Of a stretch of DNA of 63,966 nt, positions 1 through 63,966 are shown one piece after another. The notes below the pieces were generated by a model, which saw only the letters and a list, made by a program, of their open reading frames with translations, was not told the origin of the DNA and did not search any database. The DNA is from an uncultured bacterium (lineage in GTDB: Bacteria > Zixibacteria > MSB-5A5 > CAIYYT01): contig CAIVAP010000112.1 in NCBI GenBank assembly GCA_903903945.1, forward strand, positions 1 through 63,966, read 5' to 3'. Every line of letters begins with the position of its first letter. The stretch's first letter is position 1. The translations under genes were made by a program, and so were the position numbers.

Positions 1-670
1 CAAACTCTACCATGTAGCCTTCATAAAAGAAGGCCGTATAGTCAGAAATACGCGCCGCTTGCTGCATGTTGTGAGTCACAATCACGATTGTGTACTGGCG
101 TTTTAGTTCGGCGATCAAGTCTTCAATCTTGGCGGTCGATATCGGATCGAGCGCGGAGGCCGGTTCATCCATCAACAGCACTTCCGGCCGGACTGCCAAT
201 GCCCGTGCGATACAAAGCCGCTGTTGCTGGCCGCCGGAGAGCATATAGGCGCTGTTGTTGAGCTTGTCTTTCACTTCGTCCCACAAAAACGCTCTTTTGA
301 GCGTGTCCTCAACCGCTTCGCCGATAATCTGTCTGTCTTTGATGCCGTTGACTCGCAAACCGTACGCGACATTGTCGAAGATCGATTTCGGGAAGGGGTT
401 CGACTTTTGGAAGACCATGCCGACGCGCGTTCTCACCGTTGATACATCCCTAATGTCTCTGTAGATATCAACGCCGTCGAGTTTGACAGTCCCTTCTCTG
501 CGTGTGCCCGGAATCGTTTCGTTCATGCGGTTCAACGTCCGCAGGAACGTCGATTTGCCGCAACCGGATGGCCCGATAAGCGCGGTCACGCGATGCTCTT
601 CGATATCCAGGGACACGCGGTGCAGCGCCTGAGATCGTCCATAGAAGAAGTCCAGATCACGTACTTCCAT
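1..670 (-). CDS. pstB: Phosphate ABC transporter ATP-binding protein PstB; C-terminal end cut by the window edge
   Basis: Absent from the ORF track because it runs off the left edge. The reverse translation reads [51 protein letters not shown]...[34 protein letters not shown], showing Walker A, LSGGQ and Walker B. It lies directly downstream of pstA. The start is ambiguous: ATG 670, or in-frame GTG at 676 or 703. Confidence 0.9.
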
Positions 671-743
671 TTTCACTTTGCCTGCTTGTCGCGGCGGATG
701 CACGCGTGACCCGGCTTCGAGTTTGTTGGTTTCTAATTCGGCA

Positions 744-1694
744 TCAAACACTTATTCGCCTCGACCGTATCCTCGATCTAATCAGGATTGCCATAAAGTT
801 CAAGAGAAATGTCAGCACCAGCAGCACCAAGACGGTTCCATAGAGAATCGGTTTGGTCTTTTCGATATCCGGTGACTGCGTGGACATTACATATACATGA
901 TAACCAAGTTCCATAAACTGATCATTAAGCGCCTTGGGCAGATAAGGCAAATAGTAGGCCGCGCCTGTAAACATAATCGGCGCGACTTCACCGGCGCCTC
1001 GGCTGATTGCCAGAATCGCTCCGGTGAAAATTCCGGGTAGCGCCTGAGGAATGATTATCCGGATTATAGTTTGCAGTTTCGTGGCGCCCAGAGCATAACT
1101 CGCGTCTTTTATCTCGCGAGGGATGGCGCGCAGGGCTTCCTCGGTGGACACAATCACTACCGGTAGAGTCAGCAGCGCGAGCGTCAAAGCCGCCCAGATG
1201 ATTGCCGGTTGTCCCCAAACCGGTTTCTCCGCACCCAGCAGAGCGGTGTCAATACCGTGTCCGATAAATCCGATGAAGAATCCCAGACCGAATAGTCCGA
1301 ACACAATCGAAGGTACACCGGCCAGATTGTTGATCGCGGTGCGAATTAGTCGGGTGGTGCGCGAAGTGGGACTCGTGTATTCGTGCAGATAGACGGCAGT
1401 GAGAACGCCAACAGGCACGCCGGTGATGACCATCAGGATCACAAGAAAAACAGTGCCGAAGATCGCCGGGAAAATACCGCCCGCTTCCATTCCGTGCTCC
1501 GGGGGTTTGCTCAAGAATTCCCAACTGATTGTGCCCAGGCCGCCATGCAGAACATTCAGCAAGATCACCGCCAGCATCGCGATGATGATTATGACCGCTG
1601 TAAGAGTCAGGCCACGCGGGATCAAACCGCTGCCTTTGGATTTGAATTCGAGTACCGGACCTGTCGATGCTGCGATGGCCATGCGATCTGTCAT
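744..1694 (-). CDS. pstA: Phosphate ABC transporter permease PstA
   Basis: 316-aa polytopic membrane ORF with the permease loop [25 protein letters not shown]. Its ATG overlaps the pstC stop (ATGA). It sits between pstC and pstB. Confidence 0.92.
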
Positions 1695-2650
1695 GATAGC
1701 TTGCCTTGGAATCTAATCTTGAGGCGCTGAAGCACAAGTTCGCCGCCGAGATTCACGAGAAACGTGAACAGGAACAGCACCGTCCCGATGAAGAAAAGCA
1801 CATTGTAGTGCGCGCTGCCAAATACAACTTCCGCCAGTTCAGCCGCGATTGTCGCCGAGAGCGTGCGTGCCGAGTCAATGAAGCTGGCCGAGACAATTGC
1901 CGCGTTGCCGGATGCCATCAAGACAATCATCGTCTCGCCGATTGCTCTGCCGAATCCGAGCACGATACCGGCGGCAATGCCGGGAAGCGCCGCGGGAAGC
2001 ACCATCGTAAATGAAACCTGCCAAGGGTTGGCGCCCAAAGCGCGGGCTGCATCACGAAGGGATGTCGGCACCGAATTCATGGCGTCCTCGGCGACGGTGA
2101 AGATGATCGGAATGATTGCCAGACCGAGCGCTATGCCGGCGTTGAGTATGTTGAGTCGATAGGTCAGACCGAAAACATCTTGCAGAAACGTCGCCAGCAC
2201 AATCAAGGCAAAAAACCCCAGCACAACGGACGGAATACCGGCGAGCAGTTCAATCACGGGTTTGATAATTTCTCGCATTCGCTTGGAGGCAAACTCAGCC
2301 GAATAGATCGCCGCCCCGATAGCTAATGGTGCTGCGAAGAGCATGGCGATGATCGCCGCTTTGACCGTTCCCAAGAACAGCGGCCAGAGCGAATACTTGG
2401 GGAGATCGGAATTGGGTTGCCAACTCCATTTCGCCGGTTTGTTTGGCTGAAACTGCTGCTTGAAAGTCATCTTGTTAAGGCTGGCTTCCTTCTGAACCTC
2501 GCTGCTCGTAAAAATCGGTGTCGCTTCTTTGAAGATGAAGACGAAAATCAGCAGAATCGCGATCAGTGCGGCAAAGGCGTTTACCGCGATAAATTTCTCC
2601 CCCAAAAATTCGCGCCAGCGCGATTTGGGTTTGAACTGATAGGGGGTCAT
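1691..2650 (-). CDS. pstC: Phosphate ABC transporter permease PstC
   Basis: 319-aa polytopic membrane ORF with the permease loop EDAMNSVPTSLRDAARALGANPWQ. It starts 10 nt after pstS. Confidence 0.92.
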   Translation of the reverse strand: MTPYQFKPKSRWREFLGEKFIAVNAFAALIAILLIFVFIFKEATPIFTSSEVQKEASLNKMTFKQQFQPNKPAKWSWQPNSDLPKYSLWPLFLGTVKAAIIAMLFAAPLAIGAAIYSAEFASKRMREIIKPVIELLAGIPSVVLGFFALIVLATFLQDVFGLTYRLNILNAGIALGLAIIPIIFTVAEDAMNSVPTSLRDAARALGANPWQVSFTMVLPAALPGIAAGIVLGFGRAIGETMIVLMASGNAAIVSASFIDSARTLSATIAAELAEVVFGSAHYNVLFFIGTVLFLFTFLVNLGGELVLQRLKIRFQGKLS

Positions 2651-2660
2651 AAGGTATCTC

Positions 2661-3485
2661 TCACTGTGCCCTCACCGGCACAAAACCCGACTCGACGACG
2701 ATCTTCTCCCCTGTCGACGAAAGCACCCAGTCGATAAACTCTTTCGTTTCTCCCGTCGGTTCGCCATTCAAAAATAAGTACAACTCGCGCGATATCGGAT
2801 ACGATCTATCGGAAACGTTTGCGGCGCTTGGTAACACTGCCTGCGCCGAATCGTTGACTTTGATGCCCGCGTATCTGATCGTCGTCGCCCAGGCAATACC
2901 GCCATAGCCGATACCGTTGACATCATGCGCCACGGCATGCACAACCGACGCCGTGCCCGGCAACGGTTCGCAGCGTTCGGCATAGTCTTCACCGCCTAAT
3001 ATTTGTTTCTGAAAGTAGGTGTATGTCCCGGAGTTGTTTTCGCGACCATAGAGGATAATTGGTTGGTCGGGTCCTCCGAGGTCTTTCCAGTTGGTGATAC
3101 GATCGGTGTAAATGTCCCGGAGTTGCCCCAGTGTTAGATCAACAATCGGGTTGTTCTTGTGGAGATAGATGGCGATGCCATCAAGCGCAACCACCAACTG
3201 ATGGACTTTCACCCCCTTGGTTGCAGCAATACGAATCTCGGCATCGGTCAGGAGACGAGACGACGCACAGACTCTGGTTGCGCCATTGATCAGCGCGGCA
3301 ATGCCTGATGATGATCCGCCACCGGAAACCTGGATCACCGTCTGCTTGTGGCCTTTCATGTATTCCTCGGCCAAGCGTTGGCAGAGACGCACCATAGTGT
3401 CCGAGCCCTTGACCGTGATTTGCCCGGCCAAGGCTGCCTGTGATAGGGCCAATATCAGAAACGCTTCCGCGAGTAATCTTCTCAT
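2661..3485 (-). CDS. pstS: Periplasmic phosphate-binding protein PstS
   Basis: 274 aa with signal peptide MRRLLAEAFLILALSQAALA. Phosphate-binding-protein motifs are present (KGSDTM, SGGGSSSGI, RENNSGTY). It is the first gene of the pstSCAB run. Confidence 0.9.
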   Translation of the reverse strand: MRRLLAEAFLILALSQAALAGQITVKGSDTMVRLCQRLAEEYMKGHKQTVIQVSGGGSSSGIAALINGATRVCASSRLLTDAEIRIAATKGVKVHQLVVALDGIAIYLHKNNPIVDLTLGQLRDIYTDRITNWKDLGGPDQPIILYGRENNSGTYTYFQKQILGGEDYAERCEPLPGTASVVHAVAHDVNGIGYGGIAWATTIRYAGIKVNDSAQAVLPSAANVSDRSYPISRELYLFLNGEPTGETKEFIDWVLSSTGEKIVVESGFVPVRAQ

Positions 3486-3525
3486 CGATGGTCCTTTAGC
3501 ATCATGTCTTAGTAACGACGGAAAA

Positions 3526-3543
3526 TGTTAGGATTTCGTTAGA
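3526..3543 (-). promoter_or_regulatory. Candidate Pho-box: two direct repeats, TCTAACG and CCTAACA, 11 bp apart upstream of pstS
   Basis: The minus strand reads TCTAACGaaatCCTAACA, 41-58 nt upstream of the pstS ATG. The 11-bp periodicity is typical of PhoB/PhoP boxes. There are only two repeats and the consensus for this lineage is unknown. Confidence 0.25.
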
Positions 3544-3587
3544 GAACTGTGAAATGTCCATAAGGGGACGTTGAAAAACATTCGAGT

Positions 3588-3735
3588 TGTCATTGCGAGG
3601 AGTCATGGTGAGTGGAGGTGTGGAGAGGTAATGATGACGAAGCAATCTGCGCACCCGCATCTGGAGAGCGTAAATCGAGATTGCTTCGTCGTGCTCCACA
3701 CCCTGCATCACCTCTCCGCACTCCTCGCAATGACA
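3588..3735. repeat. 148-bp nested imperfect palindrome (REP/MITE-like structured element) between phoR and pstS
   Basis: Perfect 16-bp outer inverted repeat: tgtcattgcgaggagt (3588-3603) against actcctcgcaatgaca (3720-3735). Perfect 13-bp inner inverted repeat: gacgaagcaatct (3636-3648) against agattgcttcgtc (3678-3690). An 8-bp repeat ggagaggt/acctctcc is also present (3622-3629 against 3710-3717). Confidence 0.75.
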
Positions 3736-3784
3736 CGGTTTGGATTTTTTCAATAGTCCCATAAATTCTAGCCTTGTCGAAATC

Positions 3785-5170
3785 CTATCTCAACGGAAGA
3801 CTAATGGTAAAAGTACTCCCCTCGCCCACACGGCTATCGACCCATATCGTGCCGCCGTGTGCCAGAACAATATGTTTGGCGATTGCCAGTCCCAAGCCGG
3901 TTCCTCCCTCAGCGCGACTGCGGGCTTTGTCAACACGGTAGAACCGTTCAAACAGACGCGGCAGATGCTCCGGGGCAATGCCGACGCCATGGTCACGCAC
4001 GGCGATGGAAATAGCGCTTCCGTTTTGGATGGCGGCAATCTCAATGGCGCTACCGGCATCGCTATACTTGGCAGCATTGTCAATAAGATTCACAACCGCT
4101 TGTTCAAGTAGCGGCGGATTGATGCGGACAACGAGATCATCAGGACATGACAAGGAGACGTGAATACTCTTCGCCGTGATCTGTGATTCGCAGGCGCTGA
4201 TGGCCGCCGTCAGCAGTCCTCTTAGCGCAGCTTGTTCAAGCACAATTTCTCCCCGCTCGACACCTTGCTCAATGCGCGAAAGTTTCAGGAGATCCTCGAT
4301 AATGGCATTAAGACGATTGGCCTGCTTGGCGACGATTTTCAGAAAGCGTTCGGTGTCTTCGGGATTGCGAAACGCACCGTCAAGCAAGGTCTCGACGTAG
4401 CCCTTGATCGACGTAATCGGTGTCTTCAACTCATGCGAGACGTTGGCGACAAAATCGCGTCGCACCTGCTCAAGCTTGCGCAAGCGGGTGACATCATTCA
4501 GAACAATAAGCGCACCGACTGTGTTGCGCGTCGCATCGCGCAGCATTGTGCCGGTTACTTGTAGATGGCGATCTTCGACGCCCTGTAGTATAACGTCCAC
4601 CTCAACCGGTGCGCCAAATTCGAGAGTTAGTGTTACCAATCGGTGCAGATCACTGTTGCGAATCGTCTCCTGCAGAGTGCGTCCGAGAACGTTGGCACTT
4701 TCGAGGCCGAGCAATCTGGCGGCCGCCTGATTGATACTGATCAACTTTTCGTCGGCATCGACGACAAGAACGCCCTCTATCATGCTTGATACAATCGTGT
4801 CGTGCTCTTGCCGCCGCTGCGTAAGTTCGGCTGCGCGTTCTTGAAGTTGTCGTGCTACGTCATTAACAGCCGCCGCCAGCGAGGCGACGCTGTCATCAGA
4901 GGTCGCCTTCGCGCGACCGCTGTCGTCAATCTGCGCCATTCGCTCGACGCCCGCCCTGATTTGTATCAATGATATTGCCAGTCTCCGGGCAAACAAATAG
5001 GTGACGAGAACCGCCGCAACTGCCAGAGCAACGACGATGACGATGAAACTCGTGGACAAAACCTGTGACGAAAGGATCACTATGGACAGCACTGCCAGAA
5101 ACAGCAGGATCGCCGGCAGCAGCAAGGGAAGATATATGCGCCAAATGCGGCGGGTGTGATTCACTCTCAC
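3785..5170 (-). CDS. phoR: Sensor histidine kinase, PhoR-like (TM-HAMP-PAS-HisKA-HATPase)
   Basis: 461 aa with two N-terminal TM helices. H-box FVANVSHELKTPITSIKGY and ATP-lid motifs (DNAAKYS, RDHGVGI, GGTGLGLAI) are present. Its GTG start overlaps the phoB stop. The Pho assignment rests on the adjacent pst operon. Confidence 0.8.
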   Translation of the reverse strand: MRVNHTRRIWRIYLPLLLPAILLFLAVLSIVILSSQVLSTSFIVIVVALAVAAVLVTYLFARRLAISLIQIRAGVERMAQIDDSGRAKATSDDSVASLAAAVNDVARQLQERAAELTQRRQEHDTIVSSMIEGVLVVDADEKLISINQAAARLLGLESANVLGRTLQETIRNSDLHRLVTLTLEFGAPVEVDVILQGVEDRHLQVTGTMLRDATRNTVGALIVLNDVTRLRKLEQVRRDFVANVSHELKTPITSIKGYVETLLDGAFRNPEDTERFLKIVAKQANRLNAIIEDLLKLSRIEQGVERGEIVLEQAALRGLLTAAISACESQITAKSIHVSLSCPDDLVVRINPPLLEQAVVNLIDNAAKYSDAGSAIEIAAIQNGSAISIAVRDHGVGIAPEHLPRLFERFYRVDKARSRAEGGTGLGLAIAKHIVLAHGGTIWVDSRVGEGSTFTISLPLR

Positions 5171-5853
5171 TCCGAAAGTTTGTAGCCGACACCGCGAACG
5201 GTTTCGACATACTTGCCGGCGTCACCAAGTTTGCGCCGCAACCCAACGATCTGAACATCGACGGCGCGGTCGGTGACAATTGTTTCCTCGCCACGGATTT
5301 CGTTGACGATCTGATAGCGACTGAATACCCAGCCGGGATGGCGCGCCAATAAATGCAGGATTAAGAATTCGGTCAAGGTGAGATCGACAACTTCTCCCGC
5401 TACAGTGACTTCGTGCCGACCCGGATCGATGACGATATCATGCACGCGGACCGTGGCGGTTTCTTTGACATTGGCCTTTGCCTTACGCCGCAGCACTGTT
5501 CGCACCCGGGCAATCAGCACTTTGGGAGTGAAGGGTTTGGCGAGGTAGTCGTCGGCGCCAATTTCCAGACCGGTGATGATGTCACTGTCCTCGCTCTTGG
5601 CGGTCAGCATGATCACGGGGATGTGCTGTGTTTTCGAGTCGTTTTTGAGGATCTTGCAGACTTCCAAACCGTCAATGCCTGGCAACATCAGATCGAGGAC
5701 GATCAGATCGGGAAGACTGCTGCGCGCGGCCTTGAGACCGACTTCCCCGGAAGCCGCGCCGCTGACTCGATAGCCTTCTTTGGCAAGGTTGTACTTCACC
5801 AATTCGAGAATGTCTTCCTCATCCTCGACGACTAAGATGCTTTCTTTTGGCAT
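5167..5853 (-). CDS. phoB: OmpR/PhoB-family response regulator
   Basis: 228 aa. Receiver domain (ILVVEDEEDI, VLDLMLPGIDG, MLTAK) plus a winged-helix output domain (ETVRGVGYKL). Translationally coupled to phoR. Confidence 0.85.
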   Translation of the reverse strand: MPKESILVVEDEEDILELVKYNLAKEGYRVSGAASGEVGLKAARSSLPDLIVLDLMLPGIDGLEVCKILKNDSKTQHIPVIMLTAKSEDSDIITGLEIGADDYLAKPFTPKVLIARVRTVLRRKAKANVKETATVRVHDIVIDPGRHEVTVAGEVVDLTLTEFLILHLLARHPGWVFSRYQIVNEIRGEETIVTDRAVDVQIVGLRRKLGDAGKYVETVRGVGYKLSE

Positions 5854-6182
5854 ACTGTTCTCTTTACGCTCTCACGAAACAGGTTCACAATATGGGACTG
5901 CTGAAAAAACCTTGTCGCCCGAACTGTCGCGGCTAAAGCCGCTCCTACAACTGTACCAGACGTGCTGCTAAGGCTATTTGTAAGAGCGACTTTAGTCGCG
6001 ACTTGCTCACTCTGGCACAACTGCGACGCTCACCAGGATATTCCTCCAACCGGCTTTTTCAACAGCCTCAATATAGTAGTTGTACGACACAATCCAAGCA
6101 CAACCATAACAGTGGCCGATTAGATTCATGTGATCTATTTGTTAGGGAATAGTTAGGATAGAGCTTGTGACTCGGAAATCAG

Positions 6183-7238
6183 CTAACAGATACGTGGCAA
6201 CTGTTCGCCGGAGAGCATGTCAACGATGCGCGTAGAGCCGATTGTGCCAGTCATCAGGACAAGACCCGCATCGTCCACGGTTGTCGTGCCAATAAACGTC
6301 GACATTTCGCTGACAGGCTCACTTTTGAGAATCGCCAGCGCCCGCTCGGCGTCATTCTCCGGCACGAAGGCAACAAAACGACCTTCGTTGGCTACATAAA
6401 GCGGATCAAGTCCAAGCAATTCACAGGCGCTTCGCACCGGTTCGCAGACCGCAATCGCGGTTTCCTTGATGTGCATGCCTAAGCGCGCTTGCTGAGCAAC
6501 TTCGGTCAGCGCGCTGGCCAGACCACCTCTGGTCAGATCGCGTAAACAGTGGACGTCAATACCACCTGCCAGCAGCTTCTGTACGGCCGTGTGTAGCGGC
6601 GCGCAATCACTCTCAATAGTCGTTTCAAATTGGAGTCCGGCGCGCTGCGCCATGATGGCGATACCATGTCTGCCAATATCGCCGGAGAGAATGATCGCAT
6701 CACCTGGTCGCACGCTGCCCGGGACAATATCCAGACTGTGTTCCACGACACCGATACCGGCCGTATTGATAAATATGCCGTCACCTTTGCCGCGGTCGAC
6801 TACTTTCGTATCTCCAGTGATAATCTGCACGTCAGCTTCGGCAGCCGTCTTCTTGATCGAGTCCATAATGCGCGAGAGCGTCTCAACCGGCAGACCTTCT
6901 TCGAGGATCAGTCCGAGACTCAAATAGAGCGGTCGCGCACCCGCCATGGCAAGATCATTGACCGTGCCGTTGATTGCCAGAGTGCCGATATCCCCTCCGA
7001 CAAAAAACAACGGGCTGACAACGTAGGAATCGGTCGTAAATGCCAGTTTCTGATTGCCGACTACAAAAACGCTGGCATCATGTCGCGACTGGAGATGCAC
7101 GTTATCCAACGCCGGAAGAACCACACTCTCCAGAAGCTGGCGCATTAGTTTGCCACCACCGCCGTGAGCAAGCAAAATCTGTTCGTAGTTTGCTATGGGT
7201 GTCGGGCAGGATAAGGCGAAGTTTTTGTCGTCGGCCAT
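6183..7238 (-). CDS. hypE: Hydrogenase maturation protein HypE
   Basis: 351 aa with an AIR-synthase-like fold. It ends in the HypE-specific C-terminus ...GEQLPRIC. It follows hypD. Confidence 0.93.
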
Positions 7239-7250
7239 GTTGTGTTCCTT

Positions 7251-8360
7251 CTATCCTGCGCGCCTGCCGGAAGCGGTGGCGCCGCGATAGCGATAGTAAG
7301 CGGCGCAAGCCCCCTCGGATGATACCATGGTTGCACCTAGTGGATGCTCCGGTGTGCAGCGTGTGCCGAATGCCGGGCAGTCATGTGGCTTCTTGATCCC
7401 CTGGAGAATCAATCCGCTGATACATTCGGCCGACTCTTCGATCTTGCGATCCGCCAGGCCAAATCGCAGTTCGGCATCATACTGACGATACTCACCGCGC
7501 AACGCCAGGCCGCTGTTGTTGATTTCGCCGATGCCTCGCCATTTGCGTGCAACAACTTCGAACACGTCGGAAAGCAGCTTCTGCGCGGGGATATTGCCTT
7601 CACGGGTTACTACGCGGCTGTATGGATTTTCGACCTCGTAACGTCCCTGTTCAAGCTGCGTCACACACATCAGGATTCCCTGCAAGATATCCACCGGCTC
7701 AAAGCCGGTAACGACAATCGGCGTTTTGTATTTCGCAGCAATCGGCTCATACTCATGATAGCCCATGACCGTGCAGACATGTCCCGCCGCCAGAAATCCC
7801 TGGACCTGATTGTGCGGTGAACCGAGAATGGCCTCCATCGCCGGAGGAACAAGCACGTGTGATACGAGTAATGAGAAGTTGCGGACGCCCAAGCGGTGCG
7901 CTTGATAAGCGGCCATGCCGTTTGCGGGGGCGGTTGTTTCAAAACCGACGGCGAAGAAAACAACCTGTTTGTCGGGATTCTCGGTCGCCAGTTTCAGCGC
8001 ATCCAGCGGCGAATAGACAATGCGTACATCACCACCGGCAGCCTTGACGGCAAGCAAGTCGCGGTGTAAACCGGGAACGCGCAACATGTCACCGAAGGAG
8101 CAGAAGATAACGTCCGGGGCGGATGCTATCTCGATAGCCTTTTCGATCAATTCCAGAGCGGTTACACAGACGGGACAGCCGGGGCCATGCACCAGAGTGA
8201 TGTCAGGGGGCAATAGCTCATCAATGCCGAACCGGACGATGGCGTGAGTCTGTCCACCGCAGATTTCCATGATGGTCCATGGTTGGGTCACAACGGCCTT
8301 GATGCGCTTAGCCAATTCGTGAGCCGCTTTGGCATCGCGGTACTCGTCGACGAACTTCAA
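7251..8360 (-). CDS. hypD: Hydrogenase maturation protein HypD
   Basis: 369 aa with motifs [18 protein letters not shown] and SHVLVPPA. Its TTG start overlaps the hypC stop. Confidence 0.93.
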
Positions 8361-8611
8361 TTCGCTTCTCCGAGTTCACTGCCAAGCATTTCCATCTCGC
8401 GCAAGTATTCGAACACTTTTTGCGCTTCTTCTTCATCGATGATGTTCAACGCAAAGCCGACGTGGATGATAACATAGTCACCGAGTTTGACCTCGGGGAC
8501 ATAGCAGAGATTGACTTCTTTTATCACGCCACCAAAATCAACTTTGCCCATCCGGAAAACCGGATCGTCCCCCGCGATGCTGATAACTTTACCGGGTATG
8601 GCCAAACACAT
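8357..8611 (-). CDS. hypC: Hydrogenase maturation chaperone HypC
   Basis: 84 aa starting MCLAIPGKV, which contains the essential Cys2. Confidence 0.93.
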
Positions 8612-8616
8612 AGCTC

Positions 8617-10926
8617 TTACTTTCCTGTCTTTGCGCGCGCAGCCCCGGCAATTTGACCCAGGGCGATACCGCCGTCATTAGGAGGTACGCGCTGATGCCA
8701 ATACGGATGAAAACCCTCGGCGCGCAGGCGCGTTATGGTACGCTCGGTGAGGTATTTGTTTTGAAAACAGCCGCCACTCAGCGCAACTTTCGGCTGCATA
8801 CTTCGCTTGGCGACGGCCACTATCATCTCTACGAGCGTATTATGAAACCGGGCCGCGACTGTTGATGTCGGTACACCGTGATCTCTATCAACCAGCAACA
8901 ACGCGATCGCCGGTTGCCAGTCGAGGATTAAGATAGAGTCATTCTCGCCGATTTGAAAGGGATAAACGTCCTCGGTCTGGGCACCGGCAATTGCAAACTC
9001 AAGCGCCATCGCTGCTTCACCTTCGTAGGTCGCTTTGTGGCACAAGCCGAGCAACGAGGCGACAGCATCAAAAAGCCGTCCGGCGCTGGAGGTTGGAATC
9101 GTGTTGACTCTGTTGACCAACATACCGCGTAGGACCGTCAGTTCATTGGTGGCGAACACATCACTTGCGAACGATTGCATGTCAAAACACTTTTCGCCAT
9201 AGGCCTGATACAGCAACCCGAGCGCACTTCGTCGCGGTTCTCGAACGGCGGCATCACCACCGGCAAGGGGAAACTGTCGCAGATAACCGACGCGACTATA
9301 AGAGGTTTCGTCAACGAGCAGGAATTCTCCCCCCCAGATCGTGCCATCGACACCCAGACCGGTGCCGTCCCACGATATCCCAAGCACCGGTGGCGCAACT
9401 TCATTCTCGGCCATACAACTGAGTATGTGCGCATAATGGTGCTGCACTGCCACAACCGGCGCCTTGAACTCCCGAGCCTTTTTGGTCGAAAGATAATCGG
9501 GGTGCAAGTCGCAGGCGACGACCTCCGGCACAGTTTCGTAGAGACGTATCAGATCAGCCAGTACGTTCTCAAACGCGCGGTAAGCTTCCGCCGTTTCGAG
9601 ATCGCCGATGTGCTGGCTGATAAAGACGTCACGACCGACTGAGACTGCCACACTGTTTTTGAGATGTGCACCGACGGCGACCGATTGCGGCAGCGACTGG
9701 GCAAGGGTCACCGGCAATGGCGCATAGCCACGTGCCCGGCGAGTCACCTGCTCGCGTCCGGCCACGATGCGTACGATGGAATCATCAACATGTCGTTTGA
9801 TCGGACGATCATGCACGAGAAACAGATCAGCAATCCCGTGCAACCGTCGCAATGCTTCTTGTTCGTCGATGCAGATTGGTTCTTCAGCGAGATTGGCGCT
9901 GGTGGATACGATTGGGAAGCCGAGCTTGCGCATCAGCAGGTGATGTTGCGGCGTGTAAGGCAACATAACTCCCAAATACGGATTGCCGGGGGCGACCGCT
10001 GTGGCAACCCGGGATACGTCTTGCCGTTTGCGCAACAGCACAATTGGCGACTCGATGGAGGTTAGTGAACGTTGTTCGACATCATCGGCAAAACAATCAT
10101 CGAGCACTTGCTGAAGAGTCGGATACATTAGCGCCAGCGGTTTGCTCGTGCGACGTTTCCGCTTTCGCAAATTGGCAACCGCTTGCTCATTGCGAGCGTC
10201 GACAATCAGATGAAACCCACCGAGTCCTTTGAAAGCGACAACCATGCCCGCTCTGATCGCTTCCACAGTTGCCAACAGCGCGTCATGCTTGCGTGCGAGA
10301 ACGCTGCCGCCATCATCCCACAACTCCAGTTGCGGGCCGCAGTCAGGGCAAGCGTTCGGCTGAGCGTGGAAACGCCGATCGCGCGGGTCTTCATACTCTT
10401 CGCAACAGCGTGGGCACATCGCGAACTTCTTCATAGTCGTGTTGGCGCGATCGTATGGCAGGGATTCAATGATTGTGTACCGCGGCCCGCAGTTCGTACA
10501 GTTGGTGAATGGGTAGAGATAACGCCGGTTGGTGGAATCAAAAATGTCTTGCAGGCAATCGGGACAGGTGGCGATATCGGGCAGGACGTACGCCGTCTTG
10601 CTACCGCCGTCGGAGCTTATGCGAATCTCAAACGATTCGTGGCCTAGCGGATCGAGGTGGGACACTTCGCAACTCTGGATGAAGGCGCGCGGGGGCAACT
10701 CTCGCGGCAGTCGCGCTAAGAACTGATCAAGTGTTTGCTGTTCTTGCTCGATGTCGATGACAACACCCTGTGCGGTGTTGGTAACATAGCCTCGGAGTTT
10801 CAATTCGCCGGCAAGGCGGTAGATATATGGGCGGAAGCCAACTCCCTGCACGGCGCCGCGAATCACCAGTCGTAACCGGTGCATTCCATCCCGATGGTCG
10901 TGCTGCGGGGTCGAAGAATTCTTCAT
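8617..10926 (-). CDS. hypF: Carbamoyltransferase HypF
   Basis: 769 aa. Contains an acylphosphatase-like N-terminus (GAVQGVGFRPYIYRLA), two zinc-finger pairs (CPDC...CTNCGPRYT and CPRC...CPDCGP), and YrdC-like and Kae1-like domains. Confidence 0.93.
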   Translation of the reverse strand: MKNSSTPQHDHRDGMHRLRLVIRGAVQGVGFRPYIYRLAGELKLRGYVTNTAQGVVIDIEQEQQTLDQFLARLPRELPPRAFIQSCEVSHLDPLGHESFEIRISSDGGSKTAYVLPDIATCPDCLQDIFDSTNRRYLYPFTNCTNCGPRYTIIESLPYDRANTTMKKFAMCPRCCEEYEDPRDRRFHAQPNACPDCGPQLELWDDGGSVLARKHDALLATVEAIRAGMVVAFKGLGGFHLIVDARNEQAVANLRKRKRRTSKPLALMYPTLQQVLDDCFADDVEQRSLTSIESPIVLLRKRQDVSRVATAVAPGNPYLGVMLPYTPQHHLLMRKLGFPIVSTSANLAEEPICIDEQEALRRLHGIADLFLVHDRPIKRHVDDSIVRIVAGREQVTRRARGYAPLPVTLAQSLPQSVAVGAHLKNSVAVSVGRDVFISQHIGDLETAEAYRAFENVLADLIRLYETVPEVVACDLHPDYLSTKKAREFKAPVVAVQHHYAHILSCMAENEVAPPVLGISWDGTGLGVDGTIWGGEFLLVDETSYSRVGYLRQFPLAGGDAAVREPRRSALGLLYQAYGEKCFDMQSFASDVFATNELTVLRGMLVNRVNTIPTSSAGRLFDAVASLLGLCHKATYEGEAAMALEFAIAGAQTEDVYPFQIGENDSILILDWQPAIALLLVDRDHGVPTSTVAARFHNTLVEMIVAVAKRSMQPKVALSGGCFQNKYLTERTITRLRAEGFHPYWHQRVPPNDGGIALGQIAGAARAKTGK

Positions 10927-10968
10927 GCCAAGATTATACGGGGTCGGGCGTCAAAGCAAGCAGACGAC

Positions 10969-11484
10969 TTAACTGCAGTGTAACGAGGCCATTTGCTTCA
11001 GATCGTTGGTTATCCGCGCGACCACCGTGTCAACGGAGACCTGTACTGCTTCTGTCAGGCCGATACCGGCGGAGAAATCCGTCCCCTCAATACCATAAAC
11101 CAAAAGCCGCGTTGGCAGCTTGTTGAGCGCCCGCGCCAGTTCGACCGCTTCGGCGACGCTAAAGGCATGGGTCGAATAGTTGAAGAAATCGCTCGGAATC
11201 GGCGAATTGCCGGCGTCAAAAAAATGCACGGCGCCCGGTGAGGACTCCGATTGTGCGGCATCGATGATAATGACCAGATCGGCTTCGCGGAAATGCTCCA
11301 GCAGCGAGGCTCCTTCGCCGGAATGAGCCAGAACTCGGACTCGCGGCTGATTGAGTTTGTCAATATGCCGCGCCACTTCGGCACCAACGCCATCGTCGCG
11401 CCGGTATTCATTGCCGACGCCGATAATCAGCGCCAGACTTCGCTTGTTGCTTTCGCTCTCCCCACCATCCATCACGTCGTTCAC
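10969..11484 (-). CDS. NiFe hydrogenase maturation endopeptidase
   Basis: 171 aa with the protease motif [16 protein letters not shown]. Its GTG start overlaps the large-subunit stop. An ATG at 11472 is an alternative start. Confidence 0.85.
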
Positions 11485-12773
11485 TCTCGCACGATCTCGA
11501 GTTTCAGAAAATGAGTCGCGCAGGAGATGCAGGGGTCATAGTTACGAACTGCCTGCTCGCATTGCCACGTCAGTTTTTCATCGGACAACTCAAGATGCTT
11601 CGGTACGAATTCGGCGAGATCACCCTCAATCGTTTTCTGATTCTGAGACGTCGGCGGGACGATCTTCGCGTCCAAGATGATGCCGCTGTCATCCAGGCGA
11701 TACCGATGATAGCAGATGCCGCGCGGAGCTTCCGAGCAACCGCAGCCAGTCGCGGCGCGCGGAGTTGCCTCCACGTATGGCTTATCCGGCTTTTCGTATT
11801 CGTTGATAATCCGTAGCGCTTCTTCACAGGCCCAAACGACTTCCACACTGCGAACAATGATGCTCTTGAAAGGATTGTTGCAGGTTTCGCCCAATCCGGC
11901 TTCTTTCGCCACCTGCTGTGCGAGCGGTGTCAGGCGATCATAATTGAGACTATAGCGTGCCAGTGGCCCGACAAAATAGGCGCCGCGAGCCTTGAGAACG
12001 GAATGCAACGCGTGCGAGTGCTTGGCATGTTCTTCGGCAAAGTGCTGCTCGTAGTCTTTGATTTCAATATCCAGTCCCTGGTTCGAAACCAAACGGCCTT
12101 CAAAAAGCGGATACTCGTCCGGATGCCGCAGCGCGACAAATTCGTAGTCGCGCTCGAAATCGGGGAATTTCAACGTGGTGACGAATTTGACCGTCTCGAC
12201 CGCAGCGTCACGCGCCCACTTCAACTCTTCCGCAATCGCCTTAAACTTCGCTTTGTCGGGAGCTTTGTAGAACCCGCCAACGCGAACGTTGATCGGATGA
12301 ATTTCGCGACCGCCGACAATGGTCATCAGGTCATTGCCGACTTTCTTCAGACGCAAACCGCGCTGAACTGCCTCGGGATAGTCCTTGGCCATCTGGATTG
12401 CGTCCTCGTACCCGAGGAAATCGGGAGCGTGCAGCATGTAAACGTGCAGCACGTGACTCTCGATCCATTCGCCGCAGTAAATCAGACGCCGCAAGGCGCG
12501 GAGTTGACCATCGACCTTCATGCCCAACGCCTGCTCCATGGCAGTGACAGCACCCATCTGGTAGGCAATCGGGCAGATACCGCAAATTCGGGCGGTGATG
12601 TCGGGGGCTTCTTTGTATTCGCGGCCACGCAGAAACGCCTCGAAGAAACGCGGGGGTTCGAAGATCTTGAATTTGACGTCTTCAACCTTGTTGTCTTTTA
12701 TCTTCACATAAAGCGATCCCTCGCCCTCGACGCGGGCCAGGTAATCGACTTTGATAAGTCTATTGCCTTTCAT
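11481..12773 (-). CDS. hyhL: NiFe hydrogenase large (alpha) subunit, group-3b-like
   Basis: 430 aa. Ni-Fe ligand motifs are [10 protein letters not shown] near the N-terminus and DPCISCATH at the C-terminus. The ARVEGEG...PRFFEA N-terminus resembles Pyrococcus sulfhydrogenase alpha as I recall it. Operon partners are AsrA/AsrB-like subunits. The gene symbol is by analogy only. Confidence 0.88.
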
Positions 12774-13542
12774 GCGCGTCCCCCTCTTTCCGGAATGTGT
12801 CGGAACCGGCGTTGAAGCTGCGATAGGCGCGAATCAATTGCTCGTCGGTGACACCGGATTTATGGAACTGCTCGCTTAGCGAGATGGTATTGGCCGTCTC
12901 TTTCGGACCGAAGCAGCCGTAGCAACCGCGGTCAAACGTCGGGCAAATTGCACCGCAACCGGCATGAGTCACCGGTCCCATGCAGGGGGTTCCCTGTGCA
13001 ACCATGACACATGAAGTTCCTTTCAGCTTGCATTCCACGCAGACGCCGTATGCCGGTGTGTTCGGTTTGCGTCCGTTTAGAAAGGCGCTGAGCACTTCAA
13101 CAAGTTGCATTTTGTTGATCGGACAGCCGCGCAACTCGAAATCGACATGCACATGGTAGCCGATCGGCGTGGACTTGTGCAGCGTCTCGATGTATTGCGG
13201 GGAAGCGTAAACATAGTTGGTGTAATCCGTGACATTGGCAAAATTCCGCAACGCCTGTATGCCACCGGCCGTAGCGCAGGCGCCGATAGTGATCAGATAC
13301 TTCGACATCTTGCGCACTTTCTGGATGCGCTCGGCGTCGTGGGAGGTCGTGATCGAACCTTCCACCAGCGACAGGTCGTAGGGACCTTTGGTCAAGGCGC
13401 GAGTCGCTTCCGGGAAGTTGGCGATTTCGACAGCACCGGCAACCGCCAGCAATTCATCTTCGCAGTCCAACAGGCTTAGTTGGCAACCGTCACAGGAAGC
13501 GAATTTCCATACTGCGAGTTTCGGTTTAGTATTCGTAGGCAT
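12760..13542 (-). CDS. hyhS: NiFe hydrogenase small (delta) subunit, group-3-type
   Basis: FASCDGCQ and GACATAGG FeS motifs plus a distal Cys cluster (CVECK...CMGP...CGAICP). The track starts at TTG 13563. I prefer ATG 13542 ([14 protein letters not shown]), one nt after the upstream stop. Confidence 0.85.
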
Positions 13543-13543
13543 T

Positions 13544-14413
13544 TCAGATTTCCCGCCGTGCAAGAAGTTCGATAACCTGATCGTAAGTATAGACCGGGCC
13601 GTCTTTGCAGATGAAAGTCGGGCCGTACTGGCAATGCCCGCACAGGCCGATTCCGCATTTCATATTGCGTTCCATGGAGACGTAGATGCGGTCAAGAGTC
13701 ATTTCCTTCTTGATCAAGTCCATGGCTACGAAACGCATCATGATTTCCGGTCCGCAGATCATAGCGACGGTATTATCAGAATCGAGGACAAGTTTCTTGA
13801 GCAGAGTTGTTACGACCCCGACGTTGCCGTGCCAGTCGGAGGAAGCGCGGTCAACAGTCACCAGGACTTCCATATCGAAACGGGCGCGCCATTTCTCCAA
13901 TTCACCGCGGTAGAGCAGATCATCAGGCGTGCGCGTGCCATAGAACAGGAATACCTTGCCATATTTGCGACGCTCGGCCAGCACCTGATAAATGACCGGA
14001 CGCAACGGCGCCAGACCGATACCGCCGGCAATAATCACTACGTCGTTGCCGACGGCTTCTTGGACAGGCCAGCAGCTTCCAAACGGTCCGCGCACTCCGA
14101 TCGTGTCGCCTACTTTCAGCTTTGACATTGCTTTGGTAACACTGCCGACCGTACGAATTGTGTGAATCAGCGGATTCGGCAAGGACGGATCGCCGCTGAT
14201 TGAGATCGCGGCCTCTCCCACACCGAATTTGTATAGCATATTGAATTGGCCGGCTTTGAATCGATGTTCCCCCGTCCCACTCGCAGACTTGAGCTCCAAT
14301 GTGTAGGTGTCATGAGTCTCCTTGCGATATTTCTCCACCCGAAAGATTTCCGGCACCATCGGCCTAACAACAGCTTCTTTGGGAGCCGCCTTGGAATCAA
14401 ACACGGGTTCCAT
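13544..14413 (-). CDS. hyhG: Hydrogenase gamma subunit: FAD/NAD(P)-binding oxidoreductase with 2Fe-2S (AsrB/PyrK-like)
   Basis: Ferredoxin-reductase-type fold ([19 protein letters not shown]) and a C-terminal cluster [10 protein letters not shown]. The track starts at TTG 14470. ATG 14413 or ATG 14359 are more likely starts. Confidence 0.82.
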
Positions 14414-14858
14414 AGATGTCCAACAGTTGAAGTCTTGTCGCTGAAAGCCGCTCGACGATGATTTTGACAAACCGCTTCAGCATTTCATATCCCAAATGAT
14501 GATCTTCTTCCAGCTTTCCGCGCAGACACTTGCCATCGAACCGGATGGCGCGAGTCAAGACGACGGCCCTCGCATCAAAATGTGAACGATAGGGTGGCAA
14601 CAGCCACGACCAGCCCATTACCTCACCATCTTCCAACGTCTCCACGGTAATCGGTCCGTGCGTCGGACTAAACAACTCCAGCGCTACCTTGCCCTGACGA
14701 ATGATGAAGAATTCCGAGGCATCTTGTCCCTCGCGAGAGATGAAGTCGCCGGCATCATACTTGACGTTTGAAGCACAGCCCACGAGCAGCTTCAATAGTT
14801 CCGGCGACATACCCGTAAAGAACGGGTGCGCGGCCAGAATCGGTTCCAATGTCTCCAT
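14397..14858 (-). CDS. Stand-alone cyclic-nucleotide-binding domain protein with no DNA-binding domain
   Basis: 153 aa. The cNMP beta-roll is visible (FISREGQDASEFFIIRQGKVALE) and the phosphate-binding-cassette-like segment GEVMGWSWLLPPYRSHFDARAV retains Gly-Glu and Arg-Ser. The protein ends after the C-helix, so there is no HTH. The ATG lies 1 nt after the upstream stop, and the 3' end overlaps the next gene. Confidence 0.8.
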   Translation of the reverse strand: METLEPILAAHPFFTGMSPELLKLLVGCASNVKYDAGDFISREGQDASEFFIIRQGKVALELFSPTHGPITVETLEDGEVMGWSWLLPPYRSHFDARAVVLTRAIRFDGKCLRGKLEEDHHLGYEMLKRFVKIIVERLSATRLQLLDIYGTRV

Positions 14859-14859
14859 C

Positions 14860-16026
14860 CTAATGCTCCTTTATTGCCATGGTCGCTTTGTCGCTTTTAT
14901 CGCCTGCCCGAATAGCGCGCGCCTCCTCGGTGATGTCGATACCGACAGGGCACCAGGTAATACATCTGCCACATCCCACACACCCCGAAGTACCGAATTG
15001 ATCTTGCCAGGCGGCGAGTTTGTGAGTCATCCACTGACGATAGCGCGATTTCGGTGAATTGCGAATACTACCACCGTGAATGTATGAGAAATCAAGCGTA
15101 AAGCAAGAGTCCCAGTGCCGTGTGCGCTCGGCATTCTGACCGGTGAGATCAGTCGTATCCACGACAGTCATGCAGAAGCAGGTCGGACACACCATCGTGC
15201 AATTGGTACAGGTCAGACAGCGGCCTGCAACATTCTCCCAGCGCGCACACTCAACGTTGCGATAGAGTAACTCGTAGATTCCGGTCGTGTCCAGTTGCCG
15301 CCCCATTTTCTTGGCCGCTTTTTCCATCAAGTCCTTGGCGTCCTGTTGTTCTTCCGCAGTTGCTTGCTGTTTGGTTATCTCCGCGAGCACTTCCGCGCCC
15401 AAAACGCTACCCGACTCGGCGACGAAGTAATGACGTTGGCCGTCGATCACTTCCGTGAGCGCCAAGTCAAAACCACAGGTAGCTTTGGGACCGGTCTTCA
15501 TCGAGACGCAAAAACAGGTACCACCCGTGGTGACGCAGTTCACGGCTACGATGAATGCCTTTTCGCGCCGCGCTTTGTAGACGGGGTCTGTGTACTCGCC
15601 CTGTAAGAAAATCTTATCCTGAATCGCGATCGCATGCAACTCGCAGGAGCGCACGCCGATCAATGCGTACTTGGGAGCTTCCGCGGCTTCCGGCGCCACT
15701 ACCACTTCGCCTTTCTGCAGATTGGCTTTCCACAGGCTGAGCACCGGCGGATAGAGAAACTTCTTCCACGAGTGCGGCCCGACCACATAACCGAAGTATG
15801 CTGCGTCTTTGCGACTCGCCAATCGGTAACGGCCGGCATCCTGTTCATCGGTCCAGCCGACCGGAAGATCGGCCGTGGAATTTAGTTCATCGTAGGCAAT
15901 CGCGCCGTCGCGGATCGTCGGCCCGACAAGCTGGTAGTCCCGTTTCTGCAGAACGGTGAATAGCGTTTGTAGCTGCTCTTGTTTGAAGGTCACTTGTTGC
16001 TCAATCTCCACAACCGGTTCCAACAT
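14860..16026 (-). CDS. hyhB: Hydrogenase beta subunit: 4Fe-4S dicluster protein (AsrA/HydB-like)
   Basis: 388 aa with ferredoxin motifs CLTCTNCTMVCPTC and CVGCGRCITWCP. It is the first gene of the structural operon. Confidence 0.82.
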   Translation of the reverse strand: MLEPVVEIEQQVTFKQEQLQTLFTVLQKRDYQLVGPTIRDGAIAYDELNSTADLPVGWTDEQDAGRYRLASRKDAAYFGYVVGPHSWKKFLYPPVLSLWKANLQKGEVVVAPEAAEAPKYALIGVRSCELHAIAIQDKIFLQGEYTDPVYKARREKAFIVAVNCVTTGGTCFCVSMKTGPKATCGFDLALTEVIDGQRHYFVAESGSVLGAEVLAEITKQQATAEEQQDAKDLMEKAAKKMGRQLDTTGIYELLYRNVECARWENVAGRCLTCTNCTMVCPTCFCMTVVDTTDLTGQNAERTRHWDSCFTLDFSYIHGGSIRNSPKSRYRQWMTHKLAAWQDQFGTSGCVGCGRCITWCPVGIDITEEARAIRAGDKSDKATMAIKEH

Positions 16027-16268
16027 ATAACCTTTTCCTCAAGTAACGAAGACCCTGCGGCGTTCTCTGGTTGATGTCTTGTCAACTGGACCGTGCATAT
16101 TCCTCTTTCAAGATCGGCATCGACGATGAGAAATCACAGATATTATTTATCGTCTATCCTGATATTAGGACGCTGCCTCGTAGTATTCCATCCACTGGCC
16201 GGGCAACCTCCAAGATCGTCATAAAGATACGTTTGGACTGTCGGCCTGTCACGGGAAAAAGCCAAAGA

Positions 16269-16286
16269 TTGTGAAAATAGTCGCAA
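16269..16286. promoter_or_regulatory. Near-consensus CRP/FNR-type site TTGTGA-N6-TCGCAA upstream of the hydrogenase operon
   Basis: The sequence ttgtgaaaatagtcgcaa matches 11 of 12 positions of the perfect palindrome at 59068-59085. It lies in the 387-nt gap, 243-260 nt upstream of the hyhB ATG. Confidence 0.3.
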
Positions 16287-16413
16287 GCACTAAGGATAAC
16301 CCATTTTATTTCATATTGATACGTCGGGGCACTGTCTTTAGAAAAGGCCTCTCTGCCACGCGCAAGCCATCCGATCATGGGACGAGAATGGGCGTTAGCA
16401 ATGCTGTCTGGTA

Positions 16414-17916
16414 CTATGGTTGCACACCTTGATGGCATTCGTAGCAGCCGGTTTCCTTCCAAGCATTGTCGATGTCAATCGGGTGCTTGAATTCAAGCCC
16501 TGTGCCCGAAGAATCCCGCTCAACCGAGTTGTCGGCGCCTTGCATCATGATCGTGTGGCAAGCTTTGCAGTCATGACTGATTTTGACGCCCGCCGCAGTC
16601 TGATGTGCCCCGTCGTGGCAGCGCATGCAGCCTCTGTCGTTGAAGTGTCCAATGTTATTGGGATAGGCCGACCAGCGAGCTTTCATGTGCGGGAAGATGT
16701 TCTGCGCAAATGCCTGCTGAGCACCAGCAATCGACCCGGTGATCTTGTCGGGCGCGGTCGTCTGATCGCCGGACTGATAGTGACTCGTGATAGCTTCGGC
16801 AATGCCGGCGGAGGCAGAGTCTTTCGTACCATATTCCAGCGTGAGTGCTTCGACCGCTACTTTTTTGATAGAAGGCAGCGACGGGTCAATCATACCACCT
16901 TCGATAACTCGATCGACAGCGTAATCGGGCGAATGATAGACATGGCTAGGGCGGTTGTGGCAATCGATACAATCCATTTTCCTTATTTCGCTGGAAGCAA
17001 ACGTCTGCTCATCAAGCGGTTGCGCATTGTCCTGATAGACCGTCTGCTTGCCGGTTTTCCTGTCCGTCACCCGCACCCAGGGGATATCCTGGCGTCGTTC
17101 GTCACGGGAGATGTATTCAATCTTGATGTCTTTGTTGATATGCCAGTGAATGCCGGCTCGCTGTCCCAGACCCGGCTCGCCGGTATCGGTCTTGAGAAGA
17201 ATCATCGCCGACCAGCGAGTGTTGGCATCATCGTACATGTAATGGGTAAACTTTCGCAATCCGGTGCCGTAGGTTTTCTCCGGCCAATGGCACTGTTCAC
17301 AGGTTTCGCGCGCCGGACGAAGATTGTGAATCGGTGTGGGGATAGGTCGCGGATACTTGTTGAACAGCGCAGCGTAGACCTGATAAGATCCGGACAGCTT
17401 CGATTTGGCATACCAGCCCGCGCCATATCCGACGTGGCACTCCGTGCAGGCCACTCGCGCGTGTGGCGACTGCAAATAGGCCGTGTGCTCCGGCTCCATA
17501 ATCTTGTGGCAGGTTGTGCCGCAGAACGTGACCGATTCGGTGAAATGATAGGCCTGATAGCTGCCGACCGCGCTTAAGGTCACGAAAAGTACCGTACCCA
17601 GCACGAAGACGATTGTGGCGTTGCGGTGATGGCTGTTGTTGAGATCGATATGGGGCCATTTGCGCTCCGAGACACTCTCGCCTCGCTGCCAGAGACGCCA
17701 CCGGCGGTACATACCGACCGGGATCAAAAGCAGTCCCAGCACCAACAGCGCCGGCAAGACCATGTATAGGAAAATGCCGAAATAGGCGTTGGTCTGTTCC
17801 ATGCTGACGTTGATGAGCAGCATGATCAGGCCGATCATTCCCATGACGACTGCCAGGACCACGCCGGCTATGCTGAAAGAATTATAAGCTAAACGCGGGA
17901 ATTTGGGTTGCTCCAT
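16414..17916 (-). CDS. Membrane-anchored multihaem c-type cytochrome (NapC/NirT/NrfH-like); candidate quinol dehydrogenase
   Basis: Three predicted TM helices are followed by CGTTCH (Cx3CH) and six CxxCH motifs (CTECH, CEQCH, CIDCH, CMRCH, CKACH, CYECH). The track starts at TTG 17982. I prefer ATG 17916 (MEQPKFPRL), which has a purine-rich stretch upstream. Confidence 0.8.
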   Translation of the reverse strand: MEQPKFPRLAYNSFSIAGVVLAVVMGMIGLIMLLINVSMEQTNAYFGIFLYMVLPALLVLGLLLIPVGMYRRWRLWQRGESVSERKWPHIDLNNSHHRNATIVFVLGTVLFVTLSAVGSYQAYHFTESVTFCGTTCHKIMEPEHTAYLQSPHARVACTECHVGYGAGWYAKSKLSGSYQVYAALFNKYPRPIPTPIHNLRPARETCEQCHWPEKTYGTGLRKFTHYMYDDANTRWSAMILLKTDTGEPGLGQRAGIHWHINKDIKIEYISRDERRQDIPWVRVTDRKTGKQTVYQDNAQPLDEQTFASSEIRKMDCIDCHNRPSHVYHSPDYAVDRVIEGGMIDPSLPSIKKVAVEALTLEYGTKDSASAGIAEAITSHYQSGDQTTAPDKITGSIAGAQQAFAQNIFPHMKARWSAYPNNIGHFNDRGCMRCHDGAHQTAAGVKISHDCKACHTIMMQGADNSVERDSSGTGLEFKHPIDIDNAWKETGCYECHQGVQP

Positions 17917-17992
17917 GGCTTCTCTCGTATCTGGATTAGTTGTTACCGCTACCGAAACTTTTTCGTCGGGCAGAGCATACAATTCGCGCCGA

Positions 17993-18014
17993 GTAAAATC
18001 AAGAGAGATTTTAC
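17993..18014. promoter_or_regulatory. 22-bp perfect palindrome GTAAAATC-N6-GATTTTAC upstream of the cytochrome gene
   Basis: gtaaaatc (17993-18000) and gattttac (18007-18014) form an exact 8-bp inverted repeat. It sits in the divergent intergenic region, 77-98 nt upstream of ATG 17916. Confidence 0.35.
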
Positions 18015-18154
18015 CGCTTCAGCCCACGTCACATGTCAGTTGCCTGCCGTATCGGCCATCGGTAAGAAATCCCTTGCCAACGCCGACAAGACATGCTATG
18101 TTGGTCAGTGTGTGTTGACGTCTCAATTACCCGGTCTACTTCTTGGAGGATATC

Positions 18155-19135
18155 ATGACAAAAATACGATTGTTGCTGGTCGTTTTAGCATTGCTGCTGC
18201 CTGCCGCGACGCCATCGCTTTCCGCGGTCGCGATCATTGCCGACCATACCACGGTCGCCAAGTTCAATCAGATTCCGATCAGTTACTTCAATCAAATCCG
18301 CGCCGATTACCACTTCTTCTATGGACACACATCGCATGGCAGCCAAATCATGACCGGGCTGGGCATGTTGGCAGCGGAAAACGCCACCCAATACGCGCTG
18401 CCAAGTGTCTACGAGCCCCAAGACGGTATGGACCTTCGTTATAATGGTGATACTAGCTGGGTACCGGAAACGCGGGCTTATCTTGACGCTCATCCGGAGT
18501 GCAACTTTGTCATGTGGTCCTGGTGCGGAGGTGTCTCTGACAACACTGAAGAAGGAATCAACACCTACCTCGACGCAATGAATCAACTCGAACTGGCATA
18601 TCCCAATGTTAAGTTCCTCCACATGACTGGTCACCTTGATGGCAGCGGCGTTGACGGCAATCTCTATCTCCGCAACAATCAGATTCGCGCCTGGTGTGCC
18701 GCCCATGGCAAGATACTCTTTGACTTTGCCGACATCGAGAGCTACAGCCCCGACAACACCTACTATCCCGACGGCAGTGATGCCTGCGAATGGTGTTATA
18801 CATGGTGTGCCGGTAATTCCTGTCCCGCCTGTGGTGACTGCGCACATTCGCACTGCTTTAATTGCTATCAGAAGGGCAAGGCTTGGTGGTGGATGCTTGC
18901 GCGTGTGGCGGGCTGGAATCCCGAGCCGGCGACATGTGGTGACGCCAACTCGGACGGAGGGGTTAATATTAGTGATGCCGTCTATCTGATCGCGTATATT
19001 TTCTCCGGTGGTCCGGCGCCCAGCCCGCTCGGCTACGGCAACGTTAACTGCGACAGCGGGATTAATATCTCCGATGCCGTCTATTTGATTGGCTATATTT
19101 TCAGTGGTGGTTCGGCCCCCTGTGCGGGTTGCTGA
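18155..19135 (+). CDS. Secreted Cys-rich protein with a C-terminal twin dockerin-like module
   Basis: ATG 18155 lies 4 nt after GGAGGA; the track starts at TTG 18143. Signal peptide MTKIRLLLVVLALLLPAATPSLSA. The catalytic domain is unidentified. The C-terminal 66 aa read CGDANSDGGVNISDAVYLIAYIFSGGPAPSPLGYGNVNCDSGINISDAVYLIGYIFSGGSAPCAGC. Confidence 0.8.
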   Translation: MTKIRLLLVVLALLLPAATPSLSAVAIIADHTTVAKFNQIPISYFNQIRADYHFFYGHTSHGSQIMTGLGMLAAENATQYALPSVYEPQDGMDLRYNGDTSWVPETRAYLDAHPECNFVMWSWCGGVSDNTEEGINTYLDAMNQLELAYPNVKFLHMTGHLDGSGVDGNLYLRNNQIRAWCAAHGKILFDFADIESYSPDNTYYPDGSDACEWCYTWCAGNSCPACGDCAHSHCFNCYQKGKAWWWMLARVAGWNPEPATCGDANSDGGVNISDAVYLIAYIFSGGPAPSPLGYGNVNCDSGINISDAVYLIGYIFSGGSAPCAGC

Positions 19136-19141
19136 TGATTT

Positions 19142-19579
19142 CTACTTATTTGCCGCCTGTTTCTGGCAATAGGCATACAGAGCATCATAGACGATCATCT
19201 GTTTTGCCAGTATTTCGTGATCATCCTTAAGACCGAGATATCGGAAGCCTTCGGCAATCGCAGCCAATCCCGGCGCTTCCTGACGGCCATAGAGGTCATC
19301 AGAACAGTCGGCCCCATGGACTATCCGCGCTAATAGCTCGATTGCGGGGTCGTCGATTCTGTACTTCGCAGCGATCGCTTCAAAACTGCACTTGCCTCCG
19401 TGATGTCCCAATTCAGCACCTTCGACATCAAAGGGAATGGCTTTCTCACGCGCGGCCACTTCCTGCACCTGACCGTGCGGCACGAAAAAAAACTCCGCTT
19501 GCGCATCCACGAACCGCTTGATGAGCCAAGGACATGCTACCCGATCCACTTTGACGTGTTCGCGTGTTACCCATTTCAT
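19142..19579 (-). CDS. ChrB C-terminal domain-like protein (chromate-resistance family)
   Basis: 145 aa starting MKWVTREHVKVDRVACPWLIKRFVD. I recognise this as the ChrB-domain signature from memory only. Confidence 0.6.
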   Translation of the reverse strand: MKWVTREHVKVDRVACPWLIKRFVDAQAEFFFVPHGQVQEVAAREKAIPFDVEGAELGHHGGKCSFEAIAAKYRIDDPAIELLARIVHGADCSDDLYGRQEAPGLAAIAEGFRYLGLKDDHEILAKQMIVYDALYAYCQKQAANK

Positions 19580-19603
19580 CCAAAGACTCCTTTCAGTTGT
19601 TGC

Positions 19604-20812
19604 TTAGGCAGCGACCTCTTTACCTCTTAGCGAAAACCAGACAGTGCCGATCAGTCCGAATCCAAACGCCGTCAGCAGATTGGTCGCGGGGCTGATCATC
19701 CAGAGCGCCGCACCACCAAATGCCGCCAAAGAGACGATGGTGTCGCGAATCAGGTAATACAACCCGAACATCCCCGCCTCCCGACCAACCGGCGCCAAAT
19801 CCATAATTAACGCCTTGCGGGTGGGTTCGCCAAATTCCTTGAGACCGCGTAATATGAATGCCAAGACCAGCGGCCAGAAAGATTGGCAAAGCATCAGCGC
19901 CAGCGGAAACAGCGTGAAGTTTATGAACGTGATTACGATGAACGGTTTTTTTTGCGTCTTGTCGGCAAAGTAGGCGACAGGTATGTACACGAGCACTGCC
20001 GTAGCCATTTCCACTGTTGTCAGGATTCCGAACTGGAAGGCGTGAACGGGCGAGGTGATCATCTTCATGCACCAGATCACTACAAACGCATACGGTATTT
20101 GCTCGCAAAACCGAATCAGCACATCCGCCACCAGCAAATTGCGTAGCGCCGGGCTCATTAGTTTGAATAGCTTCAGCGGGTTACTCTCCGCTGTTTTCGC
20201 GCTTGCCGCCGTGGCCGATTGATCATCTTTGATCATAATTTGCTGCATAACCGCCGCAATTACTGCCATCGCCAACGCTGCCACAAACGCCAGTCGCACA
20301 CCGGTGCGCTCTCCCCAGGTATCAATAAACAGACCGCCGATTAGCGGTCCGAGTGACATCGGAATGCGCCGGATCAGCGAATGCATTGTAACGCCCATGG
20401 TCCGTTTGGTCTTGGGGAGTGCTCGTGCGACCAACCCCATGGTGGCTGGAAGAGAGATTGCTGACCAGGTGAGAAAGAAAAAGGCGCCCGCCATCACTGC
20501 CCAGATTGACGGAACCAGGATGACAATGACATATCCCGTCATCGCCAGCAGGTTGAATACCAACAACGCCCGTTTAGTACCGAGCCGGTCGGCAAGATAA
20601 CCCCCCGGAAAGGAGTAGAGCGCTCCCAGCAGATTCTGCAGGCCGTTGAGCAGGCCGATCGCCAGCGCCCCGCCACCAAGAGCCATGAGATAGATGGGGA
20701 GAAACCGCTCCGCCATCCGCTCCCCCATCCCTACCAAAATCACCATGCCGAGCAGGGCAACAATGCTCTGTTTTAGTCCGAAAAATTCGGCGAGGCGACG
20801 CAAGGAAGTCAT
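19604..20812 (-). CDS. MFS transporter
   Basis: 402 aa with about 12 hydrophobic helices. An MFS loop motif (GGYLADRLGTKR) lies between TM2 and TM3. Confidence 0.8.
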   Translation of the reverse strand: MTSLRRLAEFFGLKQSIVALLGMVILVGMGERMAERFLPIYLMALGGGALAIGLLNGLQNLLGALYSFPGGYLADRLGTKRALLVFNLLAMTGYVIVILVPSIWAVMAGAFFFLTWSAISLPATMGLVARALPKTKRTMGVTMHSLIRRIPMSLGPLIGGLFIDTWGERTGVRLAFVAALAMAVIAAVMQQIMIKDDQSATAASAKTAESNPLKLFKLMSPALRNLLVADVLIRFCEQIPYAFVVIWCMKMITSPVHAFQFGILTTVEMATAVLVYIPVAYFADKTQKKPFIVITFINFTLFPLALMLCQSFWPLVLAFILRGLKEFGEPTRKALIMDLAPVGREAGMFGLYYLIRDTIVSLAAFGGAALWMISPATNLLTAFGFGLIGTVWFSLRGKEVAA

Positions 20813-20938
20813 CAGAAATCAAGCACTTGGTTGCCGTTAAGCTGTCCGCTTCTGTTCCACGCAGGCGGCAGTCGATATCGGCGCCAACGTAAAGGATTGG
20901 TCATTCCTCTGCAAGCGGATATTGGTGCGTAAGAACGG

Positions 20939-20971
20939 AAAAAAACCAGGGCACGCAGTGGCGTGCCCTGG
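20939..20971 (-). terminator. Rho-independent terminator of rpmG
   Basis: Perfect 11-bp stem ccagggcacgc/gcgtgccctgg (20946-20956 and 20961-20971) with a 4-nt loop. On the minus strand it is followed by seven T residues (A run at 20939-20945). It lies 49 nt after the rpmG stop. Confidence 0.8.
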
Positions 20972-21019
20972 CGATAATTCTGTACGAGCGGGTCGCGAGA
21001 CCAATGCTCGCCGAATCGG

Positions 21020-21205
21020 CTAACGAATCTCTTTGTGAATCGTATGCCGACGCAGATGGGGATTGTATTTTTTCAGTTCCATCCGGTCGGGAGTATTGCG
21101 CTTATTCTTGGTGGTGGTGTACCTTGACGCGGTCTTGCCCTCTTTGACCGCTTCGGTGCACTCTATCGTAATCGTGCCGCGCGCATCGGTTTTCTTCTTT
21201 GCCAC
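21020..21205 (-). CDS. rpmG: 50S ribosomal protein L33
   Basis: 61 aa containing [34 protein letters not shown] start with a GAGGAG motif upstream. This is the Cys-poor (C-minus) form. Confidence 0.9.
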
Positions 21206-21367
21206 TGTCTATCTCCTCAAATCAACAAATCTGCAAACTGATCCCAGAAGCCAAGCGCTCCGAACAAGACATTCAATATACGTTCTTTTCTGCCGCAAGC
21301 AAGCTCTTTTCTTCCGTGACCTAACATCACCGCAGACAACGAGTTGATCGCCAATCCATTTGCCAGT

Positions 21368-23431
21368 CTAACACTCCGCACAGGGCGCTGCACCGCCGCT
21401 AAAGATGTAGGCGATCAGATACACGGCGTCCGAGATATTAACCGTACCACTGCAATTGGCGTCACCAGAGAGTAATGGCGATGGCGCCGGACCGCCGGAG
21501 AAAATGAACGCGATAAGGTAAACGGCATCAGAGATGTTTACCGTGCCACTTCCGTTAGCGTCGCCACAAACATAGGGCGGGGCTGGCGGGTCTGTGACGG
21601 TTAGAGCCAGCGCGGCTGTGTCGACCTTGGCCGGAATACTACCGTCACGCAGGGCGACCGTGAAATAGAAAGTTGCTTTCCAGGTCGGCGTGCCGGAAAT
21701 CGTGCCGCCGTCGAAATTCAGCCCGTAAGGCAACTCGCCTGATACCTTCGACCACGTATAGGGACCCACGCCACCAGCACTCTGAAGTGTCAGGTTGTAG
21801 TTTTGGAGGTAGTAGGCGTTGGGGAGGATCGGACCCGGATGAATATGCACACTGTCGTCGCACCAGTCACCGACTCCGTCGCTATTGGAATCCCATTGAT
21901 CATTATTGTTTACCAACGGGCAGTTGTCGCAGGCGTCACCAAGACTATCGGTGTCGCTGTTGGTTTGTGATAGGTTGGCAACATACTTGCAGTTGTCGTC
22001 GGCGTTCAAAATGCCGTCATTGTCGGCGTCGGGATCGCAGGCGTCGCCCAAGCTATCTCCATCGGCGTTGTGTTGGTCGTGATTAGGGACTGTCAGGCAG
22101 TTGTCGCAGGCATCACCGACGCTATCCTTATCGGAATCAAGTTGATCCGGATTGACAACCCGGGGACAGTTGTCAATAAGATTGGCGACTCCGTCATCGT
22201 CCCAATCGAGATTCGGATAATCCCATCCGATTGCATCGAACATAGCTATGTCAGGAGTACGGTAAAAATCCGGGTAAAAGGTCTCGCCATCTCCCATTTC
22301 TGGTTGCATAATGCCGTTCACGGAACCCTGACGGAAATGCGAGGATTGATTGGGAGTCCCATCCGACATACGATATTCGACATCAGCTCCTGCGCTGGTG
22401 AAAAGATTCGAGTTATGATCATCATCGGGATTATTGTAATCAACAAGCCGTGGCCGAAGTTGGAATTCTGAAACATTGTCAGGGTTATAATCCCCCGACC
22501 CATCCGTGCGTTGAAACCTGTAAATGTCGAGGGAAGTGATATCGGAATTTGGCTGATACCAGCTTTCTGCACGTGAAACAAACCCGAGGGCATGACCAAT
22601 TTCATGGAGTACAACCGACTGGAAGCACATCATGCTACCGGGAACACCGTCAGCCGGATCATAATCCCATGGGAAGTTTGTGCTAAACGTGATACTAGCG
22701 CAGGTACCACTAATGCTACCGATAGCGGCACCGTAGTTTGCCACGGAGAAGTAACAGCGATCCTCGTTGGTGACCGTAGAGCTTGAACCATCATACCGCA
22801 CGGGAATCGTACTCCCCGAAGGAAGATAGGTTTGAATGTAATCGTCAGAATCCATACCTGCAATAAGACTTGCGCGAGTAGTAGCCCACGAAGGTGGCGT
22901 GGCTGTATAATAGACTGACGTCGCACCAAGAATCCCGGGGCCAAGAGAGTCAAATTTAATGCTTATGTTAGCAGTTAGTGCATCGGTAAAGAGATCCTCC
23001 AGATATGTTGCCGCTGTTTCCAATGCGGTTATGGCTTCAGCCGGGACTGAGGCGTCATAGTTGAAAACCAAGTTAAAGTTGGAAAGCGCCTTTTGACTGG
23101 CGACTTTCTTATTCTTGTCATTTGCAAAACGTTCATTCGAAATTCGCACCTGTTCCTTGAAAAATTCAGCATTAGCTACAGAGGTGTCGCTTCCGGAAAA
23201 CGGTACCGTGATTATCTCGGTCTTCATCTCACTGAGACTATGATCATTGTAATTCTTGGTCGTAAACGTCGGACCGGCTTCAATAAGAACAAAGGAGTTA
23301 TCGGTAGCTGCCAACGGCGTCCGGTTCATCTTCTGAAAGGCAGAGGATGAATCGGGATTCGTCGCTGCCATCAGGGTAGAAAACATCAGCAACGAAATGA
23401 CTATCACGAACAAAGCTTTTCTGCAAAGCAT
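21368..23431 (-). CDS. Secreted HExxH zinc metalloprotease with thrombospondin type-3 repeats and a C-terminal twin dockerin-like module
   Basis: 687 aa with a signal peptide and the motif VLHEIGHALGF. Five or so Ca-binding TSP3-like repeats are present (DNCPRVVNPDQLDSDKDSVGDACDNC...). The C-terminal 66 aa form a dockerin-like module (21371-21568). AGGAGG lies upstream of the ATG. Confidence 0.8.
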   Translation of the reverse strand: MLCRKALFVIVISLLMFSTLMAATNPDSSSAFQKMNRTPLAATDNSFVLIEAGPTFTTKNYNDHSLSEMKTEIITVPFSGSDTSVANAEFFKEQVRISNERFANDKNKKVASQKALSNFNLVFNYDASVPAEAITALETAATYLEDLFTDALTANISIKFDSLGPGILGATSVYYTATPPSWATTRASLIAGMDSDDYIQTYLPSGSTIPVRYDGSSSTVTNEDRCYFSVANYGAAIGSISGTCASITFSTNFPWDYDPADGVPGSMMCFQSVVLHEIGHALGFVSRAESWYQPNSDITSLDIYRFQRTDGSGDYNPDNVSEFQLRPRLVDYNNPDDDHNSNLFTSAGADVEYRMSDGTPNQSSHFRQGSVNGIMQPEMGDGETFYPDFYRTPDIAMFDAIGWDYPNLDWDDDGVANLIDNCPRVVNPDQLDSDKDSVGDACDNCLTVPNHDQHNADGDSLGDACDPDADNDGILNADDNCKYVANLSQTNSDTDSLGDACDNCPLVNNNDQWDSNSDGVGDWCDDSVHIHPGPILPNAYYLQNYNLTLQSAGGVGPYTWSKVSGELPYGLNFDGGTISGTPTWKATFYFTVALRDGSIPAKVDTAALALTVTDPPAPPYVCGDANGSGTVNISDAVYLIAFIFSGGPAPSPLLSGDANCSGTVNISDAVYLIAYIFSGGAAPCAEC

Positions 23432-23484
23432 GCCAGCCTCCTAAAGATGCACGGGTAAGACGATGGGTTGTATAATCATAGACT

Positions 23485-23513
23485 AAGTTAGTTCCATTGC
23501 GTCAGTTTGTCAA
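23485..23513 (-). promoter_or_regulatory. Sigma70-like promoter P1 (TTGACA-N17-TAACTT) for the metalloprotease gene
   Basis: The -35 is at 23513-23508 and the -10 at 23490-23485 on the minus strand, about 50 nt upstream of ATG 23431. Confidence 0.35.
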
Positions 23514-23706
23514 ATGACTTCGTATAAATTGAGTAGTGAAGAAACGGATGTCTCACAAGTAGTACCTACATGTCTTTTCCAAACGCCGCTTGAAGGTCAT
23601 CGACGGTATGACCAACTCGACCGGACAGCGATCAGTTGTAATGTCTGGCTGCGGCACGGAGAAACTAACGTCGTGTTCATGTTCGTCCTCAAGCGAGTAA
23701 CACATC

Positions 23707-23735
23707 ACTATATACTAGATCGGCCAATTTGTCAA
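23707..23735 (-). promoter_or_regulatory. Sigma70-like promoter P2 (TTGACA-N17-TATAGT), far upstream of the metalloprotease gene
   Basis: Exact -35 at 23735-23730, a 17-nt spacer, and -10 TATAGT at 23712-23707 on the minus strand. It would give a leader of about 270 nt. Confidence 0.4.
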
Positions 23736-23893
23736 GGTGTTTTGCTGTTTCACACGAGACATATACGGGCAATGATTATACGCGATAGGCTGTATCTTGT
23801 TGGCGGTCTTCAAGATGAACGCCGGACAGTCGGGAGTGTGGAAAACCTCCTCGGCTGTCATTCTGAAGGGTCGGGCGGTTGCCGGACGCCGGG

Positions 23894-24796
23894 CTACCAG
23901 ACGCGCGGAATTAGTTCGGTGTTCTTTATAACCCTGTTCTTACTGACTGGCGCGCCCGTTTCGGTAATACTGGTTTCCAGCCGCTCGCTCATTTTGGCAT
24001 ACACTATGTTCCCGTTTTTTAGCGAGACCTGAAATTCACCGGTGATCTGCGATGTTCCAAGCGCCTTGTACGAAATCGTATCTGGAGAGTACATGTCCAC
24101 ACTGTAAGGCGAGATGGCACTGGCTATCGAAATGGTGGCGCACGGCGTACCGCGATAGGACATCAATCCCGTCAATGTCAGCTTGAACGGTTTCTGATCC
24201 ACCCTTGATGTCTTGACTACGTTCTGGACTTCGTAGCAGATTGGTTTTGGCCAGGCAATGGTGGCGGTGTCGCCGATTTTACTCAGACGTCCGCCGACGG
24301 TGTAGTGCAACTGCTCCATGATCTTGGCTGGCAGAAAATCATCGATAAACTCCCACGCTTCCAAATAGGGCCATCCCGTGGTCAAAGGAATCCCGAAATC
24401 ATAGCAGTTGCCTTTTACCGAAATCTTCGAGCGATACTGGGAACGAAAATGCAGACCAGATATCGAGTCGATGAGCGAATAGCTCTCACGGTCTGACTCC
24501 TTAATATCCTTAATGGTCCCGATGATGAAAGAGTCGACGGTGATTTCATAGATCAGGCCGCTGTCGGGATTGTTCGCGACACATAGCTGCGCGTAGCCTA
24601 TACGGTTGTTTTTGACGGCTGTGGGCTTGCCGTCATCATTAAGAAAGAGCACTTCCACTTGCATCCTGTAGGCCTGAGCATCTCCGCGCTGACATCTTGG
24701 CGCCAGATTTAGAGTTTCCTGAGGCGCCCGCGGCATTACCGACTGCGCCCAGATGGATGCATTCAAGACCATAAGAATCAGAAACAATTTGCGCAT
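23894..24796 (-). CDS. Hypothetical secreted protein
   Basis: 300-aa ORF with signal peptide MRKLFLILMVLNASIWAQS. No motif recognised. Confidence 0.6.
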   Translation of the reverse strand: MRKLFLILMVLNASIWAQSVMPRAPQETLNLAPRCQRGDAQAYRMQVEVLFLNDDGKPTAVKNNRIGYAQLCVANNPDSGLIYEITVDSFIIGTIKDIKESDRESYSLIDSISGLHFRSQYRSKISVKGNCYDFGIPLTTGWPYLEAWEFIDDFLPAKIMEQLHYTVGGRLSKIGDTATIAWPKPICYEVQNVVKTSRVDQKPFKLTLTGLMSYRGTPCATISIASAISPYSVDMYSPDTISYKALGTSQITGEFQVSLKNGNIVYAKMSERLETSITETGAPVSKNRVIKNTELIPRVW

Positions 24797-24812
24797 TACA
24801 ACTCCTTATCGC

Positions 24813-25631
24813 TTACCAACGACGGTCGTGCTTTTGACAGGTGGGGCAAAAATGCGTTCCCCGACCTCCGACCTTGATTTTCACTATGACGTCACCGCAC
24901 TTGCCACACCGACTTCCATTTTGATTATACACTTTTAGATATCGGGCGAACCGTCCTGACTCTCCATTTACGCCCGAATAGCTGTCGAATGTTGTCCCGA
25001 GATTCTTAATCGCCAACGCCATGATCTGTCGGATAGCCCTCGTCAGTGCACGGATCTCGTTGGCAGACAACGATGACGACGCCTTGAGAGGATGGATACC
25101 ACTGCGGTAGAGCGACTCATCGACATAGATGTTGCCCAAACCGGCAATGACATACTGATCAAGCAACAGGGATTTGACAGGTCGCTTGCTTTTGCAAACG
25201 AGCGCCTGTAACTGCGACGCCGTAATCGCCGGAGCTTCTACGCCCAGTCGATTTAGCGTCTCCTGTTGGCCATCGCGCACGAATTGGATGACGCCGAATT
25301 TCCGCACATCACGGAACACGAGCCGCCTGCGTCGAGCCCGGAATACGATCTCCAGATGGTCATGCTTGTCCCGCCGCCTCTGGTCTTCGCCAACCAGAAT
25401 GCGCCCGCTCATGCGCAGATGGATCATCAGCCGCTTGCCGGATTTGAGATGAGCAATGATGTACTTGCCGCGCCGCTCAAACGACTTGAAGGTATCACCG
25501 GTCAATTGTCGCAGTTGGGGTTCTCGTTTGAGCAAGTGGGGAGAAACATGGGGCAGTCGCTGCACGGTCAGCCCCTTGACCATAGAGTTCAGCCCACGGA
25601 CAATCGTCTCGACCTCCGGCAGTTCCGGCAT
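24813..25631 (-). CDS. mutM: Formamidopyrimidine-DNA glycosylase
   Basis: 272 aa. Contains the N-terminal MPELPEVETI, an H2TH region and a C-terminal zinc finger (CGKCG...CPTCQ). Confidence 0.92.
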   Translation of the reverse strand: MPELPEVETIVRGLNSMVKGLTVQRLPHVSPHLLKREPQLRQLTGDTFKSFERRGKYIIAHLKSGKRLMIHLRMSGRILVGEDQRRRDKHDHLEIVFRARRRRLVFRDVRKFGVIQFVRDGQQETLNRLGVEAPAITASQLQALVCKSKRPVKSLLLDQYVIAGLGNIYVDESLYRSGIHPLKASSSLSANEIRALTRAIRQIMALAIKNLGTTFDSYSGVNGESGRFARYLKVYNQNGSRCGKCGDVIVKIKVGGRGTHFCPTCQKHDRRW

Positions 25632-25632
25632 C

Positions 25633-26403
25633 TCAGACTTTCTCCATGATCAAGATCATGTTTTCCGACTTGGTTCTGATATATGGCCTCAGTCCGGCAT
25701 CACCAAAAGCGTGTGTCACCTTGAATTCATGGCTCGCTGCGGCGGCGATTTCCGAGCGCAGCCAGAACTTCAATCGTGTTTCCAGCGTATTGTGCGAGAT
25801 GATTTTCCCCTGCTCGATAATGTAGATCGGCATCAAAAAACTCCAGCACTCGTCTTGCCGCGCATAGAACGGCGCAAACAGCACGCGATTGTCGGCCAGT
25901 TTCGGCGGCAGGAAATGCACCTGCTTGGTTTTCAGCATCTCCGGATTAACTGTCTGGATCACGAACCGTCCGTGCGGCGACAGCAATCGGCTGACATTCT
26001 TAATCAGCATTTTGAGATCGGCGCCGGATAGAATGTGCGGTAGCGTGTTTCCAAGAAGCAACACCAGGTCGAACACCCCATTGTACTTCACAGGTAGTCG
26101 CAGCATGTCACCCTTGAAAAATCGTATTCCCTTCTTGCGAGCGTGTTTTGCCTTTGCCATTCTGATCATCCGCGCTGAACTGTCGATGCCGACATAAACT
26201 GCGCCGCGTTTGACAATCTCCTGGGCATGACCCCCATCACCGCAGCCGAGATCGCAGACGGCCGAGATGTCGGGATTGGCGAGAAGTAGATCAAATAGCG
26301 CCATCTCTTTGGGCAGTCGTTTGTCCCAATCAACTTTAAGGTGATAGAGCGGTGCAAGTTGCTCGTAGAAGTTGTCGCTATGTCTGCCGCGTGTTGTCAT
26401 CAT
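25633..26403 (-). CDS. Class I SAM-dependent methyltransferase
   Basis: 256 aa with SAM motif I VCDLGCGDGGH. It is 1 nt upstream of mutM. Confidence 0.8.
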   Translation of the reverse strand: MMTTRGRHSDNFYEQLAPLYHLKVDWDKRLPKEMALFDLLLANPDISAVCDLGCGDGGHAQEIVKRGAVYVGIDSSARMIRMAKAKHARKKGIRFFKGDMLRLPVKYNGVFDLVLLLGNTLPHILSGADLKMLIKNVSRLLSPHGRFVIQTVNPEMLKTKQVHFLPPKLADNRVLFAPFYARQDECWSFLMPIYIIEQGKIISHNTLETRLKFWLRSEIAAAASHEFKVTHAFGDAGLRPYIRTKSENMILIMEKV

Positions 26404-26434
26404 TCTCCTGAAGTATCGCCAGCCGAAGTTTCCC

Positions 26435-26462
26435 TTGAATACGTGGCGTCGCCCAGTATATT
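26435..26462 (+). promoter_or_regulatory. Sigma70-like promoter (TTGAAT-N16-TATATT) abutting the helicase start codon
   Basis: The -10 ends 10 nt before the A of ATG 26472, which implies a leader of only 2-3 nt. Confidence 0.3.
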
Positions 26463-26471
26463 GGGCGGCCT

Positions 26472-28643
26472 ATGACCGGTCAAGACAAAATCCTCGCGGG
26501 GCTGAACCCCCCACAATTGGAAGCGGTCACGTTTGGTGACGGTCCCCTGCTGGTGCTGGCGGGCGCCGGCAGCGGTAAGACCCGCGTGCTGACCAGCCGT
26601 GTCGCGCACCTGATTGCCACGGGCCGCGCCGCGCCGGAACAGGTGTTGGCGGTGACTTTCACCAACAAGGCCGCCGGCGAGATGAAAGCTCGCATCGAGC
26701 GACTGACCGACATGAGCAAGTCCCGCATGCAGGTATCAACGTTTCATTCCTTTGCCGCGCTGTTGCTGCGTTTCTACGGCGAGCGCCTGGGACTACCCAA
26801 AGGCTATACGATATACGACCAGGACGACGCTTTGAGCGCTATCAAGAGCTGTTTGACCGAATTGAAGATTGACAGCAAGAAACTCTCGGCAGCTTACGTG
26901 CTTGATCGAATCAGCGATGCCAAGACGGAAATGGTCGATGCGGACGCATTTGCCGCCACTGCTTACAGCGCCGATTATAAGAAAATTGCGCAGGTCTACG
27001 AGTTGTACGAGCATAAACTCAAAGCCGCCGGGGCGCTTGATTTTGATGATCTGCTTGTATGCGCAGTGAAGCTGTTGCAGAAGGATGCCGAGATCAGAAC
27101 GCGCTTGCAGCAGAAGTATCGTTATCTGTTGATCGACGAATATCAGGACACCAATAAGCCGCAATACTTGATGGCCAAGATTCTGTCGGAGGTAAATCGA
27201 AATATCTTTGCCGTTGGTGATGAAGATCAATCGATTTATGGCTGGCGTGGCGCCAATATTCAAAACATTCTTAACTTCGAACACGACTTCCCCAACTGCA
27301 AAATCATTCGTCTGGAGCAAAACTACCGCTCCACGCAGACCATTCTCAAGGCGGCTTCGACGGTCGTCAGCAACAACCGCATGCGAAAAGGCAAGACGCT
27401 GTTCTCGGTTGGTGAGACAGGCGAACCGTTGGTCTTGATGATCACCACAAACGACGATGACGAAGCCGAGCGGGTGGCGACGCGCATTGAAGAACAGATT
27501 CGCGTCAATGTTCCACGCAGCGAGATCGCCTTGCTATATCGCACTAATGCGCAGTCCCGGGCGCTGGAGGAATCACTCAAACGCCGGTTTATTCCTTACA
27601 AAATCGTCGGCGGTATTCGCTTCTATCAGCGCAAAGAAATCAAGGATATGCTCGCCTATCTCAGGCTGATCGAGAATCCCAAGGACGATGTCAGCTTCCG
27701 GCGGGTTATCAACTACCCCAAGCGCGGCATCGGCGATGCGACTCTGTCACAACTTCAGACCAAAGCCAACGAGCTTAGCTGCTCGTTGCTCGAATTGATT
27801 TCGCGATCGGGACAGCTTGATTTCCTCGCATCGGGCGCAGTGGCTAAACTTGCCAAGTTCGCGCAGTTGCTGGACTATCTGACCAAGATGGCGGCTACGC
27901 TACCACTCGGACAGTTGATGCAACTGGTGGCCGACAAAACCGGCATCACGGCCGATCTCAAAACGCTTGACCCGGCGGAGAGCGAAATGCGGCTGGAAAA
28001 TGTGGAGGAGCTAATTGCTTCCGGAGCCGAATATGCGTTGGAGAATGTTGAAGCCGGCGTTGCTACTTTCTTGCAGGATATTTCGCTTTACACAGATCTC
28101 GACAACTACGATCGTCAGAGTGACGCCGTGACGTTGATGACACTGCACGGAGCCAAGGGTCTCGAATTTGAGTCGGTTTTTATCACCGGTTTGGAGGATG
28201 GTCTGTTTCCGATTTCGCGCAGTCTGGATGACACCGCCAAGCTTGAGGAAGAACGCCGCCTGTTCTACGTCGGCATGACCCGCGCCAAATCGCGGCTGAC
28301 CTTGTCATACGCGCTGCACCGCGCGCGTTTCGGGAACAAGCAGACGTTGCGTTCGCGGTTCCTTGATGAAGTTCCCGATGAAGTTCTCGACACCGTGCGT
28401 TACACTCTCGTCAATGCGCGCGGCAACGTCAACTCGTCGTTTGTGCTTCCGGAATATCACGATGACGACGATCCTTATGCATTTCTTCGAATTGGTACCG
28501 CTGTCTATCATCCTCGCTGGGGCGAGGGCGCCGTGACGAATCGGAAGGGTTCCGGCGACAATACCGAAGTCGAGGTTCGTTTTCATTTCGCGGGCACCAA
28601 GAATCTGGCCGCCCGCTACGCGAAACTCCGTCCGCTACGCTAA
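26472..28643 (+). CDS. UvrD/PcrA-family ATP-dependent DNA helicase
   Basis: 723 aa with SF1 helicase motifs AGAGSGKTRVL, LIDEYQDTN, YRSTQ, LMTLHGAKGLEF and VGMTRAK. Confidence 0.92.
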   Translation: MTGQDKILAGLNPPQLEAVTFGDGPLLVLAGAGSGKTRVLTSRVAHLIATGRAAPEQVLAVTFTNKAAGEMKARIERLTDMSKSRMQVSTFHSFAALLLRFYGERLGLPKGYTIYDQDDALSAIKSCLTELKIDSKKLSAAYVLDRISDAKTEMVDADAFAATAYSADYKKIAQVYELYEHKLKAAGALDFDDLLVCAVKLLQKDAEIRTRLQQKYRYLLIDEYQDTNKPQYLMAKILSEVNRNIFAVGDEDQSIYGWRGANIQNILNFEHDFPNCKIIRLEQNYRSTQTILKAASTVVSNNRMRKGKTLFSVGETGEPLVLMITTNDDDEAERVATRIEEQIRVNVPRSEIALLYRTNAQSRALEESLKRRFIPYKIVGGIRFYQRKEIKDMLAYLRLIENPKDDVSFRRVINYPKRGIGDATLSQLQTKANELSCSLLELISRSGQLDFLASGAVAKLAKFAQLLDYLTKMAATLPLGQLMQLVADKTGITADLKTLDPAESEMRLENVEELIASGAEYALENVEAGVATFLQDISLYTDLDNYDRQSDAVTLMTLHGAKGLEFESVFITGLEDGLFPISRSLDDTAKLEEERRLFYVGMTRAKSRLTLSYALHRARFGNKQTLRSRFLDEVPDEVLDTVRYTLVNARGNVNSSFVLPEYHDDDDPYAFLRIGTAVYHPRWGEGAVTNRKGSGDNTEVEVRFHFAGTKNLAARYAKLRPLR

Positions 28644-28667
28644 AAGAATCTCAGCAGAGCTTTCGTT

Positions 28668-30506
28668 TCACTTGCACAACGCGCATGGCGTAGCGCCGTG
28701 CGTGAATATGTAGCTAATCATGTAAACAGCGTCTGCTACCGTTGGCATTCCATCGCAATCGACATCGCCGCTACGACCGTCAAGGAGAGGACTGCCATGG
28801 ACAAAGATGAATTGAATCAGATGCACTATATCTGCGACGTCTACGCTACCGGAACCATTGTAGTCGCCGCACAATGATGGATCATCGTCATAATCAAAAC
28901 GCGCAACAAATCCTTCCGACGAACCGCCTGCATATTTAGGTAACCACGGATTGTGCAACGGAAAATCGGAGGAGCCGGTTTTGCCTGCCACGATGATCAT
29001 GCCGTTGACCACTGCTACGGCTCGTGCCTCGTCATCCCCCACACCACCATAGAGAGTGCTGAACTCGCTGCTGTCGCCGTCGGAAGAGATGATGCTGACA
29101 AAGGCTTCGCGTAATCCTGCCGTCTCGCTCTGCAAAGGTTTCGTCGTGGGGAAATCGCTTGCCAAAGTCCAGCCGACGACGATGATCTTGCCATTTTTGT
29201 CAGCGACAACCGCGCTTGCTTCGTCATCGCCCGAAACACCGCCGAGATATGTGCTAAATTGCACGGTTCCGGACATCCTGTCGAGCACCGTCACGAAACC
29301 ATCCGACAAACTTGGGCACGACCGACACGAATCTTGCAACGGCAGGTGCAACGGATAATCTGCCGAGTAGGTCTTGCCGACAATAATCACCTTGCCGTCG
29401 GAAGCAAGCGCCATTCCCCGAGGGATATCATCCTGTACGCCGCCCCAGTACGTCGATCTGATCAGCGGCACACCGGATGCGTCGATTTTCGCGACGAACA
29501 GATCTAAACCCCCCATGAGCGTATCCTGCAAGGGTTGGACAACCGGCAAGTCGGGAGAATTTGTCGTGCCGGAAATATAGATCGCGCCCTCGGCATCGAT
29601 GACAATGCCGACGGCATTATCGGCGCCACTGCCACCGAAGTAGGTCGAATAGCTTAGTGTTTTGGTCGTCGCGTTGATCTTGCAGATAAAGGCATCCGTT
29701 GCCGTTCCGGCCAGAGTATCAATCAGCGCATTAACCGTCGGGAAGTTGCTCGAACTGGTGCTGCCAACGATGCCGACGCTGCCGTAATTGTCAACCACGA
29801 GGTCACTGGCTCTGTCTTGACCATTGCCACCGAGATAGGATGAAAACAACAACGAGTCGCCGGCGCTGCTTACGCAGACAATGAGCGCGTCCTCATAGCC
29901 GGAGTTCTGCACCTTAAGCGGCATAACCACCCGCAAATCCGTTGATGTTGTTCCGCCGCAGACCCAGACACGTCCGGCGCTGTCAATGGCAATGCCGGTC
30001 GCTTGATCATTGCCGTTGCCGCCAAAATAGGTGCAAAATTCCAGCGTGTCGCCGGTAGGACAAAACTTGGCGATGAAAATGTCATCTTCCGCCGCGCGGG
30101 TATCCTGAAGTGCGTGCACTATCGGGAAGTTGTCGGAGTTAGTGTGGCCGGTAACATAAATATGTCCCCCCCGATCGATGGCAACATCGGTGATGTTGTC
30201 AGCCGCATTGCCGCCGAGGAAAGTGGAGAATCGCACGGTCGGCGCGGCGAGAGCGGTGGAAGTGAGAGCGACAAGAAACGCGATCGCGCACAAGATCAGC
30301 AGCGTGCGCAGGTTCGTAGGGCGAAACCCTCGCGGTTTCGACTTCCTTGTTTTCCCCCTTAGCAAAGGGGGACCAAGGGGGTTGTAGACGCGTTTCCCGT
30401 CAGCAGAATGACAACCACCCCTTCGGTCCCCCTTTGTTAGGGGGGAATGGCTATTCCCCTCTCCCCGTGGGGGAGGGGTTAGGGGTGAGGGTGCAAGCAA
30501 ACTCAT
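28668..30506 (-). CDS. Secreted SBBP-type beta-propeller repeat protein with a C-terminal twin dockerin-like module
   Basis: Contains about 8 repeats of the form STYLGGxGxDxAxxIxxDxxGxIyvxGxTxSxDFP. The C-terminal module is at 28671-28871. The start is uncertain: ATG 30506 or GTG 30530 both read through the hairpin-repeat cluster. The hydrophobic signal-like segment (LRTLLILCAIAFLVALTSTALA) only begins near 30300. Confidence 0.7.
   Translation of the reverse strand: MSLLAPSPLTPPPRGEGNSHSPLTKGDRRGGCHSADGKRVYNPLGPPLLRGKTRKSKPRGFRPTNLRTLLILCAIAFLVALTSTALAAPTVRFSTFLGGNAADNITDVAIDRGGHIYVTGHTNSDNFPIVHALQDTRAAEDDIFIAKFCPTGDTLEFCTYFGGNGNDQATGIAIDSAGRVWVCGGTTSTDLRVVMPLKVQNSGYEDALIVCVSSAGDSLLFSSYLGGNGQDRASDLVVDNYGSVGIVGSTSSSNFPTVNALIDTLAGTATDAFICKINATTKTLSYSTYFGGSGADNAVGIVIDAEGAIYISGTTNSPDLPVVQPLQDTLMGGLDLFVAKIDASGVPLIRSTYWGGVQDDIPRGMALASDGKVIIVGKTYSADYPLHLPLQDSCRSCPSLSDGFVTVLDRMSGTVQFSTYLGGVSGDDEASAVVADKNGKIIVVGWTLASDFPTTKPLQSETAGLREAFVSIISSDGDSSEFSTLYGGVGDDEARAVAVVNGMIIVAGKTGSSDFPLHNPWLPKYAGGSSEGFVARFDYDDDPSLCGDYNGSGSVDVADIVHLIQFIFVHGSPLLDGRSGDVDCDGMPTVADAVYMISYIFTHGATPCALCK
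30322..30478. repeat. Cluster of four short G/C-run hairpins (REP-like)
   Basis: H1 cgaaacc/ggtttcg at 30322-30340. H2 tccccctt-agca-aaggggga at 30353-30372. H3 tccccct-ttgtt-aggggg(g) at 30427-30445. H4 cccctctccc/gggggagggg at 30456-30478, which includes one G-U pair. Confidence 0.7.
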
Positions 30507-30514
30507 CAGTCCGG

Positions 30515-32119
30515 CTAAAACGCGCCGCACGGCGCGGGACCGCCAGAGAAGATGTACGCAATCAGATAGACGACATCAGCAATAGTAATTACTCCGTCGC
30601 AGTCTGCATCACCTGCTGCCAATGGCGATGGCGCCGGTCCGTGGGAAAAGATATATGCGATGAGATACACAGCGTCGGCGATGTTCACTTCGCCCGACCT
30701 GTCGGCATCACCAGGAATAATGACAAACACCTGCCGATACAATTGTCGGGCGGTCAGAATGTTCGTCGTCAAGTCCGAAAAGTCGAGACTGTCGTAAAAT
30801 GCCTGTGGGTTGTTCGAGTCGAAAAGTTGGAAATCGCTTGGATTGCGATGGAAGTTGTCGCCCATTGCTACCACAAAGGCCAACTCCGTACTGTCGCCCG
30901 GCGCGAGATCGATCGGCCCGAAGGAGAGCAGGAAGCGGGTATCGTAACCGTCTGCCAGATTGCTGGCAACATTCGCTGCCGGCGGCAGCCATCCTTGGGC
31001 GGAATGATCTACTGCTGACCAAAGCTGGTCGTAGTCATTTTCGGAAGTTGACATGATGTAGTACTTGTTTCGGTCACCTTCGGGTGTTCCAAGTCCGCCT
31101 GTGCCGAAATTGCGGTTGTTTTCCTGTCGTCGGGGTCCCCAGTCCAGCGTTGCGACACCGTTCGTAACCCACCAGTTGAACGACTGCTTTGGTTGTGTCG
31201 GGAAGTCGAGCAGGGAGACTCCAAGTACGGCGAGCGTTGATTGAGAAGTCCATTGTCCCGTTCCGGACGGATCACCGTCGTTGTCGGCCGACCAACCAAT
31301 TATCACCTGATCGTCGCTTAAAGAATCTTCAGTGAAATAGCTACCAGAAACATCGTCTTGAAAACCATATGGGGTTTCCGAATGGTAGGCGTCAGTGTCG
31401 AAGTGGAATCCGATGAACACCTTGTTGAGCGTATGAAGACTGATATTCTTGATATGATATCTGAAAATGATGAAATCCTCGTAAGCTGCCTGGTTCCAGG
31501 AATAGGACTCTTGCACGATCTTGAGTCCGATGGGAATGTGTGGTCGATTGTCCATAGGATCACGTCCTGTCCAGACTTCATCGACCAAGGTGTCATAGTA
31601 CTCGGCAATCATGTCGAGATCGCTAAGCGCTGCTGCGTCATAGTTGGGGTCGTAGGGACGGTTTGAGCGTCGTACAATACCGCCGTTTGGACTCGCTTGT
31701 GGATACATCTCAAAAACCCCCGACCAGCCGTCCGCGCCAACGGACACCAACGTGTCGCTATCCACAATCGCCCCGATCCAGAGAGCGCCCTGATAGAGAT
31801 AGTTGATGCCGCTACCGGCGGGGAATTCCGCGGATGGAGCTAGTGAACCGTATGCAATCCCTGGACCTAGACAATACATTTCCTTGAGCTGACCGCCGTT
31901 GAGCTGACTTCCGAAAAATCCCCAGTTGGTTACCGTCATCCACAGATTGCCCGTCCGATGCGAGCAGTTCTGAGTGTTGGGAGTGGCCGTCCATTTCCCC
32001 GAGGCAACTGGTTTTTCGCTATCAAGATATGCGCTCTTGCCAGCGGCCGTTGATCCAAACAGCGTTACAACTGCAATTCCCAATACGATCAACTTAGAGC
32101 CGATCCAGATCGTTTTCAT
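30515..32119 (-). CDS. Secreted protein of unknown function with a C-terminal twin dockerin-like module
   Basis: 534 aa with a signal peptide. GGGAGG lies 5 nt upstream of the ATG. The C-terminal module is at 30518-30712 (GDADRSGEVNIADAVYLIAYIFSHGPAPSPLAAGDADCDGVITIADVVYLIAYIFSGGPAPCGAF). Confidence 0.78.
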   Translation of the reverse strand: MKTIWIGSKLIVLGIAVVTLFGSTAAGKSAYLDSEKPVASGKWTATPNTQNCSHRTGNLWMTVTNWGFFGSQLNGGQLKEMYCLGPGIAYGSLAPSAEFPAGSGINYLYQGALWIGAIVDSDTLVSVGADGWSGVFEMYPQASPNGGIVRRSNRPYDPNYDAAALSDLDMIAEYYDTLVDEVWTGRDPMDNRPHIPIGLKIVQESYSWNQAAYEDFIIFRYHIKNISLHTLNKVFIGFHFDTDAYHSETPYGFQDDVSGSYFTEDSLSDDQVIIGWSADNDGDPSGTGQWTSQSTLAVLGVSLLDFPTQPKQSFNWWVTNGVATLDWGPRRQENNRNFGTGGLGTPEGDRNKYYIMSTSENDYDQLWSAVDHSAQGWLPPAANVASNLADGYDTRFLLSFGPIDLAPGDSTELAFVVAMGDNFHRNPSDFQLFDSNNPQAFYDSLDFSDLTTNILTARQLYRQVFVIIPGDADRSGEVNIADAVYLIAYIFSHGPAPSPLAAGDADCDGVITIADVVYLIAYIFSGGPAPCGAF

Positions 32120-32240
32120 CTCGCCTCCCGCGACTAAGGGTTTCTACCTGCGCCGTCAGGAACCCTTCCTGGCGGCCCTTCGATTTCCGGGCGTAACGGA
32201 CATTTGCCATTCCCCAATCCCAGTCACATTCGCGCTCAAG

Positions 32241-32272
32241 ATACAAAACACCCCTGACAGAACCTGTCAGGG
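32241..32272 (-). terminator. Candidate rho-independent terminator or attenuator between the tricorn-like gene and the next dockerin gene
   Basis: Perfect 9-bp stem ccctgacag/ctgtcaggg (32252-32260 and 32264-32272) with a 3-nt loop. On the minus strand it is followed by gtgttttgtat. Confidence 0.45.
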
Positions 32273-32543
32273 ACAAATCATCTAAGTCGCAGCAATGTGA
32301 CTGTTCTGCCAATGTACACAGACGTCTACGTTTGTCAAGCAGGAATTTGCCTTTTCTGGTAAGTTTCGTAGATCGGTGTTCCGAACGAAGGCTTGCCGCT
32401 GCTACGAGTCCGAATTTGCCGAGCAACGAATGTCGGGTTTCTCGCCCCGTGCTCGGACACAGTCACCGGCACAAACACATGGCATCCTGCTTTTTCACAC
32501 GCTGCCTTATGTCACCGTGGGACTCGGAACCCGACCAACTACG

Positions 32544-35500
32544 CTATTTGATTTTGTCGGTGAGATATTTGACTGCTTCCTCAAGCTGGTTGTCTTCACC
32601 ACGCTCAAGGCGGCTTAGATCGCGGGAAACGACAATGTCTGGTGCAACGCCGTTGTTCTCCAGCGCTTCACCTTTGAGACTGTACCATCCCACCGTCGGG
32701 ACTCCCAGTTTCCAACCGTTGGCAAGCGAATAGTACTTGGCGCCGACCACTGCACCGTAAGTTGTCGTACCCATGATCGTGCCCAGTCCGAGCTCGCGAA
32801 ATCCCAGCGCGAAAATCTCGGCATCGGATGTCGTGTTTTCGTCAGTTAACAGCACAATCGGCGTCGTAATTGCGCCACGCGCATCCTGTCCAATATCGCC
32901 ATCGCGAGTTTTGTGCGTGACATAGGGCTTGCGCGAAAGGCACTCCAGCAGTTCCTCATGATTGTTGCCGCCGACGTTGCCGCGTATGTCAAGAATCAGC
33001 CCTTGCTTACCATCGAGTTGCTGCGCGAGTTCGTTTTCGAAGCCGTTCATGCCATCATTGTCCATCTGCTTCAGTTGAATGTAAGCGAGCTTCTTGTGAG
33101 AGAGGTTGTCCACCAAGCTGCGCGTCCTGGCCAGGTTGTCGCGATATTCGCAATCGTAGTACTCCTCCGCGTCCACCGGCGTAATCAATACGCTGCGGGA
33201 GATGCCATCGCGGCTGAAGATGTCGAGTTTGATTTCCGTGCCCACCGCATTCTCAAAAGCTTCGTAATAGTCGACGTTCGCATTCAACTTTTTGCCTTCG
33301 ACGGCCGTAATCTTGTCTTCCAATCGCAATTCGGAACTCAATCGGGTGGCAGGCGAGCCGGAAAGGAAGTATTTCACTTTTAAGCCCGCCGAGTTGTCCT
33401 CATAGTCGGGTAAGATTCCAAGCATTCCGGTCTCACCAACTCGCGGCTTGTCCCTCCAGATCATGATGTGCGAGCAGTCGAGTTCTCCGGTCATTTCCGT
33501 GATGATGTCGTAGATATCGTTCGGTTCGGTGGCCGCCTGCACGCGAGGAAGGTAGGTTTCGCGGATGTTGTTCCAGTCAACACCGTGCATCGTCGGATCG
33601 TAGAAATGTTCTTTCAATGTCGCCCAAACCTGATCGAAGACATGCGTCATTTCCTGTTTACGATCGATATCCATCTCACCACTGATGAGAAGCGGCGTAG
33701 CTGTGCCGTCTTGGAGGTTGATGCTCTGTATCCTCCCCTTACTGTCTCGCACATACACGATTTCGCCGCGCGGTGAAAATTGCAGATCTGAAGGTGAAGG
33801 CAAGGTGCCGGTGACCACCTTTTGGTCGCTGCCGTCGAGATTCACCCTCTCGATTTGACCGGCAGAGGTGATATACACCAACGTCGAGGAATTTGGCGAC
33901 ATGACAGTCGATTCGATATTGCCCTGATGAGTCAGTTGTACGTCGCGATCGGCGATTCCGTCGAAATCAATCATCACCGTAGGCAATCCGAGTGCATTGG
34001 GGGTCACGTTCTTCTCGGCGTATTCTTGTCGCTCAAGGAAAGTCATTTCCGCCAGGCGTCGCTCCATGTAGAGATAGTGGAGATCGTTATCATTGACGTA
34101 ATAGACCAGTCTGCCATCGGCGGAAAAGCGTGGGTCGTTGTAGCTGCCGGCCGCGTCACTGATCTTGTAGATGGCGCCGCTCTCACTGTCGCCGATGTAT
34201 ATCTGACTGTACCAATCGGCATCCAGCCGGGTGAACACGATGTAACGCCCATCCGGAGACCAATTGAGCGAAGTGATGGCGCCTTTCTCCGTCAGTACAC
34301 GTTCGGTCAGTTTCTTGATGTCCTTGATGACCAGTTCTGTTTCATCGCGGATGAAGGCAAGTTTGCTTTGATCGGGAGAAATCACCGGCACCCGCTTGGT
34401 AAGATCTGACTTGACGAAGGGCGCAATCTCACGATCTCGCGATCGAGCCAGCGAACTCTGACTAAGATCGATCGAGCGGGCAAGATAGATGTCACAGACG
34501 AGATCGCGATCGGAGACAAAAGCCAATTGTTTGGAGTCGGGAGACCAGATGAGATCGCGTTCGTTGGCGGCACTCGATGTGAGTTGCTGTTGATAATTCC
34601 CCGACAGGTCACGACAGAAGATGTCACCGTGAATGACATAGGCAAGCAATTTACCGTCCGGCGAAATTGCAAAATCGCTGACACCCGAATCAAACGTGAC
34701 ATGTTCAACCGCATTGGTCTTGGCCGCAGCCGGAGCTTCCAGTTCCAGCTTACGTCCCTGCCCGGTCTTGAAATCGTAGAGGAAGATTTCGCCGCCAAGT
34801 TCGTAGGCGGCCAACGAAGCGTCCTGAGCCACCGACAGATACGTAATGCTGAGCCGATGATTTGTCAACTGCGTAACCTGGTCGCTGACCAGATTCCTTT
34901 TGAAAAGATTGTATACTCCGGTCGAGTCGGAAAGAAACAGGATTTCGCTGCCGCTGGGGGACCAGAATCCATCCCGCTCGCTGCTGGGCGCTTGCGTGAC
35001 ACGCACGATTGTGCCTGAGGCTAGATCTTTCAGAAATAAATCGCAGGCCGCAGGTCCACGGTAGCCCTTGCGCCAGTACGGCACCGCACCGCGTGTAAAC
35101 AACAGCCGGGCGCCGTCGGGCGATTTGCGACCATCAAACGATTCAATGGTTGTGATGGGTCTAGCGCGTCCGCCGATGGCGGGAACTTCCCACACTTGCT
35201 GATACGGATGATCTCGCTGTGACGCGAAGAGGATTCGTCGACTGTCGGCGCTCCAGCCGGAGACCAGATCATCCGCCGAATAGTAGGTGACGCGCGTTTC
35301 GATACCACCAGTGGCGGAAATTACGAAGATATCATAGTTGCCGTAACGTTGTGACGAGAAAGCGATGAAATTACCGTCCGGAGACCATTTCGGGTAAGCA
35401 TCGTAGCCGACGTGCACTGTCAGGCGTTGGGCTTTGCCGCCCTGCGCGGAGACAATCCAAAGATCGCCCTGATAAGAGAAACAGACTTTCGACCCATCGG

Positions 35501-35615
35501 GCGAAGGCGCTGGATGATGTAGATTTAGCGGCCCTGACAGCACTGTGTTAGATGCTGTCAGGAGCATTAGGATGAGAAACACTTTTGCGTTCAATACCTT
35601 ACCGATCAAGGACAT
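32544..35615 (-). CDS. Tricorn-protease-like protein (TolB-type beta-propellers, PDZ and S41 peptidase) with a signal peptide
   Basis: Repeated motifs SPDGSKVCFSYQGDLWIV and WSPDGNFIAFSSQR, and an S41-type DIRGNVGGN region near the C-terminus. The track starts at TTG 35678. I prefer ATG 35615 (MSLIGKVLNAKVFLILMLLTASNTVLSG), which follows GGAG. Confidence 0.82.
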   Translation of the reverse strand: MSLIGKVLNAKVFLILMLLTASNTVLSGPLNLHHPAPSPDGSKVCFSYQGDLWIVSAQGGKAQRLTVHVGYDAYPKWSPDGNFIAFSSQRYGNYDIFVISATGGIETRVTYYSADDLVSGWSADSRRILFASQRDHPYQQVWEVPAIGGRARPITTIESFDGRKSPDGARLLFTRGAVPYWRKGYRGPAACDLFLKDLASGTIVRVTQAPSSERDGFWSPSGSEILFLSDSTGVYNLFKRNLVSDQVTQLTNHRLSITYLSVAQDASLAAYELGGEIFLYDFKTGQGRKLELEAPAAAKTNAVEHVTFDSGVSDFAISPDGKLLAYVIHGDIFCRDLSGNYQQQLTSSAANERDLIWSPDSKQLAFVSDRDLVCDIYLARSIDLSQSSLARSRDREIAPFVKSDLTKRVPVISPDQSKLAFIRDETELVIKDIKKLTERVLTEKGAITSLNWSPDGRYIVFTRLDADWYSQIYIGDSESGAIYKISDAAGSYNDPRFSADGRLVYYVNDNDLHYLYMERRLAEMTFLERQEYAEKNVTPNALGLPTVMIDFDGIADRDVQLTHQGNIESTVMSPNSSTLVYITSAGQIERVNLDGSDQKVVTGTLPSPSDLQFSPRGEIVYVRDSKGRIQSINLQDGTATPLLISGEMDIDRKQEMTHVFDQVWATLKEHFYDPTMHGVDWNNIRETYLPRVQAATEPNDIYDIITEMTGELDCSHIMIWRDKPRVGETGMLGILPDYEDNSAGLKVKYFLSGSPATRLSSELRLEDKITAVEGKKLNANVDYYEAFENAVGTEIKLDIFSRDGISRSVLITPVDAEEYYDCEYRDNLARTRSLVDNLSHKKLAYIQLKQMDNDGMNGFENELAQQLDGKQGLILDIRGNVGGNNHEELLECLSRKPYVTHKTRDGDIGQDARGAITTPIVLLTDENTTSDAEIFALGFRELGLGTIMGTTTYGAVVGAKYYSLANGWKLGVPTVGWYSLKGEALENNGVAPDIVVSRDLSRLERGEDNQLEEAVKYLTDKIK

Positions 35616-35776
35616 GCTCCAACCGTAACCAAGCATTTGCAAACCTACTAATCTGACGCGCCAGCCGCCAAAACGCAAAATCTTTTTTTGCGTAGTTCAG
35701 TAACGTTTCCTTTCGCGGGCGACCCGAACGACCCTGATGCCCATGGCAAAGCCTTCGATCGGGCTGCTCTTTTAGG

Positions 35777-35805
35777 TTGACAATGGCTCCAAGTCAGACT
35801 AACTA
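35777..35805 (+). promoter_or_regulatory. Weak sigma70-like promoter (TTGACA-N17-TAACTA) ending 7 nt before ATG 35812
   Basis: The -35 and the spacing are exact, but the -10 is poor. No SD motif lies between it and the ATG. Confidence 0.25.
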
Positions 35806-35811
35806 ACTGCC

Positions 35812-37371
35812 ATGTTTCATCTTGCAGCATTACCGCTTCTGCTTTCTCTCACCTCTGTCTCGGTCGACAGTTCGCGTGGTGTTGCCGCCAGCTCCCAAGT
35901 TCCCCAAACCACTGGCAACGCTATGCTACAGCGGATCGAATCTACCGACTACGTAGCCAATAAGTACTGGGAAGAATATCTGCTTCTGGACAATATGAGC
36001 AAACTGTATGCGAATGTCCGCCCCAGTACCACCCGTTTCCGCAACGAGGAACACGGCGACCGACTGAATCAACCCGTGGCGTCAATCATCAGCGACCGCT
36101 TCCCTTTGTATGATCAGGAGAGTCGGCTGAATCTGAATCATCTTCTAGGCCGTGCCGACCCGTCGGGAGAATTCCCGGCACTGCGTCTGCGTTTTGTGCC
36201 GTACGCGGAGGAATTGGCTGCCGATGACACGCTGCCGGTACACCGCATCGGTATCACTGCCGAATCTTGGATCAACCCGGTTCCCGACTTGCAGGTACAC
36301 ATCCGCGCTCGGGTCGAAAATCACGGTGAACTCTACTCACAGTTTGACGGTCGCAAGTGGAAAAAGAAAATCACCGGCTGGCTGGACAATGCCGCTCTCT
36401 ACTTCTATCACAACGGCATTTTCGGCTCTGTCGGAAGGTCGTATCTCATTTGGGGACCAGAGCCACATGATGCACTGTTGATTTCCGACAATTCACCCGC
36501 GTTCGACCGCATCTGGCTTGGCTATGAACACAAAGCCTTTCGCTTTGACTATGTCATCGCTCGACTCGATGATTTCCATCAAGGCGATTCAATGCTGGTG
36601 CGCTATTTCTCGGCACATCGTTTGTCATTCCGCAAAACCGGAGTTTTCGAATTGGGACTGTCGGAAGTGGCATTATATGGAGGTTACAATCGGCCGATGG
36701 AGTGGCGCTATCTGAATCCTTTCCTTCCCTACTATTGGGAGCAATACAATCGCAATAGCGACGACAACATGTTCATCGGCATGGACGGCGTGATTTATTG
36801 GCCAAAGCGGTCGCGCATCTTCGGTGAGTTGATGATTGATGACTTCCAGATCGACTTCAAGTCGGAGCCCCATCAGGTCGGTTACAAACTCGGCATCGAC
36901 GCTCTGGAGCCATTGGGCTTCGCACGTCTGTTCACGAAGTTGAGCTACACGCGCGTGAATACTACGGTCTATGGGCAGAACAAACCGCAAAATCTCTACC
37001 TCAACTCCGGCCAGCCGATCGGTTATTTTGGGGGCAATGATCAGGATCGTATCTTGGCATTGCTGCGCTATCATGTCTCGACAAGCTGTGATCTGGAACT
37101 CGAATTCCAATACAACCGCCGCGGAGAAGGCCGAATTGAACCGCACCAGTCCAGCGCCGTGCCGAAAGGGGTCAAGTTTCCATCGGGCATTGTGGAAAAA
37201 TCACCATCACTGCAATTAGCCGTCGAACTGTTTCATTCCCAGTTCCTGCAGGGACATGCGGCATTCAACTATGCTCATTTCGCCAACTATCAGCACGTCC
37301 GGGGCCGCAACCATGACAGAATCGGCCTTGACCTGAGGTTATCCTATTATCTGCAGGGATCATTTGACTGA
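35812..37371 (+). CDS. Putative outer-membrane beta-barrel protein; tentatively capsule-assembly Wzi-like
   Basis: 519 aa with a hydrophobic N-terminus and an aromatic-rich alternating pattern. An RYLNPF motif recalls the Wzi family, from memory only. The stop overlaps the ispE ATG (TGATG). Confidence 0.55.
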   Translation: MFHLAALPLLLSLTSVSVDSSRGVAASSQVPQTTGNAMLQRIESTDYVANKYWEEYLLLDNMSKLYANVRPSTTRFRNEEHGDRLNQPVASIISDRFPLYDQESRLNLNHLLGRADPSGEFPALRLRFVPYAEELAADDTLPVHRIGITAESWINPVPDLQVHIRARVENHGELYSQFDGRKWKKKITGWLDNAALYFYHNGIFGSVGRSYLIWGPEPHDALLISDNSPAFDRIWLGYEHKAFRFDYVIARLDDFHQGDSMLVRYFSAHRLSFRKTGVFELGLSEVALYGGYNRPMEWRYLNPFLPYYWEQYNRNSDDNMFIGMDGVIYWPKRSRIFGELMIDDFQIDFKSEPHQVGYKLGIDALEPLGFARLFTKLSYTRVNTTVYGQNKPQNLYLNSGQPIGYFGGNDQDRILALLRYHVSTSCDLELEFQYNRRGEGRIEPHQSSAVPKGVKFPSGIVEKSPSLQLAVELFHSQFLQGHAAFNYAHFANYQHVRGRNHDRIGLDLRLSYYLQGSFD

Positions 37372-38234
37372 TGGTTGATCGCTCGGTAACGATTGATACA
37401 CCGGCCAAGATTAATCTGTTTCTCAAGATCATCGGGAAGCGGCCTGATGGTTACCATGATATCTATTCATTGGTGCAGACGGTCGATCTGTACGATACCC
37501 TTACGATTTCTGAAATCGACAGAGGAACGGAACTGATCGGCGCTACGGCCGTTGTACCTCTCGATTCATCCAATATAATCTGGAAGGCGGCTGAGTTACT
37601 GCGCCGGCAAACGGGCTTCACGCAAGGCATACAGGTCAATCTGACCAAACGTATTCCGGTCGGCGCCGGTTTGGGTGGAGGGAGTTCCGATGCCGCCGCG
37701 ACACTCAAAGGCGTGAATCGGCTTCTGGATCTCAATTTGTCGCGGCAGCAACTGCAGCAACTTGGCGCCACTCTCGGCAGTGATGTCCCCTTCTTCTTCT
37801 CGACCGGTTCGGCGATCATCACCAGACGCGGAGAAATGGTTGAGGAGGTCAAGATAGCATCTGACTACTTTGTCCTTCTGGTTGTTCCCGATTTCGCGAT
37901 TTCCACAGCCGAGGCCTACTCGAAGGTGAAAATTGCCTTGACAAACTCTTCCCCCAAGCCTACATTTAAGCGGGAGAAAATAAGCGCCGAACTTTTACCA
38001 TTGCTCGATCAAATCGGCAATGATTTTGAAGGCCTGGTGACCGACGGCCATCCGGCAGTTTTTGCGTGTATGCAAATTCTTCGGGAGGCAGACGCACATG
38101 CTGTGGCGCTATCGGGGAGCGGTTCAGCGTTTTTTGGACTGTTCGATCGAGTACCCGATCCTTCCTTGGCGACGATGATATCAGGGCGTTTTGGCTGGCA
38201 GGTTTTTAGTCTCTGCCCTGTCAAGCTGGCGTGA
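37371..38234 (+). CDS. ispE: 4-diphosphocytidyl-2-C-methyl-D-erythritol kinase
   Basis: 287 aa with PAKINLFLKIIGKRPDGYH and the GHMP kinase motif PVGAGLGGGSSDAAA. Confidence 0.92.
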   Translation: MVDRSVTIDTPAKINLFLKIIGKRPDGYHDIYSLVQTVDLYDTLTISEIDRGTELIGATAVVPLDSSNIIWKAAELLRRQTGFTQGIQVNLTKRIPVGAGLGGGSSDAAATLKGVNRLLDLNLSRQQLQQLGATLGSDVPFFFSTGSAIITRRGEMVEEVKIASDYFVLLVVPDFAISTAEAYSKVKIALTNSSPKPTFKREKISAELLPLLDQIGNDFEGLVTDGHPAVFACMQILREADAHAVALSGSGSAFFGLFDRVPDPSLATMISGRFGWQVFSLCPVKLA

Positions 38235-38277
38235 TAGTGGAGACATCGGGACCCTTACAGTGGGAGGTTAGGGAGCC

Positions 38278-38571
38278 ATGGAAATCACCGAGATTCGGGT
38301 GACGCTACGCAACGAGAACAAGCTTAAGGCATTTGTCAACGTCACCTTCGACAACCAGTTCGTGATACGAGGCCTCAAAGTAATCAGCGGAAAAGCGGGC
38401 TATTTCGTGAGCATGCCGTCGCGACGTTTGCCTCACGGCATGTATCAAGACATTGCCCATCCGATCAGTAGCGAGGCACGGCACTTCCTTGAAGTCAAGG
38501 TATTTGAGGCCTATGAGGAAGCGCTGAAGGAGTCGGCGGAAGTGATACAGCAGGGAGGCTGCGATTCTTAG
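38278..38571 (+). CDS. spoVG: Septation protein SpoVG
   Basis: 97 aa starting MEITEIRVTLRNENKLKAFVNVTFDNQFVIRGLKVISGKAGYFVSMPSRR. Confidence 0.92.
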   Translation: MEITEIRVTLRNENKLKAFVNVTFDNQFVIRGLKVISGKAGYFVSMPSRRLPHGMYQDIAHPISSEARHFLEVKVFEAYEEALKESAEVIQQGGCDS

Positions 38572-38634
38572 CCGTCCGCTTTTTTTTGCCGGGGCATTGA
38601 CTCAGCCGAGGTAAAAGCGTATCATTGATCGGAT

Positions 38635-38706
38635 TGGGGTGTCGACAAGTGGTAAGTCAGCAGCCTTTGGAGCTGCCATTCCCAGGTTCGAATCCTGGCA
38701 CCCCAG
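38635..38706 (+). tRNA. tRNA-Gln (anticodon UUG); CCA not encoded
   Basis: Folded by hand. Acceptor stem tggggtg/cacccca, anticodon stem gcagc/gctgc with loop cTTTGga, and T arm ccagg-ttcgaat-cctgg. It closely resembles E. coli tRNA-Gln as I recall it. Confidence 0.9.
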
Positions 38707-38842
38707 TTTCTGACAAAGTCCGCAGCCCATTCACCCACTTATCACTGGAACAACCGTCGCGTCTGGCGCCTTGTCCTGCCGCCGAGACAGCGCGAATGTC
38801 GATCACTTTCCGGCAAGGCGAAGTCTCTGACTCAGAATTCTG

Positions 38843-38871
38843 TTGACAATTCCGGTTTTCTCTGCTATTGT
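38843..38871 (+). promoter_or_regulatory. Sigma70-like promoter (TTGACA-N17-TATTGT) for the 39012 gene
   Basis: Exact -35 and 17-nt spacer. The predicted leader to ATG 39012 is about 134 nt. Confidence 0.45.
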
Positions 38872-39011
38872 AGTCTTACAGAACAGAGGCAGGGCTCTCT
38901 CAGACCCGGAGTTGGTCATTGAACAGGCGGCGAGATCTATCCCCCGTTCTCAAGTCATTGCGTGCGGAATACAAGGCACTGTTCGTTGGCAAAGTTCAGG
39001 AGGTTCGCATC

Positions 39012-39836
39012 ATGAAAATCAGCTATCGAATTGGATTCTTGGTCTTGGCCCTGGTCGCCATTATGTCTGCGATCGCCTCGGCCTACCAACCCGCTGATGT
39101 CTCGATTCGTTTCAATGGTGGCGGCAGCCACAACAAAGTCTATGTCGGTCGAGACAACATCATGGAAATCTTGGTCAGAAACGACGTAGCGATCATAGGC
39201 ATGAGTATTGGGTTTCAGTGCACCAGTTTATCCGGCTCGTTTTCCTGGGTGACTCCCTACGGGACCAAGCCGGTCGGCACTCCGTATGTCAAGGAGCATG
39301 GTGACGTGATTGGGGCGTTTGACTTGACCGATGGTATTGTTACCGTCCTTCGTTTGCCCGACACGATCCTCGTTGGTGGCGCAGCAGATACCAATGCGCT
39401 ACCGGCGCACGCCAGTTCCACTGTTTTCGCCTCACTGAAGCTGCGCATTCCGGCGGGGCAGCCAGCTGTATCCTCCGGATTCTGTGTCGACAACATCTTT
39501 GTCCCCCCGGCCGGAACATGGCAAATAGTGGACATCAACTTCGCCGGGTTCCCTCCCACTTTCAACGGACAAGAGAACACGAGTGTCAGCATACCCGATG
39601 CACCGCCGATCTGTTTCGATATCGTCGCCCAGTCTTTCATTCGTGGGGATCTGGACGACAACATGACCATCGACTTGGCCGACCTCACGCGCCTGATTGA
39701 CTATATGTTCTTCAATGGACCGGCTCCGAAGTATCCCGAGTCGGCGGACGTCAACGGCGATGGGCGATTGAACGTCGCTGATGTGGTTTTCCTGATCAGG
39801 TACCTCTTCTCGGGCGGCCCTGAACCGTCGTGGTAG
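39012..39836 (+). CDS. Secreted protein with a possible cohesin-like beta-sandwich and a C-terminal twin dockerin-like module
   Basis: ATG 39012 follows AGGAGG; the track ORF starts earlier at 38919. Signal peptide MKISYRIGFLVLALVAIMSAIASA. The Cys-free dockerin module is at 39645-39833. Confidence 0.75.
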   Translation: MKISYRIGFLVLALVAIMSAIASAYQPADVSIRFNGGGSHNKVYVGRDNIMEILVRNDVAIIGMSIGFQCTSLSGSFSWVTPYGTKPVGTPYVKEHGDVIGAFDLTDGIVTVLRLPDTILVGGAADTNALPAHASSTVFASLKLRIPAGQPAVSSGFCVDNIFVPPAGTWQIVDINFAGFPPTFNGQENTSVSIPDAPPICFDIVAQSFIRGDLDDNMTIDLADLTRLIDYMFFNGPAPKYPESADVNGDGRLNVADVVFLIRYLFSGGPEPSW

Positions 39837-39959
39837 GAGTTTGAAAACGCAACCCAAATGGGTATTGTGGAAGAGCACCGCTCGTTGTCGAAAGGATGAA
39901 CAAGACTACTGATTCGTTAGCTATCGAAGAAGACGGTTTCTTAACCGAAACGGTGTTGG

Positions 39960-41576
39960 ATGATAGTTCGTCTGGTTCAGATTCTGTTGCTGGCCGCTTT
40001 TGGGAGTGTTGCTACCGGAGCGACTGCTGACAGCACCCCGCAAGATACCACACACTCGATGGTTGTGAGAATGACACAACCTCACGTTATCTACCCAGGC
40101 TACAATAGCATTTCGATCACGAAGGCAGGGGGAGATCTAGCCTTCGGCGGTTTCGGCTTTGAAATCAACTATGACCCCGCTGTCCTTATATTTGCTTCTG
40201 CCGAACTCGGCAGCGCACTAAACAATGGTGGCTGCGCGTGGAAATACTTCGCCTACCGACTTGATTCAACGACCAACAGCCCGGGAAATTGCCCACTCGC
40301 TCTGCTGCGAATCGTCGCGGCAACTGATTCCCTGATTGGACCACCTTCATCGGCAGCTTGTCACGTACCGGACGGCGGTGAACTTGTTAGAATCAAGTTT
40401 CTCGTGACCGGTGACCGCACCTACTCTGGATTTTATTCTGCTGTGCGTTTTTGCTGGCGCGGTTGCCAGGACAATGCACTCGTCTCAAGTCAACATGACA
40501 CTCTATTTGTTTCCCGCCGTGTGCTGGACATGACCGATGTCGATCTTATTCGTGGACAGAACAAGGACAATGAGATCACCGGAGCGGACTGCCAATTCCG
40601 CGTTCACTTTGGTGGCGATTGTGCTAGCTGCGATAGTCTGAAGGCCGGCAAGAAGGTGTCGCGACTGGTGGACTTCCAGAATGGCGGTATCTACATCTGC
40701 TGCGGAGATGTCGAACCCACAGGGGATATTAATCTCAACGGTATCCCAAACGAAATTGCGGATGCCAGATTGCTCGCAGATGCCCTGGTGCAGGGGACAG
40801 ATGTCCTGGTCCGGGGTCGAGATATTCTGCCCAATGTCACCAGAGAAGCGGCTGAATTTGCCTCCGACGTCAACGGTGATGACTATCCGCTCACTGTCGC
40901 CGATCTTGTCTATCTGCAGCGCATCATCATCGGAGATGCAATCCCATATCCCAAACTTAGACCCTTCGGTGACTCAGTCAAAGTGACGTTCTCTAATGGG
41001 CTTCTTTCCACCCAATCGCCTTCGGAGATCGCCGGCGTTCTCGCGATCTTCAACTGCGAAGGCAATTGCAGCGTCGAATCCCAATCCATTCTGCCTGTCA
41101 CCAGCCTCTTTGACACAACTAAGAAAGAACTGCGAGTTCTTGCTGCCTGTGGCTCAGACGATTCGAGTACTACATATTACACAGACTGCAACGAGAGGCG
41201 CCTGCCAGCAGGCGAGAACAAGCTGTTCACGATTCATGGTCGGGCCAACCTCTTGACGACGCAGGTATCCGACTACAACGGCAATTTGCTGCTAACGAGT
41301 GTAGGCAACGAACTTTCGCGGCGAGTGTTCGACGTCGCCGATCGAGTGCTCAGTTGGCCGGAACGTGATAATGCCAAAATCGGTTTCTATCTACTGACTG
41401 AGTCCGACTGGCGCATCGACGTCTATTACCAAGATCATATTTTTCAGTCATACTCCGGAAGAGACGTCGGCCACAAGGTTTTCCGGTGCGATGCAACCAA
41501 TTGGTGTCCGGGCACATACACGTATAGCCTAACAGTCGGGGCCTTTCATGCGTCCCGTCCGCTAATCAAATGGTAG
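39960..41576 (+). CDS. Secreted protein with an N-terminal cohesin-like domain, an internal dockerin-like module and a C-terminal domain of unknown function
   Basis: 538 aa with a signal peptide. The segment AFGGFGFEINYDPAVLIFASAELGSAL...GGELVRIKFLV resembles the cohesin core. The dockerin-like twin repeat lies at 40722-40937 (GDINLNGIPNEIADARLL...DVNGDDYPLTVADLVYLQRIIIGD). Confidence 0.75.
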   Translation: MIVRLVQILLLAAFGSVATGATADSTPQDTTHSMVVRMTQPHVIYPGYNSISITKAGGDLAFGGFGFEINYDPAVLIFASAELGSALNNGGCAWKYFAYRLDSTTNSPGNCPLALLRIVAATDSLIGPPSSAACHVPDGGELVRIKFLVTGDRTYSGFYSAVRFCWRGCQDNALVSSQHDTLFVSRRVLDMTDVDLIRGQNKDNEITGADCQFRVHFGGDCASCDSLKAGKKVSRLVDFQNGGIYICCGDVEPTGDINLNGIPNEIADARLLADALVQGTDVLVRGRDILPNVTREAAEFASDVNGDDYPLTVADLVYLQRIIIGDAIPYPKLRPFGDSVKVTFSNGLLSTQSPSEIAGVLAIFNCEGNCSVESQSILPVTSLFDTTKKELRVLAACGSDDSSTTYYTDCNERRLPAGENKLFTIHGRANLLTTQVSDYNGNLLLTSVGNELSRRVFDVADRVLSWPERDNAKIGFYLLTESDWRIDVYYQDHIFQSYSGRDVGHKVFRCDATNWCPGTYTYSLTVGAFHASRPLIKW

Positions 41577-41722
41577 TCGTTTAGGGCATTACTCTACGGT
41601 GTCGATCTGCGGACACTCTCTGAAGAAGCCCTGCTGCCGCCATTCGAACTCAGAGCTGGCAGAAAAGGGTCGGCGACCTGCTCGTGGTCAGGTGACCTGC
41701 CGCCGACCCGTTCTGTATGGGA

Positions 41723-41962
41723 TCACTCATCTTGGACCAGTAGTGATCTCCACTCAATTGCCTCAAGCAGTGTCTTTGCCCGACAACCGAATCTATGTGG
41801 TTCTGCCAGTCCATCGTTTTGATGACGGAATTGTTGTGCCTTTGCCAGAGCCTCAGTCGCGATCCTGTGCGCGGCAACGAGGTCGTTATTCAGATATTCT
41901 CTGTATGCCATCCGGTAGAGCCGGTCGTGCTGTTCCATTGCGTTTTCCAATTCGGCAACCAT
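41723..41962 (-). CDS. Small hypothetical helical protein (weak call)
   Basis: 79-aa ATG ORF with a TAA immediately upstream. The composition looks helical (MVAELENAMEQHDRLYRMAYREYLNNDLVAAHRIATEALAKAQQF). No strong SD and no recognised family. Confidence 0.3.
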   Translation of the reverse strand: MVAELENAMEQHDRLYRMAYREYLNNDLVAAHRIATEALAKAQQFRHQNDGLAEPHRFGCRAKTLLEAIEWRSLLVQDE

Positions 41963-42222
41963 TTATACCATCCGTGACAACTGTCGTCGGGATCGGCAAA
42001 CGGTTCAGAGTATTTTTTGCGATCCGGATTGGAGAGTCGCGAATACTGTCAGCGATTGAGTCCGTAGGAAAGCAACCGCTCACGATGCAAGTGTATGAAT
42101 ATCGATGTCATTGCTGCAAGCATGATAACATCCGCTATCTAACAGGTCAAGGAGAAGGCCGAACTGATACCGACTTGGATTTTCCAAGTGCCCTCAGGCG
42201 GTGAAAACGTCCAATCTATCTA

Positions 42223-42251
42223 TTGACATCAGTTCTATTTCGTCCTAATAT
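42223..42251 (+). promoter_or_regulatory. Sigma70-like promoter (TTGACA-N17-TAATAT) for the HAD hydrolase gene
   Basis: Exact -35 and 17-nt spacer, about 65 nt upstream of ATG 42317. Confidence 0.45.
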
Positions 42252-42316
42252 GATCTGGAAAAGTGCGACCTTAGAAAGCGTGATGGGAACCGATTCTTCA
42301 GGCAAGGAAAGGACAA

Positions 42317-43069
42317 ATGGTCAAAGCAGTTCTCTGTGATATGGATGGCGTCATTGTGTGGGACAACAATCTGGTGGAGGGCGCCAAGACCTTCGTTGAT
42401 AATCTTCTGAAAAACGGCCATCCGTTCCTGTTTTTGACCAACTATCCGTCGCTGACACCCGCCGATCTTCAGCATCGCCTCTCGCTTGCCGGTCTCGTCG
42501 TGGCGCCGGAACATTTCTATACTTCGGCAATGGCCACAGCCGCATTTCTCGAAAGTCAGGCGGCCGGTGACAAGGTCTTCGTCATTGGCGAAGGCGCACT
42601 CACGCATGCTCTCTATGAACATGGTTTCACCGTCACCGAGCAGAATCCGGATTATGTCGTCCTTGGCGAAACCCGATCGTACAACTTCGAAATGATTGAG
42701 AAAGCCATCCGCCTAATTCGCCATGGCGCCCGCTTCATAGCCACCAATCCCGATGTCTCCGGTCCGTCCGGGTTTCCATCCTGCGGTGCACTGGCGGCGC
42801 CAATCGAGCGCGTGACCGGTATCCACCCCTTCTATATTGGCAAGCCGAATCCGTACATGATGCGCGCGGCATTGCGCCAGATCGGTGCTCATTCCGAGAA
42901 TACGGTGATGATTGGCGACAACATGGAAACCGACATTATCGCCGGCATTCAATCGGGCATGGAGACAATCCTGGTCTTGTCCGGCGTGACTACCGAGCAG
43001 GAAATCGCCCACTTCCCCTATCGCCCCACGCGCGTCGTAAAGAACGTCGGGGAGATAACCTCGCTGTAA
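42317..43069 (+). CDS. HAD-IIA family hydrolase (NagD-like sugar/nucleotide phosphatase)
   Basis: 250 aa with the nucleophile motif VLCDMDGVI, plus LTNYPS and a distal IGDNMETDI motif. Confidence 0.85.
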   Translation: MVKAVLCDMDGVIVWDNNLVEGAKTFVDNLLKNGHPFLFLTNYPSLTPADLQHRLSLAGLVVAPEHFYTSAMATAAFLESQAAGDKVFVIGEGALTHALYEHGFTVTEQNPDYVVLGETRSYNFEMIEKAIRLIRHGARFIATNPDVSGPSGFPSCGALAAPIERVTGIHPFYIGKPNPYMMRAALRQIGAHSENTVMIGDNMETDIIAGIQSGMETILVLSGVTTEQEIAHFPYRPTRVVKNVGEITSL

Positions 43070-43225
43070 GTGTCGCAAAGGGCACAGATACGGTGCTACC
43101 GTGCCTCATTGGCGATCTGATTTCCACAGAAAAACTGCGCCACCGCACCCGAAACGTTTTTAACCATAGCTGCTCATACCAGACAACAGCGACCATCTTT
43201 CGAGCATACAAATCGAAAAACACCC

Positions 43226-43253
43226 TTGACAAATGCTCGAAATTGTCTAAGTT
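43226..43253 (+). promoter_or_regulatory. Sigma70-like promoter (TTGACA-N16-TAAGTT) embedded in TTGAC-type inverted repeats
   Basis: Exact -35. The flanking inverted repeat is cttgacaa (43225-43232) against ttgtcaag (43255-43262). It lies about 140 nt upstream of ATG 43392. Confidence 0.35.
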
Positions 43254-43391
43254 ATTGTCAAGCAAATGTCTTGGCGTGCGCCTGTTTGACTTCCGTCAAG
43301 TTATCGTCATTTCTTCCGCACTGACGGAGTAACAGCGAGAGCCGAGTTATAGGAAACTGTACTTCGCAAGCGAAATCCGGGAAGGTCTTCC

Positions 43392-44966
43392 ATGAAAAGT
43401 TTGTCATTCTTGATCGTGGGGCTAGGACTCATACTCACTGCTGCCTCAACCGCCACAACAATTTATGTTCCTGCTGATCAAGCCACGATTCAGGCAGGTA
43501 TCAATGCGGCGTTTTCGGGGGATACAGTTTTGGTGTCTCCGGGGACGTATATTGAGAACTTGACCATTGCGACGTCAATTCTGCTTCTTTCTGAACAGGG
43601 GGATTCGGTCACGATCGTTCGCCCGGCGGATTCGACTCAAAGCGTCTTATATGCTGTCAGTGCGACAGTGACTGTTCAGGGGTTCACTTTTCGCGACTGC
43701 TGGGCTCCCAAGGCCGTGTTTTTTGACCAATGCCATGTGGTCTTGACCGGCAACACTGTCTGCTTCAACACATCGGCCGATGCGCCCGTTTTCGTGTCGG
43801 GCCGGTATCCAGACGAGGTCGGGAACTGTGTAGCAACTAACTGCGTTGTCCACGACAATCAGGGGGGGATCTTCACGGCCGGTCTGTGCCTGATCGACCT
43901 CGTCGAGCCGGGACGAGTATCTCACTGCACTTTTTACAATAATTACGGAGCCAACGGCGGCGGCATCACTCTGTGGAATGTGCAGAATGCACTTATTGAA
44001 AGATGTCTGATTCGCAACAACGTCGTCGAGAGATACGGGGGCGGTATCGCAATGGTGAATGGATCGAATTACGATACACTCCGAAACAACACGATTGCAC
44101 ATAATTGGTCCACGAGTTCGTCTGGAGGGGGTGTGTTCGGCATGGGTTACGAGAGCGACTTCAGAAACAACATAATCAGTGATAACCGCGGCATCGGAGT
44201 GGTCGGATATCCAGATGGAGGTCCGACGTGGGCGTACTGGTATAACGATTTGTGGCAAAACACGCCTTCGAATGCCGAACCTCCGCTTGGAACAACTAAC
44301 GTTTCAATTGATCCCATGTTTGTTGACACACTCGCCGGAGACTATCGCTTGAAGGCTCAATCGTTCTGCATTGACGCAGGTGATCCAAACCCGATATACA
44401 ACGATCCCGACGGGTCAAGAAACGACATGGGTCGGTACTTCTATGAGAATGACCCGCCGCAGAATTTCAACCTGTTGGTCCCGGCAAACCAGATTGACTC
44501 GTCCGTACTGGAGTTGGCTCCAACTTTCTCTTGGGAAGAGTCACTCGACCCGGATATTAAGGATGTGATCACTTACTCCTTTGTCATATCTATCGACTCG
44601 CAATTTGTCTTTGCAGTCGAAAGAACCGGCATCGCGCAAACAGAATACACACTTGATTTCGATCTGGTCTGGAACACGCGTTACTGGTGGAAGGTGAAAG
44701 CGACCGATGAAGGTGGTATCACGGTCTGGTCTAATTCCGTGTTTACGTTCAGAACTTCCACACTGGGTGATATCAACGACGACGGCGCGATTGATGTGGT
44801 CGATGCCATTTCTTTGATCAACTACATCTTCATCGATGGACCGGCGCCGAGAGCGCTGCGGCTCGCAGACTCCAACTGCGACGGCAGGGTCAATATTGGT
44901 GATGTCGTCTATCTCATCAGATACATCTTCTCTGGAGGCCCCGCGCCTTGCGCCAATCCGGAATGA
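43392..44966 (+). CDS. Secreted right-handed parallel beta-helix protein with an Fn3-like region and a C-terminal twin dockerin-like module
   Basis: 524 aa with a signal peptide. Beta-helix turns are repeated (NNxxxxNGGGI/GGGIA/GGGVF pattern). The C-terminal module is at 44766-44963. Confidence 0.8.
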   Translation: MKSLSFLIVGLGLILTAASTATTIYVPADQATIQAGINAAFSGDTVLVSPGTYIENLTIATSILLLSEQGDSVTIVRPADSTQSVLYAVSATVTVQGFTFRDCWAPKAVFFDQCHVVLTGNTVCFNTSADAPVFVSGRYPDEVGNCVATNCVVHDNQGGIFTAGLCLIDLVEPGRVSHCTFYNNYGANGGGITLWNVQNALIERCLIRNNVVERYGGGIAMVNGSNYDTLRNNTIAHNWSTSSSGGGVFGMGYESDFRNNIISDNRGIGVVGYPDGGPTWAYWYNDLWQNTPSNAEPPLGTTNVSIDPMFVDTLAGDYRLKAQSFCIDAGDPNPIYNDPDGSRNDMGRYFYENDPPQNFNLLVPANQIDSSVLELAPTFSWEESLDPDIKDVITYSFVISIDSQFVFAVERTGIAQTEYTLDFDLVWNTRYWWKVKATDEGGITVWSNSVFTFRTSTLGDINDDGAIDVVDAISLINYIFIDGPAPRALRLADSNCDGRVNIGDVVYLIRYIFSGGPAPCANPE

Positions 44967-45036
44967 TGTGTGAGATCCGGCTATGCGGATGCGGCTAACC
45001 CCTTATCGGGTTCTAGCGGTTCATTCGACAGATATC

Positions 45037-45074
45037 AAGACAGGATGCACGCAAGCGCATCCTGTCTTTCTTGT
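45037..45074 (+). terminator. Rho-independent terminator in the convergent gap after the 43392 gene
   Basis: Stem of 11-12 bp, agacaggatgc/gcatcctgtct (45038-45048 and 45057-45067), followed by ttcttgt. Confidence 0.65.
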
Positions 45075-45142
45075 ATGCACACAGAACAAGAAGCGTCGAG
45101 CTTAGTACCCCGCCAACTCGCTGAGAAAGTGCGCTTGACCAC

Positions 45143-45487
45143 CTACTTGATCAATCTGATTGTCAGCGGATAGCGATACGGAGTCCCTTCAGAGGTCTTG
45201 ACAGAGGCCATGATAATCAGGATGAGATCGGCAAAGGCGATCATGAATAACAGGGGAATTCCAATCAGCACCAGTACCAAGGTGGCTGCAAACAGGGCGT
45301 AGATCGACATGCTGATCTGAAAATTGAGCGCTTCCTTGCCGTTGACATCCACCAGCGGCATTTGATCTTTTTTGAGAATCCAGAAGACCAGCGGACCGAT
45401 GATGTTGCCGAAGGGGAAAACAAAACCAACGAGCGCGCTCAGGTGGCACAACGTCGCCCAGAGTTTCTCGTCTTTCTCGTCGATCAT
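45143..45487 (-). CDS. DUF4870-like small membrane protein
   Basis: 114 aa containing WATLCHLSALVGFVFPFGNIIGPLVFWILKKD, with three hydrophobic helices. The family call is from memory. Confidence 0.7.
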   Translation of the reverse strand: MIDEKDEKLWATLCHLSALVGFVFPFGNIIGPLVFWILKKDQMPLVDVNGKEALNFQISMSIYALFAATLVLVLIGIPLLFMIAFADLILIIMASVKTSEGTPYRYPLTIRLIK

Positions 45488-45505
45488 TTTGCCTCCAGTG
45501 ATTCC

Positions 45506-45829
45506 CTACTCTGTTGGCGCTACGACGTAGATGTATGCCAGCGGTTCCTTGCCGGTGTTGATGACATTGTGCTCGGTCTGTGGTGGGTTGTACGCCACCA
45601 TACCCGAACAAATCTTGGTTCTACCAATTCCGGTTACTTCCAACTCCCCTTCGCCGCTCAGAACAACAATCAACTCTTCATGATGTCCCGTCGTGTGTTT
45701 TCCGCAATCCTTGCCGGGCAGCAGCAGGACCCTGCCTGAATGCAACGCGACACTTTTGCCTGCGCCGAGAATTTCGATGTAGTCTTCTGCCGCCGGCAAC
45801 GCGAGCACAAAGGGCTTTGGATCGCTCAT
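45506..45829 (-). CDS. Cupin-domain protein
   Basis: 107 aa with cupin motif 1-like GKHTTGHHEELIVVLSGEG and a second His-containing motif (NPPQTEHNVIN). Confidence 0.75.
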   Translation of the reverse strand: MSDPKPFVLALPAAEDYIEILGAGKSVALHSGRVLLLPGKDCGKHTTGHHEELIVVLSGEGELEVTGIGRTKICSGMVAYNPPQTEHNVINTGKEPLAYIYVVAPTE

Positions 45830-45876
45830 CTATTGGGCATTTCCATTCCGCAGGTCTAAGCAAAATCGACTGGCTA

Positions 45877-47004
45877 CTAGTCTTCAATCATTTCCACGTT
45901 CGCGCGCGGGACGATCGCTCTCTCACCCGATTCGAACTCGACTTCCAGCACACGTGCTTTCGATTCCGATTCCAGCACCTGCAGCGGAGATGGCAACGCC
46001 GTGACCGCACCCAACTTGCCGAAATACGGGGCACGAATCACGCGGATCGGCGATCCGATTTCCAGCCCCATGCCGTGTTTGGCGGCATCGCCCTTGCCTG
46101 CCTTGATATCAGCGGCAATCGGGATAATCACTTCGGGACGAATCACACCGGCGCGAATCTGGGTGGCGCCGTTGATACAGGCCATCTGCCCAACTTTGGA
46201 CTTGAGTAGATCGAACGTTTTTTTTGCCATCATGATCTCGCCAAAGCCTTCCGTAAACACGAGCGTTACGCCGAGGTCTTCCGAGCCGGTGATCGCCACG
46301 CCGATATCGTAACCGAGGAAATCGCGCAGGTCTTTGTCAGAAAAACCTCCGGCGACAACGCCGCTCGCGCCGACTTTGATCGCTTTTCTCACCGCATCAG
46401 CCGTCACAATCGAACCGCCGAGCAGGATTTTGCCTTGACAGGACTCGTCAATTAGATTGTCGGTCAATGGCGTCGCGTTGTCGGGTACGACGATCTTGAT
46501 CACGCCGTGAGTTTCGCCGCCGATACCAAAAATACCCTGCACGAACGAACCCCAGCAGGAGACCGCCACGCCCTCATTGGGAAATATCTCGACAACTTCG
46601 CTCTCAAGATAGGCCTTCACCTGAACCGGTACCGGCTTACCGCGTAACAGCACCTGACCGGTGACGTGCGAGATCGTCTCGATGGAGCCGTCAATTTTGG
46701 CTCTGGCTTCCGACTTGAACAGCCCGAAGAAAGACTTGTTCATCGCTATCACTTCGTTCGCCTTGACCGGGTCGCCCTCTTTCTTGAGCATGCAAGCTTC
46801 GATGTCTTCCGGAGGCACGCCCAGAATATTGGCAACGTTAGTAGTCTCCACCGGGCCGGGAAGGTGCGTGCGCGCGACGACGTCATCCGGATGAACCTTA
46901 TCGCCGACTTTGACAATGACATCTCCCTTGAGCGGGAGGATTCGCTTCTTGGTAATCAGTTCCTTTTCAGAAACTTTCAAACCGGGGGTATAGGTATGTG
47001 CCAT
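45877..47004 (-). CDS. Conserved hypothetical protein, partner of the GlmL-like ATPase
   Basis: 375 aa. The N-terminal segment looks like a barrel-sandwich hybrid (ILPLKGDVIVKVGDKVHPDDVV). A Gly-rich central segment (IKVGASGVVAGG) is present. No family recognised. Confidence 0.65.
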   Translation of the reverse strand: MAHTYTPGLKVSEKELITKKRILPLKGDVIVKVGDKVHPDDVVARTHLPGPVETTNVANILGVPPEDIEACMLKKEGDPVKANEVIAMNKSFFGLFKSEARAKIDGSIETISHVTGQVLLRGKPVPVQVKAYLESEVVEIFPNEGVAVSCWGSFVQGIFGIGGETHGVIKIVVPDNATPLTDNLIDESCQGKILLGGSIVTADAVRKAIKVGASGVVAGGFSDKDLRDFLGYDIGVAITGSEDLGVTLVFTEGFGEIMMAKKTFDLLKSKVGQMACINGATQIRAGVIRPEVIIPIAADIKAGKGDAAKHGMGLEIGSPIRVIRAPYFGKLGAVTALPSPLQVLESESKARVLEVEFESGERAIVPRANVEMIED

Positions 47005-47101
47005 ATATTGCCTCTAACCGAATCTTAAAGCTCTATTTCACTGACCTGCTCGTCCTCGGGTGCCCCACCGCTTGCGGTGGGTCGATGCTCGATAGGTCAC
47101 A

Positions 47102-48955
47102 TCATGCCCTCTCCAGCGCCTGCGCCGGATAGATATTCATCGCGTTCATCCACTCTTTGAGTTTGCGGACACGGATGGCATCATCAGTTGGTAGGACAAA
47201 CGGTCTGCCACGACCGTCAAGAATGATACCAACCACGCCGCCGGAAACCTCGGTCTCTATCTTCGCGCCCGGTCCCGTGCCGACATCAAGCCTGCCGCCC
47301 GGTTCGAGAACGACTTTCGCATTGAGCGGTAACGCCGTTTTTTCGTCAAAGCCGAGCGGGAAGCATCTTAATTCGCCAAACATCAACTTGCCGTCTTCGA
47401 CCCGACCGTCGGGGAATTCCAGATGATACTTCAGCATTTCTTTGCCCTCCTTGGAATCGCCGGCCGGCGCCACACAGGTGCCGAGGTGAATAAGGCAGTC
47501 CTTATTGAATACTTCAGTCGCCGCCTGCGGGTGCACGGTGGAGAGCACGCCAAGCTGCGGCATCATAAAGATCGAATCTACCGACAGCCGCGTGATGCCT
47601 TCCGGCAGGAAAGCGTCGATCATCATTAGGGCCGACTGCTGGCGACGCGGCGCGTGTGATAGCACACCACCGGAGCCGATCAGCATATTGAGAGTCATCA
47701 TATTGACAAGGGTTCCACCCGATGATTTTTGGTCGAAGGCGTCGGCGATGGTCCTCTGTTGTTGCACGCCCTTGAGCACCGTCGCGAAACTCTTGTGCTG
47801 AATAAACGCCAGTCGCAAAGCTTCTTTGGCAATTGCCTGCTCGAAAATCAGCTCTTCCATAGACTGCGGAATCGTCGTCGGGCGAATCATCTTGTTCTTG
47901 ACGCGGTTACGCAGATCACGTTCTTCCATGTGAAAAGGGACCCAACGCATAACGTTGGGGAGACCCGCTTCGGCAAACACATTTGACACCGAGTAGCTCA
48001 TACCCAGGTTCGCCGATACCGTTCGGTTGAACACGCCCTGAAACACGGAAAAGACGTCGGTCGTGGCGCCGCCGATATCGACACCGACCACTTCGATGCC
48101 TTCGATTTCCGAGATCGTCTTAATGATCAAGCCCACCGCACCCGGCGTAGGCATAATTGGCGTATCGGTCCAGCCCATCAGTTTGCGATAACCCGGCGCC
48201 TGCGCCATTACGTGTTCCAAAAACAGATCGTGGATCGCTTCGCGCGCCGGCAGCAGGTTTTCTCTTTCGAGCACGGGGCGCAGATTGTCGGTAATAATCA
48301 AATCGACTTTCTCTTTCAACGAGTCGGAGACAGCGTTGCGGGCTTCGATGTTTCCGGCATAGATCACCGGCAGCTTGTAGCTCGATCCGAGTCGGGGTCT
48401 GGGGTCGGCAGCGGCGATCAACTCGGCGAGTTCAACGACATGGGTCGTCGTGCCGCCATCAATGCCGCCGGAGAGCAGGATCATGTCCGGGCGCAAATGC
48501 CGAATTCTCTCGATCTGCTGATAGGGTTTACGCTTGTCGTTGGAGGCAATAACGTCCATCACGATCGCTCCCGCACCCAGCGCGGCACGCTCGGCGGATT
48601 CGGCGGTCATGGAACGCACCACTCCGGCGACCATCATTTGCAGACCGCCACCGGCGGACGAGGTGGAGATGTAAATGTCAGTCCCGATTTTCTGGCCGTC
48701 CTTGGAGCGCGGGGAAATTATTTTCTCGTTTTCGTCCAAAAGCTTCCTTCCAGAAAGCTCCTCGACCTCGCCGACCGCATTGAGCACCCCCATGGTCACA
48801 TCCTCGAACGGTGCTTCGACGGTTGTGGGAGCTTCACCACGTACGATCAGTCGGTATTGCCCGTCCCGTTTCTCTATCAGAATCGCCTTGGTTGTGGTTG
48901 AACCGCAATCGGTTGCCAGAATTACTTCGATATCTTCCGGTTTTATTTCAGCCAT
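47102..48955 (-). CDS. GlmL/MutL-family (glutamate mutase L-like) actin-fold ATPase
   Basis: 617 aa with two ASKHA phosphate motifs (ILATDCGSTTTKAIL and VVGVDIGGATTDVF). The family assignment is from memory of PF13941-type proteins. Confidence 0.7.
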   Translation of the reverse strand: MAEIKPEDIEVILATDCGSTTTKAILIEKRDGQYRLIVRGEAPTTVEAPFEDVTMGVLNAVGEVEELSGRKLLDENEKIISPRSKDGQKIGTDIYISTSSAGGGLQMMVAGVVRSMTAESAERAALGAGAIVMDVIASNDKRKPYQQIERIRHLRPDMILLSGGIDGGTTTHVVELAELIAAADPRPRLGSSYKLPVIYAGNIEARNAVSDSLKEKVDLIITDNLRPVLERENLLPAREAIHDLFLEHVMAQAPGYRKLMGWTDTPIMPTPGAVGLIIKTISEIEGIEVVGVDIGGATTDVFSVFQGVFNRTVSANLGMSYSVSNVFAEAGLPNVMRWVPFHMEERDLRNRVKNKMIRPTTIPQSMEELIFEQAIAKEALRLAFIQHKSFATVLKGVQQQRTIADAFDQKSSGGTLVNMMTLNMLIGSGGVLSHAPRRQQSALMMIDAFLPEGITRLSVDSIFMMPQLGVLSTVHPQAATEVFNKDCLIHLGTCVAPAGDSKEGKEMLKYHLEFPDGRVEDGKLMFGELRCFPLGFDEKTALPLNAKVVLEPGGRLDVGTGPGAKIETEVSGGVVGIILDGRGRPFVLPTDDAIRVRKLKEWMNAMNIYPAQALERA

Positions 48956-49034
48956 GGAACCCTATCCTCTATTCTCTATAGACAACAATCATCCTCTTAG
49001 AGCTGGCCTGTAGACCCGCTAAATATGAACCCTT

Positions 49035-49063
49035 AGTATAATCCCCGGACGGGAGGATGTCAA
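49035..49063 (-). promoter_or_regulatory. Sigma70-like promoter (TTGACA-N17-TATACT) for the GlmL-like operon
   Basis: The -35 is at 49063-49058 and the -10 at 49040-49035 on the minus strand. The predicted leader to ATG 48955 is about 70 nt. Confidence 0.5.
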
Positions 49064-49550
49064 CGGGAACCTCCCGTGTGAAAGTTTCCCCGAAAAAAAG
49101 TGAATATGTCACTTTGATTTCCCCGTCACGTTCGCTACATTTATTCCGGCCTCCTGTTGCCCCCCAAAAAGCTTTGTGTCTGGCGAGAAATCAAAGCTTC
49201 AACAGTGAGGCCTTCTTTATGCTTACCAAATCAACTCAAGAATCTCCCCATTCTTCCCAAAAAACACCAATTCCACTTGGCAAAATACTTATCGGCTTGT
49301 AGCCTCGCCCCTGCAACAACTCCGGCTCAGGTCTTGAGGAAAGTCCTTGAACCTCACTTATACTCTGGTCTCGTCGGAAATAACCCCGAAACAGGGCAGG
49401 GGTAGTCTGGTTTATTCTTGACGGCAAAAACGCGACTATTTTTGCTTTGGACGCAGAAGCGCGGTTGATAGTTCTTGATAACTGCCTGATGAGAGATCAT
49501 GCGAAAGCGAAGGCCTTTGTGTATACTGCAATTGGGAAAGGGTTTCAATT

Positions 49551-49790
49551 ATGGACCAACCAACTATTGCCGACAAAAAGTCAATCAAACTCGAACTGGA
49601 GCCGGGGACCTACCGGTGGTGCCGTTGCGGTAGGTCGAAGACGCAGCCATTCTGCGACGGTTCGCACGAGGGGACATCATTCGCACCGTTGGAGTTTGCA
49701 ATCGAGGAGCGGAAACTACGCTCGTACTGTCAGTGCAAGCACACGGCGACCCCGCCGTTTTGCGACGGCACGCACAAGACGTTGCCATAA
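49551..49790 (+). CDS. CDGSH iron-sulfur domain protein (two CDGSH motifs)
   Basis: 79 aa containing [16 protein letters not shown] and [16 protein letters not shown]. Confidence 0.88.
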
Positions 49791-49840
49791 AACACCGTAT
49801 CTGGGCGGGGTGACGTCACCTTCAATCGAGCAAAATAAAA

Positions 49841-49865
49841 CCGGCAGCGTTGTTGACGCAGCCGG
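49841..49865. terminator. Candidate bidirectional terminator hairpin between the CDGSH gene and glgP
   Basis: Stem ccggcagcgt/acgcagccgg with one A-A mismatch and a 5-nt loop. It is flanked by aaaataaaa on the left and a T-rich tcgttgcttttgg on the right. Confidence 0.5.
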
Positions 49866-49897
49866 TCGTTGCTTTTGGAGATGCTGATCTTGTCGGT

Positions 49898-52474
49898 CTA
49901 TAGATCGCCTTCCGCCCAAGTGATCAGCCGCATTTCATGCGGATGCACCAGACTGCGATGTCCCGGCAAGACTCTGACAGAATAGCCAAGTCGACCACTG
50001 GAGGAAATCGGCGTCGTACAGCAGTAGTTATAGATGCCGGCATGGGGATTGCCATCAGCAGTCATCTCCACCGAAGTCGGATTGACAATGTCGCCAGATG
50101 GTGACAGTTTGCCCATGTAAAGCTCCACCGCCACGTCGTTGGGAGTCAATTCTCCGATAAAGATTTTTGCCTCGATCTGCATCTGTTCGTTGACATTAAT
50201 TTTTGACGGCGACTTGGAGACCAGTTCCAGCATACGCACATCAGCCCACTTGTCGACAAGATGCTTGTACCAACTCGCCAACGATTTGACCTCGGCAAAA
50301 CCCTGGTGACGAAGAATCAGATTTTGTCGATAGGCGTTGACATAGAACTTTTCGGCATACTCCTGCACCATGCGGTTGGAATTGAACATCGGCGCTAATG
50401 TCTTGATCGAACTCTTCATCTTCGCCACCCAACCGCGCGGGATTCCATCGCGACCGCGGTCGTAAAATAGCGGTACGATTTCCTTTTCCAGCGTATCATA
50501 CAGTGCATTGGCCTCGACTTCGTCCTGATAGTCAAGGTTGTCATATTCTTCGCCCAGACCGATAGCCCAACCGGTGTTGACGTTGTAACCTTCGCACCAC
50601 CAACCGTCGAGCACGCTGAAGTTCATTCCCCCGTTGAAGATCACCTTCATCCCGCTGGTGCCGGAGGCTTCCATCGGTCGGCGCGGCGTATTGAGCCACA
50701 CATCCACGCCCTGCACCAGATTACGCGCCACGGCCAGATCGTAGTTTTCCAAGAAGACCAGATGGTCTCTAAGTTGGGGGTCACGGGCGAGATGGACGAT
50801 CGTTTTGATCAGTTCCTTGCCGAAATTGTCGCGCGGGTGGGCTTTACCGGCAAAGATCAGTTGCACGGGGCGATCGGCATGGTTGAGAATCCGCTTGAGA
50901 CGCTCCACGTCGCGGAAAATCAAGGTTCCGCGTTTGTAGGACGCAAACCTCCGCGCAAAACCGATTGTCAGATAGCCCGAATTGAGCACTTCCGTCACGC
51001 GTTTGATGTCACTGGGAGTAGCGCCGCGACGCTGATATTGTTCTTTTAGCCGGCCACGGGCAAAGGAGATCATCTTCTCGCGTCTGATTTCGTGAGTCCG
51101 CCAGAGCTCGCTATCAATAATGTCATCTACGTTCGACCAGAAAGAGTGATTGGCCGATTCTTCCAGCCATCCGGTTCCCAGGTAGCGATCATAAAGCTCG
51201 CACATCTCGGCGGAAATCCACGAGCGCGTATGCACGCCGTTGGTGATGGAAGCAAGCGGGATTTCTTCAAACGGTACCTTAGGCCAGGACGCCTGCCACA
51301 TGCGACGAGATACTTCCGCGTGCAATTTGGAGACGCCATTGATATAGGACGAAAAATTCATGGCCAAATGCGCCATATTGAATTCGGTCGTGTTTTCGCG
51401 TTCGTTTTGTTGACCCAGCGAAGAGAACTCACCGAAACTCAGACCCAGTCTGGGCAGATAGCTCCGGAAGTATTTCTCCACCAGTTCGCGCGGGAAACGG
51501 TCAATGCCGGCCTGTACCGGTGTATGTGTCGTAAAAACGGTTGTTTGTCTTACTAAGAGCGACGCTTCACGGAACGTGAGGCCGTCCTTCTCCATGTGGC
51601 GACGTACGCGGTCGATCGCTAGAAACGCCGAATGGCCTTCGTTCATGTGAAAGACAGACGGCGCAATTCCCATCTCTTCAAGAGCGGTCACTCCGCCGAT
51701 ACCGAGCACCATTTCCTGCCGGATTCTGGTGTCGTTGTCACCGCCGTACAAGTGGGCGGTGATGTCGCGATCTTCACCGGAGTTCTGAGGAACATTGGTA
51801 TCGAGCAAATAGAGAGGCGTTCGCCCGACTTGCAGCTTCCAAACCTTGATCCAAACCTTGCGACCCGGAAAATCGATACTGACCATGAGTGGTTGACCGT
51901 TCCGGTCGTTTGCCTCGGTTACGGGCAGCGATGAAAAATCAAATTCGGGATAGTATTCCTGTTGCCAGCCATCGGCGTTGAGATACTGCTGGAAATAACC
52001 GCGCTGATAAAGCAGTCCGATTCCGACCAAAGGCAGTCCCAGATCGCTGGCCGATTTGAGATGGTCGCCCGCCAACACACCAAGACCGCCGGAATAGATC
52101 GGGAGACATTCGGTGATTCCGAATTCCGCCGAGAAGTAGGCGATTTCCGGCTGCTCAGATTGAAAGTGCTGTTCATTAAACCAGTTACTGTTGTGCTGAT
52201 AGACCACCAGATCGCGGTAGACGCTTTCCAGATGCGCCCGGAAACTGAGGTCATTTTCGAGTTTCTCCAGTTTGTCCTGCGGAATCTGCGCCAGGACTTT
52301 GATCGGATTGTGACCGGTCTCTTCCCAGAGTTTGCTATCGATCCGCCGGAAGAGGCGAATCGCTTCCTGATTCCAGCACCACCAGAGATTGAGAGCGATT
52401 TCCTTGAGCGATTTCAGCCCGTCGGGCAGAATCGGCTCGACCTGTACATATCTTAATGCTTTAACCATAGTCAT
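49898..52474 (-). CDS. glgP: Alpha-glucan (glycogen/maltodextrin) phosphorylase, GT35
   Basis: 858 aa. Contains the PLP-lysine motif EASGTSGMKV and an N-terminal extension typical of the alpha-glucan-family phosphorylases. Confidence 0.9.
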   Translation of the reverse strand: MTMVKALRYVQVEPILPDGLKSLKEIALNLWWCWNQEAIRLFRRIDSKLWEETGHNPIKVLAQIPQDKLEKLENDLSFRAHLESVYRDLVVYQHNSNWFNEQHFQSEQPEIAYFSAEFGITECLPIYSGGLGVLAGDHLKSASDLGLPLVGIGLLYQRGYFQQYLNADGWQQEYYPEFDFSSLPVTEANDRNGQPLMVSIDFPGRKVWIKVWKLQVGRTPLYLLDTNVPQNSGEDRDITAHLYGGDNDTRIRQEMVLGIGGVTALEEMGIAPSVFHMNEGHSAFLAIDRVRRHMEKDGLTFREASLLVRQTTVFTTHTPVQAGIDRFPRELVEKYFRSYLPRLGLSFGEFSSLGQQNERENTTEFNMAHLAMNFSSYINGVSKLHAEVSRRMWQASWPKVPFEEIPLASITNGVHTRSWISAEMCELYDRYLGTGWLEESANHSFWSNVDDIIDSELWRTHEIRREKMISFARGRLKEQYQRRGATPSDIKRVTEVLNSGYLTIGFARRFASYKRGTLIFRDVERLKRILNHADRPVQLIFAGKAHPRDNFGKELIKTIVHLARDPQLRDHLVFLENYDLAVARNLVQGVDVWLNTPRRPMEASGTSGMKVIFNGGMNFSVLDGWWCEGYNVNTGWAIGLGEEYDNLDYQDEVEANALYDTLEKEIVPLFYDRGRDGIPRGWVAKMKSSIKTLAPMFNSNRMVQEYAEKFYVNAYRQNLILRHQGFAEVKSLASWYKHLVDKWADVRMLELVSKSPSKINVNEQMQIEAKIFIGELTPNDVAVELYMGKLSPSGDIVNPTSVEMTADGNPHAGIYNYCCTTPISSSGRLGYSVRVLPGHRSLVHPHEMRLITWAEGDL

Positions 52475-52712
52475 TCCTTAATCTTATCGACAGACCGGAA
52501 CATTTCCTTACCGCATCTCGACCCGTCCGGAGATTTAGGGAATTTATGCGCGTGCGCAGTTAAATCCACCTCTTTTTTCGTATTCCCAATCACGATACGG
52601 CGACCGCTTGTCCCCGGATAGGTGAATATGGTCTGTATGAATCTTTGTTTACCACATTTGGTCGGGTCGCACGTACAACCTATATGATTTTGAAATGGAT
52701 GGATGAGGCGAA

Positions 52713-54179
52713 ATGAAACGACCAAAGACACTGAGCGAATTGAAAGCATCCGGCTACCGGAGTCGCTCCACCAAGACAGAGCTGCGTGAGAATCTGATCG
52801 AGCAAATCAGAGCCGGCAAGAGCCGCTGGCCGGGCATTATCGGTTATGAACGCACGGTGCTGCCGCTCTTGGAGAACGCGATCCTTTCCCAGCACGACAT
52901 CCTGCTTCTGGGTCTGCGCGGACAAGCCAAAACCCGCATCCTGCGACATCTCGTCAATTTCCTGGACGAGTTTCTGCCGGTGATCAAGGGGAGTCCGCTT
53001 AATGAAGACCCTTACCGGCCGATCACTTCACGCAGCAAGCGACTGCTGGTTGAGGCCGGTGACGAGTTGCCGATTGACTGGCTGCCGCGTGAGTTGCGCT
53101 ATAGCGAGAAGCTGGCTACGCCCGATGTATCGGTGGCCGATCTGATCGGTGATCTCGACCCGATCAAAGCCGTACGCGAGAAGCTTGATCTGTCCGACGA
53201 AGAAGTCATCCACTGGGGCATCGTGCCACGCACGAATCGCGGTATCTTTGCGATCAACGAGCTTCCGGACTTGCAGCCCCGAATTCAGGTGGCGCTGCTC
53301 AATATCCTCGAGGAGAATGATTTTCAGATCAGAGGGTTCCCGATTCGGGTACCGTTGGATATGATGTTGGCATTTACCGCCAATCCCGAGGACTACACCA
53401 ATCGCGGAAACATCATTACGCCACTGAAGGATCGTATCGCGTCGCAGATCAACACGCATTATCCCAGCAGCGTCGAGATTGCCAAGGCGATCACCAAGCA
53501 GGAAGCATGGACCGACCGATCGGCTGAGATAGAGATACCGGAGTTGATCCGGGATATCATCGAGCAGATAGCATTTGAAGCCCGTTCCAGTGAGCATGTC
53601 GATCAGGGCTCCGGCGTGTCGGCACGATTGACGATCTCGGCATACGAAAATCTGCTTTCGAACATCGAGCGACGCGCGGCAGTCAACAAAGACAACGACT
53701 ACTACCCGCGCATTTGCGACTTGTATGCAGTGCTGTCGTCGATCGTCGGCAAGGTAGAATTGGTTTATGAGGGGGAACTGGAAGGCCCGTCGATCGTGGC
53801 GGTCAATTTGATTGGCGAGGCAACCAAAAAGGCCTTTGCACAATACTTCCCGGCGCCGCGCAAGCCCAAGGGCCACGCTGCCGAAAACCAGCGCCGGCAG
53901 GAAAATGTCTATGAGCCGATCATTGATTTCTTTGCTTCCGGCAGGCGATTGGAACTCTCGGACGAACTCCCCTACGGTGAATACAAGGCCGCGCTTTCGC
54001 AGATCGTGGGGCTGCGCGAGATCGCACATCGATATTTCAAACCGAAAAGCGAGCGCGAAACCTTTCTGGCAATGGAATTCGTGCTGGAAGGATTACACCG
54101 GCACAACATTATCGCCAAGGAATCGCCCGACAACAAGTTTGTCTACATCGATATGCTGGAGAACATCCTGAAGGACTAA
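52713..54179 (+). CDS. BchI/ChlI-like AAA+ ATPase of unknown function
   Basis: 488 aa. Walker-A-like LLLGLRGQAKTRIL, with Ala where Gly is expected before Lys. Walker-B-like GIFAINELPDL. It is followed 1 nt later by a VWA gene. Confidence 0.7.
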   Translation: MKRPKTLSELKASGYRSRSTKTELRENLIEQIRAGKSRWPGIIGYERTVLPLLENAILSQHDILLLGLRGQAKTRILRHLVNFLDEFLPVIKGSPLNEDPYRPITSRSKRLLVEAGDELPIDWLPRELRYSEKLATPDVSVADLIGDLDPIKAVREKLDLSDEEVIHWGIVPRTNRGIFAINELPDLQPRIQVALLNILEENDFQIRGFPIRVPLDMMLAFTANPEDYTNRGNIITPLKDRIASQINTHYPSSVEIAKAITKQEAWTDRSAEIEIPELIRDIIEQIAFEARSSEHVDQGSGVSARLTISAYENLLSNIERRAAVNKDNDYYPRICDLYAVLSSIVGKVELVYEGELEGPSIVAVNLIGEATKKAFAQYFPAPRKPKGHAAENQRRQENVYEPIIDFFASGRRLELSDELPYGEYKAALSQIVGLREIAHRYFKPKSERETFLAMEFVLEGLHRHNIIAKESPDNKFVYIDMLENILKD

Positions 54180-54180
54180 G

Positions 54181-55272
54181 ATGAGACTGTTTTACTCGCG
54201 CTGGGAAGACTCGCTGTTTCAACAGCTCAGGCAAATGCATGACTTGATGCAGATTTTCAACCACATTTTGCTGCAGGTCAATGGCGACGTCAAAACGGCT
54301 CTCAAGATCATGAATCAGCTCAAGAAAATGGGCTATTTGCCCAAGGAGACTGATCTGGATGAGTTCCGCAGGCAGCTTGAGGGCAACAAGATCATCGCGA
54401 CCGACAAGAGCGGTGTCAACCTGACCCGCAAAGGTGAGCGCGCCTTGCGACAAGACTCCTTCGACAGAGTCTTCAAGCAACTCAAGTCCTCAAGCGCGGG
54501 CAATCATGCTATCGACAAGGAGGGCGGAATCTCGGAAGAGGCTCTTCCCGAAAGGCGGAGCTACAACTTCGGCGATAACCTGCGAAACATCGATTTCACA
54601 AACTCGCTATTTAACACGATAGCACGCACCGGTTCGCTGTCGCTGGACATGACGGAGGATGATCTCGAAGTCTACGAGACTGAGCAGGTGACCAACTGCG
54701 CCACCGTGATGCTAATCGACATCTCGCATTCGATGATTCTGTATGGCGAGGACCGCATCACGCCCGCCAAACAAGTGGCGCTGGCGTTTACGGAAATGAT
54801 TCTCACTCGATTCCGCAAGGATGAGCTTGATATTGTGCTGTTCGGCGATTTCGCACAGCGCGTGCAGATCAAGGATCTGCCCTATATTGGAGTTGGGCCG
54901 TATCATACCAACACCAAGGCCGGTCTGCAAATGGCGCGGCAAATACTCCTGAAAAAGCGCAGCGCGAACAAACAGATTTTTATGATTACTGATGGTAAGC
55001 CGTCGATGATCACCCGCGGTGACGGCAGCTATTACAGGAACCCCTTCGGCCTCGATCCGATCGTTGTTAACCGCACGTTGGATGAGGCAATTATCTGCCG
55101 CAAAAAGCGAATTCCGATCACGACATTTATGATCGCTGATGATCCATATCTGAGAAGATTCGTACAGACGCTGACCGAGCTTAACCGCGGACGCGCCTAT
55201 TTTGCCTCGCCGTCAAATCTGGGCGAATATGTCTTCTGGGATTTCCTCAAGCACCGTCGCAAAGCGGCGTAA
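54181..55272 (+). CDS. von Willebrand factor A (VWA) domain protein
   Basis: 363 aa with MIDAS motif DISHS ([10 protein letters not shown]) and a downstream ITDGKPS. Confidence 0.78.
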
Positions 55273-55374
55273 GGACAATCCGTCAACTATCGACCACCGC
55301 CTTTCTGATCCTGCTCACAAAAGAACCCCCGGATCAAGCGACCCGGAGGTTAGAATTGTGCTTGGAAGAAACTG

Positions 55375-56472
55375 TCAGTCTTGTCGGCCGGCGACAAGAG
55401 CGCTCGATCCTGCAGGATGAGCTTTGAGATACACAATTGAGTTCTTGATCAGCGCGACCTCATACTTGAAATTGTGCACTCCCTCCGAACGATCATCCTC
55501 AAGTATTAGGAAGTTATAGACCGCTCCGGCTGCACCAGTGGCGACTCTCTTATTGGTGGGTAGGGATGACGCCGAGTCAAGATATCCGTCTGCAATGAGA
55601 AGAGTCTTCAACGTGTCAAGGAGTCCAAGAAATTCGGTCTGTACTCCACTAATGGTGCCGTCGCCATCATAATCGGCTTTCGCCTTGAAGTTATATGATT
55701 TGGCGGATGGATGGCAGTCACTTGCCCTGGCGCACCCTGCGGAAAGATCGCTCCCGGTCGCCTCATCGACCATGTTGAAGCTGTGCCCGCCGATCTTGTA
55801 TCCATCATGAGTAAGAGGGTTGCCCTTGTGGCAATCGATACAACCGTCGGCAAACAGGGTACGATGCGGCGAGCTCTCATAAGCGACGGTCGGGCTTGAA
55901 TACTGATAGCCATTTGTGCCCTCGAACAGATCGCCCTGCGGACCGTGGTGCGGCCCCCAGCGAGTGGAAATACTATCCGTTGGTGAGGCAATACTCGCCG
56001 CTGACATTCTGGAGTGATGACAATTGGCGCAAAGGTTGCCTGCGCCGTGGTCAAACACGGTCGCATTTAACAGAGCGAAGGGCGCTTCCGTGCGCAGGTT
56101 CAAATTACCATTCGTGTGTGGAGCGTGGCAGGTGAAACAGTGAATGGCACTGACTGTAGAGTAGGGAGCGCTCACTGCGCCGGTATTCAAGAATTCGATG
56201 AATCCCTGCTGGCTGTGGCAGCGAGTGCAATCATTGCCGCCACCGCGATTGGTATAGTCAATATTGGTGCCCGAAGCGTGTACCGAATTCTGCCATTCGC
56301 CCTGTGCTTCAAGAATTGCGCCTCCAAAGCTTTCCTCGCCGTGGCACGCAAAGCAACCTGTCAGTTGCTGGTTATCATTGCTGACCTGGTTGACAACCTT
56401 GCGTTCGCATCCCGCAATGACCGCGAGCATCGCAATCAGAGCGATAATGCTCAGGACACGTAGTACCCTCAT
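55375..56472 (-). CDS. Lipoprotein multihaem c-type cytochrome (5 CxxCH); candidate surface component of the porin-cytochrome cluster
   Basis: 365 aa with lipobox LAVIAG-C. Haem motifs are CFACH, CTRCH, CFTCH, CANCH and CIDCH. It starts 9 nt downstream of the barrel gene. Confidence 0.8.
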   Translation of the reverse strand: MRVLRVLSIIALIAMLAVIAGCERKVVNQVSNDNQQLTGCFACHGEESFGGAILEAQGEWQNSVHASGTNIDYTNRGGGNDCTRCHSQQGFIEFLNTGAVSAPYSTVSAIHCFTCHAPHTNGNLNLRTEAPFALLNATVFDHGAGNLCANCHHSRMSAASIASPTDSISTRWGPHHGPQGDLFEGTNGYQYSSPTVAYESSPHRTLFADGCIDCHKGNPLTHDGYKIGGHSFNMVDEATGSDLSAGCARASDCHPSAKSYNFKAKADYDGDGTISGVQTEFLGLLDTLKTLLIADGYLDSASSLPTNKRVATGAAGAVYNFLILEDDRSEGVHNFKYEVALIKNSIVYLKAHPAGSSALVAGRQD

Positions 56473-56481
56473 AATACCTCC

Positions 56482-58038
56482 TTAGAAAGATAGACCTTTA
56501 ATCAAATTGATTTCCACGATATTGGCGGTGTAATATTCATCCCGCACCAAAAAGTCATCGAAGTTGTGCACGTTGTAGATTGCGTCGAAGCGCATATCGT
56601 CATAGAAACGGAACGCCGCAGAGCACCTGATGTTGAAGCTTTCTACATCCAGATCGCGCTTGCTCCGGTAGTAAGTCGCGCCCGCACTCAAGGTGAGGCC
56701 GTGGTATTCCTGCGAAGTGGCGTCACCGTAAAGCAGGTGATCAGTAAACTTGAAATTCCTCGTACTGTTCTCGTAGTCGCCCTTGCCGTAGGAATAACCG
56801 GCTGTGAGGGTCGCATATTTCTTGAGCGTGACGCCACAGTCAATTGTCGCGCGATTCAGTGTGACCTTGCTGCCGATGTCATCGTTCTTGCGCACCTTGC
56901 CTTCGTACTTGAGCGCGATGTTTCCCACATTCGTGAAGCGATACTTGCCACTAAATCGGTAGCGGTTGATGTCTTCGTTGCCAACCAGGCGAACGCTCTC
57001 TTTCACATCCTCGGCGCGAGTGCCATACTCGGCGCGCAACTCGGCCTGAGGCACCGGTTTGAGCCAGCCGGAACCGTACAACGAGTTTGCATTCGTCCGT
57101 TTCCAGTACTGGTCGTTGACGTCATACTGGTAGCCGACGGTCACGCCACCATAACGATGGTTGGTGTAACCGGCATAGAAGGCGTGTACCAGATTGTCAA
57201 AGGCGGTGTAATCGCTGTCGGAGGAAGTGCGATCCAGCATTACATAGTACTTGAAAATGAAATCGGAAGGCAACGCCATCGAGGCGGCGCCCCAACCGCG
57301 ATTCGAACTGATCATAAAATCAGTTTTCTTGTACTTGGTCTCGAAGTGACGGAAACCACCTTGCAACACGATCCATTCATAACGCGGCACCGGCACAGTG
57401 GCTGCAAATCTGCCTTCAGTTCGATCCTGATCACGATTGTCATTGCGATTGTCGCGGAATTGATTGCCACGGTATTCGCCCACAACCATCATGCCGCGAT
57501 AAGTGATTCGGGCGCCACCGTTGTAGAAATACTGCTTGTAGTCGACATCAACTTTATCGCCACTCGGACTAGGACTGAACAGATCGGTTGTCGAGCCGGT
57601 GCGTCCCATGTTGGCGCCGCCGCCGAAGAGTTCGATGTACCTAACCGGATGAAACGACAGCGAAGCGCCCTCATTGTGGCGTCGCGTGGTGCTGCCGCCG
57701 TGGAAGTCATAGATGCGACGGAATTGATTATGCGATAGCTTCAGAGAAAACAGCCCCGCTTTACCAATGTCCGCGGTCAGGTTGCGGTTGTTCATGGTCA
57801 TATTCCGCAGGTTGGCGCGAAGTAACATGCCATTCTTGAAATCGTAGCGGAAATTTTCCAGCGAGAGCGAGGCGCCCTCGTAATCGTTGAAAGTGGCGCG
57901 ATTGGCCGACAAGTTACCGGTTTCATCCAAAACGATGTAACCGAGTTTGATATCGCCGTTGCCGGCAGCAGTCGCCACGGCCATCATCGGCATCCAGATC
58001 ATTGTGCCAATCAGCAGTGCTTTAGCGAACTTCATCAT
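56482..58038 (-). CDS. Outer-membrane beta-barrel protein (MtrB/PioB-like role, by context)
   Basis: About 518 aa with a signal peptide (MMKFAKALLIGTMIWMPMMAVATAAG). There are no haem motifs. Beta-strand-like alternation runs throughout, and the protein ends ...INLIKGLSF. ATG 58038 or 58035 follows GAGGAGGA; the track starts at GTG 58050. Confidence 0.72.
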   Translation of the reverse strand: MMKFAKALLIGTMIWMPMMAVATAAGNGDIKLGYIVLDETGNLSANRATFNDYEGASLSLENFRYDFKNGMLLRANLRNMTMNNRNLTADIGKAGLFSLKLSHNQFRRIYDFHGGSTTRRHNEGASLSFHPVRYIELFGGGANMGRTGSTTDLFSPSPSGDKVDVDYKQYFYNGGARITYRGMMVVGEYRGNQFRDNRNDNRDQDRTEGRFAATVPVPRYEWIVLQGGFRHFETKYKKTDFMISSNRGWGAASMALPSDFIFKYYVMLDRTSSDSDYTAFDNLVHAFYAGYTNHRYGGVTVGYQYDVNDQYWKRTNANSLYGSGWLKPVPQAELRAEYGTRAEDVKESVRLVGNEDINRYRFSGKYRFTNVGNIALKYEGKVRKNDDIGSKVTLNRATIDCGVTLKKYATLTAGYSYGKGDYENSTRNFKFTDHLLYGDATSQEYHGLTLSAGATYYRSKRDLDVESFNIRCSAAFRFYDDMRFDAIYNVHNFDDFLVRDEYYTANIVEINLIKGLSF

Positions 58039-58046
58039 GATCCTCC

Positions 58047-59006
58047 TCACCGTACCCTGTCGTGACAGCCCGACTGATAGCAGTCGGCAAAGAACTTGGT
58101 GTTCAACTGCGGGTCCAGAAACATGCGGTTGTCATCCGAGCCATGAATGTCGGTGTGGCAATTGACACAGTCGACTTTGATCCCCATGCCGGAATGCGCC
58201 GTACGATGCGCCGGCGGAATGCCGTGGCATTGAAGACAGACGCCATTGCCCGGTTGTGCCAACAGACGATCGTTCGGGGAACCGTGGGGGTCATGGCATT
58301 CGGTGCAACCGCCGCCGTTGAACGAATAGGTCTCGGTCACCGGATGCTCAAACGCATGCGGCCCCGAATATTCGCTGTGGCAATTCTGGCAGGCCCAGTC
58401 GATGCCGCGCGCCAACGTCGGATCCTTGCGGTCGTCCGGAAAATGGCAACTGGAACAGCGGATATTGTCGGTCACTAGCGGATGCGCCGACCGACTTTTG
58501 AATTGGGCGACAACATTAGTGTGACAGGTGCCACAATAATCATCCGTGTCATCCTTAACCAGCGATCTGCTCTTGTTGCCGTGCACCGTGTGACACGAAC
58601 TGCAGGTAAGTTGCGCGCGCCCGTGCGGATCGGTAGTGAGCATTGTCGCCTGATGGTCATTCAGGTGGCAGCCGCTGCAAACCTCCGCCTGTTTGGGGAG
58701 AGACAGATCAGCCGGATTGACGATGTTGTCCTTGGTAGGGTCCTCAAGATGCTTCTCCCAGTCCGGATGGCAGCCGATGCAGCCAACGGTCACTTTCGCC
58801 ATCTTGTCGTCGACCATCGTTAGCTGGTGTGTTGATCCTTTGAGATTGTCCGCCGCCTCCGGATGACACTCCAGACACGCCCCCGACTTGGAAATCATGT
58901 CATCGCGCGAGTAGGGAGGCGAAGCTTCTGCCAAAGGGATAGTTGCAATCAGGAAAAAAAGGAGCAGCAGAGTCCTTGAGACTTGTGCACTTCCTTGTTT
59001 ACTCAT
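58047..59006 (-). CDS. Periplasmic decahaem c-type cytochrome (MtrA/DmsE-like)
   Basis: 319 aa with a signal peptide. Ten CxxCH motifs (CLECH, CIGCH, CSGCH, CSSCH, CGTCH, CSSCH, CQNCH, CTECH, CLQCH, CVNCH) plus one CYQSGCH. Confidence 0.85.
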   Translation of the reverse strand: MSKQGSAQVSRTLLLLFFLIATIPLAEASPPYSRDDMISKSGACLECHPEAADNLKGSTHQLTMVDDKMAKVTVGCIGCHPDWEKHLEDPTKDNIVNPADLSLPKQAEVCSGCHLNDHQATMLTTDPHGRAQLTCSSCHTVHGNKSRSLVKDDTDDYCGTCHTNVVAQFKSRSAHPLVTDNIRCSSCHFPDDRKDPTLARGIDWACQNCHSEYSGPHAFEHPVTETYSFNGGGCTECHDPHGSPNDRLLAQPGNGVCLQCHGIPPAHRTAHSGMGIKVDCVNCHTDIHGSDDNRMFLDPQLNTKFFADCYQSGCHDRVR

Positions 59007-59067
59007 ATTGACCTCGTCACTGAGTTAGACAATTAATATTTCATCGCTCTTTAGACCCTGCCCAGAT

Positions 59068-59085
59068 TTGTGAAGTAGTTCACAA
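59068..59085. promoter_or_regulatory. Perfect CRP/FNR-family-type palindrome TTGTGA-N6-TCACAA upstream of the porin-cytochrome operon
   Basis: The sequence is ttgtgaagtagttcacaa, centred about 70 nt upstream of ATG 59006 in the 343-nt intergenic region. Confidence 0.5.
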
Positions 59086-59349
59086 CCATCGAACCGCTTC
59101 TGCCAAATGGCAAAGATAGGCACTCTTGGTGTCAAGTCAACAAAAACAATTGAATAAACATCGCGTTTTACCACATTGACTCTTCAATTATCGCGTGGAT
59201 CGACAGAAACTTGAGTGGTTAGACCCATTTTTTCGACAACAGCAATTGTCCGATCTGACCCGCCGAGGCTTCATGTGAAATCCTATCGGCTTTGCGGATT
59301 TCGGAGCCGCCACTATTTCTTAGAGAGTTCTCGAAACGATGAAGAGAGA

Positions 59350-60087
59350 CTATTCCCAGCGGAAGGTTTTGGCGGAGACAATCAGCCCAACCACCATCAT
59401 GACCACAAGGACAGTTACTTCCTTGAGATGAGCGCTCCAAGGTTCGCCGAGCCAGAGTCCGGTAAGAAGATTGACTACGTGAGTCAACGGCAGGATTTGG
59501 CCATAGGTGCGAACCGCTTCCGGCAATACCCATTTGGGAATGGCTGCACCCGAAAGAAACAGCATCGGATAGTAGAGTGCCATCACCATGACCTGTGCGC
59601 TGCGAGCGGTTCTGGAGATGCTTGCCAGCACAAAGCCCAACGCAAAGAAGCTGCAACTTGACAGTAAGAATCCCAGAATCACTGAGAACACGTTGCCATT
59701 GAAGCGAATTCCGAAGGTTATCTTAGCGGCGATAATCAAGAGCACCATTCCGAGCGCGGTCATTAAAAACAGCACCAGCACTTGTGAAGTCAGAATACTG
59801 ATGGGTGTGAGAGGTGTGGCATGCAGACGACGAAGAATGCCCAACTCGCGCGCTGCTGCGATCGAGATCGTAAGCGACACTAACCCGGTTGTGGCGATGA
59901 TCATTGCAGTATATGCAGGTATTGACAGGTCAACGGTGCCGAGGCCGAAGTATTGCGCTTTGTTACCGAAGACGCTGCCAAAGATGAAGAGCATCATCAG
60001 CGGGAAGACAAGTGTAAAAAACGCCGCCATTGGCTCACGCAAAAAGAGTTTGAATTCGACGGAAGTTAGTTTCCAGAAGCCGCGCAT
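59350..60087 (-). CDS. ABC-2 type exporter permease
   Basis: 245 aa with six hydrophobic helices. It starts 4 nt after the ATPase gene. Confidence 0.82.
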   Translation of the reverse strand: MRGFWKLTSVEFKLFLREPMAAFFTLVFPLMMLFIFGSVFGNKAQYFGLGTVDLSIPAYTAMIIATTGLVSLTISIAAARELGILRRLHATPLTPISILTSQVLVLFLMTALGMVLLIIAAKITFGIRFNGNVFSVILGFLLSSCSFFALGFVLASISRTARSAQVMVMALYYPMLFLSGAAIPKWVLPEAVRTYGQILPLTHVVNLLTGLWLGEPWSAHLKEVTVLVVMMVVGLIVSAKTFRWE

Positions 60088-60091
60088 GGTG

Positions 60092-61075
60092 TCAATCCTT
60101 CATTTCGTGGCCGGTAACAGCCAAAAAGACGTCTTCAAGATTTGGTTGCTCCGTGCGCAAATCGGAAAAACGTATCCCCTCTTTCGCCAGAGCGGTAACG
60201 ACTTCAACAACCAGCATCTCGCCCTTGCCCTGGACCAAGACGCGGTCGCCGTTCTGCTCGACGAGAGTGACTCCCGACAGGCTGCGGCAACAGGCGATGT
60301 CGTGCGGCTCTTTCAGCGTAAGCACGACCCGGCTTTCGACACCGAGCGATTGAATCAGATTCTCCGGTGTGTCGAGGGCGACGATCTTGCCCTTGTCCAT
60401 GATGGCCACGCGGTCGCAAAGACGTTCGGCCTCGTCCATAAAATGGGTTGTGAGAAAGATCGTTTTGCCGCTGTCGCGCACGGTGCGAATCAAGTCCCAC
60501 ATAGTACGCCGTGCCTGCGGATCGAGCCCAGTGGTCAGCTCATCGAAGAAGACCAACTGCGGGTCGTTGATCAGAGCCAGCGCAATTTGCAGTCGCTGCT
60601 TCTGCCCTCCGGACAGCACGGCGAAGGCCGTGTTTCGTTTGTCGGTCAGACCCAGTTGCTCAAGAAGCTTCTCCCAGTCAAGCGGCGATTCATAAAACGA
60701 GGCAAACAGATCAAGTGCTTCCCAGACCTTGAGGCGCGGCTGCAATTGTGATTCCTGCAACTGCACGCCGACTTTACGCCTGATGTCGTGAATTTCCTTC
60801 TGCGGATCGACGCCAAACACACGGATCGAACCACGATCCTGTTGTCGCAAACCCTCGATACATTCGATGGACGTAGTCTTGCCGGCGCCATTGGTACCGA
60901 CCATACCGAAGATCTCCCCTTGGTAGACTTCAAAGGATACATCGTCCACCGCAATGGTAGAACCATAGACCTTACGCAGGTGCTCGACTTGGATGACGGG
61001 TTCACTCACCAATTTGAATATACGTGTTGTTTTTGTGTTGGTTGATAAAACTGCAATTCTCCCTGCCCCTAACAT
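60092..61075 (-). CDS. ABC transporter ATP-binding protein (ABC-2/DrrA-like)
   Basis: Walker A GTNGAGKTT, signature LSGGQKQRL, Walker B LVFFDELTTGLD. ATG 61075 gives a 22-aa leader; GTG 61009 (VSEPVIQVEHL) is an alternative start. Confidence 0.88.
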   Translation of the reverse strand: MLGAGRIAVLSTNTKTTRIFKLVSEPVIQVEHLRKVYGSTIAVDDVSFEVYQGEIFGMVGTNGAGKTTSIECIEGLRQQDRGSIRVFGVDPQKEIHDIRRKVGVQLQESQLQPRLKVWEALDLFASFYESPLDWEKLLEQLGLTDKRNTAFAVLSGGQKQRLQIALALINDPQLVFFDELTTGLDPQARRTMWDLIRTVRDSGKTIFLTTHFMDEAERLCDRVAIMDKGKIVALDTPENLIQSLGVESRVVLTLKEPHDIACCRSLSGVTLVEQNGDRVLVQGKGEMLVVEVVTALAKEGIRFSDLRTEQPNLEDVFLAVTGHEMKD

Positions 61076-61113
61076 TGACGCAGGTTGATGACTTGTTACA
61101 AATGGAGGAGCTA

Positions 61114-62754
61114 CTATTCCCGCTGCAGCAGCATCAGGGTGATGTCGTCTGAACGGGGAGCATCGCCAACAAATTGGGAGACGTCGTTGATCAGGGAGGT
61201 TGCGAAAGCATCAGGGGGTTCGGCGCGGTGGTCGACAGTGAATTTTTCGAGGCGTTCGTCGGAGTAGAAATCCTCAGTGGCATTGATTGCTTCGGGGATA
61301 CCATCAGTAAAGACCAACAAACGATCGCCGGCAGCAAGCGTGACTGTCCGAGATTCCCAACCTACACCATCAAACACGCCGATCGGCATGCCGGTGGCTT
61401 CGATATATTCGATTTTGCCGTCGTTGCGCACCAAGAGCGGCGAGTTGTGGCCGGCATTGACATACGTGAGTGTGTGATTGTTCGCGTCGAGCACCGCCAG
61501 AAAGGCGGTCGCGAAATCGCCTGAGCGGCTGGAGCCGTGCAGTTGCGCATTGACCCGCGTTGTCGCTTCGGCAACATCGAAATCGGAGTTGCCCCGCAGC
61601 ATGCGAAACGCCGACAAAATGTTGGATGCCAGCAGCGCGGCGCCCATGCCTTTGCCGGACACATCGGCCAGCAGGATCAGCACTCGGCCATCCCGCAGCA
61701 GAGCGGCGTCATAAAGATCGCCACCAACCATCTTACACTGCATTTGGAAAGCATGGAAAGCGTACCCGGGAACCACCGGCAGCACCTTGGGCATCAGTTC
61801 CTCCTGAATCTGCGAGGCGATGCGCAACTCGGATTCAAGAGCTTCTTTCTCCTGACGCTCTTTGAGCAAACCTTGGTTGATGATCTTGGCGGCAAGGATA
61901 TTGCCAAATGTGGCTGTGATTTTGAGAGACTCTTCATTAAAACGCTGCCACGGATCGGCCGTATCGGCATAGAGAATTCCCAGCACCTTTTGTTCATTGA
62001 TCAATGGCACGGCCATTGCCGAACGAATTCCGGAGACGACAATCGATTCCTGTTTGGCGAAACGTTCATCGGAGATCAGATCGGAAAAGAGTACGGCCAT
62101 TTTCTTATCTAGTACTTCTCGCATGATCGAACGCGAGATCGTAAACGAATCGGAGCCCTTTTGATCGGACAACCGATAAGTCACCAAGGTGAGGGTCTCG
62201 CTGCCTTCACGCGCCAGAAACACTGCGGCACGTTCGGCATGAACAATGTCCTGCAGCAGAGCAAGAGACTCGCTGAACATTTCATCAGCGCTCTGCGGAA
62301 GGATTAGCATTTTGGCCATGTCAGAAATCGCCTTGAAGATCCGCGGGTTGGTGTAGTCCTTCAGCGCCAACGGCTGTAGGGCTTCATCAATCGGCAGCAA
62401 GGACATTGACGTGTGACTTTCGACCCCATCGGTCACTGCAACTTTCGGTTTGGGGGGAGCCGTCTCGGCGGATGATATCATGAAACCGACGATGCCAAAC
62501 GTGATCGCATCACCGACCTTGACATCAACCGTGCCGGTGATCTTGCGATCATTAACCAGCGTGCCGTTGAGGCTGGCCAGATCGGTGAGCCGAATTTTGC
62601 CGTTTGCGGCAATATCAAGCTGCGCGTGCCGGCGCGATACCGTGGCATCATTTACCGTCAAATCGGCTGGGGGAACCCGTCCGATGACATAGGTACCGGG
62701 TTGGAGTTGCCAATCGTGGCGATTGCCGTACTGTGGACTTGATAGGCGGTACAT
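61114..62754 (-). CDS. FHA-GAF-PP2C (SpoIIE-type) serine/threonine phosphatase
   Basis: 546 aa. N-terminal FHA domain (GRVPPADLTVNDATVSRRHAQLD...NGTLVN), a central GAF-like region, and a C-terminal PP2C domain (GGDLYDA, ADVSGKGMGAALL, FTDGIPEA, DDITLMLL). Confidence 0.82.
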   Translation of the reverse strand: MYRLSSPQYGNRHDWQLQPGTYVIGRVPPADLTVNDATVSRRHAQLDIAANGKIRLTDLASLNGTLVNDRKITGTVDVKVGDAITFGIVGFMISSAETAPPKPKVAVTDGVESHTSMSLLPIDEALQPLALKDYTNPRIFKAISDMAKMLILPQSADEMFSESLALLQDIVHAERAAVFLAREGSETLTLVTYRLSDQKGSDSFTISRSIMREVLDKKMAVLFSDLISDERFAKQESIVVSGIRSAMAVPLINEQKVLGILYADTADPWQRFNEESLKITATFGNILAAKIINQGLLKERQEKEALESELRIASQIQEELMPKVLPVVPGYAFHAFQMQCKMVGGDLYDAALLRDGRVLILLADVSGKGMGAALLASNILSAFRMLRGNSDFDVAEATTRVNAQLHGSSRSGDFATAFLAVLDANNHTLTYVNAGHNSPLLVRNDGKIEYIEATGMPIGVFDGVGWESRTVTLAAGDRLLVFTDGIPEAINATEDFYSDERLEKFTVDHRAEPPDAFATSLINDVSQFVGDAPRSDDITLMLLQRE

Positions 62755-62789
62755 CTTCAGGGTTTTACGTAATCAACCATCGATTTCGT

Positions 62790-63356
62790 TTAACTAACTT
62801 GCTTTCGAGTTCTGCTCACATATTTCATCGGCAAAGCTTGAGACATTCCTTTGAGATGTCGCCAAGTTACGCCAAGAATGGCCAACAAGTATCCGAGCAG
62901 AGTGCCATAACCACCCATATGGATCTTGAGATGAACACTGTCGGGACCGAGGCGGAAAAAAAGCACTCTCTTGCCACCTGCGATCGTAATGCAACCATAG
63001 ATGATAACTCCCCCAGCAATGATTGTCGCGGCAATTGTGACCAGCTTTAGCAAAGCGAGACGTTTCTTTTTGCGAAGCAGGAAGAACGCTCCGAAGATCG
63101 CCAAGGACATTAACAGAACAATCCAGTAGATGCCGCCAAAATCCATACCGGAGTAGCTTGACCTACCGAGGCACGAAATTTGAATCCAAGGCAGGAAGAA
63201 GCTGACAAATGCAATAGCGGCTCCAGCGGGAGTGAGGAAAATCAAGCGATTGTCGGCATCCTTGTTATCCATACAGGCGAGTAATAAGCGGATTTGCGGA
63301 TGGATGTCAAGGGAAGCAAATTGTGCGTAGCCTTCGTCACCTTTCGGAAGAGTCAC
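62790..63356 (-). CDS. Hypothetical membrane protein
   Basis: 188 aa with four or so hydrophobic helices. Its GTG start overlaps the upstream stop. Confidence 0.55.
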   Translation of the reverse strand: MTLPKGDEGYAQFASLDIHPQIRLLLACMDNKDADNRLIFLTPAGAAIAFVSFFLPWIQISCLGRSSYSGMDFGGIYWIVLLMSLAIFGAFFLLRKKKRLALLKLVTIAATIIAGGVIIYGCITIAGGKRVLFFRLGPDSVHLKIHMGGYGTLLGYLLAILGVTWRHLKGMSQALPMKYVSRTRKQVS

Positions 63357-63724
63357 GACTCCCGTCGGTTGACCTGCCTAATCAACTTCCCTACGCCTGA
63401 CCATCTTACCCACCGCTTTTCCGAGAGCAACATCGAAATCACGATGATCGGGATCACGACATAAGCTGCGCCGAAACATATACCGACGATTGCTTTGGTC
63501 TCGGGAGCCCAAGGCATAAAGAGCAGTAACGCTATCGGTATCAGCAGAAAGCCGCAACCAAGCACAACCACAAAGAAAAACAGCAGCATCGTCACGATGA
63601 CAAAACGCCGAGTGCCCTTAAGCACCTTCAAGTAAGCAACGGCTGCCTCGATCTTGAGCAGGTCGATAATAGTCCGGACATAGGACTCGATCAAGTCTCT
63701 GATGAAATTCGCGATAGAAATCAT
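63353..63724 (-). CDS. Small two-TM membrane protein (YqjE/holin-X-like, tentative)
   Basis: 123 aa with an amphipathic N-terminus and two long hydrophobic helices. It lies downstream of a DUF883-type gene, as in the E. coli yqjD-yqjE arrangement (from memory). Confidence 0.55.
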   Translation of the reverse strand: MISIANFIRDLIESYVRTIIDLLKIEAAVAYLKVLKGTRRFVIVTMLLFFFVVVLGCGFLLIPIALLLFMPWAPETKAIVGICFGAAYVVIPIIVISMLLSEKRWVRWSGVGKLIRQVNRRES

Positions 63725-63794
63725 CTTATTCTCTTATTGGGATTCAAGAGCGGCGGATGGAGACATCCGCCGCCCACAAATCGATTGCGACCCA

Positions 63795-63966
63795 CTACTT
63801 TTTTGATCTACCGAGGAAATAGCCGAGAATCAAAAATCCCAGCGCCGTGCCGCCGAGATACGGCCACGGATTTTTATGAACGCTTTCGTCAACCTCGGAC
63901 ACCAATTCCTTGGCTTTCTCCGTGCCACGGTGATAAGTCTCGACAACATCATGTTGCAGTTTGCCG
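63795..63966 (-). CDS. DUF883 (ElaB/YqjD-like) membrane-anchored protein; N-terminus outside the window
   Basis: Not in the ORF track because it is truncated by the edge. The reverse translation reads ...GKLQHDVVETYHRGTEKAKELVSEVDESVHKNPWPYLGGTALGFLILGYFLGRSKK*, which has the family's typical NPW...G...LG C-terminal anchor. Confidence 0.7.
   Translation of the reverse strand, partial: GKLQHDVVETYHRGTEKAKELVSEVDESVHKNPWPYLGGTALGFLILGYFLGRSKK

Follow-up and report, generated by a model that had tools for sequence, protein, structure and literature searches.

Type-I-like dockerins on secreted proteins of an uncultured bacterium and a candidate non-cellulosomal cohesin-dockerin system in Zixibacteria

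Secreted proteins of an uncultured bacterium carry twin-repeat modules that are probably functional type-I-like dockerins, working in a non-cellulosomal cohesin-dockerin system that Zixibacteria possess as a phylum-wide trait. The modules were found in a 63,966-nucleotide stretch of one MAG (GCA_903903945.1, CAIVAP010000112.1; hereafter the window), for which a preliminary description had reported seven otherwise unrelated secreted proteins sharing one dockerin-like module. Our analysis bears out part of that observation and supports its interpretation with three corrections. Dockerins occurred in 99 of 101 genomes sampled from Zixibacteria, and closed single-contig genomes of the phylum encode from 11 to at least 128 each; we found no paper connecting Zixibacteria with dockerins. 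Zixibacteria are common in anoxic sediments and aquifers, and to our knowledge the phylum has no cultured member.

In the system that we propose, about 100 dockerin-tagged, Sec-exported proteins would dock in a Ca2+-dependent manner onto the cohesins of about 22 proteins. Cohesin proteins ending in a type IX secretion (T9SS) C-terminal domain (CTD) would act as anchors, which the type IX system would export and attach to the cell surface, and those ending in a dockerin would act as adaptors. Anchors and adaptors together would form a network in layers, presenting a hydrolytic and adhesive exoproteome on the cell or close to it, where it may serve in polymer degradation or adhesion.

Dockerin modules in the window

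All seven stretches translate as previously described, and N-terminal signal peptides are visible in all seven proteins, in agreement with their proposed secretion (Table 1). The claim that they share a single module holds for the six C-terminal twin-repeat modules but not for the internal one, which is a divergent subtype. Like PF00404 (Dockerin_1), the modules consist of two segments in tandem, and in each of these a Ca-binding loop of 12 residues precedes a helix. In whole-protein Pfam searches, five of the six proteins with C-terminal modules matched Dockerin_1 at 28-40 bits, above the curated gathering threshold of 22.9 bits; the sixth, the SBBP protein, reached 21.0 bits in this search and 24.3 bits when the genome was searched in six frames.

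Table 1. Genes and modules of the window. Positions are counted from the first letter of the window.
Feature	Coordinates	Strand	Evidence
Secreted protein, Cys-rich N-domain of unknown family, 4-Cys dockerin	18155..19135	+	signal peptide visible
Dockerin of the preceding protein	18935-19132	+	PF00404 28.1 bits, residues 266-319
NF038122-family (LGF) metalloprotease, C-terminal 4-Cys dockerin (21371-21568)	21368..23431	-	metallo_LGF 171 bits, Dockerin_1 28.8 bits
SBBP beta-propeller protein, C-terminal dockerin (28671-28871)	28668..30530	-	SBBP 99.7 bits
Secreted protein, unknown N-domain, C-terminal dockerin (30518-30712)	30515..32119	-	Dockerin_1 29.8 bits
Probable single-cohesin adaptor: signal peptide, cohesin fold (~39093-39626), Cys-free dockerin (39645-39833)	39012..39836	+	Dockerin_1 40 bits
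Cohesin protein: signal peptide, cohesin fold (~40059-40709), internal dockerin-like module (40722-40937)	39960..41576	+	AF2/Foldseek
Right-handed beta-helix (NosD/pectate-lyase-like) protein, 2-Cys dockerin (44766-44963)	43392..44966	+	Beta_helix 72.6 bits, Dockerin_1 39.4 bits

The metalloprotease also contains TSP3 repeats (TSP_3) and a He_PIG Ig domain, and the protein at 30515 has no Pfam match besides Dockerin_1. In the SBBP protein a signal-like segment lies at residue ~75, and translation probably begins downstream of the GTG that is listed as its start. The beta-helix protein has a syntenic orthologue in another genome (L081) that likewise carries Dockerin_1.

A profile built from 76 modules matched 28 PDB chains; virtually all of these are solved dockerins, and both Ca loops align in register (two of the chains bear only the name 'Serine protease'). 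Across a genome-wide consensus of 96 modules, loop positions 1, 3, 5, 9 and 12 of both repeats keep an acidic or polar residue, with D/N/S-D-N/N/D at the ligand positions, and the helix face (VNISDAVYLIAYIF) is very strongly conserved in both repeats. These PF00404 and PDB matches and the conserved Ca ligands uphold the earlier reading of the modules as type-I dockerins. By sequence, the modules would be expected to fold in a Ca2+-dependent manner and to bind cohesins with high affinity and specificity, and the two repeats are so nearly identical that a dual mode of binding suggests itself, by analogy with clostridial type-I dockerins.

The internal module of the cohesin protein at 39960 had no PF00404 match even at E<=10; it is without the YIFxGGPxP tail, and its linker is longer than in the C-terminal modules. 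In its family consensus the Ca-ligand positions D256, N258, N260, E265, D268, D303, N305 and D315 are invariant and D307 nearly so, and hhalign aligned it to the C-terminal module with a probability of 96.5% (E 7e-10). At this profile level it is a conserved, divergent dockerin-like subtype.

As described earlier, the modules differ mostly at synonymous positions: pS is 0.62-0.93, which is saturated, compared with a pN of 0.18-0.41, and the m1 and m2 modules share 77% of their amino acids and 68% of their nucleotides. The pS/pN comparison confirms purifying selection on old paralogues, consistent with the suggestion that selection acts on the peptide rather than that the modules were recently duplicated.

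Cohesin folds and type IX secretion

The cargo domains had been described as wholly different; this is true in general but not of the adjacent proteins at 39012 and 39960, which both have cohesin-fold N-domains. Their 'cohesin-like' character, noted previously, was confirmed by AF2 and Foldseek and proved more important than had been recognized. Searched against the PDB, both proteins show the nine-stranded beta-sandwich jelly-roll of cohesins. The 39012 model (pLDDT 86) and the 39960 model (pLDDT 81) each returned cohesins for almost all of the top 50 PDB matches, with target-normalised TM values of up to 0.76 for the former and 0.77 (1aoh) for the latter. The cohesin sequence model PF00963 stayed below threshold in both (E=0.097 in one, no match in the other), and the cohesin of the 39012 protein was detected by no sequence model; a paralogue of this protein on C264 overlaps a Pfam Cohesin match. 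Similarly, a single-sequence hhalign comparison of a 305-aa protein with A1 as a cohesin test gave a probability of 0.7%, and comparison of the cohesin profiles coh3 and zcoh gave 0.8%. hhalign thus led nowhere at the sequence level, and the 305-aa protein was called a cohesin from its structure.

Downstream of its internal module, the 39960 protein has two further beta domains, the last of which (~41367-41573) resembles a degenerate T9SS CTD. It aligns to the CTD profile of its family, TIGR04183 does not detect it, and homologues of the protein in other Zixibacteria combine PF00963, PF18962 and PF13860. Since the CTD profile is still partly contaminated by homologues that end in dockerins, we grade this CTD only as degenerate and uncertain. 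The 39012 and 39960 proteins probably serve the docking system as receptors or adaptors, and the window is best explained as six cargo or adaptor genes and two cohesin genes, the 39012 gene encoding an adaptor with both a cohesin and a dockerin.

Cohesins also occur elsewhere in the MAG, which comprises 3.48 Mb in 302 contigs (84% complete, 2.2% contamination, GC 52.7%). Pfam Cohesin gave two matches over the cutoff and seven weak ones, a lineage cohesin profile recovered 11 ORFs, and a third cohesin class added four more (C156, C62, C221 and C278). Lineage profiles and AlphaFold/Foldseek together put the number of ORFs with a cohesin at about 22, including two in the window; these cohesins fall into at least three sequence classes, two of which are invisible to Pfam. 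Cohesin and dockerin are combined in ORFs on C125, C203, C215 and C264 as well as in the window. No ORF has more than two cohesins, and no large multi-cohesin scaffoldin was found in this fragmented, incomplete assembly.

Several cohesin ORFs end in a T9SS CTD (C68, C102 with two, C253, C62, C221 and C278), and the SprA translocon is present (639 bits). The genome thus brings together the cohesin-CTD ORFs, the translocon and the 103 dockerin ORFs expected of a T9SS-anchored cohesin-dockerin system. Several observations count against the display model: the excess of dockerins over cohesins (about 100 to about 22), along with the missing large scaffoldin; the dockerin proteins that have no T9SS CTD, taken together with a search for T2SS that found no complete T2SS secretin; and the degenerate CTD of the window's own 39960 protein, which NCBIfam does not detect. 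The only complete secretin was PilQ, and a second is truncated at a contig end.

A speculative variant, to which we give only a slim chance, is 'piggy-back' export, in which tagging with a dockerin would open an indirect second branch of type IX secretion. After folding and disulfide stapling in the periplasm, dockerin proteins would bind there to cohesin-CTD carriers and leave with them, as folded complexes, by way of the large SprA translocon, so that a few cohesin-CTD proteins would deliver and anchor about 100 CTD-less proteins. Such a route would account both for the CTD-less dockerin proteins and for the missing complete T2SS secretin.

Genome- and phylum-wide distribution, cargo and alternative readings

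The MAG was assigned to Zixibacteria from the names of homologues: among the best 120 PcrA matches, every one with an organism name was from this phylum. Cloacimonadota (single class, small closed genomes) was considered as the host phylum and rejected on the GC content and on the named homologues, all from Zixibacteria. A six-frame search of the genome gave 102 PF00404 matches, and a purpose-built HMM gave the 103 dockerin ORFs. In 94 of the 100 ORFs among these that finish with a stop codon, the module lies no more than 15 aa from the C-terminus, and a crude heuristic detected a signal-like N-terminus in ~92% of dockerin ORFs compared with ~41% of background ORFs. The high local density reported earlier stands as a modest excess, with 6 modules in 26 kb where the genome-wide rate predicts 0.75 (Poisson p 1.3e-4, uncorrected for the number of possible windows). 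The contig of the window is the dockerin-richest in the assembly, and another contig has five. However, abundance of dockerins is a property of the genome and the phylum, and a local gene cluster or island was dropped as an explanation in favor of such a trait.

We surveyed cargo with Pfam on 80 dockerin ORFs and listed the 25 most frequent of 42 families. The cargo is mostly peptidases (five S8, four M1, two M14, two M23 and C1), propeller, Ig, adhesin-type and beta-helix domains and cell-wall amidases, with three Amidase_3, five SBBP and seven TSP3 among the other counts. No glycoside hydrolase or CBM was among these 25 families, and rare glycoside hydrolases may sit in the remaining 17. With such cargo and at most two cohesins per ORF, the system does not qualify as a cellulosome sensu stricto.

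Could the modules be Ca2+-stabilised EF-hand pairs that act independently of cohesins, binding envelope glycans, an S-layer or substrate, or simply stabilising secreted proteins? The high dockerin:cohesin ratio and the missing large scaffoldin would fit this reading, as would poly-dockerin proteins with 6-12 tandem modules in metagenomes; non-cellulosomal dockerins are, reportedly from a 2009 survey by Peer et al., widespread and mostly uncharacterised. We nevertheless consider it unlikely, given the cohesin-bearing ORFs of the same genome and especially the adaptors that combine a cohesin with a dockerin, an architecture that is sensible only if the two bind each other. Strong conservation of the helix face in both repeats is likewise as expected for a shared protein partner.

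Very unlikely, in our judgment, is that the module serves chiefly as a tag for secretion or sorting, akin to the T9SS CTD, its dockerin likeness reflecting a reused Ca-binding fold rather than a cohesin ligand. Its strictly C-terminal position (94%) on about 100 signal-peptide proteins does parallel the 48 proteins with TIGR04183 T9SS CTDs encoded by ORFs other than the seven of the window, homologous proteins end either in a CTD or in a dockerin, and our search turned up no other outer-membrane route. However, canonical cellulosomal dockerins are C-terminal as well, cohesin folds are abundant, with two adjoining dockerin genes in the window, and in at least one ORF (C204) a T9SS CTD comes after the dockerin; because this ORF has both, the dockerin is not a CTD replacement. 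The preliminary description had proposed that a better fit to a sorting-signal family would overturn the dockerin assignment; the modules instead fit dockerin models and solved dockerins, and an NCBIfam search found no sorting-signal family (T9SS CTD, PEP-CTERM and others) in the seven proteins. The 80-100-aa beta-sandwich of TIGR04183/PF18962 CTDs was also rejected as the module's identity, since the module is helical in the AF2 model of the 274-aa 39012 protein, with helices at residues 222-233, 242-245 and 255-267. The fragmentation, incompleteness and contamination of the MAG might point to an expansion produced by misassembly or misbinning, or else by recent duplications or pseudogenes. 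The location of the modules on ~80 contigs in intact ORFs without internal stops and the conserved synteny around the window genes count against this, and it is effectively refuted by the saturated synonymous sites and low pN and by the presence of the trait in closed single-contig genomes and in 99 of the 101 sampled genomes.

Precedents, significance and paired cysteines

If confirmed, a network of dockerins and cohesins would occupy ~3% of Zixibacteria genes, on par with the best cellulosome producers, but would be built for peptidases and adhesins and anchored via type IX secretion. It would extend the cohesin-dockerin principle to a whole diderm phylum beyond specialist Gram-positive cellulose degraders, offer a concrete model for the attack of Zixibacteria on particulate protein and necromass, and supply many small, probably disulfide-stabilised dockerin/cohesin pairs for the engineering of protein assemblies. 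It also raises a testable question: what carries dockerin proteins that have no CTD across the outer membrane?

Clostridial type-I dockerins (PF00404; C. thermocellum Xyn10B/Cel48S, PDB 1ohz, 2mte and 3ul4) are alike in length (~65 aa), in their two loop-helix segments and near-symmetric repeats, in their C-terminal position on Sec-secreted proteins and in having cohesins encoded in the same genome. The Zixibacteria modules differ in a conserved F-x-G-G-P-x-P tail after the helix, in Ile-Ser rather than Ser-Thr at recognition positions 10/11 and in up to four pairwise co-occurring cysteines, which are putative disulfide staples; the host is a diderm FCB-group bacterium, and peptidases and adhesin-type domains make up most of the cargo.

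The nearest parallels have been modelled in silico, in Cloacimonadota and Planctomycetes. The 'cellulosome-like' complex proposed in silico for Ca. Stygibacter (Cloacimonadota) also concerns an uncultured FCB-group lineage, in which peptidases and other hydrolases carry C-terminal dockerins and a cohesin-bearing protein has a T9SS-type CTD for cell attachment (Williams et al. 2021, PMC8542988). That system comprises one genus, a single 3,755-aa scaffoldin bearing CBMs and tandem cohesins, and only a few reported dockerin enzymes, whereas the one described here is phylum-wide, with ~100 dockerins per genome, many small one- or two-cohesin proteins, cohesin-dockerin adaptors, putatively Cys-stapled modules and no CBM among the 25 top cargo families. 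The 'Planctosome' of freshwater Planctomycetes, a cohesin-dockerin model for the breakdown of polypeptides (Andrei et al. 2019, PMC6461901), is similarly non-cellulosomal and layered into anchors, adaptors and dockerin-peptidases, with TSP3 repeats and M14 peptidases; it differs in phylum, in having few components, in lamin-tail rather than T9SS CTD anchoring and in that no Cys staples were reported.

The cysteines number up to four per module, are conserved and co-occur in pairs: C0 with C-tail (p=2e-9) and C38 with C62 (p=1e-9), compared with p ~1 for the cross pairs; in paralogues, common descent partly confounds such co-occurrence. The pairing suggests that the Cys before GD is probably bonded to the C-terminal Cys, and the loop-2 Cys to the PAPC Cys; such disulfides would lock the dockerin fold in the oxidising periplasm or exterior. 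The first pair may represent a covalent form of the 'intramolecular clasp', in which the residue before the loop-1 Gly contacts a residue at the C-terminal end and stabilises the Ca-bound fold (Slutzki et al. 2013, PMC3821032). The Cys at -1 and the C-terminal Cys sit at the same places, although known clasps are non-covalent (aromatic-Pro stacking or a salt bridge) and the putative disulfide is deduced from co-occurrence. An independent global set of modules showed the same parity logic of cysteines.

Identity of the twin-repeat modules

The preliminary description had claimed that seven secreted proteins share a twin-repeat, dockerin-like module; its translations of all seven stretches proved exact, and a Sec-type signal peptide is obvious at the N-terminus of each protein. 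Six modules form the extreme C-termini of their ORFs and are of one common type, with the consensus (C)GDANGSGxVNISDAVYLIAYIFSGGPAPxPLxxGDANCxGxVNISDAVYLIAYIFSGGPAPCxxC. Each of the six has a Pfam Dockerin_1 (PF00404) match, and five of the proteins exceed its cutoff (22.9 bits) when scored whole; the SBBP-propeller protein reaches 21.0 bits whole and 24.3 bits in a six-frame genome search. A profile of the module matched 28 PDB chains with both loops in register (best E 3.7e-8), essentially all solved dockerins (C. thermocellum, A. cellulolyticus, R. flavefaciens, R. bromii and others), two being named only 'Serine protease'. Across 96 modules, both repeats have D at loop positions 1 and 12, N/D at positions 3 and 9, and S/D/N at position 5. 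Judged by these profiles, the module belongs to the type-I dockerin family.

The claim of seven like modules holds for these six, which share the consensus and the PF00404 match, but not for the seventh (40722-40937), which lies inside its protein, with a longer linker and no F-x-G-G-P-x-P tail, and which does not match PF00404 even at E<=10. Profile-profile comparison relates it to the C-terminal module (probability 96.5%, E 7e-10), and in 58 aligned homologues its Ca-ligand-type positions D256, N258, N260, E265, D268, D303, N305 and D315 are invariant and D307 nearly so; on this alignment it is a conserved dockerin-like subtype.

Cysteines recur at four positions: immediately ahead of the first GD (C0), within the second loop (D-x-N-C), following the second helix (P-A-P-C) and another 2-3 residues on. 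Within the MAG, modules that have C0 tend also to have the terminal Cys (Fisher p=2.4e-9), and a loop Cys tends to come together with a PAPC Cys (p=1.3e-9); the cross pairs are independent (p about 1). Among 461 modules from the 150 best global matches, the commonest Cys-bearing pattern is C0 plus PAPC Cys (p=4e-34), with the extra terminal Cys found mainly in modules that have the loop Cys (p=5e-15); all these co-occurrence statistics are partly confounded by paralogue ancestry. We infer that this parity is what disulfides predict: C0 would close onto the PAPC Cys in two-Cys modules, whereas in four-Cys modules the loop Cys would pair with the PAPC Cys and C0 with the added terminal Cys. The pairing of C0 with the C-terminus occupies the same positions as the dockerin 'intramolecular clasp', but that clasp is non-covalent (PMC3821032), whereas the one suggested here by Cys co-occurrence would be a covalent disulfide.

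Divergence and distribution

Synonymous differences between window modules are saturated (pS 0.62-0.93) and nonsynonymous ones low (pN 0.18-0.41), modules 1 and 2 sharing 77% identity in protein and 68% in DNA; the earlier codon argument is thus borne out, and the modules are, by these distances, old paralogues under purifying selection. The high local density that had been pointed out is real (6 modules observed in a 26-kb stretch against 0.75 expected) and the contig is the richest of the genome, but another carries 5, so it is a mild enrichment over a genome-wide trait.

Across the MAG (3.48 Mb, 302 contigs, 84% complete), of which the window is contig C112, PF00404 matches 102 places and an HMM trained on the six C-terminal modules of the window detects 103 ORFs. 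A stop codon terminates 100 of these, and in 94 of the 100 the module lies within 15 residues of the C-terminus. By a crude heuristic, ~92% of dockerin ORFs are signal-peptide positive, against ~41% of background long ORFs. The best 120 matches of the housekeeping protein PcrA are, where an organism is named, all 'candidate division Zixibacteria' or 'Candidatus Zixiibacteriota' (47-62% identity), and named homologues of two lineage-specific window proteins are likewise Zixibacteria, plus GN15 and FCB-group labels; among named genomes, an unclassified MAG from lake sediment is nearest. We take the phylum to be Zixibacteria; Cloacimonadota was rejected on these named homologues. Dockerin matches occur in 99 of 101 sampled phylum genomes, all of one class and many with counts that are lower bounds, and the counts in six closed, single-contig genomes are 72, at least 128, 55, 66, 26 and 11, so that predicted dockerins are a phylum-wide trait. 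In a 1.84-billion-protein library, a 76-module profile matches 63,658 cluster representatives at E<=1e-3 and 21,442 at E<=1e-10.

Cohesins and cargo

Cohesin-like domains had also been proposed, and predicted structures agree. The 538-aa protein with the internal module has only a weak Pfam cohesin match (E=0.097), but its AlphaFold model (pLDDT 81) matched solved cohesins almost exclusively (TM up to 0.77, CipA cohesin 1aoh); many homologues carry PF00963, the T9SS C-terminal sorting domain (CTD) PF18962 and FlgD_ig, and 11 ORFs of the genome match a profile of this class. The neighbouring 274-aa protein shares no detectable sequence similarity with it, yet its model (pLDDT 86) likewise has the fold of a cohesin, with TM up to 0.76. 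Searching the genome with a profile of this third class added ORFs on C156, C62, C221, C255, C264 and C278, the C264 match coinciding with a Pfam Cohesin match, which cross-validates the class. Pfam, with two matches over cutoff and seven weak ones in the genome, undercounts cohesins, since the window folds lie where it is weak or silent. Cohesin ORFs end in a CTD, in a dockerin or in neither; the ORF on C255 probably also ends in a CTD, and the 538-aa protein has a putative degenerate one that TIGR04183 does not see.

The 538-aa protein's gene lies in conserved synteny in relatives (37-45% identity). Both loci examined (L081, L084) keep the order Tricorn protease, Wzi, IspE-like kinase, SpoVG, cohesin gene, and L081 also has the HAD hydrolase and beta-helix dockerin gene downstream. 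The 274-aa protein's gene is absent from both and so looks like a lineage-specific insertion.

Selected features; positions without contig prefix are in the window, C-numbers are other contigs of the same MAG
Feature	Position	Strand	Remarks
NF038122 'LGF' family metalloprotease	21368-23431	-	fused to thrombospondin type-3 (TSP3) repeats, He_PIG Ig domain
Dockerin ORF	28668-30530	-	GTG start as listed
Leader of that ORF	30290-30530		~75 aa, rich in Pro, Gly, Arg
Housekeeping-type flanking genes	32544-38234, 42317-43069		Tricorn-like S41 protease, Wzi, IspE-like GHMP kinase, HAD hydrolase
Cohesin+dockerin adaptor	39012-39836	+	274 aa
Cohesin protein with internal module	39960-41576	+	538 aa
Cohesin ORFs ending in CTD	C68, C102 (two), C253, C62, C221, C278
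Cohesin ORFs ending in dockerin	C125, C203, C215, C264, window 39012 gene
Dockerin directly followed by CTD	C204:35025-35690	-	1233-aa ORF
Secretin loci	C228:2993-4132, C74:26643-26834		one complete PilQ-type, one fragment ending at contig edge

The cargo is as unrelated as had been described: besides the metalloprotease, family search finds an SBBP propeller, a right-handed beta-helix and two domains without any family match. In 80 dockerin ORFs outside the window scanned against Pfam, the commonest families after Dockerin_1 are TSP_3 (7), He_PIG (7), SBBP (5), Peptidase_S8 (5) and Peptidase_M1 (4), then Laminin_G_3 (3), Amidase_3 (3), Beta_helix (3), M14 (2), M23 (2), FG-GAP and C1. Glycoside-hydrolase and CBM families are absent among the 25 most frequent of the 42, so by its cargo the system falls outside the strict definition of a cellulosome. 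TSP3 repeats, found in 7 of these 80 proteins, also occur in dockerin-less homologues of the 274-aa cohesin protein (P0139, P0142). The leader of ORF 28668-30530 is followed by a signal-peptide-like segment, …LRTLLILCAIAFLVALTSTALAAP. The in-frame sequence upstream of that segment runs into the end of the preceding dockerin gene, and the true start probably lies downstream of the GTG.

Proposed assembly and export, and known systems

We think it fairly likely, from sequences and models, that dockerin proteins would be exported by Sec, undergo Ca-dependent folding and disulfide stapling, and dock by their C-termini on cohesins of T9SS-anchored proteins, directly or via adaptors, so displaying peptidases, adhesin-type proteins and wall hydrolases on the surface. 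SprA, the T9SS translocon, is present (639 bits).

No sorting-signal family matches any of the seven window proteins, the genome's 48 T9SS CTDs (TIGR04183) all lie on other ORFs, and one ORF carries both a dockerin and a CTD, so the two are not interchangeable equivalents. The preliminary description's refuting condition, a better score for the module as a sorting signal, thus fails, and the dockerin assignment stands; that the C-terminal module acts as a sorting tag is quite improbable. The loops do have Ca-ligand-type residues, and about 22 ORFs in the genome carry cohesin modules; a Ca module acting independently of cohesins seems unlikely. As to export, no GspD-type T2SS secretin reaching cutoff was found in this 84%-complete MAG, the only complete secretin being PilQ (311 bits, above its own cutoff and below that of GspD). 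Dockerin proteins, which lack a CTD, might dock in the periplasm to carriers that combine cohesin and CTD and pass piggy-back through the T9SS with them, but we give this reading a low probability.

Surface docking of this kind resembles the in-silico 'cellulosome-like' complex of the cloacimonadote Ca. Stygibacter, whose tandem-cohesin scaffoldin has a T9SS-type CTD (PMC8542988), and likewise the peptidase-oriented 'planctosome' (PMC6461901); from sequence and modelled folds it probably adds a member, with features of its own, to an already known type of system. Some Zixibacteria proteins are already labelled 'dockerin type I repeat-containing' by NCBI, and a full-text literature search found no relevant paper linking Zixibacteria or Zixiibacteriota with dockerin or cellulosome. 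New features are the occurrence in this phylum and on such a scale (~3% of genes; dockerin counts of 11 to at least 128 per genome), a multitude of small cohesin proteins that fall into three sequence classes, of which Pfam misses two, an architecture of adaptors and anchors (cohesin+CTD proteins), and the putative disulfide clasp.

The global library also contains 'poly-dockerin' proteins (P0152, P0154, P0161) consisting almost wholly of 6-12 tandem module copies, every copy bearing the C0/PAPC cysteine pair; one has 9 copies in 720 aa. Such proteins might act as multivalent cross-linkers between surfaces that bear cohesins.

Follow-up and report, generated by a model that had tools for sequence, protein, structure and literature searches.

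Cohesin- and dockerin-bearing proteins encoded by two adjacent genes as probable parts of a non-cellulolytic surface assembly in a Zixibacterium

Introduction

Cohesin–dockerin assembly is best known from the cellulosomes of Gram-positive bacteria, where a cohesin and a dockerin combined in a single chain define an adaptor. The scaffoldins and adaptors of these complexes (ScaA/ScaB of Acetivibrio cellulolyticus, CipA and OlpB/SdbA of C. thermocellum, and those of ruminococci) resemble the proteins described here in their cohesin-fold modules and duplicated F-hand dockerins, and further in the presence of several cohesins per chain, here seen in relatives, and of distinct dockerin classes. A split into anchoring and adaptor scaffoldins is shared as well, the chains of the present family ending in either an anchor or a dockerin. 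Outside plant cell-wall degradation, cohesin folds and dockerins occur in the non-cellulosomal Archaeoglobus fulgidus cohesin (2xdh) and the GH84/GH33 cohesin-like modules of Clostridium perfringens (2jh2, 2vo8), all of which are Foldseek matches for both proteins analyzed below. Whereas those organisms possess few modules, the present family exceeds 1000 cluster representatives and shows tandem gene arrays and a type IX secretion system (T9SS) signal.

In the Cloacimonadota, a scaffoldin anchored by a C-terminal domain (CTD) has been inferred for ‘Ca. Stygibacter’, together with dockerin-tagged peptidases and hydrolases (Front Microbiol 2021, PMC8542988); it is a single protein of 3,755 aa with tandem cohesins and CBM2/CBM3 domains. 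Shared with our case are an FCB-group MAG, a T9SS-type CTD on a cohesin protein and dockerin tags on non-cellulases (PMC8542988). Compared by description, our system differs in consisting of a multi-paralogue cohesin–dockerin–sandwich–CTD family with small adaptors and no CBM. A last point of reference is the T9SS type A cargo of Bacteroidota (TIGR04183/PF18962), whose canonical CTD is carried by paralogues of the second gene considered here, the end of which is homologous to it.

Our literature search found no paper linking Zixibacteria to dockerins, cohesins or T9SS. A Zixibacterium is a diderm of the FCB group. Here we analyze two adjacent genes, A and B, on a 63,966-nucleotide stretch of an uncultured Zixibacterium (contig CAIVAP010000112.1; hereafter the window).

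Results

Gene B combines a divergent cohesin with an internal variant dockerin

Both open reading frames reported by a first-pass annotation of the window are present as claimed, and the peptides that it quoted occur in the translation of gene B (Table 1). The putative signal peptide of gene B (MIVRLVQILLLAAFGSVATGATA) lacks a lipobox Cys, and in the AlphaFold2 (AF2) model (pLDDT 81.9) the N-terminus forms a helix followed by a low-confidence stretch.

Table 1 Features of the A–B locus and candidate cargo genes in the window
Feature	Coordinates	Strand	Description	Basis
Promoter match	38843..38871	+	TTGACA-N17-TATTGT, sigma-70-like, 5′ of gene A	
Gene A	39012..39836	+	274 aa, secreted cohesin–dockerin protein, small adaptor type	ORF list
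Gene A putative signal peptide	39012..39083	+	aa 1–24	Read by eye from sequence
cohA	39084..39629	+	Cohesin-fold domain, aa 25–206	AF2 model and Foldseek
Gene A dockerin	39630..39833	+	Canonical, C-terminal, aa 207–274	Pfam Dockerin_1
Gene B	39960..41576	+	538 aa, secreted; cohesin, variant dockerin, beta-sandwich, CTD-derived domain	ORF list
Gene B putative signal peptide	39960..40028	+	About aa 1–23	Read by eye
cohB	40059..40703	+	Divergent cohesin, aa 34–248	Foldseek and family profile
Bdoc	40710..40955	+	Internal dockerin variant, aa 251–332	hhalign, Ca ligands, AF2 helices
midB	40962..41306	+	Beta-sandwich, aa 335–449	AF2 and family HMM
CTD-derived domain	41313..41573	+	C-terminal beta-sandwich, derived from T9SS type A sorting domain, aa 452–538	CTD HMM
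Candidate cargo	18143..19135	+	Secreted protein with C-terminal dockerin; symmetrical repeats, 21/28 identical	Window dockerin HMM
Candidate cargo	21368..23431	-	TSP3 repeats, He_PIG Ig domain, C-terminal dockerin; repeats 25/28 identical	
Candidate cargo	28668..30530	-	SBBP beta-propeller with C-terminal dockerin	Dockerin HMM
Candidate cargo	30515..32119	-	Uncharacterised protein with C-terminal dockerin; 16-nt overlap with preceding gene in table	
Candidate cargo	43392..44966	+	Right-handed beta-helix, FN3-like domain, C-terminal dockerin	

The first domain of the mature protein, which we term cohB, is ~70 residues longer than the classical cohesins of cellulosomes and contains conserved cysteines. 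All of the best 43 Foldseek PDB matches to its predicted fold are cohesins (43/43; probability 1.00; E 5e-8 to 1.6e-4; TM-score to target 0.5–0.75). The PDB match lists of genes A and B together consist almost purely of type I, II and III cohesins, the Archaeoglobus non-cellulosomal one included. Against Pfam Cohesin (PF00963), gene B itself scores 13.3 bits (E 0.097, aa 52–89), below the gathering threshold of 24.1 bits. Several of its homologues, however, pass the model at the start of cohB (P0038, 26.4 bits; P0040, 28.8; P0148, 36.6; P0146, 61), and paralogues from gene clusters reach 33.6–59 bits. Moreover, the family profile of gene B matches more than 15 solved cohesin chains, the dockerin 3ul4_B and the T9SS CTD 8glj_D in the correct order. 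The cohesin signature noted in the first-pass annotation is thus borne out at family level. Matches of gene B to DCX and D-cysteine desulfhydrase models (Pfam/NCBIfam) were dismissed as spurious.

Directly after cohB lies a second module, Bdoc, the repeat part of which (positions 40722–40937, residues 255–326; GDINLNGIPNEIAD ... SDVNGDDYPLTVAD) had been described as a dockerin-like twin repeat. It has no match to Pfam Dockerin_1, yet the Bdoc family profile aligns to canonical dockerins with an hhalign probability of 97% (E 8.4e-11), and the AF2 model predicts its helices. Its two F-hand loops comprise 13 residues rather than 12, with D/N at positions 1, 3 and 5 and D at position 13, and the module includes a long linker. 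Across 72 homologues, five Ca-ligand positions never vary (D256, N258, D268, N305 and D315), and three more (N260, D303 and D307) reach 90% conservation or higher. Sequence comparison identifies Bdoc as a homologous variant of the dockerin, not the canonical form. Both the internal location of this dockerin, right after the cohesin, and its 13-residue Ca loops set the family apart from cellulosomal proteins.

The C-terminal part of gene B includes a degenerate T9SS sorting domain

The first-pass annotation left the final ~210 residues of gene B as an unknown fold; they instead comprise a beta-sandwich, midB, and a domain related to T9SS sorting signals. midB is all-beta in the AF2 model, with pLDDT mostly above 90, and scores 73.8 bits against the family HMM. 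It follows Bdoc throughout the family, and Bdoc–midB forms a repeated unit in multi-copy relatives, a dyad that recalls the X-module–dockerin pair of cellulosomes.

For the last 87 residues we used an HMM of 53 canonical paralogue CTDs, from which the nine family members with a canonical C-terminal dockerin were left out. Gene B matches this model collinearly with 31.4 bits (E 8e-12), and the AF2 model places beta strands at residues 472–537. Neither PF18962 nor TIGR04183 matches these 87 residues, even with E values of up to 10 allowed. Relative to the curated cut-offs (23 bits for TIGR04183, 27 for PF18962), the orthologues P0004 and P0012 remain sub-threshold at 19–20 bits and long paralogues pass at 30–46 bits. 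PF18962 is carried by most of the 117 homologues of gene B, and the Zixibacteria MAG relatives are named by NCBI as T9SS sorting-domain proteins. Unlike Bacteroidota type A cargo, gene B lacks the NPFNP motif and the terminal KxxK, and closes with a conserved RPLIKW. WPER, WPHR or WPLR stand in place of NPFNP in gene B and the five relatives nearest to it, P0012 keeping an intermediate NPFR; apart from P0012, all of these chains end in PLI[KGR]W where the cargo has KKMVLLK. We regard the gene B C-terminus as a T9SS sorting domain by descent that has degenerated. Because it lacks the type A motifs and matches neither curated model, export and anchoring of gene B by this route are doubtful. None of the T9SS machinery genes sought (SprA, PorV, PorU, GldKLMN) lies within the 64-kb window.

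Gene A carries a second cohesin-fold class and a canonical dockerin

Gene A is preceded by an AGGAGG ribosome-binding site 9 nt 5′ of its ATG. The promoter-like site assigned to it in the first-pass annotation is present, with 10/12 matches and a TG ahead of the -10 hexamer; it is a consensus match only and may not be of the type used by Zixibacteria. The putative signal peptide (MKISYRIGFLVLALVAIMSAIASA) has an n-region, a hydrophobic core and an ASA cleavage motif, and is kept in orthologues. At the C-terminus, the suspected dockerin-like module passes Pfam Dockerin_1 (PF00404) with 40.4 bits (E 3.3e-10; cut-off 22.9 bits). It contains two canonical 12-residue loops in dissimilar repeats (10/28 identical), and a dockerin is found in all 14 close orthologues.

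The intervening domain, cohA, which had been called possibly cohesin-like, has no Pfam match, PF00963 included. In the AF2 model of gene A (pLDDT 86.3), the best 49 Foldseek PDB matches to this domain are all cohesins (49/49; probability 1.00; TM-score to target ≤0.76). The CLIPPER adhesin domain (9ifr) stands at rank 50 of the list. No sequence similarity between cohA and cohB is detectable (hhalign probability 0.8%), so the cohesin identity of cohA derives solely from its predicted fold; the same value led us to reject recent duplication as the origin of the two domains. The first-pass annotation had tied its proposal to cohesin-type jelly rolls at both N-termini, and both are predicted to fold in this way, so that in silico its proposal stands. 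Genes A and B thus each encode a non-catalytic chain with one cohesin-fold domain and one dockerin, which is the architecture of a scaffoldin or adaptor.

The cohesin folds could nevertheless be generic spacers and the F-hand pairs Ca-dependent stabilisers of ordinary T9SS adhesins that undergo no pairing. The sub-threshold Pfam score of gene B and the lack of one for gene A fit such a reading, as do the cohesin-like jelly rolls known in other adhesins, of which CLIPPER appears in the list for gene A; to our knowledge, few non-cellulosomal cohesin–dockerin pairs have been shown to bind. We consider this explanation quite unlikely, given Foldseek lists made up almost purely of cohesins at a probability of 1.00, homologues above the curated Cohesin cut-off, the co-occurrence and clustering of cohesin-rich and dockerin-rich proteins in the same genomes, and the interchange of CTD and canonical dockerin at the C-termini of family members.

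cohA and the body of gene B are fused elsewhere

Twenty fusion proteins from 84 loci join cohA to the whole mature part of gene B, arranged as in the A–B gene pair, with cohA forming the N-terminus of long B-type proteins. One of these (L014:4978-7464) aligns to gene A residues 11–207 with 40% identity (E 2e-47) and then to gene B residues 34–536 with 39% identity (E 4e-103). Because the two form a single polypeptide elsewhere, we infer that A and B belong to one complex here.

Genomic context is consistent with this association. At least eight contigs have an A-type gene beside a B-type gene; small cohA–dockerin genes lie directly 3′ of B-type genes in six (L009, L014, L016, L018, L019 and L020), and another contig has an A–B pair adjoining a kdp operon. 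In related genomes, the slot after SpoVG is occupied by gene B without A at L001 and L003, and by gene A without B at L004 and L006. Since either gene alone can fill this slot, adjacency is not universal and pairing not obligatory, and an obligate A–B operon was rejected.

Gene B belongs to a large family with scaffoldin-like members

Clustered at 50% identity, the relatives of the gene B cohesin–dockerin unit number at least 1164, and those with names come nearly all from Zixibacteria MAGs. A canonical T9SS sorting domain usually closes the chain, and genomes hold several paralogues, often in tandem arrays. Its sequence relationships place gene B, as a short and divergent member, in a very large, undescribed family found mainly in one phylum. 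Some relatives carry three to five copies of cohB and end in a CTD or a canonical dockerin; across the family, nine members have the dockerin ending. P0146 combines five cohesins, four of them consecutive with no dockerin between, with a T9SS sorting domain; P0148 has three cohesin–dockerin–sandwich units followed by a C-terminal canonical dockerin. These multi-cohesin relatives, together with the cohesin-fold and dockerin modules of A and B, support the scaffold or adaptor role suggested by the first-pass annotation. The likeness to clostridial adaptors that it drew holds for this architecture; the anchoring would be T9SS-type in a diderm and not clostridial.

All family members have a cohesin next to a dockerin. 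The order cohB–Bdoc–midB is fixed in 80 mapped proteins and recurs as a repeated block in P0145, P0146 and P0148. Such constancy could mean in-cis or homotypic pairing in place of cargo recruitment, and would suit a self-assembling lattice or fibre, in which each dockerin binds a cohesin in an adjacent molecule or in the repeat that follows, cross-linking T9SS-anchored proteins into a Ca-dependent coat or adhesive fibril with no enzyme recruitment. The wealth of tandemly arrayed paralogues within genomes, the adhesin-like N-terminal extensions of family members (Ig, cadherin or LamG domains) and the difference in class between Bdoc and the C-terminal dockerins of putative cargo point the same way. 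We nonetheless judge a lattice of this kind rather unlikely. It would leave the canonical C-terminal dockerins of many unrelated secreted proteins without partners, the four consecutive cohesins of P0146 resemble cargo-binding sites, and replacement of the CTD by a canonical dockerin in some members implies hierarchical docking. Milder than the T9SS co-transport considered below, though likewise novel, would be the head-to-tail polymerisation of cohB–Bdoc–midB units to form a Ca-dependent lattice on the surface.

Dockerin-tagged candidate cargo in the window

A dockerin HMM trained on the modules of the window itself recovered seven, the number given in the first-pass annotation: six canonical C-terminal modules and Bdoc. 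Two or more sequence classes can be told apart among them, and the repeats are either symmetrical or asymmetrical. The dockerin of the beta-propeller protein scores 21 bits with Pfam Dockerin_1, just below the cut-off, and 120 bits with the window HMM. Of the cargo types named in that annotation, the propeller and beta-helix proteins are dockerin-tagged, whereas the tricorn/S41-like protease (32544–35678) has no dockerin by the window HMM. The proteins at 18143..19135 and 30515..32119 match PDB sequences in the dockerin only. In contrast to cellulosomes, neither glycoside hydrolase nor CBM families turned up in the dockerin-bearing proteins of the window. The window's dockerin proteins are not orthologues of the conserved first gene in paralogue clusters, because BLAST matches are essentially confined to the dockerin, and the ORF at 41599–42204 (+), which has no Pfam match and overlaps a conserved 79-aa minus-strand ORF, is probably spurious.

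The dockerin-tagged proteins of the window have signal peptides and no CTD, the CTD model matching gene B only. Dockerin-only proteins lack an evident route across the outer membrane, a point against the assembly reading. T9SS substrates are exported folded, and one could imagine that CTD-bearing cohesin proteins capture CTD-less dockerin proteins in the periplasm, carry the folded complex through the T9SS translocon and display it preassembled. We hold this to be very improbable: we know of no documented co-transport through T9SS, the CTD of gene B itself is degenerate, and the cargo could just as well leave by a type II secretion system or in outer-membrane vesicles.

Discussion

Starting from the domain identities and folds, the family size, the fusion, the synteny and the dockerin inventory observed here, we favor the reading that genes A and B probably encode two parts of a non-cellulolytic cohesin–dockerin surface assembly. 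Because relatives of the A/B family end in a T9SS anchor, A and B probably build a cellulosome-like assembly without cellulases. The setting differs from that of cellulosomes, with an FCB-group diderm as host and a T9SS sorting domain as anchor, not an SLH domain or a sortase signal.

Based on these findings, we propose a plausible sequence of events. Both proteins would leave the cytoplasm by Sec export, and family members with a T9SS sorting domain would be carried across the outer membrane and fixed to the surface. Gene A would act as a small adaptor, joining cohA, a sequence-unrelated second cohesin-fold class, to a canonical dockerin. In the simplest arrangement, the dockerin of A would dock into the cohesin of B, or that of B into the cohesin of A. 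Any cohesin left free could then recruit dockerin-tagged neighbors, namely the beta-propeller, beta-helix and TSP3/Ig proteins and the two uncharacterised ones, by pairing that is presumed to be Ca-dependent and to take place on the surface.

The family described here, as yet unnamed, brings cohesins together with an unusual internal dockerin and a type IX secretion signal in a diderm, and appears to organise non-cellulolytic surface proteins. Should cohesin-bound export through T9SS prove true, it would amount to a ‘hitch-hiking’ way of export and give cohesin–dockerin pairs a new function. Provided that the pairings are real, one would have to ask by what route dockerin-only proteins pass the outer membrane, and the pairings would offer orthogonal cohesin–dockerin pairs for protein engineering, with 13-residue Ca loops and two unrelated cohesin classes. 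They would also explain the abundance, in Zixibacteria and related FCB-group MAGs, of “dockerin” proteins that lack an obvious partner.

Results

The gene A and gene B proteins, both carrying typical putative Sec signal peptides at the N-terminus with no lipobox, each combine a predicted cohesin fold with a dockerin. Gene A has a canonical dockerin at residues 212-265 (Pfam, 40.4 bits, E 3.3e-10), in agreement with the C-terminal dockerin-like module reported in the first-pass annotation; a Pfam search with its first 200 residues returned no match. When a confident AlphaFold2 model of the gene A protein, built from 20 homologues (pLDDT 86.3), was compared with the PDB using Foldseek, the best 49 matches were all cohesins (probability 1.00; TM-scores to the target of at most 0.76), spanning types I, II and III and non-cellulosomal domains of Clostridium perfringens and Archaeoglobus. 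The cohesin that had been suspected in this protein is thus borne out in the predicted model. An AGGAGG ribosome-binding site lies 9 nt 5' of the gene A ATG, and the promoter motif described earlier is present as a consensus match only.

Coordinates of features in the window
Feature	Position	Strand	Description
[NiFe]-hydrogenase cluster	6183-16026	-	large and small subunits; HypE-like, HypD, HypF and HycI-type protease maturation genes; FAD/NAD and Fe-S subunit; cNMP-binding protein
Multihaem c-type cytochromes	16414-17982; 55375-56472; 58047-59006	-	one with an MtrC/MtrF-like domain
Dockerin-bearing gene pair	28668-30530; 30515-32119	-	16-nt overlap
Tricorn-like protease	32544-35678	-	1044 aa; PD40 propellers, Tricorn_C1, Peptidase_S41
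Wzi-like protein	35812-37371	+	capsule-assembly outer-membrane protein (PF14052, E 5e-16)
Variable slot after SpoVG and tRNA-Gln	38634-38707 (flanks 38278-39960)		
Promoter motif	38843-38871		TTGACA-N17-TATTGT
Gene A	39012-39836	same as gene B	ORF, 274 aa
Gene B	39960-41576	same as gene A	ORF, 538 aa
Bdoc	40722-40937		internal dockerin variant, gene B residues 255-326
Minus-strand ORF	41723-41962	-	79 aa (MVAELENAMEQHDRLYRMAYREYL...)
Overlapping ORF	41599-42204	+	201 aa; no Pfam match

For gene B, the Pfam comparison proposed with the first-pass annotation gave only a sub-threshold Cohesin match (13.3 bits at residues 52-89; cut-off 24.1 bits) and no dockerin. The best 43 Foldseek matches of its AlphaFold2 model (72 homologues, pLDDT 81.9) were all cohesins (E 5e-8 to 1.6e-4), as the annotation had anticipated. 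From sequence alone, the family profile matched more than 15 cohesin chains and, farther along, dockerin 3ul4_B and the type 9 secretion system (T9SS) sorting domain 8glj_D. Moreover, homologues exceed the Pfam cut-off at gene B's weak site (P0038, 26.4; P0040, 28.8; P0053, 28.7; P0148, 36.6; P0146, 61 bits). Together, these lines of evidence argue that residues 34-248 (cohB), about 70 residues longer than classical cohesins and with conserved cysteines, are a divergent true cohesin as modeled.

The module that follows (Bdoc), previously called dockerin-like, aligns as a family profile with the lineage's own canonical dockerins (97% probability in hhalign, E 8.4e-11). Its Ca loops have 13 residues each instead of 12, one extra; the ligands D256, N258, D268, N305 and D315 are invariant across the 72 homologues, and conservation at N260, D303 and D307 is 90% or higher. 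A rival reading of the fold matches is that these are structural look-alikes without cohesin-dockerin pairing.

The roughly 210 C-terminal residues of gene B, earlier assigned an unknown fold, form two beta-sandwiches in the AlphaFold2 model, the one after Bdoc being designated midB. Collinear alignment links the final 87 residues to the T9SS type A sorting domains (CTDs) of longer homologues, and an HMM based solely on 53 canonical CTDs of those homologues gives this stretch 31.4 bits (E 8e-12); PF18962 and TIGR04183 gave zero matches to the gene B C-terminus even at E up to 10. Neither gene B nor any of its five nearest relatives has NPFNP (P0012 keeps NPFR), and the C-terminal end of these proteins is PLI[KGR]W, not KKMVLLK, P0012 excepted. 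Thus, the proposed T9SS export and anchoring, canonical in the paralogues, are uncertain for gene B because its CTD is degenerate, though conserved among orthologues.

Gene B belongs to a large family. A word-index search yielded 117 homologues, mostly of 840-900 aa with PF18962, frequently with He_PIG, Big_9 or LamG at the N-terminus, and named at NCBI as Zixibacteria, GN15 or FCB group. A one-genome-per-species scan confirmed at least 496 relatives at 3-5 loci per genome, almost all from Zixibacteria MAGs, some carrying an Ignavibacteria label and one that of Calditrichota. With cohB plus Bdoc as the query, exhaustive phmmer searching returned 1164 cluster representatives at an E-value threshold of 1e-3, of which 859 also passed 1e-10. 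Using HMMs of our own for cohA (the gene A cohesin-fold domain), cohB, Bdoc, midB, canonical dockerin and CTD, we mapped 84 loci. The architecture cohB-Bdoc-midB-CTD occurs in 80 proteins, the same preceded by cohA in 20, and small cohA-dockerin proteins number 11; in some members a canonical dockerin replaces the CTD. Bdoc-midB also occurs without a preceding cohesin, indicating an independent dyad that recalls X-module-dockerin units. Giant relatives bear 3-5 tandem cohB each: P0146 (2189 aa) has five cohB, three Bdoc-midB and one CTD, P0148 (1644 aa) has three cohB-Bdoc-midB units, an additional Bdoc-midB and a C-terminal canonical dockerin, and P0145 (1518 aa) is a fragment. Judged from sequence, these are true multi-cohesin chains. 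A second rival reading is a self-polymerising cohesin-dockerin lattice on the surface.

At about 19 loci, a dockerin protein gene precedes two genes of the gene B type (B-type) and one for a He_PIG-Cohesin-Dockerin-CTD protein, a cluster that looks like a core operon of the system and is not found in the window. Its members are Zixibacteria (L015, 3507-12753; L022; L081; about 16 others), the first gene being small and the second (cohA-)cohB-Bdoc-midB-CTD. Six loci have B-type gene runs ending in a small cohA-dockerin gene.

Linkage between genes A and B comes from a fused protein in a related contig (L014:4978-7464, 829 aa), which aligns to gene A residues 11-207 (40% identity, E 2e-47) and, about 100 residues further on, to gene B residues 34-536 (39%, E 4e-103), its A part before its B part as in the window. 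This classical Rosetta-stone evidence points to joint action of the two gene products. The pair was found again 3' of a kdp operon in another contig. Obligatory pairing was rejected, as either gene alone fills the slot in related genomes: within the conserved order tricorn-Wzi-IspE-SpoVG-tRNA-X, X is genes A and B in the window, B without A in L001 and L003, and A without B in L004 and L006. In L003, as in L008, gene B is followed by a second B-type paralogue. The pattern suggests that cohesin-dockerin genes are repeatedly gained and lost beside the tRNA.

The window contains six canonical C-terminal dockerins, in the proteins at 18143, 21368, 28668, 30515, 39012 and 43392, which with Bdoc make up the seven counted previously. 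The repeats are almost perfectly symmetrical in three of them (21-25/28 identical) and asymmetrical in gene A, the beta-helix protein and the propeller protein (10-14/28); Bdoc forms a third class (6/28). Several dockerin classes are a requirement of a hierarchical system, and here they are only suggestive of one. The tricorn/S41-like protease has no detected dockerin, which removes the proteases from the cargo earlier proposed for the window. Co-transcription is probable for the two overlapping dockerin genes, of which one codes for an SBBP beta-propeller protein; the product of the other begins with about 460 residues that match no detectable family.

GC content is even (0.52-0.56), as in an ordinary chromosomal stretch, and other genes include [NiFe]-hydrogenase and hyp genes, multihaem cytochromes, a phosphate ABC transporter and UvrD. 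The cytochromes hint that this organism may also carry out extracellular electron transfer. Immediately 5' of gene A lie genes for the tricorn-like protease, Wzi-like protein, IspE, SpoVG and tRNA-Gln. Synteny of the protease with Wzi-IspE-SpoVG is kept in all related contigs examined, and the Wzi-like protein, which adjoins the slot in all of them, is consistent with a diderm envelope. The 79-aa ORF is conserved nearly residue for residue in L004 (7913-8152), and a 79-aa minus-strand gene called at L002:2084-2323 resembles it in length and in its place 3' of a B-type gene. The plus-strand ORF overlapping it is probably spurious.

Discussion

Our data confirm the initial observation of cohesin and dockerin modules in adjacent genes and support in silico its interpretation as a surface-assembly system, an explanation that we consider reasonably probable. 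We propose that Sec would export both proteins, and that the T9SS would move B-type proteins across the outer membrane and fix them to the surface. Gene A may dock on gene B, giving a non-covalent copy of the fused two-cohesin form, and the remaining free cohesin or cohesins would catch dockerin-tagged secreted proteins. Of this scheme, the analysis shows the identity of the domains, the family, the fusion and the set of dockerins; the other steps are inferred. A third rival moves this capture to the periplasm, from which dockerin proteins would hitch-hike through the T9SS.

Non-cellulosomal modules were reportedly established as widespread by Peer et al. in 2009. The A-B system resembles the cellulosomal scaffoldin-adaptor system in its proposed mode of working and its two defining modules, here read from sequence and predicted folds, but it is not a cellulosome: no GH or CBM module was detected among the dockerin proteins of the window, the host is diderm, a T9SS CTD serves as the putative anchor and the variant dockerin is internal. 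The nearest published parallel that we found is the cellulosome-like complex inferred for the Cloacimonadota 'Ca. Stygibacter' (PMC8542988). Our literature search found no paper tying Zixibacteria to cohesins, dockerins or the T9SS. The points of note are the size of the family, its coupling to the T9SS, its unusual dockerin and the problem of export topology that it raises.

Follow-up and report, generated by a model that had tools for sequence, protein, structure and literature searches.

Three adjacent genes of an uncultured Zixibacteria bacterium probably encode a compact porin–cytochrome conduit of the MtrAB type together with its own lipid-anchored cytochrome. The core of this arrangement had been proposed in an initial annotation as a decahaem cytochrome, a barrel, and a lipoprotein cytochrome, and this logic is borne out: the first protein is an MtrA/DmsE homologue, the second gives an MtrB-like model, and the genes are conserved together as a unit.

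Gene layout and synteny

As given by the open reading frame coordinates of the window—the whole analyzed stretch of 63,966 nucleotides—genes A, B, and C are co-oriented on the minus strand and tightly spaced. Gene A (58047..59006, minus strand) encodes an MtrA/DmsE-like secreted cytochrome of 319 aa, gene B (56482..58035, minus strand) a haem-free MtrB-like outer-membrane barrel of about 517 aa, and gene C (55375..56472, minus strand) a lipoprotein multihaem cytochrome of 365 aa. The reading frame of gene B is open up to the first GTG at 58050 (56482..58050, 522 aa), which gives a 4-nt overlap with gene A. However, the start of B is likely 58035 or 58038, because a GGAGG Shine–Dalgarno site lies immediately 5′ of an ATG–ATG pair, the homologues of B measure 516 to 518 aa, and an independent gene call on the identical contig yields 517 aa. 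The coordinates of the initial annotation, with spacings of 8 and 9 nt, stand as they were: the A–B gap amounts to 8 to 11 nt and the B–C spacer, which contains a GGAGG, to 9 nt. A sigma-70-like promoter candidate (59113..59140, minus strand; TTGACT-16-TATCTT, 9/12 matches), assigned by consensus match alone, sits within the 343-nt gap 5′ of gene A. At the other end, a terminator-like hairpin with a T-rich tail (55324..55351, minus strand) follows 24 nt past the stop codon of C and features a 12-pair stem (7 G-C), a 4-nt loop, and the tail CTTTTGTG. In one and the same scan, neither sigma-70-like sites, whose consensus may not be the phylum's own, nor terminator-like sites were enriched compared with shuffled sequence.

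Searching with the barrel profile yielded a synteny set of 69 species-level genomes from Zixibacteria and allied phyla. Gene A directly precedes gene B in essentially all of the 69 loci with enough flank, and in approximately 55 of them B is followed by a lipoprotein cytochrome of the C type. The A–B adjacency is kept at coupling-type spacing in more than 60 species-level genomes from several phyla; such a gene order, together with at least 10 haem motifs in 319 aa, is far beyond chance. The partner after B is swappable among relatives, with 8-haem and 12–13-haem forms occurring in its place, and C is absent altogether from a few of them, for example, L037. A–B–C is, hence, a conserved unit.

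Gene A: an MtrA-like cytochrome with a tail motif

The secreted protein of gene A carries ten CxxCH motifs and, at its C-terminus, a Cx4CH motif (CYQSGCH, residues 309–315), in agreement with the earlier motif count. Its best NCBIfam match is TIGR03508, the DmsE-family model, which is covered over its full length (positions 4–257 of 258, E = 2e-47). The score of 161.7 bits lies below the curated cut-off of 192.2, which, on this sequence comparison, places A outside the curated subfamily as a divergent relative. The close relatives of A are named "DmsE family" by JGI. The alignment with MtrA from the solved MtrCAB complex (6r2q_A, E = 6.5e-28) superimposes all ten CxxCH motifs. At the sequence level, these comparisons establish A as a full-length MtrA/DmsE homologue.

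The protein does not end shortly after haem 10; it continues for 28 residues beyond the MtrA-aligned region, and this extension carries C309-x4-C314-H315. The Cx4CH tail is kept in 114 of 120 relatives. Among the loci, the motif occurs as Cx4CH (n = 48), as CxCH (n = 14), and as canonical CxxCH (n = 2), and it is missing only from paralogous MtrA-like proteins that are paired with a different barrel. The A family features 11 conserved non-motif His residues against 11 motifs, and the Cys-X(1–4)-Cys-His tail is probably the site of a candidate 11th haem. CxCH is not known as a c-type haem attachment spacing; since 14 relatives carry it, the tail may do something else.

Gene B: a predicted 26-stranded barrel with short loops

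Gene B was initially described as a haem-free protein of roughly 518 aa ending in ...GLSF; it contains zero CxxCH motifs, has this C-terminal end, and is likely 517 aa long. A strand count had been suggested as a check on the barrel, and the AF2 model (mean pLDDT 88.8) features 26 strands as judged by DSSP, the number found in MtrB, PioB, and MtoB (PMC7198977; PMC10654088). A short helix in loop 1–2 and the short strands 2–4 of the model resemble features described for MtrB (PMC7198977). In a Foldseek search, MtrB (6r2q_B) is the top match (E = 1.3e-16, TMq 0.75) and surpasses the runner-up (E = 5e-9, TMq 0.49) by seven orders of magnitude; 22-stranded TonB-dependent receptors and LptD reach E-values of 5e-9 or weaker with TMq ≤0.55. 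The model places 81 loop residues on the outer face and 35 residues in periplasmic turns. As modeled, B is short solely through its short loops, with approximately 130 to 180 residues fewer than MtrB. The shorter barrel had been taken as a possible sign of a separate conduit family; this is not supported, as the model has the strand number of MtrB and the missing residues are loops. The modeling supports a predicted MtrB-like 26-strand fold for B.

The B of the window finds no match in Pfam, NCBIfam, or PDB sequences, including the MtrB/PioB models PF11854 and TIGR03509. Among 61 relatives of B, PF11854 matches 20 weakly, with matches that are short and not consistently colinear. Three relatives were scanned singly against PF11854, of which only P0106 passed, with a short match of 30.6 bits (cut-off 23). 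The homology between B and MtrB rests on predicted structure because no MtrB/PioB sequence model matches B. Of the family-model searches that the initial annotation had proposed, the one for A succeeded below the cut-off and the one for B gave no match.

The lack of a significant sequence match to MtrB/PioB models, along with the matches of generic porin models to some distant relatives of B, would be in keeping with an ordinary porin or transporter encoded between two cytochrome genes, and with no transmembrane electron conduit at all. Such an arrangement is extremely improbable: it is at odds with the widely kept, closely spaced A–B pairing, and 26-strand barrels are rare, with MtrB being by far the nearest structure. 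In addition, the B-family profile retrieves just 178 relatives from 1.84 billion representative proteins, and the full-length relatives all span 504 to 557 aa among the 150 listed; this small number and narrow size range indicate a dedicated barrel family.

Gene C: a lipoprotein cytochrome of the hexahaem type

The 365-aa protein of gene C features the lipobox LAVIAG|C and five CxxCH motifs, as initially annotated, and in addition C247-x5-C253-H254. This sixth site, Cx5CH in the window, is a canonical CxxCH in 79 of 120 relatives. The earlier description of C as a pentahaem protein is not supported: C is a member of a hexahaem-type lipoprotein family with approximately six haems by motif count, predicted to be all-helical and with an NrfA/ONR/OcwA-like C-terminal half. 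The lipobox residues G21-C22 are invariant in 57 C relatives. The AF2 model (pLDDT 77, below 60 in the N-terminal third) consists nearly wholly of helix and coil, with two strands of four residues. Its top Foldseek match is OcwA (6i5b; E = 1.5e-4, 20% identity, TMq 0.46), a soft match because the model of C is moderate and, like any AF2 model, contains no haems. The C-family profile matches ONR, NrfA, MccA, and OcwA chains at E-values of 1e-5 to 3e-3 (OcwA, E = 0.0026) over profile positions ~200–340. The region matching ONR, NrfA, and OcwA corresponds to the C-terminal haem pair and a helical bundle with the signature S-x-G-x-H-N, and the N-terminal haem module is homologous to A (96% probability). 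C gives no match to TIGR03507 (MtrC/OmcA); against PF22113, which also matches MtrA-like proteins, it scores 26.9 bits (cut-off 30). It has neither ten haems, by motif count, nor, in the predicted model, the two β-barrel domains of MtrC. C is thus not half an MtrC but a lipoprotein with a predicted helical fold and an OcwA/NrfA/ONR-like C-terminal half.

The resemblance to ONR, NrfA, and MccA, at E-values of 1e-5 to 1e-3 for the C-terminal two-haem-plus-helices region, raises the question of catalysis. Following the logic of DmsEFAB, the conduit could feed a surface enzyme, with C reducing soluble or colloidal nitrite, hydroxylamine, or sulfur oxyanions. Some databases label C relatives as nitrite reductase c552 subunits, and the outer partner is as swappable among relatives as within the Mtr/Dms module family. 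However, C lacks a CxxCK motif, is far smaller than NrfA or ONR, and shares similarity with them in the non-catalytic C-terminal part only, while ten conserved non-motif His residues for six haems fit an electron-transfer protein with all-bis-His ligation. A catalytic C is, hence, improbable.

C carries an invariant G-C-E-R-K lipopeptide, whose family form is GC[ED]R[KE]. It occurs solely on the gene after B, even where that gene encodes an 8-haem or 12–13-haem cytochrome body. Its conservation across different bodies suggests docking to the AB unit, which the sequence pattern would allow on either face of the membrane.

Comparison with known systems

MtrCAB of Shewanella (6R2Q, PMC7198977) shares with the present system a decahaem core that aligns motif for motif with MtrA, a 26-strand barrel—predicted for B, with MtrB as its nearest structure—and a lipoprotein multihaem cytochrome as the third component. 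The gene order is C-A-B in MtrCAB and A-B-C here, and A and B both score below curated HMM cut-offs. The surface loops of MtrB reach ~45 Å, narrow the outer aperture, and trap MtrA (PMC7198977), whereas B is nearly loop-less and A carries the additional C-terminal Cys-X(1–4)-Cys-His tail. MtrC is a decahaem protein with two β-barrel domains, unlike the all-helical, OcwA/NrfA-like C with its approximately six haems.

The Fe(II)-oxidizing systems MtoAB of Sideroxydans and PioAB of Rhodopseudomonas have in common with A and B the MtrA-like decahaem protein, the 26-strand barrel, and the A-then-B order (PMC10654088). They lack an MtrC-type partner; the third gene encodes a small cytochrome in Mto and a HiPIP in Pio, in contrast to the lipoprotein multihaem cytochrome here. 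Moreover, the present system differs in its far shorter barrel and in the additional tail motif of A. Castelle et al. likened the cluster of Zixibacteria RBG-1 to MtoAB/PioAB (PMC3903129), and they favored Fe(II) oxidation because no outer cytochrome of the Shewanella or Geobacter type was found.

By analogy with these systems, A and B could form a complete conduit whose exposed A end reacts directly with soluble Fe. In this reading, C is a lipoprotein that faces the periplasm, is tethered either to the inner membrane or to the outer membrane's inner leaflet, and carries electrons between the quinol dehydrogenase of the inner membrane and A's periplasmic end. The A-B-third order resembles the mtoA-mtoB-mtoD implied by the operon name mtoABD-cymA; there, the product of the third gene is a short cytochrome that, jointly with CymA, delivers electrons to the quinone pool (PMC10654088). 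The preference of Castelle et al. for Fe(II) oxidation and the relatives devoid of C are consistent with a periplasmic C, as is the finding that MtrAB without MtrC still reduces soluble Fe(III) chelates (PMC7198977); in addition, no route taking a lipoprotein to the outer leaflet is evident in the window. However, the additional motif of A is C-terminal; in MtrA this end points outward (PMC7198977), and contact with a new partner would be expected there. In addition, C is structurally closest to a reductase of the cell surface. The shared lipopeptide argues for docking to AB without distinguishing between the faces. We consider a periplasmic C unlikely, albeit the strongest competitor of the surface-exposed C favored here.

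DmsEFAB, the extracellular DMSO reductase of Shewanella, likewise joins an MtrAB-type module to an outer partner other than MtrC (PMC7198977). This partner is a molybdoenzyme, whereas the multihaem lipoprotein here has no discernible catalytic cofactor domain. OcwA (6I5B), the nonahaem terminal reductase on the cell surface of Thermincola, resembles C in the C-terminal haem pair of the NrfA type and in the helices; its Gram-positive host has neither outer membrane nor barrel, while C, with its lipobox and approximately six haems, is encoded beside an MtrAB-type pair. The Pcc system of Geobacter (OmaB/OmbB/OmcB) follows the same logic of periplasmic cytochrome, porin, and lipoprotein cytochrome. 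Its periplasmic protein is an octahaem cytochrome, its porin is predicted to be smaller, and its outer lipoprotein carries 12 haems; the system is not known to be homologous to Mtr. Compared with this description of Pcc, A is MtrA-like with at least 10 motifs and B MtrB-like with 26 predicted strands. FeGenie lists Geobacter-like porin–cytochrome operons in Zixibacteria (PMC7005843), which does not imply identity with the A–B–C cluster.

A candidate inner-membrane partner and the proposed electron path

The window also encodes a NapC/NirT-like membrane cytochrome of 522 aa (16414..17982, minus strand) with six CxxCH motifs and CGTTCH, unlinked to A–B–C. It matches PF03264 at 33.7 bits (cut-off 24.1), and its orthologues (47–64% identity) directly adjoin the A–B–C cluster in 18 other genomes. 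By this association, the protein is a candidate partner of the conduit. In L001, the cluster is adjoined by a Rieske/cytochrome b pair, an arrangement that matches the RBG-1 cluster (PMC3903129). The neighbors in the window (a MoxR-like ATPase, a vWA protein, and an ABC-2 exporter) give no hint on respiration.

In the path that we infer, electrons would pass from the quinone pool via the NapC/NirT-like cytochrome to A. By analogy with MtrAB, A would be exported to the periplasm and thread the 26-strand barrel B, with its N-terminal haems toward the periplasm and its C-terminus toward the cell exterior. With B nearly devoid of surface loops, the tail of A—probably bearing its own haem—would lie open at the outer face, where it would give electrons to, or receive them from, a surface-exposed C held at the barrel through its lipid anchor and the conserved Cys-Glu-Arg-Lys peptide. 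The partners in this electron exchange would be extracellular or insoluble, with Fe(III)/Mn(IV) minerals accepting electrons or Fe(II)/reduced minerals donating them. We agree with the initial annotation that the direction of flow is not readable from the sequence.

Significance

In outline, the conduit core was already known from Zixibacteria: a 2013 study (PMC3903129) and subsequent metagenome surveys (PMC9769843) described MtrA/MtrB homologues, and iron-cycling genes have been reported from the phylum (PMC8478452). What looks undescribed is the Cys-X(1–4)-Cys-His tail of A, the near loop-less barrel, and the Gly-Cys-Glu/Asp-Arg-Lys/Glu lipopeptide on the cytochrome after B. A broader proposal, made tentatively and held with less than even confidence, is that these features mark an unrecognized Mtr-type branch across Zixibacteria and neighboring phyla, in which an 11-haem MtrA protrudes from a near loop-less 26-strand barrel and interchangeable 6-, 8-, or 12–13-haem surface lipoprotein cytochromes dock via the common Cys-Glu-Arg-Lys lipopeptide—a minimal, modular alternative to MtrCAB.

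Sediments and aquifers harbor abundant Zixibacteria and relatives, which have repeatedly been called iron cyclers from "mtrAB" matches alone. If the three-part system works as proposed, it would provide a concrete architecture for these annotations, including the outer partner earlier called missing, and Mtr-type three-component conduits would extend past the three phyla of a 2022 survey (PMC8805035). The smaller barrel-and-wire module (~320 and 517 aa) with its swappable outer cytochromes could then serve the engineering of electron export. The tail motif of A and the lipopeptide offer specific, testable handles on the connection between the wire and its outer partner.

Operon layout and genomic surroundings

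The minus-strand cluster proposed in the initial annotation is borne out by the sequence of the window, in which all three ORFs are found as claimed. Gene A encodes an MtrA-like cytochrome of 319 aa (58047..59006, minus), which carries ten CxxCH motifs and, at residues 309-315, CYQSGCH. Gene B encodes a haem-free barrel protein (56482..58050 from the first GTG, minus) with no haem motifs and the C-terminal end ...GLSF. Gene C encodes a lipoprotein multihaem cytochrome of 365 aa (55375..56472, minus) with the lipobox LAVIAG-C and five CxxCH motifs. On the minus strand, the A/B junction reads ...CGG TGA GGAGGATC ATG ATG AA, and a strong ribosome-binding site precedes both ATGs. Since relatives of B have 516-518 aa and an independent gene call on an identical metagenome contig gives 517 aa, the likeliest start of B is 58035 or 58038, 8-11 nt after A. 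The gap between B and C is 9 nt, with GGAGG ahead of the C start. A terminator-like hairpin is located 3' of gene C (55351..55324, minus), and the gap of 343 nt preceding A contains a sigma-70-like consensus match; in the scan that gave them, sites of either kind are not enriched over shuffles. The neighbouring genes are unrelated, and A-B-C looks like a self-contained three-gene operon.

Tail-to-tail with gene C lie the genes of a MoxR-like AAA ATPase and a vWA-domain protein (52713..55272, plus). BatA/BatB vWA genes also occur in the Tenderiales uet electron-uptake cluster, itself unrelated, and this parallel is probably a coincidence. Upstream of the operon follow an ABC-2 exporter pair and an FHA-GAF-SpoIIE (PP2C) phosphatase (61114..62754, minus); the latter is a possible regulator.

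The cytochrome-barrel core

Protein A had been described as an MtrA-like periplasmic decahaem cytochrome with ten CxxCH and one Cx4CH, and the motif count as well as the pairing of all ten CxxCH with those of MtrA agree with this description. The proposed search with the DmsE/MtrA model gives a full-length match: the DmsE-family decahaem model aligns over positions 4-257 of 258 (E = 2e-47), at 161.7 bits and hence below the curated cut-off of 192.2. Among solved structures, A matches best to the MtrCAB complex 6R2Q, chain A (E = 6.5e-28), with ten of ten motifs paired. This chain, MtrA, is mislabelled "Cystathionine beta-synthase" in the molecule-name field of the PDB sequence file, which would mislead a name-based reading.

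Past the aligned region, MtrA ends after nine residues, whereas A runs on for 28 residues to the Cx4CH. This C-terminal Cys-X(1-4)-Cys-His, referred to here as the tail, is kept in 114 of 120 relatives. Species-representative genomes provide 67 loci, of which 48 have the tail as Cx4CH, 14 as CxCH, and two as a canonical CxxCH; it is absent only in three paralogous MtrA-like proteins paired with a different 583-aa putative barrel. Eleven non-motif His residues of A are invariant or near-invariant and would be enough for eleven bis-His haems. The tail probably carries an 11th haem, a reading on which the CxCH variants urge caution. MtrA has its C-terminus and haem 10 turned to the cell exterior and touching MtrC (PMC7198977), so the tail of A would sit at the docking end for an outer partner. 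An undecahaem MtrA was not found in the literature searched, the sole find being the unrelated UetJ.

Protein B of the window finds nothing in sequence searches of Pfam, NCBIfam, and the PDB, and the MtrB/PioB model search suggested for it thus leaves it unmatched. PDB searches give no meaningful match whether started from B alone, from profiles built on 61 members or on 22 divergent relatives, or from the individual relative P0016. The model PF11854 (MtrB_PioB) is matched weakly by 20 of the 61 relatives, and its cut-off is passed by one of three relatives scanned individually; these matches are short and not consistently colinear and are, therefore, not counted as proof of membership. In a search of 1.84 billion representative proteins with the B profile, the 150 matches listed comprise the compact B family only, with neither a canonical MtrB of ~700 aa nor sequences bridging to MtrB among them. 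MtrB is out of HMMER reach from the B family.

The AF2 model of B, built with 61 sequences, has a mean pLDDT of 88.8 and features 26 strands, the number also described for MtrB, MtoB, and PioB (PMC7198977; PMC10654088). Its top Foldseek match is MtrB (6r2q_B, E = 1.3e-16, TMq 0.75), and the topology prediction called for in the initial annotation came out in favour of an MtrB-like barrel. The runners-up are 22-strand TonB-dependent receptors (E = 5e-9 or weaker, TMq 0.55 or lower), and LptD is far lower in the list. Two further features described for MtrB recur in the B model: strands 2-4 are short, and the loop joining strands 1 and 2 contains a short helix. Assuming a periplasmic N-terminus and an outgoing strand 1, B has only 81 residues in all its outward-facing loops together (the longest has 13) and 35 in its periplasmic turns. 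The surface loops of MtrB, in contrast, reach ~45 Å, narrow the outer aperture, and hold MtrA in. Judged by the model, B is clearly an MtrB-like barrel that is short in its loops alone. The noted shortness relative to MtrB is hence real in length and does not imply a smaller pore; the outer end of the wire would rather be more exposed. A barrel with fewer strands than MtrB is rejected on the basis of the 26-strand model.

The lipoprotein cytochrome

The C family comprises 674 matches. Its features are an invariant lipobox G-C with E-R-K behind it, conserved CxxCH motifs at five places, and Cys-Xn-Cys-His at a sixth. This sixth site has n = 2 in 79 of 120 relatives, n = 4 in 31, and n = 5 in five; the copy of the window has n = 5. 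Hence, the lipobox and five CxxCH of the claimed pentahaem lipoprotein stand, and the protein is instead of the hexahaem type. No CxxCK and no match to an MtrC/OmcA model are found in C. PF22113 matches below threshold and also matches MtrA-like proteins; on account of this unspecific match and a fold without beta domains, the reading of C as half an MtrC is rejected.

The AF2 model of C reaches a pLDDT of 77, is weak over its N-terminal third, and shows helix or coil nearly throughout. Among PDB structures, it most resembles OcwA (E = 1.5e-4, 20% identity, TMq 0.46), which serves the Gram-positive Thermincola as a terminal reductase at the cell surface; NrfA and octahaem nitrite reductase follow with weak matches. 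The family profile likewise matches octahaem nitrite reductases, NrfA, MccA, and OcwA in the C-terminal haem pair and helices (E 1e-5 to 3e-3). These similarities bear on a variant in which C would be a catalytic surface reductase following the DmsEFAB logic, which is considered improbable. By hhalign (probability 96%), the N-terminal four-haem stretch of C and the N-terminal part of A are homologous.

Distribution and synteny

A scan with the barrel profile, restricted to one genome per species, yields 69 loci, including 28 labelled Zixibacteria, 26 Ignavibacteria or a subgroup thereof, two Latescibacterota, and single cases of Calditrichota, Chitinivibrionia, and GN15. The closest relative is a Zixibacteria MAG from Lac Pavin sediment, with 93% identity in B, which makes this phylum the probable origin of the window. 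Wherever the flank is long enough, A lies upstream of B in essentially all of the 69 loci; B is followed by a C-type protein in about 55, and the gene after B is missing in at least one (L037). A chance adjacency of B with cytochrome genes is effectively excluded by this synteny.

The third gene varies. Four loci carry a form of ~705 aa with 12-13 haems (L038:7563-9695, L045:5225-7345, L046:7595-9718, and L050:5944-8055), which matches C and keeps the lipopeptide G-C-[ED]-R-[KE]. This form may be a duplicated C and would then parallel the layout of MtrC with its two pentahaem domains. One MAG each of Zixibacteria, Latescibacterota, and Chitinivibrionia carries an 8-haem lipoprotein after B (L028:2324-3481, L054:7744-8889, and L055:7528-8691), which is missed by BLAST with C yet begins with the common C-E-R-K-V peptide. 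In ~700 kb of loci, the lipopeptide occurs 42 times, always in the gene right after B and with any cytochrome body. This pattern suggests that the lipopeptide serves in docking or sorting. The occasional loss of the third gene speaks for, and the lipopeptide against, the main rival reading, in which AB would need no partner to form the conduit, in the manner of Mto/Pio, and C would act on the periplasmic side; this reading is regarded as unlikely. The tail type on A and the lipopeptide type on C partly correspond across loci, which may be mere shared ancestry and does not count as evidence here.

Two loci bear a second conduit-like cluster just downstream of A-B-C (L036:3087-7178 and L064:2430-6330). 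It consists of an MtrA-like decahaem cytochrome without the tail motif, a tetrahaem cytochrome, a secreted protein of 583 aa that has one CxxCH but no Pfam match, and a 126-aa protein with the OMP-like end ...RFSF.

Relation to known conduits

MtrA and MtrB homologues have been reported as co-located in Zixibacteria RBG-1, a genome noted to lack Shewanella- or Geobacter-type extracellular cytochromes, for which Fe(II) oxidation was favoured (Castelle et al. 2013, PMC3903129). In the related locus L001, further cytochrome genes and those of a Rieske/cytochrome b pair come after A-B-C. This PetAB/multihaem neighbourhood matches that described for RBG-1, from which we infer that the RBG-1 cluster belongs to the same family. 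Zixibacteria MAGs have further been listed with mtrAB (PMC9769843), Geobacter-like porin-cytochrome operons (PMC7005843), and iron-cycling genes (PMC8478452). A survey of MtrCAB found the three-gene system in Proteobacteria, Acidobacteria, and Gemmatimonadetes only (PMC8805035), which is understandable since C is no MtrC. In the literature searched, the tail motif of A, the loop-poor barrel, and the C family with its lipopeptide as a conserved third component are undescribed, and absence there is no proof.

A NapC/NirT-like membrane cytochrome of 522 aa with six CxxCH and CGTTCH is encoded at 16414..17982 (minus). Its orthologues directly adjoin A-B-C in 18 other loci; the copy in the window is ~37 kb away and adjoins a NiFe hydrogenase cluster (6183..16026, minus). 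This cluster includes the large subunit (11481..12773), the small subunit (12760..13563), the FAD/NAD-binding subunit (13544..14470), and the 4Fe-4S subunit (14860..16026), all on the minus strand. The hydrogenase looks like the cytoplasmic bidirectional type by its make-up, and the ORFs at 6183..11484 look, by eye from the ORF list, like maturation genes. Elsewhere in the window, the G+C content dips to 0.486 at 22001..24000, compared with ~0.53 elsewhere, overlapping a 687-aa ORF (21368..23431) with a signal-peptide-like N-terminus.

The finding itself and its general reading as a conduit have held up; the suggestion of a separate conduit family is rejected. A-B-C represents a branch of the MtrAB/MtoAB/PioAB type that is compact and divergent and has a different outer partner; its core had already been noted in the phylum. 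In the reading considered probable, A and B would form an MtrAB-type insulated wire across the outer membrane. The probable 11th haem would lengthen its outer end, which the short loops of B would leave exposed. There, the wire would exchange electrons with the lipid-anchored six-haem C at the cell surface, with flow possible either way, and the NapC/NirT-like cytochrome would link the quinone pool to the wire.
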